Shown here piece after piece: positions 1 to 40,412 of a stretch of DNA of 40,412 bases. The DNA is taken from contig JANQHR010000002.1 in NCBI GenBank assembly GCA_028282585.1, positions 1 through 40,412 on the forward strand, written 5' to 3'. Position numbers and translations under genes: made by a program. Each line of letters begins with the position of its first letter. The stretch's first letter is position 1. The DNA comes from Bacteroidales bacterium (GTDB lineage: Bacteria > Bacteroidota > Bacteroidia > Bacteroidales > UBA12077). The notes below the pieces were generated by a model that was not told the origin of the DNA, did no database searches, and saw nothing but the letters and a program-made list of their open reading frames with translations.

Positions 1-28
1 ATAAAGTATAAATCCAAAAGATTTTTAT

Positions 29-62
29 AAAAAAGTAGCTGTAAAACTTAATCTACAGCTTC
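29..62 (-). terminator. Intrinsic terminator after aminotransferase
   Basis: AGCTGTA...TACAGCT stem with a T-run on the minus strand, about 50 bp past the stop. Confidence 0.6.
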
Positions 63-114
63 TCAATTTTTATAGTTTACTTACTTCTGAAATTGCCTAT
101 ATAATTTGCAGATG

Positions 115-1332
115 TTAATAAATTAATTCTTTGTTTAGTTTTTGAAATTCTTTAATTGTTTCTGTTAATCTAAAAATACCTGTGTTAATTTGTTCGATAG
201 TTGGAAACGAATAATTTAATCTTAATGTATTTTTTCCGGAACCATCGCAATGAAATGGCTTGCCTGTAACAAATATCACCTTATTTTCAGCAGCTTTTTT
301 AATTAATTCTTTTGAATCCATATAATCAGGTAGTTTTATCCAAAGAAACACTCCACCGGTTGGTTTAGACCATGTTACATATTCGGGCATATATTTTTTC
401 AATGCATTTAGCATACAAGCAATTTTCTCTTGGTATAATGCAATTGCTCTTTCTATTGTTGCTTTCATTAGTCCTTCTCTTACGTATTGAGCAATTATTA
501 GCTGATTAATAGTAGGAGAACATAAATCAACAGATTGTTTCATTAAAGAGAATTTGTTTACTATTTCCTTTTCTGCCGCTATCCAGCCTATTCGCATACC
601 CGGGAATAACATCTTAGAAAGAGTTTTTAACTGAATAATTCCTTTGCTATTTGTTAAGGCCCATAAACTAGGGACTTTTGAATTGTTGTAGCAAAGCTCA
701 CGGTACGGTGAATCTTCAATGATTGGGATACTATATTTATCGGCAATTTCTATAAGCTTTAACCTCTTTTCTTTGCTCATTGTAATACCCGATGGATTTT
801 GGTAGTCTGGAATTGTATAAATAAACTTTATTTTTTTTCCAACACTAAGTTTTTTTTTAATGATGTTGCTAAGTATTTCGATATCCATTCCATCATTTTG
901 TAATGGAATACCATTCATAATGACCCCGGTTCTTTCAAAGGCCTGAATTGCACCGAGGTAAGATGGTAGTTCCAAAATAATTTCATCACCGGGATCAAGC
1001 ATTACAAGTGAAATTAAATCAAGGCCCTGCTGCGATGATGATGTAACACAAATTTGATCATTTTCAATTTCTTCACCATATTGGTTTGTATGTTCTCTTA
1101 TAGCATCAATAAAATCAGGTTCGCCAATTGTTGGTCCGTATTGCAGCGCTAAGAAACCTTTTTCCTGAAGTACTTCTTCGGTGATTCTGGTAACATCCTT
1201 AATTGGGAAAAGGCTGGGATCTGGCAATCCTCCTGCGAATGAAATAATATCTTTGATTCTGGTATATTTTAAAAGTTCTCTAATTTCAGAACTTTTTGTT
1301 CTTTTTGATAATTCTGAATATTTGATTTCCAT
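115..1332 (-). CDS. PLP-dependent aminotransferase class I/II (LysN/ARO8-like)
   Basis: Motifs ISFAGGLP, YQNPSG, EDSPY, TLSK(PLP Lys)..PGMRIGW. Start moved to ATG 1332 (MEIKYS) because the longer ORF runs through the promoter and operator. Confidence 0.9.
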   Translation of the reverse strand: MEIKYSELSKRTKSSEIRELLKYTRIKDIISFAGGLPDPSLFPIKDVTRITEEVLQEKGFLALQYGPTIGEPDFIDAIREHTNQYGEEIENDQICVTSSSQQGLDLISLVMLDPGDEIILELPSYLGAIQAFERTGVIMNGIPLQNDGMDIEILSNIIKKKLSVGKKIKFIYTIPDYQNPSGITMSKEKRLKLIEIADKYSIPIIEDSPYRELCYNNSKVPSLWALTNSKGIIQLKTLSKMLFPGMRIGWIAAEKEIVNKFSLMKQSVDLCSPTINQLIIAQYVREGLMKATIERAIALYQEKIACMLNALKKYMPEYVTWSKPTGGVFLWIKLPDYMDSKELIKKAAENKVIFVTGKPFHCDGSGKNTLRLNYSFPTIEQINTGIFRLTETIKEFQKLNKELIY

Positions 1333-1377
1333 AGTATTTAGATTAAGTTTTATACTGCCTGATTGTATAATATGGCA

Positions 1378-1422
1378 CAAACTTAACAAGATGTAAACGG
1401 AATTTTCTTGATGATCGTCAAG
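1378..1422 (-). promoter_or_regulatory. Crp/Fnr-type box (1407-1422) plus -7 box TAAGTTTG (1378-1385)
   Basis: CTTGATGATCGTCAAG, 21 nt from the -7 box. Confidence 0.85.
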
Positions 1423-1861
1423 ATTACTTTGATAGAATTGATTCATTTTTACAAGCTAGAAAAACAATAAATTGTGATATGCTCTTTGATTTTTAATAAG
1501 CAGATAATTGCAGTAAAGATGAAACCTGAATGTATTAACTTTCTTTGAAACATTACATAAATAGAAGTTATTATTTTAATACCGAATTCTTATTTGTTTC
1601 TACTGAATTTTTGATGAATTTGACCATAACTTTTTTGGGTATAGGAACTTTGAATTTTTTTTATTTACTTTAGTTAAAGTTTATTTGATTTTTTAAAAGT
1701 GTTTTTTTGATTATAAACTCACCTAAATGATTTGTAAGTATTTATCCTTTAACTGATTTATTTGAATTCAAAAATGCATTTGCTTCAATCGAAAGGGGAA
1801 ATGTATTAACAGGGGATGCTGAAAACCTTATAGAGTAGGCATTAATTTAATTTTTTATAAA

Positions 1862-2026
1862 ATGAAAAAGAAAAAAATGAATTCAAAGTTAACACTTAAA
1901 AAGCAAGTGATTAGCAATCTAAAAGAAGTAAAAGGAGGAAAACCATGGACATTCGGATGCACAATTGGATGCGAGATAAGTGTAGAAATAAATTGTCCGG
2001 GAACTTATCAAGGTGATTGTATCTAG
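1862..2026 (+). CDS. RiPP precursor, class I lanthipeptide-like, 54 aa
   Basis: MKKKKMNSKLTLKKQVISNLKEVKGG-KPWTFGCTIGCEISVEINCPGTYQGDCI: LxLxKx5L leader, GG, core with 4 Ser/Thr and 4 Cys. Confidence 0.8.
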   Translation: MKKKKMNSKLTLKKQVISNLKEVKGGKPWTFGCTIGCEISVEINCPGTYQGDCI

Positions 2027-2116
2027 TATTATCTGATTATTTTACGCTATTCGAGTATAATTAGCAATTATATTTTAAAGCTCGAAAGTAACAGATACTA
2101 AATTAAATCTATCTAA

Positions 2117-2264
2117 ATGAAAAAAAGAAAAGTATCAAAAAATAGGTTTAAATAAAGAAACTATTACCAATCTGAATTTAAAAAATATAAAAGGTGGAGC
2201 ACGTATATCTTTTATTGAAGAACGTTATACTGCAGAAACTGTATGTATTATATTGAAATGTTAG
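2117..2264 (+). pseudogene. Second RiPP precursor, frameshifted in a poly-A run
   Basis: ATG frame stops at 2153-2155; removing one A gives ...KIGLNKETITNLNLKNIKGG-ARISFIEERYTAETVCIILKC*. Confidence 0.7.
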
Positions 2265-2289
2265 ATACTAAGTATTTTTTAGATAATTT

Positions 2290-2315
2290 AAGGTGGGTAT
2301 TTGCCCACCTTTTTT
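2290..2315 (+). terminator. Intrinsic terminator after the precursor pair
   Basis: AAGGTGGGTA-TT-TGCCCACCTT followed by TTTT. Confidence 0.8.
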
Positions 2316-2352
2316 ATTAGAATCTAAAAAACCAACGTTTTGGAAGGTGGTG

Positions 2353-2444
2353 ACCTGCCTGCCCTCCTTCGGCGGGTTAACCGGCAAGGCAGGTGTGCGT
2401 TTGACTTTGTCGTTCTTTATCATTCCCGTGAAAGCGAGAATCTA
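2353..2444. repeat. REP-like palindromes
   Basis: ACCTGCCTGCC...GGCAAGGCAGGT with inner CTTCGG hairpin, then CATTCCCGTGAAAGCGAGAAT; CCTGCCTGC-like core recurs at ~38051 and ~40183. Confidence 0.55.
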
Positions 2445-2582
2445 TTTTCATAATTAAATAGAACTTGTTTGTAATATATTATAAACGCTTTTAGCGTATA
2501 CGGTTCTAAAAAGCCACTACCTTTGGCAGAGGTAATTTACTAATAAAATCTTATAAAGTACGTATTAAATTGTACCTTCTGA

Positions 2583-3837
2583 TTATTCATATTTCAAAAT
2601 TGTAGTAGGATTTACAGATGCATATTTTATGCTTTGAACAGAAACTACCAATAGTGTAATTAGCGATCCTAAAATGCCTGATAAAAGAAATACCCACCAA
2701 TAATTAATAAGGCTAATTTGTACAGAAAAGCTTTGTAACCATTTATTTATAATCCAATAGCTTATGGGCCATGCCAATATGGTTGAAACTCCAACCCATT
2801 TTAGATAGCTAAAACTTAGAAGCTTTACGATTGATTGAACAGATGCGCCTAAAACCTTTCTTACTCCTATTTCTTTAGTTTTTTGTTTTATAATAAATAA
2901 AGATAATCCCAACAATCCAAGGCATGCAATTAATATTGCTAATAAAGTTTAAATGATTAATTTGTCTTTTAAAAGGTCTTTCATTGCTGTATTGATTTTT
3001 CAGGAAATCAGACAAAAAGAAATAATTGAATTCGGCCTCAGGGAATTTATTGGTCCATAATTTTGAGATATGATTTATAGCCTCATTCGTTTGGTTAGGG
3101 TTAACTCTAATATAAATATATGATAGTTTCTCCGGAATTAATTTGAACACCAAAGGCTCAATTTCCTGATGTATCGATTTAAAATGAAAATCCTTAATAA
3201 TTCCTATTATTTCTCCTGTTTTATTATTTGAAGTATTTGAAACAAGCTCGATTTTTTCACCGATCGCTTCATCAGGATTTTGCCAGCCAAAGTTTTTAAG
3301 CGCTGTTTCATTTAAAATATAACGATTATGAGCGGTATCAGTATATTCTTTTTGGTAACTTCTTCCAGCTAATAAGTTCAGATTAAGGGTTTCGATAAAG
3401 TCATAATTAATGTTCATAAATATCATAAAATGGGCATCATCAGTTCCTAATTTCTTCATGCTGGCAGCTTCGTACATATGACTGGTAGTTAATTCAGCGG
3501 CACTCGTTGTATTTTTAAATATTATAGGATTAGATAATAGGTCATTTTTGAAAGAATCATAATTACGTTGTACTGTTTTGCTGTCAACAGGAACTACAAT
3601 CATGTTGTTCTTATTATAGCCAATATCTTTTTTCGCGATAAAATCAAGTTGAAAAAATATGAGCATTGAAAGTATTATAAAACTTATTGAAATAAAAAAC
3701 TGAAAGGTTACAAGGATCATTCTGAAAGAACCCTTTTTATCAGAAATACTTTTTCCAGTCTTTAGTATTTTTAAAGGATTAAAACTTGTTAAATAAAATG
3801 CAGGATATATATCTGATAAGATCCCGGTAAATATCAA
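2583..3837 (-). pseudogene. MacB/FtsX-like ABC permease, 5'-truncated and frameshifted
   Basis: Two ORFs join near 2950 (LVTFQF, IKDFHFKS, then KTKEIGVRKVLGAS); only the C-terminal half of the usual protein is present and there is no good start. Confidence 0.85.
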
Positions 3838-3879
3838 AAATGGATTTTCATAATCGTGTTTTAAAACTAATCAATTCTG

Positions 3880-3953
3880 CAAATAAATACTTTAAAACAG
3901 TTAATGTTCTTGACGATGGTCAAGTAATTTCGCTTAAAAACCGAATAATTTTG
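3880..3953. promoter_or_regulatory. Crp/Fnr-type box (3909-3924) with -7-like boxes on both sides
   Basis: CTTGACGATGGTCAAG; TAATTTTG at 3946 (+) and TTTATTTG at 3880-3887 (-), each 21 nt away. Confidence 0.8.
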
Positions 3954-3985
3954 CCTAACAAATAGAGACCAAAAAATAATATATC

Positions 3986-4843
3986 ATGAAAATAGATAAA
4001 GTTTTATTGGCGGGAGCAACAGGGTATTTGGGAAAGTATATTGCTCATGAGTTATTAGAAAAGGAGTATAATGTAAAATTGTTAGTGCGTAATTTAAATA
4101 AGGTCTCATTTGACCCTAAAAAATTTGAATTAATTCAGGCAGAAGTAACAAGACCCGAAACCTTAGAGGGAATTACCGGCAATATTGATATAGTAATTAG
4201 CACTATTGGTATCACCAAGCAAAAAGATGGCTATACCTATATGGACGTTGATTACCAGGCAAATCTGAATTTACTTGAAGAGGCTAAAAGATCAGGAGTT
4301 AGAAAATTCATTTACGTATCAGCTTTAAATGGTGATAAATTGAAATATTTGAAAATGGTCAAGGCAAAAGAAATGTTTGTTGAACAACTTAAAAATTCCG
4401 GACTGGATTATTGTATTGTTCGTCCGAATGGATTTTTCTCCGATATGACAGAGTTCTTAAAAATGGCAAAAAAAGGAACTGTTCATTTTTTTGGAAACGG
4501 AGACTACAAAATTAATCCTATTCATGGCGAAGATCTGGCAAGAGTCTGTGTAAATGCAATCTATAAATTAGAAAAAACTATTGAAATTGGTGGGCCCGAA
4601 ATATTTACACATAAAGATATTGCACGAATGGCTTTTCAGATTTTGGATAAAAAACCAAAATTTAAATATATGCCCGATGGTATAAGAAAACTTATTTTAT
4701 GGTTCACCAGAGCTTTTACTTCTTCCAAAACTTATGGTCCGATTGAATTTTTTATGACAGTGTTAGCTATGGATATGATTGCACCAACTTATGGAAATTA
4801 TAAATTGAAAACATTTTTTGAAGAAGAAAGACAAAATATTTAA
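3986..4843 (+). CDS. NAD(P)-binding atypical SDR oxidoreductase
   Basis: N-terminal GATGYLG Rossmann motif, IVRPNGFF. Confidence 0.9.
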   Translation: MKIDKVLLAGATGYLGKYIAHELLEKEYNVKLLVRNLNKVSFDPKKFELIQAEVTRPETLEGITGNIDIVISTIGITKQKDGYTYMDVDYQANLNLLEEAKRSGVRKFIYVSALNGDKLKYLKMVKAKEMFVEQLKNSGLDYCIVRPNGFFSDMTEFLKMAKKGTVHFFGNGDYKINPIHGEDLARVCVNAIYKLEKTIEIGGPEIFTHKDIARMAFQILDKKPKFKYMPDGIRKLILWFTRAFTSSKTYGPIEFFMTVLAMDMIAPTYGNYKLKTFFEEERQNI

Positions 4844-4864
4844 CAATTGATAAAGCGAGAATTT

Positions 4865-5395
4865 ATGTCACTAATAAGTTATATTAAAAGAGAAGAAGCA
4901 ACAGGTCAGATTGCTGATATTTATGATATGCTTGAACAGCGAATCAAAGTAATACCTAATGTGGTGCAATTTTATACTGCAAGTCCGGAATTATTCATAA
5001 AGTTTATGGGTTTTGTGGGCCATTACATAGATCATCCAACATTAAATGCTATAACTGTAGCGTACACAAGAATGCTTATTTCACATAAATCGAATGCCGA
5101 CTATTGTGTGAAATTGCAGTCTGGTATTTTAGAAAGCATGAAAGTAACTAAAGTAGACCTTGAATTAGCTAAAAAAGATTATACCAAAATAAATCTTGAT
5201 GAAAAGAATAAAGCGTTGGTTTGTTTTGTTTTGGACATGATGTTTGGTAAGCTGGAAAATGCGAAAGAAAGAATTAACCATCTAAAAGTCTTGGGTTGGG
5301 CTGATAAAGATATTTTTGAAGCCAGTGTGATGGGAGCTATCCAAAAAGGAATGGTAAATGTTATCAAAGCTTTTGAAGTACAACTTGATTTTTAA
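4865..5395 (+). CDS. AhpD/carboxymuconolactone decarboxylase-like protein
   Basis: EEATGQIADIY...VIPN...ADYC pattern with a single Cys; ATG 4865 preferred over TTG 4847. Confidence 0.65.
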   Translation: MSLISYIKREEATGQIADIYDMLEQRIKVIPNVVQFYTASPELFIKFMGFVGHYIDHPTLNAITVAYTRMLISHKSNADYCVKLQSGILESMKVTKVDLELAKKDYTKINLDEKNKALVCFVLDMMFGKLENAKERINHLKVLGWADKDIFEASVMGAIQKGMVNVIKAFEVQLDF

Positions 5396-5431
5396 CTTAT
5401 TGATAAAACCTTAAAAAGGGAAGGCTTTTAA

Positions 5432-6310
5432 ATGGATAATTTTATAAATGAAAAATTATGTAATTCCTGCAAACTTTGCATTGAAGTTTGTCCTTGCAAT
5501 GTAATCGGCGTAAATAAAACTAATAAGGTTCATTTTATTCCAGGAAGAGAATCGATTTGTATATACTGTGGTCAATGCATGGCAATTTGCGGAACAAAGT
5601 CAATTAAAATTGATGGCTATTCCTATGAAAAAGATTTCTTTGATCTTCCTAAAAATGACTTAAATTATACTGATTATATTAATTTTATTTCAAATAGAAG
5701 ATCCGTTAGAAATTTTACGGATAAGAGGATTTCTAATAAGTTAATAAATCAAATAATTGATTCGATTTCTTACGCTCCGTTTGGAGCATCGCCAGAAAAA
5801 ATGTGCATTACGGTTGTAAATAATCGAAAAAAAATTGAATTGGCATTACCATATATATCTAAATTCTTGGATGATATTGTTAAATGGGTTGAGAATCCAA
5901 TAATTTCATTTATTATAAAAAGAAAAGAAGGTATTGAGACTTATAATACTTTAAAAAATCACTTATACCCAATTTCCAAAAAAGGCAATTATAAATTAGC
6001 TGAGGGAGATAGAGTTACCAGGGGTGCGCCTTCTTTAATTATTTTTCATGCAAAAAAAGGAGCTGAGGCACATTCCGATAATTCCTTAATATACGCAACT
6101 TATGTAATGATGGCAGCTCATTCATTGGGGTTGGGATCAATGATGAACGGAATTGTTCCTTCAGCTATTAACAGAGTAAATGAGGTAAGAAATATTTTTC
6201 AAATTCCGAATGGGAATGACGCCGTAATATCTGTGAATATTGGTTATCCAAGGTACAAATATAAAAGAGGAATAAAAAGAAATAGCTTTAATGTAAATCT
6301 AGTCGAGTAA
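5432..6310 (+). CDS. Nitroreductase with N-terminal 2x[4Fe-4S] domain
   Basis: CxxCxxCxxxCP and CxxCxxCxxxC; RRSVRNF; AHSLGLGS. Confidence 0.9.
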   Translation: MDNFINEKLCNSCKLCIEVCPCNVIGVNKTNKVHFIPGRESICIYCGQCMAICGTKSIKIDGYSYEKDFFDLPKNDLNYTDYINFISNRRSVRNFTDKRISNKLINQIIDSISYAPFGASPEKMCITVVNNRKKIELALPYISKFLDDIVKWVENPIISFIIKRKEGIETYNTLKNHLYPISKKGNYKLAEGDRVTRGAPSLIIFHAKKGAEAHSDNSLIYATYVMMAAHSLGLGSMMNGIVPSAINRVNEVRNIFQIPNGNDAVISVNIGYPRYKYKRGIKRNSFNVNLVE

Positions 6311-6327
6311 TAAAACAAAAATTCAAT

Positions 6328-6873
6328 ATGGAAGATATAAAAATTGATAAAACCTGTGTACCATATCCTGGAAAAGGAATATATTGGTTGGTTGCCGCTC
6401 CCTATTTGATTGTTTTAATAGGAGTTACAGCATATTTGTGGAGTTATAATGTGCGTATTGCCATAACATATTTCTCTCTCTATTTAACTTCAACATTACT
6501 GCATGGTTATGTGTGTTCATTTAGTGAGTGTCCTTATAAAGGAACATTTTGTCCTGGAGCTTTCGGATGGTTTCCGGTGGGTAAAATAGCGGGTAAGTTA
6601 AATAAATCAAAAACAAAAAATGATAAGGTAGTGGGTATTCTATTTATGTTTATCATGTTATGTATTGTCGGTATATTCATATTACCACTATATTGGATAA
6701 GTAAACCGGGATTATTATTTAGTATTGCTTATGGAATTTTTATTATCATTCATTTTTTCACTTTTGTGATTTTTGTTTGCCCAAAATGCGCTGGCAGGAG
6801 ATATTGTCCGACTGCCAAACTCTCTAATACACTTAATAAGAAATTATTTAATAAAGAAATCTTGGAAATATGA
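6328..6873 (+). CDS. Four-TM membrane protein with paired Cys clusters
   Basis: Four hydrophobic segments; CSFSECPY..FCP and CPKC....CP. Confidence 0.75.
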   Translation: MEDIKIDKTCVPYPGKGIYWLVAAPYLIVLIGVTAYLWSYNVRIAITYFSLYLTSTLLHGYVCSFSECPYKGTFCPGAFGWFPVGKIAGKLNKSKTKNDKVVGILFMFIMLCIVGIFILPLYWISKPGLLFSIAYGIFIIIHFFTFVIFVCPKCAGRRYCPTAKLSNTLNKKLFNKEILEI

Positions 6874-6945
6874 CAATTCAAACATGGTTAGTTTATTTAA
6901 CCTTGGTACTTATAGCAGTTTCAACCAATAACATTTAGCTTAGAA

Positions 6946-7917
6946 TTATTTAAGGTATTTATTTTTTAGTTTTTCAATAAAATGAGCGGACATATAATAA
7001 ATGTTCATATTCCCATTATCATATCCTTTGTAATTTTTATGAACCGAATTGATATCTTCAAGAGGTTTAGTTTCCAAGTTATTAATAATTCGATTACTGG
7101 CAAAAATAAATATTGAACCATCCTGTGTTACAAACGGACACATTTCATGATTTTCCGAATTAATGGGTTCTCCCAAATTTTCAGGACTGGTCCATTTGTT
7201 ATTTATGTTAAAGCTGATGTATAGATCTCCACGGCCGAAGCTATCATCTCCATATCCCCTGAAAATAATAAAATCTTCATTGGGAGATATGTAAGGATCG
7301 CCCATATCGAAATTTACACCAAGCATTTCGGTAATATCAACTATTTTATAACCTGAATCTTCCTTAATGGCTTTAAAGATTTTGCTTTGCGACCAAATAT
7401 TGAAATATATGGTACCATCTCTGGTAACCGAACAGTAATATTCATTTAACTCTTCGCCAGTTAATATAATTCGTTTGGGTTCTAGCCATTGTCCATTTGC
7501 TTTTTCAACATACCAGTTCTTACTGTTTTTATTGTCAGGCATTGGTCGGCTCGAACTAAAATATATGCGTTTACCATCCGGAGAAAATAAGGGATCAAAA
7601 TCGGAATAAGTTCCTGAAAACGAAGCAATTTTTGGTCTGCTCCAGGTATTATCAGGTTGTAATTCGGTATAAGTAATATACGCATTGCCGGGTATATCTG
7701 TTGTATAATAAAACTCTGTACCATCTGGTGAAAACGTACCATTATATTCATCTGTTGGGCCTGCTATTAATTCAGGTGCTAAAAGTTGAGGTTCACTAAC
7801 TGGCTGTATACCAAAGAAAGGGTCGGTAAGTAATGATTTAGTAGTTTCGGCTTTTTCCGAGCAAGATAAAATTGCTAATAACGAAATTATGAAAAAAGAT
7901 AATTGTTGAAGTTTCAT
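6946..7917 (-). CDS. TolB-like PD40 beta-propeller lipoprotein
   Basis: Lipobox ILSC; repeated FSPDG motifs; PENLGEPINS. Confidence 0.85.
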   Translation of the reverse strand: MKLQQLSFFIISLLAILSCSEKAETTKSLLTDPFFGIQPVSEPQLLAPELIAGPTDEYNGTFSPDGTEFYYTTDIPGNAYITYTELQPDNTWSRPKIASFSGTYSDFDPLFSPDGKRIYFSSSRPMPDNKNSKNWYVEKANGQWLEPKRIILTGEELNEYYCSVTRDGTIYFNIWSQSKIFKAIKEDSGYKIVDITEMLGVNFDMGDPYISPNEDFIIFRGYGDDSFGRGDLYISFNINNKWTSPENLGEPINSENHEMCPFVTQDGSIFIFASNRIINNLETKPLEDINSVHKNYKGYDNGNMNIYYMSAHFIEKLKNKYLK

Positions 7918-7945
7918 TTTATTTTATTTATTTTTAAAAGACAAG

Positions 7946-8287
7946 TTATAAAAATGTTTTAAGAAAATCTCCATCAATAATTAATAGTTTAACACCTGAT
8001 TTAGTAACCGATCTATGTGAGTTTTAAACATTCGAAACTATATAGGTCATTCCGGTGGATCGTTTGAATTCATTTCCATCTCTCATTTCACTGGTAAATT
8101 CTCCTTACAGGCAATGTACAATATGTTCTTTCTTGCACCAATGATCAGCTATTTAACCTTCCGAATATTCAACCAATCTGATTCTTAGCCTATCAAATTG
8201 TTTTGTTTTCCAATAAGCAACACCCTTATGTTCTGTTTTAGGAATATCATCCCAATTTATGTTGTGAAAGAAAATATATAAACTCAC
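7946..8287 (-). pseudogene. DHCW-motif cupin family pseudogene
   Basis: Single frame: FHNINWDDIPKTEHKGVAYWKTKQFDRLRIRLVEYSEG*IADHWCKKEHIVHCL*GEFTSEMRDG...SNV*NSHRSVTKSGVKLLIIDGDFLKTFL; three in-frame TAA. Confidence 0.8.
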
Positions 8288-8318
8288 AAATTCATTCAAG
8301 ATAGATTAAACATAAAAT

Positions 8319-8363
8319 CAAAGCTAAATAATTGTTAAAGTGTTTTTCTTGATGATCATCAAG
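8319..8363 (-). promoter_or_regulatory. Crp/Fnr-type box (8348-8363) plus -7 box TAGCTTTG
   Basis: Perfect 22-bp palindrome TTTCTTGATGATCATCAAGAAA; 21-nt spacing toward the cupin pseudogene. Confidence 0.85.
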
Positions 8364-8455
8364 AAATTAGTACTATTGAGATTTTAAAATGCTGTATCTT
8401 TATTTAAAATATTTTATTAAACTAACTTCGTACAGGTAAAATAAAGTGATATCAA

Positions 8456-9289
8456 ATGATTCAAGATATATATCCACACCGTTTAAGAAATGATTACCTT
8501 GCAGATAGAATTATGGGAGAGGAGGATTTAATCCTGTATTTTAAAGATAATTCTTTTTTGTTAAAAACAAAGGGCGATGAGTATGAATTACCCCGGAAAA
8601 TGGATTTCAATAATACCTTAGAAAGAACAAGCAGTACCTTTTTATTTACGTTAAATGATATACCTTGTTTTTTGATTTGGGATAAACTCAACATAGAAAA
8701 GAGAGAATTTATTTATAAAGAAATAGATTTTTTCAGATATACCAATCAACAAGAAATTGCCTGGGCCAGTATGGTTGGTTTTCACTTGAAAAACTGGTAC
8801 TCACAAAACAAATTTTGTGGAAAATGCGGAACAAAAACTAAACAAAAATCAGATGAAAGAGCTCTTATGTGTCCAAATTGCAATTCGATTATTTATCCAA
8901 AAATTTCTCCGGCTGTTATTGTATCTATTGTTTGTAATGATAAGATTCTACTAGCGCGTGGAGCAAATTGGCCCGAAGACTGGTACTCTTGTGTAGCCGG
9001 ATATGTTGATGTTGGTGAGTCACTCGAAGAAGCTTTAATTCGAGAAGTAAAAGAGGAGGTAGGCGTTGATATTAAAAATATCCGTTATTATAAAAGCCAA
9101 CCCTGGCCTTTATCCGGTTCTATGATGATTGGCTTTGTTGCAGAAGCCAATGATATGCAACCTATTGTAATTGATGGAAAAGAAATAGTGGAAGCCAAAT
9201 GGTTTAATATATCTGACTTACCTAAATTTTCTTCTCGTATTAGTATAGCTGGGGAAATGATTGAGAAGTTCGAGAAAGGAGAATTATAA
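8456..9289 (+). CDS. nudC: NADH pyrophosphatase (NAD+ diphosphatase)
   Basis: Zn ribbon CGKCG...CPNC, Nudix box G..DVGESLEEALIREVKEEVG, SQPWP signature. Confidence 0.93.
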   Translation: MIQDIYPHRLRNDYLADRIMGEEDLILYFKDNSFLLKTKGDEYELPRKMDFNNTLERTSSTFLFTLNDIPCFLIWDKLNIEKREFIYKEIDFFRYTNQQEIAWASMVGFHLKNWYSQNKFCGKCGTKTKQKSDERALMCPNCNSIIYPKISPAVIVSIVCNDKILLARGANWPEDWYSCVAGYVDVGESLEEALIREVKEEVGVDIKNIRYYKSQPWPLSGSMMIGFVAEANDMQPIVIDGKEIVEAKWFNISDLPKFSSRISIAGEMIEKFEKGEL

Positions 9290-9393
9290 TACCAAGTTTT
9301 TATTGAATAACTTTCACCGTTCCCCTAAGAGGGAGAATAAATTTATGAATTTATTTGAACTCAATTGAAACGCTTTTTTTACTTATAAAAAGT

Positions 9394-9600
9394 TTAAAAC
9401 CTGAGTCCAAAGTGCAGTCCGGGTTCAAACAGAAAATAATTAGGTACACTATCTTCAATTGCTGCAAAATCAGCTGGGAAGTTTGCTTTAACGGACCCGT
9501 TGTTGAAAGTAACGGATGGCTCTAAATACCAACGTTTTTGAATAATTTGAATCGGTAACCTAACTTTAATTGAAGGTACATCTTTAAAAATATTTTGTCG
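9394..9600 (-). pseudogene. C-terminal remnant of an outer-membrane beta-barrel-like protein
   Basis: WYLEPSVTF...NYFLFEPGLHFGLRF ends in an alternating strand with terminal Phe; no credible start. Confidence 0.5.
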
Positions 9601-9619
9601 AAAACTATGTAAAACTAAA

Positions 9620-10447
9620 TTAGTTGTATTTACCTGAAGATGCATAAATTGGTTGAAAATTAGGCTCACGATATTTATGTTTTCCTCTGGTATCTCCTCC
9701 TTGCATTTGATATATGGACTCCGATGGACAGAAATTTACACATCTCATACATTGTTCGCAAGTTTTACTCCAAACAGGTTTTTTATCATTGATTTGAATG
9801 CTATTTGTCGGACAGATTTTTGCACAAAGCTGGCATCCGTTACAGTTGTTATATACATTGAATAACCTCCACATATTTTGAATGCCTAAATATTTGAATA
9901 ATAAATAATCCCAGTAAAATTTCATTACTGAATACTTTTGGGGATAGTTAAAGCGATGGTGTTTTTGCGTTCCACTCAAAATATTTCTGATGATTTCCTG
10001 CGTTTTAATTACTCCATTATGAATAATTTCTAATGCTTTTTCTTTTGAAGGAGGGTAAGGAGGTTTGTTAGAAGTGGTCCAATTAATGGGCATTTCAATA
10101 ATATCAGAATATATAATCTCACAATTCTTTTTTCGCAAGATTCGTTCGCACTCTTTTATTGCAAACCCAGATTCATCTAATTTTCCTGCCGTAACTAGGA
10201 TAAATACTTTCTGTTTCTTTTCAAAACCTTTAATTCCTTTTAAACATGCTTTACAGATTCTTGGCATCCCAAAAGCATAAACAGGGAAGCATAATCCTAT
10301 TAAATCAGAAGCCGGTAAAACCATTTCCTTTCCTGAGATCTGAGAAATGTTGGTAAAATTACCTGATTCAGTAAGCATTTTATCGCAGGTTTTTAAAATT
10401 CTTAGTGAGTTTCCTGTTCCTGTAAAATACCTTAATTCAATTTTCAT
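9620..10447 (-). CDS. EFR1-family flavodoxin-ferredoxin
   Basis: YFTGTGNS, FPVYAF, two CxxCxxCxxxCP motifs. Confidence 0.9.
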   Translation of the reverse strand: MKIELRYFTGTGNSLRILKTCDKMLTESGNFTNISQISGKEMVLPASDLIGLCFPVYAFGMPRICKACLKGIKGFEKKQKVFILVTAGKLDESGFAIKECERILRKKNCEIIYSDIIEMPINWTTSNKPPYPPSKEKALEIIHNGVIKTQEIIRNILSGTQKHHRFNYPQKYSVMKFYWDYLLFKYLGIQNMWRLFNVYNNCNGCQLCAKICPTNSIQINDKKPVWSKTCEQCMRCVNFCPSESIYQMQGGDTRGKHKYREPNFQPIYASSGKYN

Positions 10448-10611
10448 GTTGTCTTAATTAATAATGCATGGAAACAATTAATTAATTCCTGTTTAGTGAT
10501 TTGCTAAAGTAAAAATGTTCATCCAATATGGATTTTTATTCCTTAACCAACCTACAATTTTTCTAAATGAATTTTGTTGTTCTATTATTTTCCTACAATC
10601 ATTTTAGTTAT

Positions 10612-11205
10612 TTAAATAAGAGCAAGCCCGTATGACATCGGAATATTGAAATTTTCCATTCCTTTATATTTTTCGATCCGTTGAATTGTTCTTTCACCTT
10701 GTACTTTAACTTTGTTATATAATTCTTCAAAATCCTGGAAAAACTGAAGAGTGTCAATTTTCTTAATGATCCTGGGATTAGTATTTTCAATAGCTTTCCA
10801 GCTATTTGTTGCCTTTACTTCTTCATCTGTAATATATGCCCACTCTGAACTTGGCCAGTGGTCGTTAATTACAATATCAGAACTCATTGTTAAGGCATGT
10901 TGGATTGCTTTTTCAGGATTGGGGATTTCATGTAAGCAAAAATCAAACATGAGTACATCTCCGTGATCTTTAAATTTGTAAAAGTCGCTATGTATGAGCG
11001 TAAATTTTTCGGTAAGATTTTCTTTTTCAATAGAGTCTTTTAGAAAATTCAAGGCAGCTTTGTCTGAATCAACTGCGATTACTTCTTTGGCTTTAACCCC
11101 ATAATGATAGAATTGACCACCAGCACCGATCGATAAAACTTTTTTATTGTCAAATTCATAAAAAGCCAAAAGGTTATTTATCATTTTTTGTAAATCAATT
11201 GCCAT
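10612..11205 (-). CDS. Class I SAM-dependent methyltransferase
   Basis: VLSIGAGG, IAVD, FCLHE. Confidence 0.8.
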   Translation of the reverse strand: MAIDLQKMINNLLAFYEFDNKKVLSIGAGGQFYHYGVKAKEVIAVDSDKAALNFLKDSIEKENLTEKFTLIHSDFYKFKDHGDVLMFDFCLHEIPNPEKAIQHALTMSSDIVINDHWPSSEWAYITDEEVKATNSWKAIENTNPRIIKKIDTLQFFQDFEELYNKVKVQGERTIQRIEKYKGMENFNIPMSYGLALI

Positions 11206-11272
11206 TGTAATTTTTATATTAATTGGTTAATTTTTATAAATTATAAAATTCATTAAATTAATTGATTGAAAA

Positions 11273-11318
11273 CTTGATGATCGTCAAGAAAGAAGATTTT
11301 AAAAAAGTATTATATTTG
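11273..11318 (+). promoter_or_regulatory. Crp/Fnr-type box (11273-11288) plus -7 box TATATTTG
   Basis: CTTGATGATCGTCAAG; 22-nt spacing. Confidence 0.8.
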
Positions 11319-11337
11319 CTCCAACTAAAAATTTTGG

Positions 11338-11370
11338 ATGTTTAGATTTAAGAAGGATTCGGTGAAGTAA
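11338..11370 (+). CDS. Putative leader peptide MFRFKKDSVK
   Basis: First ATG after the promoter in a ~200-nt leader; hairpin 11371-11398 follows immediately. Confidence 0.4.
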   Translation: MFRFKKDSVK

Positions 11371-11526
11371 ATAAGCTTTGGGTGCAACTCATGCTTATCC
11401 CTTAATTGTACTCAGGTATATTCTTATCTGGGTTATTTACATATATTTATGTTATTAATAAATTAAAGTATGGCATAAAAAAATACATGCTAATGCCATA
11501 TCTAAAAAAATAAAACAGTAAACATC

Positions 11527-12300
11527 ATGAATAACGAAAATAAATCAATTCACGAGTTCGACTTAAACTTAATTTGCGAGTATTTTTCAAACGTAGAACG
11601 ACAAGGTCCAGGTAGTCCTGAGGTTACTATTAAAGCATTGAGCTATATCGAAAATCTTACCGATGCATCGCGTATAATAGATCTTGGTTGCGGAACTGGA
11701 TACCAGACTATGGTACTTGGGCAACATGCACCAGGACTTATTACAGGTATAGACTTGTTTTCCGTTTTTATTGACTTATTTAATACCAATGCTAAAAAAT
11801 TGAATCTTCAGGATAAGGTAAAGGGAGTTGTTGGTTCAATGGAAGAGCTTTCTTTTCAGGAAAAAGAATTAGATTTGATTTGGGCAGAGGGCTCCATTTA
11901 TAACATTGGTTTTGAAAGAGGCTTGAAGGAATGGAAGAGGTTCTTAAAACCAGGAGGGTATGTAGCTGTTTCTGAGGCATCGTGGTTTACAGATAAACGA
12001 CCTACTGAAATTAATGATTTCTGGCAGGAAGAATACCCCGGTATAGATACTATACCCAATAAAGTAACACAAATGCAGAATGCAGGGTATATTCCGGTTG
12101 CAAGCTTCATTTTACCGGAGAATTGTTGGACAGAACATTTCTTTGACCTACAAATTCCGGCGCAAGAAGCTTTCCTTAAAAAACATAAGGGAAATAAAGC
12201 TGCTGAAGATTTTGTAGTAAGACAACAGTATGAGAATCAATTATATTACAAGTATAAAGAGTATTACGGTTACGTGTTCTATATCGGAAAGAAAATTTAA
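11527..12300 (+). CDS. Class I SAM-dependent methyltransferase
   Basis: IDLGCGTG, DLIWAEG, LKPGG. Confidence 0.92.
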   Translation: MNNENKSIHEFDLNLICEYFSNVERQGPGSPEVTIKALSYIENLTDASRIIDLGCGTGYQTMVLGQHAPGLITGIDLFSVFIDLFNTNAKKLNLQDKVKGVVGSMEELSFQEKELDLIWAEGSIYNIGFERGLKEWKRFLKPGGYVAVSEASWFTDKRPTEINDFWQEEYPGIDTIPNKVTQMQNAGYIPVASFILPENCWTEHFFDLQIPAQEAFLKKHKGNKAAEDFVVRQQYENQLYYKYKEYYGYVFYIGKKI

Positions 12301-12316
12301 GTAATCATTTTAGTAT

Positions 12317-12351
12317 AAAGGACTGTCTTTTTATAGCAGTCCTTTCTTTTT
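12317..12351 (+). terminator. Intrinsic terminator
   Basis: AAAGGACTG...CAGTCCTTT followed by CTTTTT. Confidence 0.75.
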
Positions 12352-12583
12352 AGTCATTGCAAGAAGTTTTTATTATATTAAGCTTGTTATAATGCTTATA
12401 GTATTATATAATAAGGACCGTTTTTTAAAGTATTAATAATAATTTCACCTAGTTTTCCCGATAGATATTCCATATAATTTCTTGTCAATCAGTCCTGCCA
12501 GATCACGGTTTTGTAAATAAATTCATTGGATGATTTTAATTTCTTTTATTCCGAATAAAAAAACATTAAGTAAGTTCAATTTT

Positions 12584-13387
12584 TTAACCGAAATTTCCCC
12601 CAATTCTGCTAAAGTAGCATTCTGGTTTCCAATAAATACGCTTGCCGAGAATCATTTTTTTACCTTTTATTTCCGGCTTACTGAAACCGTTCTCCCGTAA
12701 AAAATTAATTCCGGCCTTATTCTCTTCAGGTAATATAGCTTTATCAATCCCTACGTGTTTTAGTTTAAGTAATTCGGTTCCTGCTTTAGGATCTTCTGCA
12801 ATAACGAGTCCTTCGCCCAGATCGGGAATATAAACTCCTTTAATTTTCCCATTCTCTTTGTAAAGCATGGAGTTTTTAATATGGCCTTCTAAAAGGCATA
12901 ATCTATTTTCACCTGATATTTCTTTATCTAAATTCAGAACTTCTTTATAAAAATCATGCTGATATGGAATGATATTATCAGAAACCGTGGTTTTTTCCCA
13001 GGGATTTTCTTTTTTAAGGCTTACATAATTAGAAATAACGTTAAAACCCAACTTTTTGTAAACAGGTTCACCCATTGCGGTTGCAATTAATAAAATAGTT
13101 TGTATTGATTTCTTTTCAAGGTCATCAATTAAGTATTTGGTAATTTTATAACCAATTCCTTGATTACGGAAGCTTTTATCTACTATAATATGAGCTAACC
13201 ATGCAGTATTGTCTAAAATAATCGAAGCACCGAGCCCTATTAATTGATCATTTATAATTAATTTATAAGGATAACAATAATCTTTATCTAAATAAAATTG
13301 AAAACTATCTCTTATATCTGACCAACCCTTTGGTTGTAATAACTTAATTTGTTCAAAATCTTCTTGTTTTATATCTGCGATTATCAT
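12584..13387 (-). CDS. GNAT acetyltransferase (two-domain, YitH-like)
   Basis: FRNQGIG motif A, VYKKLGF. Confidence 0.85.
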   Translation of the reverse strand: MIIADIKQEDFEQIKLLQPKGWSDIRDSFQFYLDKDYCYPYKLIINDQLIGLGASIILDNTAWLAHIIVDKSFRNQGIGYKITKYLIDDLEKKSIQTILLIATAMGEPVYKKLGFNVISNYVSLKKENPWEKTTVSDNIIPYQHDFYKEVLNLDKEISGENRLCLLEGHIKNSMLYKENGKIKGVYIPDLGEGLVIAEDPKAGTELLKLKHVGIDKAILPEENKAGINFLRENGFSKPEIKGKKMILGKRIYWKPECYFSRIGGNFG

Positions 13388-13456
13388 TTCTATGGTTTTA
13401 TTGTAATATTATCTATGGGTAATTTGTTTTAAGTTTTATACCTATTAATTTTAAAA

Positions 13457-13957
13457 TTAAAATTCACCGGCTAATTTTTCTAAAGATTTTCCCGTTAGAC
13501 GATACACCGTCCAATCATCCATAACCTCTGCACCGCATCTTTTATAAAATTCAATCGATTTTGTGTTCCAATCTAAGCACCACCACTCAACTCTTCCACA
13601 GTCTCGATCAATTGCAAGTTTGCTAAGATAAGACAGCATTGTTTTACCAATACCAAGCTTACGGTATTCGGGTTTAACAAATAAGTCTTCTAAATAAATG
13701 CCCGGTTTTCCTAAAAAAGTTGAGAAATTATTAAAGAATAGTGCAAAAGAAACAGGTTCATTATTATATTCTCCAATAATTACCTCGGCAGCTTTACGTT
13801 TAAAAAGAGAATCATGTAAAATAGTTTCATCAGCAGTAACTTCGTGTGCTAACTTTTCATATTCGGCCAATTCTTTTATGAACTGTAGAATTAACCGGAC
13901 GTCTTTTTCAACGGCAAACCTTATAATAAAATCAGGAATTTTAGACGTTATTTTCAT
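13457..13957 (-). CDS. GNAT acetyltransferase (diamine/spermidine acetyltransferase-like)
   Basis: FSTFLGKPGIYLEDLFVKPEYRKLGIG, EWWCLDWN. Confidence 0.9.
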   Translation of the reverse strand: MKITSKIPDFIIRFAVEKDVRLILQFIKELAEYEKLAHEVTADETILHDSLFKRKAAEVIIGEYNNEPVSFALFFNNFSTFLGKPGIYLEDLFVKPEYRKLGIGKTMLSYLSKLAIDRDCGRVEWWCLDWNTKSIEFYKRCGAEVMDDWTVYRLTGKSLEKLAGEF

Positions 13958-14023
13958 GAGCGTAGTTTTGAATTTTAAATTGCAAGTTAAGTATTTAACT
14001 TTAAAATTAAAGGTTTTGCTTAC

Positions 14024-14758
14024 TTAAGCTCGACCGGTTCTAAGCCATAACGCCCAATCACTGCGTCCGTTTAATTCGGCTGTGCGGGCAGCTTCTTCAA
14101 AATCGTAATTAATTGCAATTTGCTCAATAACAACAGAATCTCCAATTACTTCAATTATACTGTAACGTGCTTTTTTACAGTAGTTTTCCATTTTATGAAA
14201 ATGCGGAGTGTTATCATCGTAAGCTGGTACACCAACGCTCCCCGGATTTATAATAGTTCGTTGGTTGGTTTCTACAATTTTTGGTAAATGGCTGTGGCCA
14301 CACAGTACAAATTTTTGTTTTATTTTGCTCAATAATGCCTCGATACTAGCGGCTTGCCTTGTGAATACCGAGTTTGCCTGAACTTCTTCGAGTAGGTATG
14401 TAGTATCGTTATTTGGTGTTCCGTGGCAGCAGTAAACACTATTGTTAATTATTCTTTCTTTTGGTAATTGTTTTAACCATTCAATAGCCACATTGTCAAG
14501 ATTTTCAACGATATAATTAATTGTTTGGTTACCCGATTTTTTACCAAGGTTTTCAATTATTTCCCTATCTTGGTTTCCGCTAAGACTTTTAATATTATTC
14601 TTTTCAATTAATTTAAAAGTTCCCATTGGATCAAGCGGTCCATAAAGACTGTCGCCTAAATCATATAATTCTTTAATTTTTTTTGATTTAATATCTTTCA
14701 AAACGGCTTCTAAGGCCCATGAATTAGCATGAATGTCGGATAAAACTGCAATTTTCAT
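14024..14758 (-). CDS. Metallophosphoesterase
   Basis: SDIHAN, LGD, GNQD, CHG, GHSH, NPGSVG. Confidence 0.92.
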   Translation of the reverse strand: MKIAVLSDIHANSWALEAVLKDIKSKKIKELYDLGDSLYGPLDPMGTFKLIEKNNIKSLSGNQDREIIENLGKKSGNQTINYIVENLDNVAIEWLKQLPKERIINNSVYCCHGTPNNDTTYLLEEVQANSVFTRQAASIEALLSKIKQKFVLCGHSHLPKIVETNQRTIINPGSVGVPAYDDNTPHFHKMENYCKKARYSIIEVIGDSVVIEQIAINYDFEEAARTAELNGRSDWALWLRTGRA

Positions 14759-14837
14759 ATCTAAGGATTTATATTAATAAATTTTGCAATTAAAATAAAT
14801 TATCTATCCGAATTATTTATTGACGATTGTTATTATT

Positions 14838-15404
14838 TTAAAAATGAATTTCGAATTCGCACCGGTCATCACCATTTAAAATGGATTTGTTTAATTTTAC
14901 CTGAACCGTTTTTTCGAAAGCAGCTGAGAAGAATTGTTTATTAAATTCAACAGAACAATGGCAATAAGTATCGGAATTAAATAATTCCTTTGATTTTTTA
15001 ACCTGTCCGCAAAAACACTTATTATGCATTGTTAAAAAAGTTTTTTCATCGAGAATTTCGTAGCCCAATTCATTATCTTTTACACCATAATTAATGAAAT
15101 TTTCTAAAAACTCTTCTAGAGAAGATGATTCATCCATTAATCGTTTAGCTATTTTTCTTTGACCGGCTCCACAGCATTTACTTCCGCAAGTTTGCATTAC
15201 ATTCATAGCTGTTTCTCTGCCCATTTCCAGTTCAAGCTTTTCAACCGCATTTCTCCACCAATCAGCTTTTTGTTCTGCTTTATATTGATCGTATTTGGGA
15301 GAATCTTCCATAATACTTTCAAACACCTTTTGTGACGTTTTTTTTTCAACGATTTTTGCAAATCGTCCTATGCGGCCTGTTTTTGGAATATTTTGTTTAT
15401 TCAT
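14838..15404 (-). CDS. Cys-rich DUF6144/V4R-like protein
   Basis: CGSKCC, CFC, YCHCS, SILNGDDRCEF. Confidence 0.7.
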   Translation of the reverse strand: MNKQNIPKTGRIGRFAKIVEKKTSQKVFESIMEDSPKYDQYKAEQKADWWRNAVEKLELEMGRETAMNVMQTCGSKCCGAGQRKIAKRLMDESSSLEEFLENFINYGVKDNELGYEILDEKTFLTMHNKCFCGQVKKSKELFNSDTYCHCSVEFNKQFFSAAFEKTVQVKLNKSILNGDDRCEFEIHF

Positions 15405-15492
15405 TTTTATTAAACTACTTATTATATTGTGTTTTGTGAAACAAAAAGAGTATTGGCATACCTTTTAATTCTCAATTAGTTAAAACTGTTGT

Positions 15493-15654
15493 TAGCATTT
15501 TTTCATGTTTACTTTTCCCAAAGGAGGATTTAAAACAATATAATGCAATGTAGCATTTTCATGATTTAATTCGGATAATTTTTCTGCGTTACCTTCATTA
15601 AATATTATACCCATTTTGGTAAAACCTGATTTTTCATTTATTTTATTAGTTCAT
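15493..15654 (-). pseudogene. SnoaL/NTF2-like gene remnant
   Basis: FNEGNAEKLSELNHENATLHYIVLNPPLGK resembles an NTF2-like N-terminus; frameshift right after ATG 15654 and early stop. Confidence 0.5.
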
Positions 15655-15658
15655 ATCA

Positions 15659-15703
15659 CAAAATTAAAAATGAACAATAGTTTAATTCTTGACGATTGTC
15701 AAG
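15659..15703 (-). promoter_or_regulatory. Crp/Fnr-type box (15688-15703) plus -7 box TAATTTTG
   Basis: CTTGACGATTGTCAAG; 21-nt spacing. Confidence 0.85.
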
Positions 15704-15872
15704 AGTCTAAATTAAATGTATAATCATACGTTATATTCATTGTCTGAGTTGATATCTGCAATAGGATGTTCAGTTATTTAAAGATCGTAATTTTCGCCAG
15801 GGTTATATTTAAACCCGATATTTGTAGTAAGTTAAATATAGTTATTCTTTAAAGGGTACGCTTTAAAAGGGC

Positions 15873-16466
15873 TTAATTTTTTTCTTTCATTAGTGCCCTT
15901 TTCCTTATTCTACTTAGGGATTCAGGTGTAACACCAAGATAAGAAGCAATATAATGTTGATTTATGTTTCTAAATAAATCGCTATTATGTTCAAAGAGTT
16001 CCAAAAATCTCTGTTCTGGAGATTTTGTTACAAATGATGAGATCATATTTTGAGCGGTAACGAGCTCATCTTCAACAGCGAGTTGAGCAATGTGTTTAAA
16101 TTTGAGGTGTTGTTTTATAAGTTGTCTTACAAGATTTTTATGAAATAATAATAAAGTGGTATCTTCAATAGCCTGATAATTCTCCTTAGCAGGTATTTCT
16201 TTTTGGTAACTTTCAATGGCTCGAAAAAATTTTCCTTTTGTATAAAAAAAAGCAGTTTTTTCGTTACCATTGTTATTATAAAATAATCGAACACAACCGT
16301 CAAGTACAAAATACATAGTATTGAAAATCTGACCAGCTTTAAAGATAATCTCGTTTTTTCTGCATATCTGAGCTGGAATTTGTTTTCTTATTTTCCATAA
16401 GTATTCAATCTCTTCATTGCTTAGTTCCGAATATTGATCCAGTAATTTAATGAACCTGTCAAACAT
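15873..16466 (-). CDS. Crp/Fnr family transcriptional regulator (paralog 1)
   Basis: cNMP-type domain YFVLDGCVRLFY; HTH IASYLGVTPESLSRIR. Confidence 0.93.
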   Translation of the reverse strand: MFDRFIKLLDQYSELSNEEIEYLWKIRKQIPAQICRKNEIIFKAGQIFNTMYFVLDGCVRLFYNNNGNEKTAFFYTKGKFFRAIESYQKEIPAKENYQAIEDTTLLLFHKNLVRQLIKQHLKFKHIAQLAVEDELVTAQNMISSFVTKSPEQRFLELFEHNSDLFRNINQHYIASYLGVTPESLSRIRKRALMKEKN

Positions 16467-16490
16467 TTACGTAACCTATTAATTCGGTGC

Positions 16491-16540
16491 TAAAACTATA
16501 ATTATTTTAGAATAGCTTTCTTGACAATCGTCAAGAAAGC
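16491..16540 (-). promoter_or_regulatory. Crp/Fnr-type box (16520-16535), probably autoregulatory
   Basis: GCTTTCTTGACAATCGTCAAGAAAGC; TAGTTTTA 21 nt downstream on the minus strand. Confidence 0.85.
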
Positions 16541-16553
16541 ACTATGTTTTAAA

Positions 16554-17543
16554 TCATTGTCCAAATAACTCCTGATAATTTCTATAATCAATTTTTTCAT
16601 GGTCTTCACTTGAAAACTCGGGGTGTTTATCAAGGTTCTTAGCAACAATAGGTGCAACTTTAGCCATTGCAAAATCACTTCCATATAAAATTCTTGATGC
16701 ACCAACAAATTGATTTAGAGTGTTAAGAGCATAAGCCCCTGAAGTTAAAGCCGTGTCATAGTACATATTTTTAAGCCTTTTTAGTCCTTTTTCAGGAGCT
16801 CCTTTAATCAAGAAATCATAAAGGGCTTTCATAACGGGTGTCCTTTTCCCTTTTTGACTATAACTTATCATAGCTAGTCGCCATCCCAAATAAGGAATGG
16901 TTCCACCGCCATGCGATAGTATAAATTTAATATTCTTATATTTTTCAAATGTTCCTTTATGAAGCATATTGGCAGCCATACGGGTCGTATCAAACGTAAC
17001 TTCAATTAATGAATTAGGAATTCCTTCTTCTTGAAGTTTAGGATCGTATTCATCAGCAGGATCGGTTGGATGTATATATACAACTGCTTTTCGTTTATTT
17101 AACTCTTCGAAAAACTTATCGTATTTTTCATCACCAAGGTATATCCCATCATAATGAGTCATTAAACAAACACCTTCTAACTTTAGATCATCCAGTGCAT
17201 ATTTTAATTCATCTATAGATGCTTTAATAAATCCTAGCGGAACACAGGCAAAAGCTCCAAATTTTTCAGGATATTTCTTTTTAAGTTTAGCCATATATCC
17301 GTTGCACCATCTGGATATTTTAATTGAAAACTCCAGATTTTCCTTAAAATAAACCCCGGGTGATGTAATCGAAACAATGGCTTTTTCAATACCAACTTTT
17401 TTCATAAATGAAAAAGAAGATTCAGGGTCCCATTTGGGAAAATCAACTCCCAATGAATGGTTAATATTGATTTCTTTTAACATCTCCACATATTCTTTTG
17501 GCACAATGTGGTGATGAACATCAATTTTCTTATTTGTTTTCAT
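16554..17543 (-). CDS. Amidohydrolase-2 family (6-methylsalicylate decarboxylase/ACMSD-like)
   Basis: IDVHHH, YIHP, SHGGG, YYDTA, YGSDF. Confidence 0.9.
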   Translation of the reverse strand: MKTNKKIDVHHHIVPKEYVEMLKEININHSLGVDFPKWDPESSFSFMKKVGIEKAIVSITSPGVYFKENLEFSIKISRWCNGYMAKLKKKYPEKFGAFACVPLGFIKASIDELKYALDDLKLEGVCLMTHYDGIYLGDEKYDKFFEELNKRKAVVYIHPTDPADEYDPKLQEEGIPNSLIEVTFDTTRMAANMLHKGTFEKYKNIKFILSHGGGTIPYLGWRLAMISYSQKGKRTPVMKALYDFLIKGAPEKGLKRLKNMYYDTALTSGAYALNTLNQFVGASRILYGSDFAMAKVAPIVAKNLDKHPEFSSEDHEKIDYRNYQELFGQ

Positions 17544-17567
17544 GACTTTTGATTTTTAATTCATGTT

Positions 17568-17627
17568 CAAAGTAAGGGATGGACAGTTTCTTTTTAATCA
17601 TCCTTTGGGATGATTTAGGGGATGATT
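17568..17627 (-). promoter_or_regulatory. Triple GGATGA operator plus -7 box TTACTTTG
   Basis: AATCATCC-tttg-GGATGATT-tagg-GGATGATT; 20 nt to the -7 box. Confidence 0.8.
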
Positions 17628-17652
17628 CACGCTTTGTAGTGAGAAATGAAAT

Positions 17653-17697
17653 CTTGACGAATGTCAAGGGTTTTGATTAACTGGTTGTTTAATTTTG
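17653..17697 (+). promoter_or_regulatory. Crp/Fnr-type box (17653-17668) plus -7 box TAATTTTG
   Basis: CTTGACGAATGTCAAG; 21-nt spacing. Confidence 0.85.
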
Positions 17698-17781
17698 TTC
17701 GATCGTCAGTTAAGATATTAAAAAGTATAATTTTAAAAATAGAGAATCAAATAGATTAATTTTTAACTTAAAAATATAATT

Positions 17782-18912
17782 ATGAAAACTGGATATTTTC
17801 TTGTCTTTATGATTGCTTTTATTACTTTATCCGCAAAAGGTATTGTAATAAAAAATGAAAGAAACGAAAAGGTTCTTGATCAACTAGTTGAAATCAATAA
17901 CGTACCTGGCCTAAACTTCTCAATCATTTATAAAAATGGTAAACAATTCAACTATTCTTCAGGATATGCTGATACAACAGAAAAAATTCCTTTAAATGAG
18001 CATCATGTATTATTTTCCGGAAGTATTGGAAAAACATATGCTGTGGCTGTTTTGATGCAATTGATAGATGAGGGAAGAATTGAACTTGACAAGCCTTTCA
18101 TGTATTATTTTCCGAAAAATAATTGGTTAAAAAACTTACCGGATATTGAAGATATTACTGTAGAAATGCTCTTAAATCATACCAGTGGATTACCTCGTTA
18201 TATTAATAACGAAGAGGTATGGAAAACGGTAAGAGAAAACCCGGATAAAGTATGGACGCACAAAGAAAGATTGTCTTATGCATTTGATATGGAACCAGCA
18301 CATAAACCCGGAAAAGGTTGGGCCTACTCAGATACTAATTATTTATTAATAGGTATGTTAATAGAACAGATAACAGGCTCAGAATATTATAGTGTAGTAA
18401 AATCAAGAATATTGGATCCAGCTCAATTAACCCAAACACATCCGGCAATAAGAAGAGATATTCGGAATTTACCAATTGGGTACTCAAACCTTGATGATTT
18501 TTTTAATATGCCCGGAATTGTTGTAGTTAATGGTGAGTATATTTTTAATCCTCAAATGGAAAATACTGGTGGGGGATTTGCTTCAACAACATCGGATTTA
18601 GCGAAATGGGCCAAGTATTATTTTGAGAGTGAGTTTTTTTCAAAAGAACTTGGTGAAAAAATTGTGACTTCTACAAAACAAGGAGCAGAAATAAGCGATA
18701 ATATGGCATGTGGAATGGGAAGCTTTATTTTTTATACAAGCCAGGGAAAAGCTTATGGTCATACAGGCTTTATACCTGGTTTTAATGCAATATTCGCATA
18801 TTTTCCTGATGAACAGTTAGCAGTTGCCATGCAAATTAATTGCGATTATGCAAGAAGTAATATGAGCTTAATGGATTATCTGCTTTTTATTTTGAATAAC
18901 TTAAGTATTTAA
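17782..18912 (+). CDS. Secreted serine hydrolase (beta-lactamase/D-Ala-D-Ala carboxypeptidase fold)
   Basis: Signal peptide; SIGK, LLNHTSG, YSDTNY, GHTG. Confidence 0.9.
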   Translation: MKTGYFLVFMIAFITLSAKGIVIKNERNEKVLDQLVEINNVPGLNFSIIYKNGKQFNYSSGYADTTEKIPLNEHHVLFSGSIGKTYAVAVLMQLIDEGRIELDKPFMYYFPKNNWLKNLPDIEDITVEMLLNHTSGLPRYINNEEVWKTVRENPDKVWTHKERLSYAFDMEPAHKPGKGWAYSDTNYLLIGMLIEQITGSEYYSVVKSRILDPAQLTQTHPAIRRDIRNLPIGYSNLDDFFNMPGIVVVNGEYIFNPQMENTGGGFASTTSDLAKWAKYYFESEFFSKELGEKIVTSTKQGAEISDNMACGMGSFIFYTSQGKAYGHTGFIPGFNAIFAYFPDEQLAVAMQINCDYARSNMSLMDYLLFILNNLSI

Positions 18913-18947
18913 ACAAAAATTGTAGAGGAAAAGGTATTAGTTTTGAA

Positions 18948-19328
18948 ATGGTTAAAAAAATGAAAAAGATAGTTCTGATTAATAACTTCAAACTTATTGC
19001 TTTACCCATCCGCTCTACTTTGAAACATAAATTTCCTTTAATACCAATGGAAGAATATATTCTTTGGAAAAATGATAAAGATAAAGCATTTGATCCGTGT
19101 ATCAGGGTTTATGTTAAACAAGGGGGAAGTATTGTAAACGTTTGTAATAACTCAATGGAAATAAAAGGCAAGGTTGGAGAATAGGAAAACCGGACCGGTT
19201 TAAAATTTCGCGGAAGCGGAAATTATATAGTAGAAGTTGTATTATCTGTTGTTAATATTAATAAAGAATTGAATATAGGAACTTATACAGAACCAAATGT
19301 TTGGATGATTCATAATATCGATAATTAG
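18948..19328 (+). pseudogene. Hypothetical gene with an internal TAG
   Basis: Frame stays open 47 codons past TAG 19182-19184 (ENRTGLKFRGSGNYIVEVVLS...) to TAG 19328. Confidence 0.45.
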
Positions 19329-19367
19329 ACTAATAAAAAAACCAAAAACATTATTAATCTTTAAAAT

Positions 19368-19898
19368 ATGTTTGATTTAAGAATAGCTTCTTTAAATAGA
19401 GAAATGCAAGAATTAAAATTAAAAAGCAGTAGTTTATTAAAAGAAGTGTTAACCATGTATCCGGAAATTGAAAATGGCGATTATTCCTGTTCTAATAATT
19501 TTAAAGATTTTCCAAGTATATCAGAAGATATTTTGATTCGATTAGAGGCAATTGGAATTAAAAACACATTGCAATTGTATGAGGAAGTTTTAACTCCGGC
19601 TTGCCGTCTTGAATTCTCGATAAAAACCGGGATTAGTGTTGATAAAGTTTTGATGCTTTGTCAATTGGCAGATATTTCCAGAATTAAATGTATTAATCAT
19701 AACTTGGCTTTTATCCTTTTTAAAGCAGGCTATACAAATACAAAGGAAGTTTCTAATGCAGAACCGGCACATTTGTATCTGAACATAACAAAGCATCTTA
19801 ACGAAATAGAAATTTCAGAGTTAAATTTAGGGGTAAACCAGGTAAAGTTGATCATTGAATCAGCGAAATGTTTATCGCTTGATATAGAATATAATTAG
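19368..19898 (+). CDS. DUF4332-like helix-hairpin-helix protein
   Basis: LEAIGIKNT...TGIS...LADISRIKCI...AGY pattern. Confidence 0.7.
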   Translation: MFDLRIASLNREMQELKLKSSSLLKEVLTMYPEIENGDYSCSNNFKDFPSISEDILIRLEAIGIKNTLQLYEEVLTPACRLEFSIKTGISVDKVLMLCQLADISRIKCINHNLAFILFKAGYTNTKEVSNAEPAHLYLNITKHLNEIEISELNLGVNQVKLIIESAKCLSLDIEYN

Positions 19899-19912
19899 AA
19901 AATAATTGTAAT

Positions 19913-20836
19913 ATGAGAAGATTTTTAATGCTTATGGGATGTTTCGTGTTGATCTTAAACGCAAAAGGACAAACCCGGATTTCTGATTCGGAACAATTAG
20001 TTTGTCCGGAATTAAGCGCTAATTTATTTGCACCGGGAGATGTATCTACTAAGGCAGCGTATGAATTTGGATCTACTCTTTCTAAAAATTATCAGTAAAT
20101 TTATTATGGTGTAAGACTTAATAAAGACTGGAAGGCTGAAATACGTTACTCTTGTAAAGTAAAAGATAAATGGAAAAAACCGGAAAGACTTACTTTAAAT
20201 GAAAGATATACGTATAATGATCCATACCTGAATGAAACTGAGGATAAGCTATTTTTTGTTTCAAACATGCCACTTGAAAAATTTGGTGAACCAAAAGATT
20301 TTGATATTTGGTATATGCAAAAAACAGCAAAAGGTTGGTCTGCCCCGAAGCATACAGGTGATGTTATTAATTCCGACAAGGATGAGTTTTATGTATCCAT
20401 CTCGAATAATGGTACAGTTTATTTTGTTTCGAACAGACACACGTTGGGAGAAAATGATCAATGGGATTTTGATATTTACTATTCGGTAATAAAAGATGGT
20501 AAATATCGGGAACCGGTGCGTTTAAATTTAACAATAAATAGTGTCTATTTTGAATGTGATCCCTTTATTGCTCCGGATGAAAGCTATTTAGTTTTTAGCT
20601 CATCGCGCCCTGGAGGATTTGGCGAAGGGGATTTGTACATCTGTTTTAAAGAAAAAGACAATAAATGGTCGAAACCAATTAATATGGGCGAAAAGATTAA
20701 TACCGAGTTTCATGAATTCTGTCCTCAGGTAACCAAAGATGGATTAAAATTCTTATATACGAGTAAAGGCGATATTTACTACATAAATACCCTTATATTA
20801 GAAGGAATAAAGAACTTACATTATGAAACAAAATAA
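19913..20836 (+). pseudogene. TolB-like PD40 protein with one nonsense codon
   Basis: ORFs 19913-20098 and 20267-20836 share a frame, split only by TAA 20096-20098; signal peptide; PFIAPDES, GDLY; similar to 6946-7917. Confidence 0.85.
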
Positions 20837-21299
20837 TATTAGCCATATTAAGAAAAGGGAAATTCAGGCGCCAATTGTAACTTCTATTGTTAAAGAGTTT
20901 ATTAAAGAATTGGGGAAAGAAAAAGCACTCGCTATTTTATCAAGAGTAATTGAAAAGGATGCTGTTAAATCGGGACAGGAACTTGCCCGGCAATTTAATG
21001 GAAATTCCATGAAGGAATTGGTGACCTTAATTAAGGAGATCTGGTGTAAAGATGAAGCAATGGAGATTGAAGTATTGAGGGAAACTGACTCGGAATTTCA
21101 TTTTAACGTAATCAGGTGTAAATATGCGGAGATATATAATGAGTTGGGAGAGATGGAGCTGGGTAAATGTCTTTCTTGTGACAGAGATTTTCCTTTTAAT
21201 AAAGGATTTAATCCTGAAATTAAACTGAAAAGGTCAAAAACTATAATGGAAGGAATGGACATCTGCGATTTCAGATATACTAAAATTTCTCTTGTTTAG
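20823..21299 (+). CDS. L-2-amino-thiazoline-4-carboxylic acid hydrolase-like (V4R) protein
   Basis: RCKYAE, LSCDRD, RSKTIMEG...CDFRY. Confidence 0.85.
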   Translation: MKQNNISHIKKREIQAPIVTSIVKEFIKELGKEKALAILSRVIEKDAVKSGQELARQFNGNSMKELVTLIKEIWCKDEAMEIEVLRETDSEFHFNVIRCKYAEIYNELGEMELGKCLSCDRDFPFNKGFNPEIKLKRSKTIMEGMDICDFRYTKISLV

Positions 21300-21323
21300 T
21301 TGATTCAAAGAAACTTAAATATT

Positions 21324-21368
21324 CTTATCAATAGTCAATTTATATTATCAATATATCATTTAAACTTG
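21324..21368 (+). promoter_or_regulatory. Degenerate Crp/Fnr box plus -7-like TAAACTTG
   Basis: CTTATCAATAGTCAAT; 21-nt spacing. Confidence 0.5.
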
Positions 21369-21373
21369 TAATG

Positions 21374-21450
21374 TTAGTTCTAAAGAGAGAGTGTAAAATT
21401 ATTCTTTACCCCTAGAAGTTTAATCGTAATGCACTCTCTTTTATCTTTTG
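21374..21450 (+). ncRNA. Candidate small RNA 1
   Basis: AGAGAGTGTA (21386-95) pairs with TGCACTCTCT (21430-39), then a U-rich tail; C-rich loop; no ORF. Confidence 0.35.
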
Positions 21451-21460
21451 ATTAATACTT

Positions 21461-21504
21461 CTTGATTTTCGTCAAGTGTAAAATGGTCATGATTTGTAAT
21501 TTTA
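21461..21504 (+). promoter_or_regulatory. Crp/Fnr-type box (21461-21476) plus -7-like TAATTTTA
   Basis: CTTGATTTTCGTCAAG; 20-nt spacing; no ORF downstream. Confidence 0.7.
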
Positions 21505-21509
21505 CCATG

Positions 21510-21740
21510 ATTGTTTAAAGGTTGTTCGCAAGTAGGCAGGAAATCAAAATACTGCAAATAATGTTTCTCGATATAATTTAAAGCACAAACTACGTTATTT
21601 CCTACTCATTGTGACCTAAAAGATTGACAGGAAATTGTAAAGGAGAATTCGAGAAAAATAATAGAAAATAGCTTTGAGTTAAGTTAATGTCTTCTTGCAT
21701 AGGAAAATTACCTAAAATTAAAATTCCTGCGCAGTTTTAG
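21510..21740 (+). ncRNA. Candidate small RNA 2
   Basis: ORF-free; AGGAAA x3 with complementary TTCCT x2 forming stems. Confidence 0.3.
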
Positions 21741-21779
21741 TTTACAAAATTTCATAAACTTGGGTTTGATGATTGTGTG

Positions 21780-22211
21780 TTAGTTTTTTATTTTCAATAA
21801 GTTAATTCCCAGCCAGTCTAATGCAGTTTCTTTTGTATTGAAAAGCTCCATTTCCAGGTTTTTTATTGACTTAAATTCCAATTTAAGTAATGTAGCATTA
21901 ACAACTTGTTTTGGCGAAGTAACCACATCGGCAATTTTAGCATATTCAAAATCCTTAATAATCTTCATTAGAGGATTTGATAGGGTATAGATCTCTCTGG
22001 GTTTTATTTTAGTATTTGATTGTCTAAAATCGAATAGTACCTTTATTTCCTGAATAAAATTAATCGGGTGATCATTAATTATCTCCAGAAAACCAAGCAG
22101 GTCTGAAATATAAATTTCGCCTTTGAACACAACTTCTAAATATCTTTCAGATTTGTTGAATGATATTCTGCACTTTTCGTTAGTATTATAATTACTTTTT
22201 AGCATTTTCAT
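21780..22211 (-). CDS. STAS/SEC14 (SpoIIAA-like) domain protein
   Basis: VLFDFR, KIADVV, ELFNTKETALDWL. Confidence 0.75.
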   Translation of the reverse strand: MKMLKSNYNTNEKCRISFNKSERYLEVVFKGEIYISDLLGFLEIINDHPINFIQEIKVLFDFRQSNTKIKPREIYTLSNPLMKIIKDFEYAKIADVVTSPKQVVNATLLKLEFKSIKNLEMELFNTKETALDWLGINLLKIKN

Positions 22212-22227
22212 TTGATTTAATGGAGTG

Positions 22228-22272
22228 CTAAACTATACTTAATCATAATTTCAAATATTGACGATCATCAAT
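22228..22272 (-). promoter_or_regulatory. Crp/Fnr-type box (22257-22272) plus -7-like TAGTTTAG
   Basis: ATTGACGATCATCAAT; 21-nt spacing. Confidence 0.75.
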
Positions 22273-22284
22273 AAAAATCCGTAT

Positions 22285-23079
22285 TTATAAGTTTATTCTT
22301 AAATCCAGCTTACGTTCTTTTTTGATTAATTCAAGTTCGCTTCTTAGAATGTTCCAAAAATTATGATTTTTATTGAAAATTGCATGTTTAATTAGATCTT
22401 TAGTATTTGGAAAGTTTTTGTTTAATACAGGTTCAATATTTTGCCAATAAACATCTGATTCGTTTAATATACTTAATCTGTAAATCCAAATAGTACCTGC
22501 GCAAGATTCTAACATACGGATAAGCTCAATTACATCTGTAACGTAAGGTATTACAGGGCAGATGAGTGCGTTCGTTTTAATTCCCTGCTCTTTAAGTTCT
22601 GCAAGTGCATTAATTCTAAGTTCGGTATCAATGGTATTATGTTCAAAAAGCTTTCGAATAGTATTATTTGTAAAAGCAACTGATACACTTACAGAAGCAT
22701 TATCCATATTTTTTAATAGATATTTATCACGTAAAACTAAATCTGATTTTGTTAAAATACTTACCGAAAAATTCTTTTCTAAAAGGAGATCTAACACTTT
22801 GCGGGTTTGAATAAGATGTTTCTCATGCGGTTGATAAGGATCTGTATGGTGCCCAAGATAGATTTTTTGGGGATGTAAATCTTTCAATTCATCACTAAGT
22901 TTTTCTATAATATTTTCGTGTACGACAATCCTTTCGGTCCAGTTAGTTTTTGCATACTGAAGTGCATAGCAATAGTAACAATAATGTGAACACCCAATAT
23001 AAGGGTCAATTTGGTAATTAATATTTTTTAAACTACAAGATTTTAGAATCACTTTTTCTGCGCATGTCATAATATTCAT
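22285..23079 (-). CDS. Radical SAM protein (SplB/Rv2578c-like)
   Basis: IDPYIGCSHYCYYCYA, TDPYQP, ILTKS; start uncertain (23070, 23079 or 23124). Confidence 0.88.
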   Translation of the reverse strand: MNIMTCAEKVILKSCSLKNINYQIDPYIGCSHYCYYCYALQYAKTNWTERIVVHENIIEKLSDELKDLHPQKIYLGHHTDPYQPHEKHLIQTRKVLDLLLEKNFSVSILTKSDLVLRDKYLLKNMDNASVSVSVAFTNNTIRKLFEHNTIDTELRINALAELKEQGIKTNALICPVIPYVTDVIELIRMLESCAGTIWIYRLSILNESDVYWQNIEPVLNKNFPNTKDLIKHAIFNKNHNFWNILRSELELIKKERKLDLRINL

Positions 23080-23319
23080 AATATAAGCAATTTGGTATTT
23101 AGAATATCTCGTAATAAAATGCATTGATAGCCAATGCCTGGTTAGAGGATTTCTTTATTTTTATTAGTAGTTTGAGAACTATAATTCTTACACTTTTTAT
23201 TTATATTTTCTTTGGTAAGCTTTTGGTTCTTACTATTTTGTTTTATAGTATATACAGATTCTGCAGTTATCATTAAAAATATGTTCATTTTTATGATTAT
23301 TTAATGCTATAATTAGACG

Positions 23320-23916
23320 TTAACAATATATAGTATCGCGGTGCTTTTCATACACCCGCTTCTTTATGCGGCTTAAAGTTTCCGCAGAAACTCCCAAATA
23401 AGAAGCTATATGTTGTTGAGGTACTTGCTGAAACAATCCACGATTGGTTTCAAATAACTTAATAAAGCGCTCCTCTGCCGAGAGGGTTACAAAATAAGCA
23501 ATTTGTTGTTGATATGCTATGAGTTCTTTTTCTTTTCCCAGTCTGGTGATTTGTTCAAACCGGGGTGATTTCTCTAACAATTCTTGTACAGCTTGTTTAC
23601 TTATTTGAATTAAAACGGTGTCTTCTATTGCATCGAAATTTTTTTGGGTTGGCACCTCATGTTTTAAGCTCATATTAACCCATATAAAACTACCTTCTTG
23701 ATAGAAAAAGGCTGTTTTATCTTTTCCGTCTGCATTATAAAACAATCGCACACATCCATCAAGAACAAAATATATATTCCGTACAATTTTACCAGCGTTA
23801 ATAATGGTTTCATTCTTACGATAAAATTTGATTTTTATGTGCTCTCGCAGGTAATTAATATCCCTTTCATTTAATTTACCTTGCTGGTTTACTTGTTCAA
23901 TAAATTTTTCAAACAT
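23320..23916 (-). CDS. Crp/Fnr family transcriptional regulator (paralog 2)
   Basis: YFVLDGCVRLFY; IASYLGVSAETLSRIK. Confidence 0.93.
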   Translation of the reverse strand: MFEKFIEQVNQQGKLNERDINYLREHIKIKFYRKNETIINAGKIVRNIYFVLDGCVRLFYNADGKDKTAFFYQEGSFIWVNMSLKHEVPTQKNFDAIEDTVLIQISKQAVQELLEKSPRFEQITRLGKEKELIAYQQQIAYFVTLSAEERFIKLFETNRGLFQQVPQQHIASYLGVSAETLSRIKKRVYEKHRDTIYC

Positions 23917-24114
23917 AACATCCGCCTTTTAGTTAAATTTTTATTGCAAATGAATCAATAAGCTATTTTCAAATCGACTCATTTTGTAAGATCGAACCAA
24001 TGTTTTATTATTTAATCTTGAGCTTTTCATATATTTTGCTAAATACAGTTTTACTTTTTTCTTTTTATATTACAATGCTGTAAATACTTGTTCTATTGCT
24101 GTTAATAATTTCAA

Positions 24115-24312
24115 TTATTTAATTTCTACAGAAATAAGAATAAGATTAAGATCTCTAATTAAGTTTAATATACCATGTAGTTTGGCTTGATCATTTAAAT
24201 CGCCTAAAAGAACAGTATTGCCATCCTCATAAGAAATATTCAATCCTTCAAACCAATCTTCCCATTTTTTATCAAGGAGTCCTTTAATTTTTATTTCTGC
24301 TTTAATACTCAT
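24115..24312 (-). CDS. Small ACT-like protein of the type found next to MalT-like regulators
   Basis: IKG.LD..W.DWFEG...DQAKLHG.L..IRDLNL.LISV pattern, recognised from memory. Confidence 0.75.
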   Translation of the reverse strand: MSIKAEIKIKGLLDKKWEDWFEGLNISYEDGNTVLLGDLNDQAKLHGILNLIRDLNLILISVEIK

Positions 24313-24336
24313 GTTTTATTGGTTCTAATTACAAGT

Positions 24337-24397
24337 CAAAATTAGGAATGGACTGTTTTTAATAAATCATCCTCAGGGATGATTTAAAAGGATGATT
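24337..24397 (-). promoter_or_regulatory. Triple GGATGA operator plus -7 box TAATTTTG
   Basis: AATCATCC-tcag-GGATGATT-taaaa-GGATGATT; 20 nt to the -7 box. Confidence 0.8.
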
Positions 24398-24480
24398 TTA
24401 GAGCTATAATTACTACCGTATTCTTAAAAGTCAAAATTATTAAGAAATGGATCCCGGTAAAGATCCAATTTGTGGTTAAT

Positions 24481-24512
24481 AAAAACAGTCCAATTGTTTT
24501 TTAATTGGACTG
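24481..24512 (-). terminator. Intrinsic terminator after STAS gene
   Basis: CAGTCCAATT...AATTGGACTG with a T-run on the minus strand. Confidence 0.75.
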
Positions 24513-24566
24513 AGTTTGACATGAATGGAATAATAATTAAGCTAATTATTATTTATATGTTGTTTA

Positions 24567-24914
24567 TTATGAGGCTTGCTTTAAAGTTGTTTTTCTTAAA
24601 TCGAATTCATACTCCAAATCAAGCAAAGCAAATAGTTCAAGGACTTCTTTACGAATATACATAAGCACCAAGTCTATATTGTTAAAAGAAGCTTTCTTTT
24701 TTAGTTTTAATAACAATCTAAATCCGGTACTATCAATAAATTCAATTTCCTGCATGTCAAATACAATCCTACTATTGGAAGGATTAATCAGCTTGAGCAT
24801 TTCGGATTCAATAATATCCGAATTAATAATATTAAGTTTATTAATTCCCGGGAAACGCACAATACAGGTGTCGTTTATTTTCTTACTGGTAATTATTTTA
24901 TTTATTGTTTCCAT
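24567..24914 (-). CDS. STAS anti-sigma factor antagonist
   Basis: VFDMQEIEFIDSTG with the conserved phospho-Ser motif. Confidence 0.88.
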   Translation of the reverse strand: METINKIITSKKINDTCIVRFPGINKLNIINSDIIESEMLKLINPSNSRIVFDMQEIEFIDSTGFRLLLKLKKKASFNNIDLVLMYIRKEVLELFALLDLEYEFDLRKTTLKQAS

Positions 24915-24926
24915 AGCTTTAAATTC

Positions 24927-25820
24927 TTATAACTGTAATAATCTTTTTTTAACATCAAATTCATTTGGTACAGGTTGATTCATAATCTGTTTTAACGATT
25001 TTGCACCTAGCCAGTTTCTATCTCTCCACCAACTTAATTCAAAAGGCAAATACCCTGCCATTTTTTCAATTTGTTTGTCGCTTATATTCATCTTTCTGAA
25101 TAAGTAATTAATGAGTTTTACTTTTGCTTTTAGAGGATTTGGTTGCCCTGCTGGAACCCCATATTTCATACAATTAATCGTATGTATACCAGACATTTTA
25201 TTTTTCATCACTTTAAAAATTGATCTTTGAATTTTTCTTGGTGGGGGAATTTTCTTTTCCAGAATAGTGTTAGCAACTTTTTGTGCTAGCTTTTTATTTT
25301 TCTTTCTGGCTTCATTCCTCCAGGGGAAAAAACCGGAAGTAAAAGCACCCATACTCTTTATACTTCCAAAAGACATAGTACCATAAGTGGCAAGCATTTT
25401 TTCGAGAAACGCAGCAGTTTCTTTTTGTCCATCGTTGCCGGTTGTAACAGCACTTAAACTATATTTTCCAAGTAATGGGTAAATATGGCACCACGTAAAT
25501 AACCGATCAAAAAAGGCTTTCATTTGGGCAGTTACCTGATTTGTATATACCGGAGAACCTAGTATTAGCATATCGCAATCAATCATTTTAGATTTCAGTT
25601 CGGTTAAATCGTCATTAATTGGACAGGGCCTTTCATATGTGCAGTTCCAGCAACCACGACAAGGGTCAATTTTTTTTCTGCCAAGGGAAATAATTTCATG
25701 TTCTAACTCGAGACCTTTTTGAGAGATTTCTTCGACAAAATCCTCTATTAAAGCTCGAGTATTTGATTTTACATCATGTGGACTGCCAATAATTGTTAAT
25801 ATTTTAAATGTTTTTTTCAT
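24927..25820 (-). CDS. Iron-sulfur flavoprotein / NADPH-dependent FMN reductase family
   Basis: IGSP..SNT, CRGCWNC....CP, GSPVY, KAFFDR. Confidence 0.88.
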   Translation of the reverse strand: MKKTFKILTIIGSPHDVKSNTRALIEDFVEEISQKGLELEHEIISLGRKKIDPCRGCWNCTYERPCPINDDLTELKSKMIDCDMLILGSPVYTNQVTAQMKAFFDRLFTWCHIYPLLGKYSLSAVTTGNDGQKETAAFLEKMLATYGTMSFGSIKSMGAFTSGFFPWRNEARKKNKKLAQKVANTILEKKIPPPRKIQRSIFKVMKNKMSGIHTINCMKYGVPAGQPNPLKAKVKLINYLFRKMNISDKQIEKMAGYLPFELSWWRDRNWLGAKSLKQIMNQPVPNEFDVKKRLLQL

Positions 25821-25861
25821 GATTATATGGTTTTGTTCAGTTCGAAATTTGATTCCATCAT

Positions 25862-25921
25862 CAAAAATCCATATCGTCTATCATAAAAAAATCATCCTCC
25901 GGAATGATTCAGAGGATGATT
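25862..25921 (-). promoter_or_regulatory. Triple GGATGA operator
   Basis: AATCATCC-tccg-GAATGATT-caga-GGATGATT; GATTTTTG (one mismatch to -7) 20 nt away. Confidence 0.75.
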
Positions 25922-25945
25922 TTAACAATATATCGCGTTATGATT

Positions 25946-28594
25946 TTATAGGAAACCTTTTTCCTTTGCTTTTACAGCAGCCTCATTTCTGTTTTTAGCC
26001 CCAAGTTTTAGCAATATATTTCTAACGTGCGTTTTTACAGTAGTTATCGAGATATAAAGTTGATTAGCAATTTCCTGGTTAGATAAATTCTCAGCAATTA
26101 GTTTTAACGTGTCTAGTTCTCTGGCACTTAAAAACTCTTCTGAAGTTATATTTCGAATCTTTTTTTCTTTATCGAATATGCTCAATAAATTATTTATATA
26201 ATTGTTGCTTATTAAATCAAGCCGTTTACTTGTTTTTGTAGCTTTTAATTTTTTAATTTCTTTTAAAATAATTTCAATTTCCTCACCCTCATTAATATAG
26301 GTTCTTATAAAGTCTTCGTTTTGTGTAATTAAAAGAGCATTTGTGATAGATTCAATAGCTTCGTTTTGCTTCTTTTTGTTGTAATAAGCCTTTGCTTTTA
26401 AAAGTTCTACCTCGCAGAGTATTTCATAAGCATGGCAATTTTCCAGGCCTTTTACCTGTTCTTGCAAACAGCTTAATGCTTCATCGTATTTCTTATGTAC
26501 AATTAAATATCGGCTTTTAGCCACATTGTAAAAGTAATACTCAAAGTGGTGTTTATTGCCAGACTCAAATTGGTTTTTAATGATGTTATCGAGTTTATCC
26601 CGATTTCCTTTTAAAGCATATAGTTTGATTCTGAGAGAATTTGCTAATACATTTAACCATTGAGCAGCATTTTTATTTAAAAAAACATCTAACTCTTTAA
26701 CAATCTCTAATGCTTTGTCATAATCTCCGGATTTATATAGTGTTTCTGCCAAAATAAGGGCAGAATAGCCTTTAAATGACATACTTGTTGCTTTCTTAGA
26801 CAAGTCATATCCCTTAAAAGAAGTTTCTAGTCCGTCTTTAATTTCATTTTTTTCAACAAGAAAACAACCAACAATTGAATACAAAATAGAAGATAAAATA
26901 CCAATCTTAAATCCATCAATAGAAGTGTCGGCATTGAATATCTCAAGTAAATCTTTACTTTTTCTGTATGATTCTTTGTATTTTCCCTGAAGTCTTAATA
27001 CATAGGCAGTTTTTGATTCAGATACTGCTTTAAGGTATATGTTATTTGCCTTTGAAGCATTATTTTGTGCCTTGTTTAATGATTGAAGGCATTCATCCAA
27101 TTCAAATCGTAATAAATGTGATTCTCCATGCGAAATATGTGCCCAGGCACTCCAAATAAGATCTTCATCCGAGATGTATTTTGTAGCTAATTCAGAATAT
27201 TTAAAGGCATCATCAACATCACCGGAAAATACTTTTAAAAGATTGAACGTTTCATAAATTTTACCCAGCAAATTTTCATCCTTTGTATGCTCTAATAATT
27301 TTACCAAATAACCCTCCGCTTTTGGTAAATTGCCAAATACAGTTAATGCCCAGGTATAAATTATGCAGAAGTTAGTATTTGCAAACAATTCTTCATCAGA
27401 AAATAAACTGCCAAATTTTAAAATGGTGGCGTGTTGTGAAGTTTCCCAGAGGCGATCAATAATTTGAGAAATTAAATTTAATGCTTTCCGTTTATTGCAC
27501 GCACTTAATGCATGTTCAATTGCAAATAAACTGAAGCCATTATTCTCGAACCACTTACTTGCTTTAGCATGAAGCTCCGGAATTTTGTGTTTGTAACGAA
27601 TAAGCAACCTTTGTTTGAGCAAATCAGCAAATAAATGATGATACCTGAACCATTTACGTTCATTATCTAAAGGAATTATAAACATGTTGCCTTTTTCAAG
27701 CGATTCTAAAAGCAATTGGCTGTTATCCTTACCTAACATTGAATCGCAAAGTGAACCGGATATTTTTTCAAGAATGGATGTACAAAGCAGAAAATCCCTC
27801 ATCTCTTCGCTCTGAATATTCAGAACTTCTTCCATAAGATAATCCATAATGTATCGATTATCTCCTGCAATTTGTTCAATGTAAGCAGAAATATCGTTTT
27901 GGCCCTGAAAGGTTAAAGCTGTTAATTGAAGACCTGCTATCCAGCCTTCTGTTTTAGATTCAAGTAAATCAATATCCTTATCGTTTAAATCTAACCTTAA
28001 CTTTTTATTAAACAATTCATGAATATCGTTTCTTGAAAAATTTAAATCTGAGGATCTGATTTCTATTAATTCATTTTGACTTCTTAAGCGGGCAAATGGA
28101 AGTGGAGGGTCCGATCTTGTTGAAAGAATAATATGAAAATGATCAGGTTTATAGTCAATTAAGAAGGAAACCAAATTAATGATTTGTTTGTTTTGTATTA
28201 AATGAAAGTCGTCAAGTACAAGCAATAAGTGATGTTCAATCTGTAAAAGATCATTAATAAATAATTCTAAAATGTAATCTAAACTGACCGTACCCGGAGA
28301 CTTTAAAAGTTCCAGGGAATTTTTCCCAATAGCGGGATGTGCTTTTTGAATTCCATGTATAATAAACGAAAGAAATTCATTGGGATCATTATCTCGTTCG
28401 TCAATGGAAAACCATGTAGTTTGTATTTTATTTTTGTTTATCCAATCGCTAATAAGAGTTGTTTTTCCATATCCTGCAGTAGCCGACACCAAAATAAGCT
28501 TTCTTTTTAATCCTTCATCAAGCTTCTCAAAAAGATTAATACGATGAATGATTTTTTCCCCGGTTTGCGGAATATGTAGTTTGGTGAGAAGCAT
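25946..28594 (-). CDS. MalT-like STAND ATPase-TPR-LuxR regulator
   Basis: LLTKL..P, ATAGYGKTT, LVLDDFH, TEGWIAGL, FRYHHLF, C-terminal LuxR HTH. Confidence 0.95.
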   Translation of the reverse strand: MLLTKLHIPQTGEKIIHRINLFEKLDEGLKRKLILVSATAGYGKTTLISDWINKNKIQTTWFSIDERDNDPNEFLSFIIHGIQKAHPAIGKNSLELLKSPGTVSLDYILELFINDLLQIEHHLLLVLDDFHLIQNKQIINLVSFLIDYKPDHFHIILSTRSDPPLPFARLRSQNELIEIRSSDLNFSRNDIHELFNKKLRLDLNDKDIDLLESKTEGWIAGLQLTALTFQGQNDISAYIEQIAGDNRYIMDYLMEEVLNIQSEEMRDFLLCTSILEKISGSLCDSMLGKDNSQLLLESLEKGNMFIIPLDNERKWFRYHHLFADLLKQRLLIRYKHKIPELHAKASKWFENNGFSLFAIEHALSACNKRKALNLISQIIDRLWETSQHATILKFGSLFSDEELFANTNFCIIYTWALTVFGNLPKAEGYLVKLLEHTKDENLLGKIYETFNLLKVFSGDVDDAFKYSELATKYISDEDLIWSAWAHISHGESHLLRFELDECLQSLNKAQNNASKANNIYLKAVSESKTAYVLRLQGKYKESYRKSKDLLEIFNADTSIDGFKIGILSSILYSIVGCFLVEKNEIKDGLETSFKGYDLSKKATSMSFKGYSALILAETLYKSGDYDKALEIVKELDVFLNKNAAQWLNVLANSLRIKLYALKGNRDKLDNIIKNQFESGNKHHFEYYFYNVAKSRYLIVHKKYDEALSCLQEQVKGLENCHAYEILCEVELLKAKAYYNKKKQNEAIESITNALLITQNEDFIRTYINEGEEIEIILKEIKKLKATKTSKRLDLISNNYINNLLSIFDKEKKIRNITSEEFLSARELDTLKLIAENLSNQEIANQLYISITTVKTHVRNILLKLGAKNRNEAAVKAKEKGFL

Positions 28595-28739
28595 GTTGCA
28601 AATTAAGAAAAAAATAGATCACAAGCCTCAAATACCTCAATATTATATAACATCAAATTTATCAAGAGTTCTAAGATTTCAGATTAATGGTTTTTTGAAA
28701 ACTTAATTGTAGTAAATTTGCAAGCATTAAAATAGGTAT

Positions 28740-29813
28740 ATGAATTTACAAGATTTAGGATACAAACAGGAATTTGAAAACTACCGAAATGAAAATGGTT
28801 TAGATTCATTTATGGTAGGACGTGTGATTTTAGAACACAAGGAAAGATATGTTGTAAAAACAGCAGAAAAAGAATATGAGGCTGAAATAATAGGTAACTT
28901 AAGGTTTACCGCAAAATCGCGAGAAGATTTTCCTGCAGTAGGAGATTGGGTTGCTGTTTCAGAGTACGATGAGGATAAAGTGCTGATACATGTCATTTAT
29001 CCGAGGAAAACAATTATTGAAAGGCAGGCTGTAGGGAAGTTTGGCGAAAAACAAATTATTGCTACCAATATCGATTCTGCTTTTATTGTTCAGGCTGCCG
29101 ATAGAGATTTTAATATCAATCGTATTGAACGGTATGTGGCAATTTGTAATAATTCAAAGGTAAATACGATCATAATCTTAAATAAGGTTGATCTAATTGA
29201 TGAAGATCAACTAACTGAAATGATAAAAGCTTGTCAGAGTAGGATTGCATACGTACCAATTATTGCAATAAGCAATGAAACCAGGCATGGTTACCAATCT
29301 TTAATGAAGCATTTTGAAAAAGGAAAAACTTATTGTTTGTTAGGTTCGTCAGGTGTTGGTAAATCTACTTTAATGAATAATATTTTAGGTAGCGATCAAA
29401 TGAAAACCAATGCTATTAGCCAAAGTAGTAATAAGGGCCGACATGTTACAAGCCATCGCGAGTTGGTTGTATTGGAACAGGGAGGAATATTAATTGATAA
29501 TCCGGGAATGCGTGAAGTTGGTATGGCCGATTCAAGCGAGGGGATAGAAAAGACTTTTGAGCAAATAGCCGAATTAGCAAAAAACTGTAAGTATGCGGAT
29601 TGTACTCATGTCCGTGAGCTAGGCTGCGCCGTTATAGAAGCTGTAAAAAATGGAGAGCTAGATAATGCGGCCTACGAAAATTACCTGAAGATGAAACGTG
29701 AGGAATCCTTTTTTGAGCTTACCCAGGAAGAGAAACGGAAAAAAGACAAGGATTTTGGTAAAATGGTTAAGAACGTAAAGAAGGATTTAAAAAAATTAAA
29801 AGGTAATAGATAA
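28740..29813 (+). CDS. rsgA: Ribosome small subunit-dependent GTPase A
   Basis: PAVGDWV; circularly permuted NKVD...GSSGVGKS...GRHVT...DNPG; Zn finger CKYADCTH....C. Confidence 0.93.
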   Translation: MNLQDLGYKQEFENYRNENGLDSFMVGRVILEHKERYVVKTAEKEYEAEIIGNLRFTAKSREDFPAVGDWVAVSEYDEDKVLIHVIYPRKTIIERQAVGKFGEKQIIATNIDSAFIVQAADRDFNINRIERYVAICNNSKVNTIIILNKVDLIDEDQLTEMIKACQSRIAYVPIIAISNETRHGYQSLMKHFEKGKTYCLLGSSGVGKSTLMNNILGSDQMKTNAISQSSNKGRHVTSHRELVVLEQGGILIDNPGMREVGMADSSEGIEKTFEQIAELAKNCKYADCTHVRELGCAVIEAVKNGELDNAAYENYLKMKREESFFELTQEEKRKKDKDFGKMVKNVKKDLKKLKGNR

Positions 29814-29880
29814 GAGGCCGTATAAAAGTTAACTTACCTTTTAAAAGGTGGTATTAAAATACTTTGTTTAGTGATAACAG

Positions 29881-29914
29881 AAAAGGCTGTCGAAAACTTT
29901 CGGACAGCCTTTTT
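29881..29914. terminator. Bidirectional terminator
   Basis: AAAAGGCTGTC...GACAGCCTTTTT between convergent genes. Confidence 0.8.
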
Positions 29915-29924
29915 ATAATAAAGC

Positions 29925-30248
29925 TTATTCTTCCGGTTCAAGTATAGTTTTTATTACTTTTCCTTCCTTATCAATGTGATAGGCATAATAAATATATCCT
30001 CCGGCAAATCCCACAGAAACCTCAGTTCCGTTCTCAAGTGTCCAAATATAGATATGTAAACCACTTCCTTCATCTCTGTTTGGTTTTCCAAAAAGATCAA
30101 CGAATTGATCATAATTCATATCTCTTACTAATGAATTAGCAAACATTTCATACGTTAGTTCTTTATCATTTGAATCATCAGAACATGAATAAGATATTGC
30201 AAGAGTTCCTAATAAGAATAAGAAACAAACAATTTTTATAGTTTTCAT
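29925..30248 (-). CDS. Small lipoprotein
   Basis: Signal peptide ending SYSC, then SDDSND; FGKP...GSG..IY.W. Confidence 0.75.
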   Translation of the reverse strand: MKTIKIVCFLFLLGTLAISYSCSDDSNDKELTYEMFANSLVRDMNYDQFVDLFGKPNRDEGSGLHIYIWTLENGTEVSVGFAGGYIYYAYHIDKEGKVIKTILEPEE

Positions 30249-30470
30249 AGTAGTAATGCTAGTTTTATAGCAGATGGATTAAACCTAATTTTAGTTGCTT
30301 ATAAGTTGAAAATTTCTACTAAATGCCTGACTAAATCTATGAACACCTTTTGGCGATGATTATTTGATCGGTTTCATGCTGAAAACAACTCTTAAAATAT
30401 TTATTCTCCTTAGTAACTGCTATAATAAGATAATTGCAGTTAGTGACCTAATAAGTAAATATAATTTTTG

Positions 30471-30767
30471 CTACCAGGTTTTTACTTTGTTATAAAAACT
30501 AACATGAACACTTTCCGGTATAAGGAGCTGCATTAAGCGCTCAAAAGCCGGATTTTTTCTTAACTTTTCTCCGTTTACTTTTACCTTTTCGAGGCTTTCG
30601 TAATGGTAAATAAAGTACCATCCGTTTTCTTCAACAGACTTAACTAATTCGCAATCGATATAACCGTCTTGCTGTTTCTGAAAATCCATTAATAATTCTG
30701 CTTTTGAAATTAACTGATCTTCGGTTGTTGTTTCCAACGCTTTAAATTTTACTAATTCTGTAATCAT
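30471..30767 (-). CDS. ABM-like dimeric alpha+beta barrel protein
   Basis: ELVKF...QQDGYID.ELV pattern; operonic with MarR and RidA. Confidence 0.65.
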   Translation of the reverse strand: MITELVKFKALETTTEDQLISKAELLMDFQKQQDGYIDCELVKSVEENGWYFIYHYESLEKVKVNGEKLRKNPAFERLMQLLIPESVHVSFYNKVKTW

Positions 30768-30782
30768 TTTAATTTTTTTTAT

Positions 30783-31286
30783 TTAATCTACTACAGTGGC
30801 TTCTATCTCAATAACACAATCAGGATGAAATAGTGCATTTACTCCAATTAGAGATGTTGCGGGCTTACAACCGGATTTTTGTAAACAGTTTGCAAGTACT
30901 TGCGCGGCATTTGTAAAACTTTCTATATCGGTAGTATAATAGGTAAACCGAACCACATTGGAAAGTTCATAGTTGGCTTGCTTAATCAATACTTCCATAT
31001 TATGAAAGATTTGTTCTATTTGTTTTTCCATATTGTTAGGATACAGTAGATTTCCATCATCATCGACAGATACTATTCCAGCCGTATATAAAGTACGGTT
31101 TACGTTAGTAACTTCGTTGGCCTGAACAAATCCAAATTTATCTTGCCAGGTCCATGGATTAATAATTTTTTTATTCATGGTTTTTATTTCCTCTATTTGA
31201 TTTGTTGAATACTTATTTTCACAATTAATCAAGCTCAGCAATAGAGTAAATGTTATTGCTTTGCTTAAAGTATTTTTTAGTTTCAT
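30783..31286 (-). CDS. RidA/YjgF family protein
   Basis: LYTAG, SNVV, PATSLIGV.AL..P...IEIEA; alternative start 31178. Confidence 0.88.
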   Translation of the reverse strand: MKLKNTLSKAITFTLLLSLINCENKYSTNQIEEIKTMNKKIINPWTWQDKFGFVQANEVTNVNRTLYTAGIVSVDDDGNLLYPNNMEKQIEQIFHNMEVLIKQANYELSNVVRFTYYTTDIESFTNAAQVLANCLQKSGCKPATSLIGVNALFHPDCVIEIEATVVD

Positions 31287-31290
31287 AGTA

Positions 31291-31731
31291 TTATTCGGTT
31301 TTTTCTTTGAATACGGCCTGGAGTTTAGTTAAATTATTCAGAATGGACTCATACAGGCTTTCATTTATCTCACTAATCCAGATTTTGTTCCAGTCTTTAA
31401 ACATTTTCTGGCATTCGCCTAAAACTTTTTCACCTTTCTGAGTTAAAGTTAACCAGGCAGATCGTTTATCATCTTCTGATTCGGTAAGGCTTATTAGGTA
31501 CATATTTTGTAGTTTTTTAATAACCTTTGAAACGTGGGCCCTTTCCAGTGCAAGGCGGTTAACCATATCTTTTTGCTTTACTTTCCCTGCTTTACCGATT
31601 TCGAAAAAAATAGAGAATTGTTGCTGGTTAAGCCCGAAAGGTAATAGCATTCTATTTCCTTTACGTTCAAGCATTCCGCCTATGTTTAGTAGTTTCCCAA
31701 TAATGATTGGGGCTAATTCTGATTTATCCAT
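31291..31731 (-). CDS. MarR family regulator
   Basis: GLNQQQF, EDDKRS..LTLTQKG; start set to MDKSEL because the longer ORF crosses the promoter. Confidence 0.92.
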   Translation of the reverse strand: MDKSELAPIIIGKLLNIGGMLERKGNRMLLPFGLNQQQFSIFFEIGKAGKVKQKDMVNRLALERAHVSKVIKKLQNMYLISLTESEDDKRSAWLTLTQKGEKVLGECQKMFKDWNKIWISEINESLYESILNNLTKLQAVFKEKTE

Positions 31732-31744
31732 GTTTAGATCTTGA

Positions 31745-31794
31745 TTGTTTCCGCGGCAACAAATATACAATAAAAATTGTTTCCTTGGCAACAA
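31745..31794 (-). promoter_or_regulatory. Tandem MarR operators around the -7 box
   Basis: TTGTTTCCnnGGCAACAA at 31745-62 and 31777-94; TATATTTG at 31760-67 (-). Confidence 0.8.
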
Positions 31795-31817
31795 AACAAC
31801 ATTTTTTTCAAATTCCT

Positions 31818-31976
31818 GGAGTTGTCCAAAAAGTTTTGGTGTTCTTTGTTCCTGCTTTGTGAAACTGAGATATAATTATAAAAGGCTGTTAAACAGACAA
31901 CCACAAAGACAACACAACGTTACTCAAAGTAGAAAATACGAACAAAATTCAGCTATTGTACTTTTGGGACAATCCC
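31818..31976. repeat. MITE/REP-like element
   Basis: 17-bp imperfect terminal inverted repeats GGAGTTGTCCAAAAAGT / ACTTTTGGGACAATCCC; inner TGTTCTTTGT...ACAAAGACAACA. Confidence 0.55.
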
Positions 31977-32066
31977 TCTTATATTCCCCTTCGTAGTGGT
32001 AAAATTTATCCTTTAACGGGAGAACCGAGTAAATTAAGTTAGTAAAACAGTCGGTTTTAATACTTT

Positions 32067-33653
32067 TTAAAGCATCATAGTTTTTTGTATTTGTATTTGT
32101 TCAAGAAAATAATCATCGTGAGACACTACAATTAATGTTCCTTCATATTCATTTATGGCTGCTGTTAAAATATCCATATTTTGAATATCTAAATTGTTTG
32201 TAGGTTCATCCAGGATTATTAAATCAGGTGCAAAGCTATAAATCGTAAGGCAACATAATATTAACCGCATTCTTTCACCTCCACTTAGTGCATTGCATGG
32301 TTTGTTCCATTCTTCTTTAGGAAATAAAAAACGGTTTAGCCTTATTTTTACCTCATGTTCCTGTAATGCATTAGTATTAAATAGTTCGGCTTGCTCATAA
32401 ACGTTTAATTTATCATTAATCAAAGAATAATCCTGATCGATATAAACAGAATTGTTTATTGCACTGAAGAGTGAGCCGGTTTTTGGTTCAATGTCTCCTA
32501 ATATAAGTTTTATTAAAGTTGTTTTACCCGAACCGTTTAATCCTTGCAAGCGAATACGTTCACCACTTAATACCTGGAAACTTAAATTTTCTTTCCAAAT
32601 AAATTGCGATTCATAATTAAAATTAATATTTGCCGCCTTAATTAATATTTTACCTTTATGTAATGCCGAATTGTTGAAACCGAATTTCATTTTATCAATA
32701 TCTGGCAAGGTAGAACGCAACAAAGTTAGCTCTTGCGAAATGCCGTTGATCTTTTCAGCATGTATACCTTTTGTTCTTGAAGAACTCTTTTCAGAATCAT
32801 TCTTCATTTTATTCATCATGGTTTTGGGCATTCCTGATTTTATTTGTTTTTTTCTCCCCCTGGCATCTAGTTTGTTTTTTCTTTCCAGAGTTTCACGTTC
32901 TTTTTCACGGGCTTTTTTTAATGTTTTTTCTTTAGTATGTATCGTGTGGTTTAAAGCGTTATTTTCTATTTGTTTTAGTTCGGCATAAAAATCATAATCG
33001 CCGCCATAGCTTGTTATTCCATGTTTACTTAGCTCACACATTGTATCCAAAAGATTTAGTAATTTTCTGTCGTGGCTTACAATAATCATTGTGCTGGAAT
33101 TTGATTGAATAAAATCATAGAGTAATTGCCTTCCAGCCGTATCTAAATGATTACTTGGTTCGTCAAGTAAAATAATTTTGGGTTGGTGTATAAAAATACC
33201 GGCAAGAAAAACTTTTGTTTTTTGTCCTCCGCTAAGTTCAGTGAATTTTTGGTTTATATCCAACTTATTTAATTGCCAATATTTCAATGCTTCATAGCAG
33301 CGCTCTTCTAAATCCCAATCATCATTGAGTAAAGATAAATTTTCTTCTGTAGGCTTACCGTTAAGAATTTCTCTCAACGCTTTAAATTTATCTTCAATAT
33401 GTAATGCTTGAGCGACAGTCAGATGGTTGTATTGACCGAAAATTTGGGGCAGATAATAAGCTTGAGAGCCCAGGCTTAATTTTCCACCGGAATAACTAAG
33501 GTTGCCGGCAATTATTTTTAACAAAGTTGATTTACCAGTACCATTATTTCCTATAAGCGCAATTTTTTCATGCTTGTTAACAGTAAGGTTGATGTTATCA
33601 AACAATAATTCTTTATTGGGATGTATATATGAGATATTTTGAAGAAAAACCAT
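32067..33653 (-). CDS. ABC-F ATPase, ribosomal-protection-like
   Basis: Two ABC domains (GNNGTGKS/LSGGQ/LDEPSN; GLNGSGKT/LSGGE/LDEPTN), long basic linker, no TM segments. Confidence 0.92.
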   Translation of the reverse strand: MVFLQNISYIHPNKELLFDNINLTVNKHEKIALIGNNGTGKSTLLKIIAGNLSYSGGKLSLGSQAYYLPQIFGQYNHLTVAQALHIEDKFKALREILNGKPTEENLSLLNDDWDLEERCYEALKYWQLNKLDINQKFTELSGGQKTKVFLAGIFIHQPKIILLDEPSNHLDTAGRQLLYDFIQSNSSTMIIVSHDRKLLNLLDTMCELSKHGITSYGGDYDFYAELKQIENNALNHTIHTKEKTLKKAREKERETLERKNKLDARGRKKQIKSGMPKTMMNKMKNDSEKSSSRTKGIHAEKINGISQELTLLRSTLPDIDKMKFGFNNSALHKGKILIKAANINFNYESQFIWKENLSFQVLSGERIRLQGLNGSGKTTLIKLILGDIEPKTGSLFSAINNSVYIDQDYSLINDKLNVYEQAELFNTNALQEHEVKIRLNRFLFPKEEWNKPCNALSGGERMRLILCCLTIYSFAPDLIILDEPTNNLDIQNMDILTAAINEYEGTLIVVSHDDYFLEQIQIQKTMML

Positions 33654-33756
33654 AATTTCTTTTGTTTTGGTTAAATAAACTATTGGTACACTATAAGTAG
33701 TGCACTTTACATAACTATTTAAAAGAAATTATAATTTCATATTTTTTTATCTCCTT
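33651..33756 (-). promoter_or_regulatory. Translational attenuator with uORF MKL* (33729-33740)
   Basis: AAGGAG 10 nt before ATG AAA TTA TAA; 33722-33733 pairs with 33651-33662, which includes the ABC-F start codon. Confidence 0.7.
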
Positions 33757-33963
33757 TTGTTAATGAAATTGAGGTAAACAGATTACCCGTAAAAGTTTTT
33801 CAAATATAATATTTTAGAACCAAACTATCAATTCCTGGAAAGGTTGACTTTAATGTTCATTTATTTTCATTTTTCCCGGGTCCCTATAAAAGAGAATAGA
33901 AGAATAAAGATATGGGCTATGGATGAATGATCTTAAAACAAGCGTCGAGAATACTTAAAGCTA

Positions 33964-34662
33964 TTAACTTATAATATGCAATAGTTCTGTTGGTGAATCT
34001 ATTTTGTAATCCGGTTGATGTGTCCAGGAACTGGTATTTGCTCCACTGTATTTTACAACAACGGATATAACCTTATTAGTATGATCTAATTCGGATTCGA
34101 TATTTCTGGCAAATTGTACATCACCTTCATGATCGCCAACATAAAAGATTGTTTTATTTCGAATTTCTCCAAAGATTTTTCCCAGGCAAATTATTCCACT
34201 AACGGGAGAAGGTTTTTGTGCATTTTCAGGTATGTCATCATAACCAATTATTGCTTTAAACTTTTCTATTAAGCTATTCTTTTCTAAAACCAGCTTAATA
34301 TTCCTGGCGGAGTTTTGTGAACAGATGCCTTGCGGGCAGTTAAGCCGAATAACCGTATCCTTAATTTTAGGAAATAATTCAACCGGTGTAGTATTCTTCA
34401 ATTGAAATTCGGTCCATAGCTTACCGGCAGCATTGGTTTCATATTCGGATAATCCGTAAAAATTTTTATAAAGGTCCTGCCAGTTTTTAGCTGCATGATT
34501 TGCGTAATGGTATTCCGTTTCGTTTTGCAAATATTTTGGCACATCATTTCCGGACAATCTTGGAGCAACCTTTGCCAGTATTTGTTTGGTTATTTCTATG
34601 TTTTTGGGAACGGAATTAACCAATGTTCCATCATAATCCCAGAGTACAGCATCAACTTTCAT
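33964..34662 (-). CDS. HAD-family hydrolase (phosphoglycolate phosphatase-like)
   Basis: WDYDGTLVNS, KPSP, YVGD..GD. Confidence 0.9.
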   Translation of the reverse strand: MKVDAVLWDYDGTLVNSVPKNIEITKQILAKVAPRLSGNDVPKYLQNETEYHYANHAAKNWQDLYKNFYGLSEYETNAAGKLWTEFQLKNTTPVELFPKIKDTVIRLNCPQGICSQNSARNIKLVLEKNSLIEKFKAIIGYDDIPENAQKPSPVSGIICLGKIFGEIRNKTIFYVGDHEGDVQFARNIESELDHTNKVISVVVKYSGANTSSWTHQPDYKIDSPTELLHIIS

Positions 34663-34857
34663 TTGTAATTACAATTTATTCGGAACTTAAAGTTAACATT
34701 TAGAATTTTAAGTATGGATTAGATTTTTTAAAAATGCACAATCCTACTTAAGCAGGATAGGAGATTAAAAAAGATTTTTTCATTTATAGAAATGATAAAC
34801 GAAAAAATGGTTCAAATTTGTCCTTTAAGGAGAATAACAGACTTAAAAAATTAAAAT

Positions 34858-35445
34858 TTATAATAAATCGTACTCCATTCTTTTTGCGGTTTCATTAACA
34901 GCTTTTTTTCCAAACAGCCTTTCAATTATATGAAATGACATGTTTATTCCTGCAGAAATGCCTCCCGCAGTAATAATCTTTCCTTCATCTACAAATTTTA
35001 CTCCCTCAATTACGGTTATTTTAGGGTATTCGTTTTCGAGCCTGTCTAGGTCCATCCAATGGGTTGTGGCCTTTAGATTATCAAGAATTCCTGATTGTGC
35101 TAAAAGAAAAGCACCAGTACATACCGAAGCCAAAATATCAACTTTGTTTTGCTGGGCCTTTATCCAATCAAGGATTATGTCATTGTTTATTTCAATATGT
35201 TCAGCCCCGTAACCGCCTGGTATTATTAAAACATCAAGTTTGGGGTGGTTTTGAATTGTATACTCAGGTATAACTTTAAGTCCGTTTCTTGCACTAATTG
35301 TCTTGTCAGATTCTCCTATGGTAAAGGCATTAAACAGTTTTGTATCATTTTCGGTTGCAACTGAAAATACCTCAAAAGGTCCTGCAAAATCTAAAACCTC
35401 TGCTTCATTAAACAGAAGGATCCCAACTTGTATTTTTTCTTTCAT
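34858..35445 (-). CDS. DJ-1/PfpI family protein
   Basis: EVLDFAGPFEVF, IPGG, SVCTGA, ATTHW. Confidence 0.92.
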   Translation of the reverse strand: MKEKIQVGILLFNEAEVLDFAGPFEVFSVATENDTKLFNAFTIGESDKTISARNGLKVIPEYTIQNHPKLDVLIIPGGYGAEHIEINNDIILDWIKAQQNKVDILASVCTGAFLLAQSGILDNLKATTHWMDLDRLENEYPKITVIEGVKFVDEGKIITAGGISAGINMSFHIIERLFGKKAVNETAKRMEYDLL

Positions 35446-35643
35446 TTGTTTCTATATTTTAGATAAATGGAATATCTCAACAATTTAAACTTTACATTTC
35501 CAAATATACACATAACATAAAATATACGAGTTGATAACTTGATGATTCTTAAGAAAAAAGATCCGATAAAAAATACCTGTTTGAAACAGGCTTAAGGTTT
35601 AGAATGTTTTAGTAATAAAAAACATAAACTGTACTAGCAGCTT

Positions 35644-35733
35644 TTGCACACGTTGCAAATTTATCTGCCGTTAGGCATGACCTGCGCTGGCGGGGTTTTA
35701 GATTATTCGACACAGACGAAGACGTCTATGTGT
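35644..35733. repeat. Cluster of GC-rich REP-like hairpins
   Basis: TTGCA...TGCAA, TGCCGTTAGGCA, ACACAGACG-AAGA-CGTCTATGT. Confidence 0.45.
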
Positions 35734-35744
35734 GGTGGTATTAT

Positions 35745-36941
35745 TTAATTAAAGATATGGCTATTGATAACTAATTTTAAAATAAGCAGAATAGTTATTA
35801 TTGCTATACCTAATATTTTATATAATAGTTCAAATTCTATTAAAAATATCCACATGCAGAATAACACGACAGGAATAGTCCATAATATTGTTTCCACTAT
35901 TTTTAAACGTGTCTTTTGTTTATCAAATTCCTTTTCTACTAATGAAAATTTACTAGATATTTTGTCAATATTATTTTCATTAAATGAACTTTTGTAAGAT
36001 CTAATATTTTCCCAAATAAAATTTAAAGTACTTTTTTGATTATTAAGAAATAATTGAATAAGAATGGAGAAAATAAATAGACCAATTATAGTTGCGATAT
36101 TTTTTAATGCCATTAAATTTTTGTAATCAAATGCAGCAAAAACAAAAATAAAAGCTGTTGGGATCGCTATTAATTTTGTCTGAGAGTCATTTATCACTGT
36201 TTGTATCTTTTGTGTAAATTCTAATGCTTTAGAATCTAGTTCAATTTTAAGTTTATTATAAGAGAAATTACTTAAATAATATTGATAAGCATTATTACAT
36301 TTTTCATAGAATTCAGTAAAATGTGATATCAAATATTCGAATTTGTTTTCTTCTATTTTACCCGATAGAAAGTCAATTAATTCATTTATAAAAAGTACGG
36401 TTTTTTTACTATTTTCTTCTTTTAAACATTCCGAAAAAGAATTAATTTTTTCCAATTCCTTGTCATTAATATTTAAAACCGTGGGTAAGTTATAAATAAA
36501 TGGAATAAATGAAGATTTATCCTCTCTAAAAACTATACTTTTATGAATGCCAGAATCATCATAAGAATGTTTAGAGACTTTCGTTATAGCTGATATTAAT
36601 TCTAAAATACATTTGTAATTATTGCTAAAATCACAGGATTCAGTACTAAAGAAATTCAATTCATTTATGTAGTATAGAATTTCAGGTTCACTATATTTAT
36701 TCTTAATAATAAAATCTTCACACTTGTCATAATAACCTACAGCATTTAATCTTTTTAAATTAAGCTCTAAATCTATCTTAGTCTCGATCTCTGTTGAGTA
36801 TAAATCGTTTTCTAGTATATTTTCTGTAACAAGAAATTCTATACAATCTTTTTCTAATATAATGTGGTCTTTACAAAAGATTGTTCCATCTTTTATAGAT
36901 GAATTAGAATTATTAATAAGTTCAACAATCTTTTTTAGCAT
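35745..36941 (-). CDS. Hypothetical protein with soluble N-terminus, helical linker and about four C-terminal TM helices
   Basis: 398 aa; hydrophobic segments LIAIPTAFIFVFAAF, IATIIGLFIFSILIQLFL, ILWTIPVVLFCMWIFLI, ILGIAIITILLILKLVI; ATG abuts the upstream TAG. Confidence 0.85.
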   Translation of the reverse strand: MLKKIVELINNSNSSIKDGTIFCKDHIILEKDCIEFLVTENILENDLYSTEIETKIDLELNLKRLNAVGYYDKCEDFIIKNKYSEPEILYYINELNFFSTESCDFSNNYKCILELISAITKVSKHSYDDSGIHKSIVFREDKSSFIPFIYNLPTVLNINDKELEKINSFSECLKEENSKKTVLFINELIDFLSGKIEENKFEYLISHFTEFYEKCNNAYQYYLSNFSYNKLKIELDSKALEFTQKIQTVINDSQTKLIAIPTAFIFVFAAFDYKNLMALKNIATIIGLFIFSILIQLFLNNQKSTLNFIWENIRSYKSSFNENNIDKISSKFSLVEKEFDKQKTRLKIVETILWTIPVVLFCMWIFLIEFELLYKILGIAIITILLILKLVINSHIFN

Positions 36942-37979
36942 CTATTTAGGTATTTGCTTAACCAAATCTTCAGGCAGATTTGTTATGGTTAATTCTTTTT
37001 TTTGAGGGTCAAAAAATACATTTTCATCTAACAAATTACAATCGAATTCAATTGTCATTTTTTTATCCTTATAAGTAACATATTTTAGAGGTTTCATTTT
37101 AGTTTTATCTCCACTTATTATTTCACTAACACCAAATTCTTCAGTGGATGCAAAAATTTTAAATTCTTCAGGATTTTCTGGATCTAAAATAGCAGAAATT
37201 GTTGATAACTGTATTTCTTTTTTTTGATTTATACAATCTTCACAATATTGAAAAACTTCATTCCTTTTTCTAATTTTTAGTTCTCGTTCAAATTTTTTCT
37301 GAGCACTAAAAGCTTCTAAAGCGATTGTTAACCTTCTTGTAGATTCCGAGCTAGTGGTTTTATTATCGCAATCTATAAATGACATAAAGTAAAAGCTTAC
37401 ATCTTTGTTACCTCTTACAAAAGATAAATATGTTTTACTTTCTTTATCTATTTCTGATTCAATGTTACTCCATTTAGAAAGATTTATCATGGAGGCAACA
37501 TCAATTTTATTTAATTCCAGGTTTTTAATATCTTTTATAGTTAAATCATCGCTAACAACGTATCCATCTTTATTATTTATAGTAAGTACTAATAAATAAT
37601 CATTTCCATTATCAGTATTATAAAAATGTGCAAAAATCAAAAAACCACCTGTAGCGGGAACAGTTTTTTCTAAGATTGTTTTATAGTGATTAACTGCATC
37701 AATAGAAAATTTATAGAAATCTCCATCATTTAAATATTTTTCCAAAAAGTTCTTAAATTTCGGATCTTCATTTCCGAATATCCCATAGATAGGACTTGAT
37801 TTTTTATAATATGCATTGTTAACTTTTCCAATAAATAATTTCTCTTTTTCATTAATTTTAATAGCGTGCTTCGCAAGCTTCAATACAGTTTTTCTATCTC
37901 CAGCATTTTTGTTAACTTGGTGTATGATAAATCCTTTTAAGTTTAGATAACTTCCAATTTTTCTAAATTCTTTAGCCAT
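36942..37979 (-). CDS. Nucleoid-associated protein, NA37/YejK(NdpA)-like
   Basis: IIHQVNK, YGIF, ATGGFLIF, ID.ASMINLS.W, YLSFVRG..VS.YF..FIDC; 345 aa fits the family. Confidence 0.85.
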   Translation of the reverse strand: MAKEFRKIGSYLNLKGFIIHQVNKNAGDRKTVLKLAKHAIKINEKEKLFIGKVNNAYYKKSSPIYGIFGNEDPKFKNFLEKYLNDGDFYKFSIDAVNHYKTILEKTVPATGGFLIFAHFYNTDNGNDYLLVLTINNKDGYVVSDDLTIKDIKNLELNKIDVASMINLSKWSNIESEIDKESKTYLSFVRGNKDVSFYFMSFIDCDNKTTSSESTRRLTIALEAFSAQKKFERELKIRKRNEVFQYCEDCINQKKEIQLSTISAILDPENPEEFKIFASTEEFGVSEIISGDKTKMKPLKYVTYKDKKMTIEFDCNLLDENVFFDPQKKELTITNLPEDLVKQIPK

Positions 37980-38297
37980 ATTTTATAATTATTGGTTAAA
38001 ACTTGTAAATATTTATAAGCTCCTTTTCGAAGCCCAAATATAACGTTCAAACCTGCCTGCGGCATGTAAACCCGGTTTAGGAATACGGGTGTAAAGTGTT
38101 CTTGTCCGTCGTTGTCTTTGGCAGACAAACTATTGTGAAATTAAAAACAATATTTTAAATATACAAGTGTTTGGTATCCAATAATAAAGACCTTGTTGTC
38201 TGGCTTTAAATTATTTCTTTTAACTAAAGGCTTTTTCCTTTTGGATTTGCCATTAGTTTTGTGGTTAAGGAAGTTTGGTGAGTATAGTTTATTATTC

Positions 38298-38585
38298 TTT
38301 CTTTTTGTCTGCCGCACAAAAAGAAGCAAAAAGGCCACCGCCAATGAGAAATTGGCTAAAACCTACATCGAATTTGATTTCGTGCGCAGCCCAATTCGTT
38401 TTGATGAAATTGCTTAATTCTTAGTAATCTTTGATCTTCAAAACTGAGGGCTGCTGTAGTACCACCGTTCACAAATCCTCCTTGGTTTTTACGCAAATTT
38501 CTCAGATGCGGATCAAAACCGTGCATTCTCAATTTTCCGGGTCTGGATCTTTTTTGTTATTTTTTTGTATCAAGGCAAAAAAGTA
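38298..38585. repeat. MITE-like element, about 290 bp
   Basis: Imperfect ~40-bp inverted ends, each palindromic: CTTTTTGTCTGCCGCACAAAAAGAAGCAAAAAGGCC and GGATCTTTTTTGTTATTTTTTTGTATCAAGGCAAAAAAGT. Confidence 0.55.
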
Positions 38586-38611
38586 TGTTTGGAAAAAATC
38601 AATAAAAAACA

Positions 38612-39640
38612 TTAAAGTTTTTCAGCTTCTACAATACAATAAAACGGGTCAATTCCTAATTTTTCACCAAACTGAATATATACTGTTGTTTTTAATCCGC
38701 ATGCTTGTAAAAATGATTCAACTGCTTTTTTAGGATTTGTTGACATATCTATTCCAAATTTACATGGTTCGCCCATTTTTTCTATCAAACGCATATTTCT
38801 TTTAGACACTTTTGCGTATTCACCCTGAACAAATGTTTTGGAATATAAGTCCTGAGCAATGATGCTTCCATTGGCACATAAACCAGCCATGCTTCTCAAT
38901 GTTTCTTTAACTGCACTCTCTTCTAAAAACAAGGAAACGCTTTGCCACAGGAACAAGGTTTTTTTGGTTTTGTCAAAACCAGCTTCCAGCAATCTATCAA
39001 CCCAGGATTCGCTGGCATAATCAACCGGAATGTAGCTTATCCAGTCATGCTTAATGCCCGCTTTTTTCAATGTCTCAACTTTAACTTTTAGTGTATCTAC
39101 CTGGTCCAGTTCAAAAACCTTTACTTTTTTTCCTTTTGTAAAAGGTAATGCTATAAGGTCAAAGCCAACTCCGGGAAGCACGATCTGTTCCACATCATTA
39201 ACATATTTTTCCATGATTTTGTCAAATTGCAAAACTCTTTGGCCTACACTGGAAACTAAAGTTTCTTTGCCTCGTTCGGCAATTTTTCCAAGCATGGTAG
39301 TGAAACCAAATAGTCGCTGGGAAATAATAAGAGCTCCATAAACGGACCATAAGCCAAAGTGCGATTCGCAAGGGAATTTCTTTGTAAATGCAACAGACGC
39401 CTGATCGGGCCTGGTGTTAAAATGGTGCATAACCCACCTGTATTGAAGCGTTTTTATGGCAGAAAAAGAGACACTTAATTTCTTGCTTCTCACCATTTCC
39501 TTATAAATTCCATCGATTAGTCCAATCATAGCGAATGGAACAAAAACCGCTTGAATAGGTATGTAAAGGACTATTTGGGAAAGCTTTATTAAAAAACGCA
39601 ATACTCCGGGAAGCTGCTTTTTTGTTTTATTATCTGTCAT
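38612..39640 (-). CDS. LCM-type SAM-dependent methyltransferase
   Basis: R...FD, QIVLPGVGFD, FELDQ..T...K, PVDY, LFLWQSVSLFL. Confidence 0.88.
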   Translation of the reverse strand: MTDNKTKKQLPGVLRFLIKLSQIVLYIPIQAVFVPFAMIGLIDGIYKEMVRSKKLSVSFSAIKTLQYRWVMHHFNTRPDQASVAFTKKFPCESHFGLWSVYGALIISQRLFGFTTMLGKIAERGKETLVSSVGQRVLQFDKIMEKYVNDVEQIVLPGVGFDLIALPFTKGKKVKVFELDQVDTLKVKVETLKKAGIKHDWISYIPVDYASESWVDRLLEAGFDKTKKTLFLWQSVSLFLEESAVKETLRSMAGLCANGSIIAQDLYSKTFVQGEYAKVSKRNMRLIEKMGEPCKFGIDMSTNPKKAVESFLQACGLKTTVYIQFGEKLGIDPFYCIVEAEKL

Positions 39641-40054
39641 TTAATTCTTTTTGTTTTTGGGTTTTTTAGTCAGTAATTCGCCTACTAGTTCTGAAACTAC
39701 CCATTCTTCGGCAATTTTATAGCCGTTGAAACGAGAAACAACCATCTCGTTCCATTTAATTTCCTTATCAGAAGGGTTTATACCCCAGGCTTTTGTGGTA
39801 TGTTTTCCTTGTAAGGTTCTTTGCCAAACAATAGTATCGTTGGTTTGTAGAAAGAATTCTATATTTACTACTTTAATGCCTGGTAATGCTTTGTGAATTT
39901 GTTTTACCCATTTTACGATCAAATCATGACCCTCGTGAACTTTGTTACTGTTGTACGATTTGTAGTTTTTTGCGAAGGTTTCAGGAATAATTTCGAGGTT
40001 TCCTAATTCGATGAGTTCTTTGTTTGCTTTTCGTATTACTTCTTCTTTGCTCAT
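39641..40054 (-). CDS. SnoaL-like ester cyclase family protein
   Basis: GKHT...WGINPSDKEI.W.EM...RF...KIAEEW; TAAATG coupling to the next gene. Confidence 0.88.
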   Translation of the reverse strand: MSKEEVIRKANKELIELGNLEIIPETFAKNYKSYNSNKVHEGHDLIVKWVKQIHKALPGIKVVNIEFFLQTNDTIVWQRTLQGKHTTKAWGINPSDKEIKWNEMVVSRFNGYKIAEEWVVSELVGELLTKKPKNKKN

Positions 40055-40117
40055 GTTACGGCAACTTGTTTAGGATGCTTTTTGCATGATTTAAAGATAA
40101 TTATTTCCTGGTAATTC

Positions 40118-40318
40118 CACCCCCTTTTAATTCCCCCTCATAGGGGGAAATAAGTATGGGATTTTTATTCTACTTCTTTTAGTTGGCAGACAGGCTTTAT
40201 GGTAAGCGGCAAGGAATAAAATCAATACAAAATGTATTTTGGTATTTTTTGTAATTGCTTCTTGCTTTGTTATTTGGAAGAAGTATTTGTGTCCCCTATA
40301 AGGGGGATAAAGAGGGTG
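40118..40318. repeat. Inverted pair of CCCCT-N-AGGGG REP-like units
   Basis: CACCCCCTTTTAATTCCCCCTCATAGGGGGA versus GTCCCCTATAAGGGGGATAAAGAGGGTG; related unit at ~9315-9336. Confidence 0.55.
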
Positions 40319-40412
40319 AATATGATTTACTTTGTTTAATAAAGTTCTCAATCGTTGCTGAAACATCGCCAATACTGTTAAGAACATCACTGTCCTGAAA
40401 TCTAAGAACTGT

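Follow-up and report, generated by a model that had tools for sequence, protein, structure and literature searches.

The window, the whole 40,412-nucleotide stretch of DNA that we analysed, encodes two small Crp/Fnr-type regulators, P0001 (the product of crp1) and P0002, and carries nine 16-bp boxes that start at 1407, 3909, 8348, 11273, 15688, 16520, 17653, 21461 and 22257 and share the consensus ttCTTGAyGATCrTCAAGaa (Table 1). A preliminary description had listed ten such sites. Nine proved to be exact TTGAY-N4-RTCAA palindromes; the tenth, a 'degenerate' site at 21324, scores like background and is unsupported by sequence alone, because 190 positions outside the contig reach at least 10 bits on the PWM.

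Table 1. Box promoters (box, spacer, octamer) and genes of the cluster.
Feature	Position	Strand	Details
Aminotransferase, class I/II, first gene after promoter 1	115..1332	-	Pfam PF00155, 119.5 bits
Promoter 1	1378..1422	-	box CTTGACGATCATCAAG (1407-1422), 21 nt, TAAGTTTG (1378-1385); leave-one-out PWM 28.8
Promoter 2	3909..3953	+	box CTTGACGATGGTCAAG, 21 nt, TAATTTTG; aligned with G046 copy
Four-gene operon behind promoter 2	3986..6873	+	Pfam, NCBIfam
NDUFA9/NmrA-like atypical SDR (promoter 2 operon)	3986-4843	+	
CMD/AhpD-like protein (promoter 2 operon)	4847-5395	+	
4Fe-4S nitroreductase (promoter 2 operon)	5432-6310	+	
Membrane protein (promoter 2 operon)	6328-6873	+	
PD40 gene, further downstream of cupin-like remnant	6946-7917		
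Cupin-like gene remnant, directly behind promoter 3	8153..8299	-	48 codons; 53% identity over 47 aa
Promoter 3	8319..8363	-	perfect palindrome CTTGATGATCATCAAG, 21 nt, TAGCTTTG
Promoter 4	11273..11318	+	box CTTGATGATCGTCAAG, 22 nt, TATATTTG
SAM-dependent methyltransferase	11527..12300	+	257 aa; Pfam PF08241
Two GNAT acetyltransferases behind promoter 5	13457-13957, 12584-13387	-	Pfam
Metallophosphoesterase behind promoter 5	14024-14758	-	Pfam
DUF6144 gene behind promoter 5	14838-15404	-	Pfam
Promoter 5	15659..15703	-	box CTTGACAATCGTCAAG, 21 nt, TAATTTTG; 169 nt downstream of crp1 stop
P0001 (Crp1, sensor type A)	15873..16466	-	197 aa; ESLSR recognition helix
Promoter 6 (crp1's own)	16491..16535	-	box CTTGACGATTGTCAAG, 21 nt, TAGTTTTA
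Promoter 7	17653..17697	+	box CTTGACGAATGTCAAG, 21 nt, TAATTTTG
Serine beta-lactamase-fold hydrolase, first after promoter 7	17782..18912	+	Pfam PF00144, 169.8 bits
Weak 'degenerate' site	21324..21368	+	CTTATCAATAGTCAAT, 21 nt, TAAACTTG; PWM 8.2 bits
Promoter 8	21461..21504	+	box CTTGATTTTCGTCAAG, 20 nt, TAATTTTA
143-aa protein behind promoter 9	21780..22211	-	
Promoter 9	22228..22272	-	box ATTGATGATCGTCAAT, 21 nt, TAGTTTAG
P0002 (Crp2, sensor type B)	23320..23916	-	198 aa; ETLSR helix
MalT-like regulator	25946-28594		

Redox, hydrolase, methyl- or acetyltransferase and exporter genes are among those preceded by boxes. The NCBIfam matches of the aminotransferase all fall under curated cut-offs, the hydrolase scores under every NCBIfam beta-lactamase cut-off, and the 143-aa protein has only a sub-threshold SpoIIAA/STAS-like match (Pfam PF11964, E 0.005, 17.9 bits versus a cut-off of 25). 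We placed the aminotransferase start at 1332 because a longer ORF would begin upstream of promoter 1, and took the genes behind promoter 5 as one putative operon because of their strand and spacing. The box of promoter 3 also lies 92 nt upstream of a divergent nudC (8456-9289), and when this intergenic region was compared between genomes G000 and G004 of the genus, the box was the main conserved block; the cupin-like gene is intact in G004 (117 aa) and likewise stands behind a box. The CMD-like and nitroreductase genes of promoter 2 have 73–77% identity to a box-preceded operon in G004, and the metallophosphoesterase has 54% identity to its counterpart in the G004 crp1 operon. In a third genome, G046, promoter 1 is conserved, the site homologous to promoter 4 has an 8-nt deletion in its spacer, and the box of promoter 9 has lost its right half. 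Promoter 8 is directed into the 3′ end of the gene for the 143-aa protein, with no same-strand ORF of at least 20 aa after it. We counted against a reading of the boxes as operators the leaders of 208–254 nt behind several box promoters (208 nt between promoter 4 and the methyltransferase gene); given these leaders, the gene remnant and the ORF-less promoter 8, some boxes may be relics.

The exact motif TTGAYNNNNRTCAA occurs ten times in the window, whereas 100 dinucleotide-preserving shuffles of it averaged 0.44 copies and never exceeded 4. Nine of these copies are the boxes of Table 1, and the tenth, at 29197, lies within an RsgA-like gene and has no octamer. All eight copies of the strict form CTTGAYNNNNRTCAAG (CTTGAY-N4-RTCAAG) in the assembly fall on this contig, a confinement that is valid for assembled sequence only, since the assembly is a metagenome bin (4.89 Mb, 173 contigs, 98% complete, 3.9% contamination). 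The nine boxes are also the nine best PWM matches in the genome, as they are under leave-one-out scoring (17.9–28.8); outside the contig two sites reach at least 18 and none reaches 20. By a simple estimate that assumes uniform placement, the chance of nine sites falling within 20.9 kb of 4.89 Mb is ~1e-18. Two further boxes adjoin a third crp paralogue, on contig C59. The regulon, which had been described as scattered, is thus a local island made up of this contig and the two C59 boxes, and is neither global nor dispersed.

The spacer between box and octamer is 21 nt for seven of the nine boxes, 22 nt for one (11273) and 20 nt for one (21461); the weak site at 21324 also has 21 nt, which brings the count to the eight given previously. 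Six octamers are exact TAnnTTTG, and the other four, including that of the weak site, are near matches (TAGTTTTA, TAATTTTA, TAGTTTAG and TAAACTTG). A genome-wide motif scan with octamer distances, proposed beforehand as a check, gave a 21-nt peak in the contig. Sites on this contig with a PWM score of at least 12 and an exact octamer had spacers of 21 nt (five sites), 22 nt (one) and 29 nt (one), and the sole match at 19–23 nt elsewhere in the genome was C59:2869, at 22 nt. We then turned to an independent set of 44 boxes from other genomes (PWM score at least 14), 12 of which were single matches fetched regardless of context. With exact TAnnTTTG octamers, 16 of these boxes had a 21-nt spacer, one had 22 nt and two fell at the remaining distances of 10–34 nt; with octamers matching at least five of six positions, 30 had 21 nt, and no other distance was represented more than five times.

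The spacer sequences differ among promoters and the flanks are unrelated, so that box, octamer and distance alone are kept, which argues against the palindromes being copies of a MITE-like repeat or promoter cassette that involves no regulator. Many copies within a short stretch would suit such an element, as would the rearrangement of the island between genomes, with breakpoints near boxes. Hairpin terminators would also account for clustered palindromes, but the perfect 16-bp palindrome has no loop, no T-run follows the box, and the boxes lie upstream of genes rather than behind them, save where crp precedes. We consider a repeat or terminator origin exceedingly improbable.

Ordinary promoters in this genome have a TTG element near -33: among 1379 intergenic octamers, TTG peaked at spacers of 19–20 (counts of 64 and 81, versus about 20–40 elsewhere). 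None of the nine box promoters has TTG at a spacer of 18–21; the box, centred 29 nt before the start of the -7 octamer, takes the place of the -33 element. The class II-like position proposed in the preliminary description is thereby borne out, with the site lying over the upstream element at a fixed distance from the core promoter. The class II box of Escherichia coli FNR, TTGAT-N4-ATCAA, is centred near -41.5; there too, the site lies across the upstream element in constant phase, and E. coli CRP is comparable in its class II position. Unlike those of FNR, the promoters here are of the Bacteroidota -33/-7 type and the regulon is local.

The same proteins could act at the same boxes as repressors, with a dimer that takes up the -33 region, the expected contact of sigma region 4, and holds off RNA polymerase until released by a ligand. 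Overlap with the -33 position would give a repressor a place to act, the six full-consensus octamers might allow the core promoters to work unaided, and many regulators adjoining detoxification genes are repressors. However, repressor sites need no fixed phase, and exactly 21 nt is found both in 30 of the 44 boxes from other genomes and in seven of nine here; moreover, the TTG that ordinary promoters possess is missing from every box promoter, and the box centre precedes the -33 centre by about 8 bp, which matches class II activation geometry (a site at -41.5 against -35). Repression is therefore unlikely in our estimation, and activation of the box promoters by short, apparently wingless Crp/Fnr dimers from a class II-like position is the probable alternative.

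Both regulators contain the cNMP-binding-type beta-barrel (PF00027; 52.1 bits for P0001 and 54.0 for P0002, cut-off 27.5). In an AlphaFold2 model of P0001 (pLDDT 92.6) the barrel is followed by a long C-helix and a helix-turn-helix, and no strand that would form a wing follows the recognition helix (181-196). Foldseek aligned this model to Mycobacterium tuberculosis CRP with DNA and to Aliivibrio fischeri holo-FNR with TM-scores normalised to the query (TMq) of 0.82–0.85 (0.83 for FNR), placing it in the Crp/Fnr superfamily fold of barrel, dimerisation helix and C-terminal HTH. The Pfam model of the winged helix-turn-helix, HTH_Crp_2, scored 20.5 bits in P0002 (cut-off 27) and gave no reported match in P0001. 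Recognition of TTGA by an ExxSR helix is the FNR rule, and, as previously noted, both the helices and the FNR-box geometry are present: P0001 and P0002 share with E. coli FNR the ExxSR helix and a box with TTGA half-sites and N6 between TTGA and TCAA. Nearly all aligned subfamily members retain the motif PE[ST]LSRI[RK]xR, and the three paralogues differ little in this helix, so it does not single out the paralogue that reads the boxes.

Neither protein is FNR proper. The sole cysteines of P0001 are at 35 and 58 and those of P0002 at 55 and 198, which leaves no FNR-type N-terminal cluster, again in agreement with the preliminary description; the NCBIfam FNR model gives 25.2 and 32.6 bits versus a cut-off of 228; and the proteins are about 50 residues shorter than FNR and appear to lack its beta-hairpin wing after the recognition helix. 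We likewise rejected CRP proper, which has the same barrel, C-helix and HTH architecture. The residues of the cyclic-nucleotide phosphate-binding loop in CRP are Arg-Ser, which in an alignment to Thermus thermophilus 4ev0 correspond to Lys-Glu-Asn in P0001; the NCBIfam CRP model scores P0002 at 32.1 bits versus a cut-off of 266 and does not list P0001; and the half-site is TTGA here versus GTGA for E. coli CRP. The regulators probably belong to a small Bacteroidota-specific subfamily of short, wingless Crp/Fnr proteins of about 195 aa.

Among solved structures, PDB 3dn7 from Cytophaga hutchinsonii is the nearest relative by sequence (E 6e-15) and one of the best by fold; it is similarly short (194 aa) but has a different helix (EYLSE versus ESLSR) and low identity over the aligned stretch. 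The entry, from structural genomics, is named 'cyclic nucleotide binding regulatory protein' with no function given, and we know of no target or ligand for it. According to PMC3878776, BT4338 (Cur/MalR) of Bacteroides thetaiotaomicron is another Bacteroidota Crp-like regulator with a predicted palindromic site and autoregulation, its metabolite signal being unknown; its motif, wwwTATGTTnTAnAACATAwww, and its predicted regulon of global sugar catabolism differ from the box CTTGAyGATCrTCAAG and the single island here. CrpPg of Porphyromonas gingivalis, a Crp homologue that does not bind cAMP, is reported to act independently of a ligand and has been put forward as a repressor; the portion of PMC12040651 available to us gives no comparable box or spacing for this cAMP-independent family member.

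The link between boxes and neighbouring Crp/Fnr-type genes extends well beyond the genus. Nine genomes of other groups (Prolixibacteraceae, Myroides, Bacteroidia, Neptunitalea, Carboxylicivirga, Mesonia, G068, G383 and G563) have a crp orthologue with a box directly against its stop codon, the octamer 21 nt from that box, and then an NDUFA9/NmrA-like reductase gene; the SDR of promoter 2 is 49–58% identical to SDRs behind crp orthologues in seven other genomes. The reductase is the conserved ancestral target, and the ancestral unit would be crp, box and reductase gene. Against the operator reading, among six loci sampled across the phylum, two (L039 and L040) had a relative but no box and one (L038) had a box without an octamer; in a set of seven loci, one (L019) had no box. 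Among the 37 genomes of the genus, crp relatives of at least 39% identity occur only in G000 (three), G004 (eight) and G046 (two), which carry 8, 13 and 2 boxes, respectively; both exact boxes of G046 lie at most 11 kb from a crp gene. The regulon is enlarged in two of the 37 genomes. Because five gene types (CMD-like, Fe-S nitroreductase, cupin, metallophosphoesterase and ATC-hydrolase-like) recur behind boxes in the second genome, and because the reductase is ancestral, the targets, previously called unrelated, are not wholly so.

Autoregulation, another earlier proposal, fits crp1, whose own promoter carries a box, as does that of its G004 orthologue in the same place (ATTGACGAATGTTAAT, 21 nt, TAGCTTTA), but not P0002. 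The latter lies downstream of a 65-codon ORF (24115-24312), and its promoter has no Crp-type box, which we counted against the operator reading; it carries ATCATCC/GGATGAT repeats, a MalT-box-like motif. Since the genes of the island include one for a MalT-like regulator, an unrelated DNA-binding protein could conceivably read the boxes, with the crp genes as mere neighbours. The MalT-like protein, however, has its own candidate motif, different from the 16-bp box; box and crp stop codon adjoin each other in the nine genomes of other groups; within the genus box number tracks crp copy number; and the TTGA half-site suits the ExxSR helix. We regard an unrelated reader as very unlikely.

The preliminary observation is therefore confirmed, and its interpretation partly supported. 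We propose that the 22-kb cluster is a private candidate regulon of the small Crp/Fnr-type regulators encoded within it. With a probability of roughly 0.65, the 16-bp palindromes are operators for dimers of the subfamily and these dimers activate the promoters from a class II-like position; a bound dimer would substitute for the absent -33 contact and recruit RNA polymerase when a small-molecule ligand occupies the barrel domain. The proteins lack the FNR cysteines and the cAMP arginine and are neither FNR nor CRP proper; that ligand would be neither cAMP nor an Fe-S cluster. From the ancestral unit the box may have spread, here and in one congener, to roughly a dozen promoters, and the gathering of these promoters within one variable island suggests that the regulon serves a chemical-stress or xenobiotic response.

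Within the window, the exact pattern TTGAYNNNNRTCAA occurs ten times, whereas 100 shuffles averaged 0.44 occurrences, with none above 4. Nine of these matches, all exact for TTGAY-N4-RTCAA, are the 16-bp palindromes reported in the preliminary description (hereafter boxes), whose positions were borne out when we read both strands and recomputed the coordinates; the tenth match (29197) lies inside an RsgA-like gene. The window is the whole 40.4-kb contig C123 of an assembly of 4.89 Mb (173 contigs, 32% G+C, 98% complete, 3.9% contamination), and this one contig contains all eight strict CTTGAYNNNNRTCAAG sites of the assembly and 10 of the 66 matches to a looser pattern. Among sequencing runs, the stretch was matched by no listed RNA run and by a single DNA run, which may be the one behind the bin. 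We derived a position weight matrix (PWM) from the nine boxes; leave-one-out scoring gave values of 17.9 to 28.8, and an assembly-wide scan found two sites outside the contig scoring at least 18 and none scoring at least 20. A further, 'degenerate' box had been proposed at 21324, which we did not count as a box because its PWM score of 8.2 bits was at background level, with 190 positions elsewhere in the genome scoring at least 10 bits.

Coordinates of the features discussed, on the window contig C123 unless another contig or locus is named
Feature	Position	Strand	Remark
Nine boxes	1407, 3909, 8348, 11273, 15688, 16520, 17653, 21461, 22257		start positions
crp1	15873-16466	minus	encodes Crp1 (P0001)
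Second crp gene	23320-23916	minus	encodes Crp2 (P0002)
Reductase gene	3986-4843		behind box 3909
Reductase segment	4040-4792		missing from G046 island
Nitroreductase segment	5395-6262		missing from G046 island
Extra 8 kb	~14128-22105		relative to G046
Cupin-like remnant	8153-8299	minus	48 codons
nudC-box interval, window	8348-8456
nudC-box interval, L027	1787-1895
nudC-box interval, L044	8333-8443
Promoter 8 and following stretch	21461-21780	+
Permease remnant	2583-3837	minus	two overlapping ORFs
DUF805b RNA match	1809-1841	+	Rfam
54-codon ORF	1862-2026	+
ATCATCC/GGATGAT arrays	17597-17632, 24364-24398, 25889-25922		minus-strand reading
Single copy of array motif	12528-12536
MalT-like gene	25946-28594		882 aa
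Paralogue operon and two boxes	C59:496-7906
C38 box set	C38:10084-16259
C38 Crp paralogue	C38:10233-10799

Each box is followed by an octamer resembling the -7 promoter element TAnnTTTG. The spacer between box end and octamer is 21 nt long in seven of the nine cases, 22 nt in one and 20 nt in one (the weak site at 21324 also has 21 nt), and the spacer sequences are mutually unrelated; with 21324 included, six of the ten octamers match TAnnTTTG exactly and four are near matches. When we considered all sites with a PWM score of at least 12 and an exact octamer, those on the window contig had spacers of 21 nt (five sites), 22 nt (one) and 29 nt (one), and C59:2869 (22 nt) was the only one outside the contig with a spacer of 19–23 nt. 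A spacing peak, for which the preliminary description had suggested scanning the whole genome, is therefore present, but it belongs to a local rather than a global regulon. The site at 35538 (PWM 13.5), whose octamer lies at 29 nt, was discarded as a box. An independent set comprised all 44 boxes with a PWM score of at least 14 in loci from other genomes, 12 context-blind ones included. In this set an exact octamer was found at 21 nt 16 times, at 22 nt once, and at the remaining distances between 10 and 34 nt twice, and octamers matching at least five of six positions were found at 21 nt 30 times and at any other single distance at most five times.

TAnnTTTG is described in an excerpt of PMC7641319 as the '-7 box', a core promoter element in Bacteroides and Flavobacterium. 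The accompanying -33 element of this genome became visible only once coding regions (long ORFs) were masked, as a TTG peak ending 19–20 nt upstream of 1379 intergenic octamers (64 and 81 counts, versus ~20–40 at other spacers). None of the nine box promoters has a TTG at a spacer of 18–21 nt, because the 3′ edge of the box fills the -33 place. The box centre lies 29 nt from the octamer start, and its offset of ~8 bp upstream of the -33 centre compares with the ~9 bp upstream of the -35 centre at class II sites of E. coli. By this geometry, the boxes sit, with respect to the promoter core of Bacteroidota, where a class II activator would bind.

The same arrangement recurs in other genomes. A scan of one genome per species returned seven loci containing a relative of Crp1, and in six of them (from Prolixibacteraceae, Myroides, a Bacteroidia MAG, Neptunitalea, Carboxylicivirga and Mesonia) a box lies within ~20 nt of the crp stop codon, or ~520 nt downstream in the case of L015. 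In all six, a TAnnTTTG-type octamer comes exactly 21 nt after the box, with a gene for a ~285-aa NAD(P)-binding protein behind it; the seventh locus (L019) has no box. The phylum and order samples provided three further cassettes (L036, L037 and L046), of which L037 has a degenerate box with the 21-nt distance kept. The reductase of the window shares 49–58% identity with the NAD(P)-binding proteins of the cassettes, and among solved structures it is closest to NDUFA9-type atypical SDRs (E 2e-17). On the sequence evidence the boxes are real and conserved, and we predict that they serve as operators for a Crp/Fnr subfamily that had not been described before. Full-text searches, with supplements outside their scope, found no operator, targets or box of the subfamily in the literature, and the excerpts of PMC8510549, PMC3878776, PMC12040651, PMC3590769 and PMC7641319 do not describe either the box or the subfamily; more Crp motifs from Bacteroidota could be present in the additional files of PMC3878776 and PMC8510549.

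The subfamily is rare, with a match at E≤1e-35 in 7 of 401 sampled phylum genomes (home genome G000 included, at most eight candidates scored per genome). Within the genus (37 genomes), relatives of at least 39% identity occur only in G000 (three copies), G004 (eight copies, one of which carries a stop) and G046 (two copies). The strict box counts of these three genomes are 8, 13 and 2, respectively, and those elsewhere are 0–4 in the other genomes counted alongside them and 0–6 in the other 300 order genomes. When 12 single strict matches were fetched from the order sample, five lay inside the EF-Tu gene, one was a true cassette and six had no such context. The low strict counts in other genomes are thus largely coding coincidences, and counting the pattern across genomes makes the operator seem more widespread than it is. 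We rejected single strict matches as a proxy for the regulon and base no claim on the surplus of forward over control counts. The EF-Tu coding sequence of several Bacteroidota contains the strict pattern as CTTGACGA[AT]GGTCAAG (L048, L049, L051, L052 and L053).

With respect to the regulators themselves, Crp1 and Crp2 were said to carry the recognition helix ExxSR and to lack an FNR cysteine cluster, and indeed both have ExxSR and two scattered cysteines each. The only Pfam domain above threshold is the cNMP barrel, the NCBIfam FNR and CRP models score 25–33 bits against cut-offs of 228 and 266, and among solved structures the nearest in sequence is 3dn7, a Cytophaga protein without annotation. 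Short (~190–200 aa) Crp/Fnr-like proteins carry only generic annotation, and the named relatives listed are all called 'Crp/Fnr family transcriptional regulator'. The phosphate-loop Arg-Ser of the cAMP-binding T. thermophilus protein aligns to Lys-Glu-Asn. An AlphaFold2 model (38-sequence alignment, pLDDT 92.6) consists of a barrel, a long helix and an HTH, and superposes on M. tuberculosis CRP-DNA and holo-FNR with TMq of 0.82–0.85; because no strand follows the recognition helix in the model, the protein is predicted to be a wingless version.

An alignment of 24 subfamily members, nearly all of which keep PE[ST]LSRI[RK]xR, splits into two sensor types: type A comprises Crp1, its G004 orthologue and all reductase-linked proteins, and type B comprises Crp2, the paralogue on contig C59 and the G046 copies. 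The two types share 24–32% identity in the pocket region versus 55–66% in the HTH. G046 has canonical boxes, yet only type B proteins, which suggests that both types probably read the same box. The subfamily presumably reads a ligand and would act at the boxes as an activator.

The C59 paralogue (42% identity to Crp1, helix ESLCR) shares its contig with two weaker boxes, which lie 21 and 22 nt from exact octamers before genes for an MBL-fold hydrolase and a methyltransferase; no contig-end overlap joins C59 to the window contig. The paralogue is the first gene of an operon with ankyrin-like, acyltransferase, GNAT, pentapeptide, glyoxalase-fold and rubrerythrin-like genes, which the two boxes follow and which is conserved in G046 (L045). 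On contig C38, looser inspection found another Crp paralogue together with a box variant, TTTGAY-N4-RTCAAA, of which four copies lie 21–22 nt from octamer-like words and a fifth (10801) has no octamer. From sequence, we predict that this set forms a second Crp regulon, likewise local and with the geometry described above. A strict search near the other 14 cNMP-domain genes found no perfect 6+6 palindromes with an exact octamer.

Among the genes recurring behind boxes in G004 are those for a CMD-like protein and an Fe-S nitroreductase (73–77% identity), a cupin, a metallophosphoesterase and an ATC-hydrolase-like protein, and further G004 boxes precede genes for an EamA exporter, MBL hydrolases, a UDP-glycosyltransferase and adenosine deaminase. 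The set of box-associated genes suggests a response to redox and xenobiotic stress. A box also lies 92–93 nt upstream of nudC in G000 and G004, where it is the main conserved block of the intergenic spacer, and a diverged box lies ~94 nt upstream in G046. The nudC product scores above the NCBIfam cut-off as an NAD+ diphosphatase, and the box may also act on nudC from this distal position. The gene on the far side of the nudC box differs among the three genomes.

Compared with G046, the window has an extra 8 kb, from the metallophosphoesterase gene to a gene for a 143-aa protein, holding crp1 and five boxes; segments of the reductase and nitroreductase are also missing from the G046 island, where one box has decayed by half and the spacer of another is 8 nt shorter. 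In the window itself, the perfect box of promoter 3 (8348) precedes a cupin-like remnant that is intact in G004 (117 aa), and a MacB/FtsX permease gene is broken into ORFs with the FtsX C-terminal and MacB periplasmic domains, which looks like a frameshifted, 5′-truncated ABC permease gene. At promoter 8, the octamer TAATTTTA follows the box after 20 nt; this promoter has no ORF downstream, is directed towards the 3′ end of the gene for the 143-aa protein, and may be a relic or a source of antisense or short RNA. The closest named relatives of the assembly's proteins are from Marinilabiliales and other marine Bacteroidota. The only match in an Rfam search that covered the long leaders lies elsewhere. 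It is a DUF805b RNA (39.9 bits against a gathering score of 35.6), with a 54-codon ORF directly downstream. The encoded peptide has a leader that is rich in Lys and ends in KGG, followed by a tail rich in Cys; it has no NCBIfam match and resembles Bacteroidota GG-leader peptide precursors. This stretch is 85% identical in G046.

A second motif, AAATCATCC, occurs seven times versus 1.0 expected. At three promoters it forms an array, ATCATCC-N5/6-ATCATCC-N4-GGATGAT, which ends ~20 nt from an octamer-like word and whose middle copy is ATCATTCC in the third array. Behind the arrays are an amidohydrolase gene running into crp1, a 65-codon ORF with the gene for Crp2, and FMN-reductase/STAS genes. 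The array is conserved in G046 and resembles MalT boxes. In the preliminary description the activator controls its own gene, which is probably not so for Crp2: upstream of its operon lies the array instead, and because a MalT-like STAND/LuxR protein is encoded next door, Crp2 is probably under the control of that system. With candidate boxes ahead of the Crp2 operon and of the amidohydrolase gene, the MalT-like regulator may sit above the Crp regulators, which is part of the tentative reading given next.

The proposed mechanism is a familiar, conventional kind of switch. Two sensor classes of a wingless Crp subfamily may recognise one and the same 16-bp box and in this way bring different chemical signals together on a single set of genes, and any gene gaining a box ahead of a -7 octamer, with 21 nt between them, would become part of the regulon. 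We give this joint reading, in which several sensors share one operator and promoters follow a plug-in rule, a tentative probability of about three in ten. If true, the plug-in rule would account for the expansion and contraction of the island through indels from one congener to another, and the geometry shared with C38 would be a general activator-dependent promoter layout for the unusual sigma factor of Bacteroidota. The subfamily gains a precise operator, a conserved first target (the cassette, present in cultivable Myroides, Mesonia and Neptunitalea) and an exact geometry of box end, 21 nt and TAnnTTTG, which make activator positioning at Bacteroidota -33/-7 promoters, the ligand read by this sensor class and local regulon expansion testable. 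The rule on spacing could also help in designing inducible promoters for Bacteroidota.
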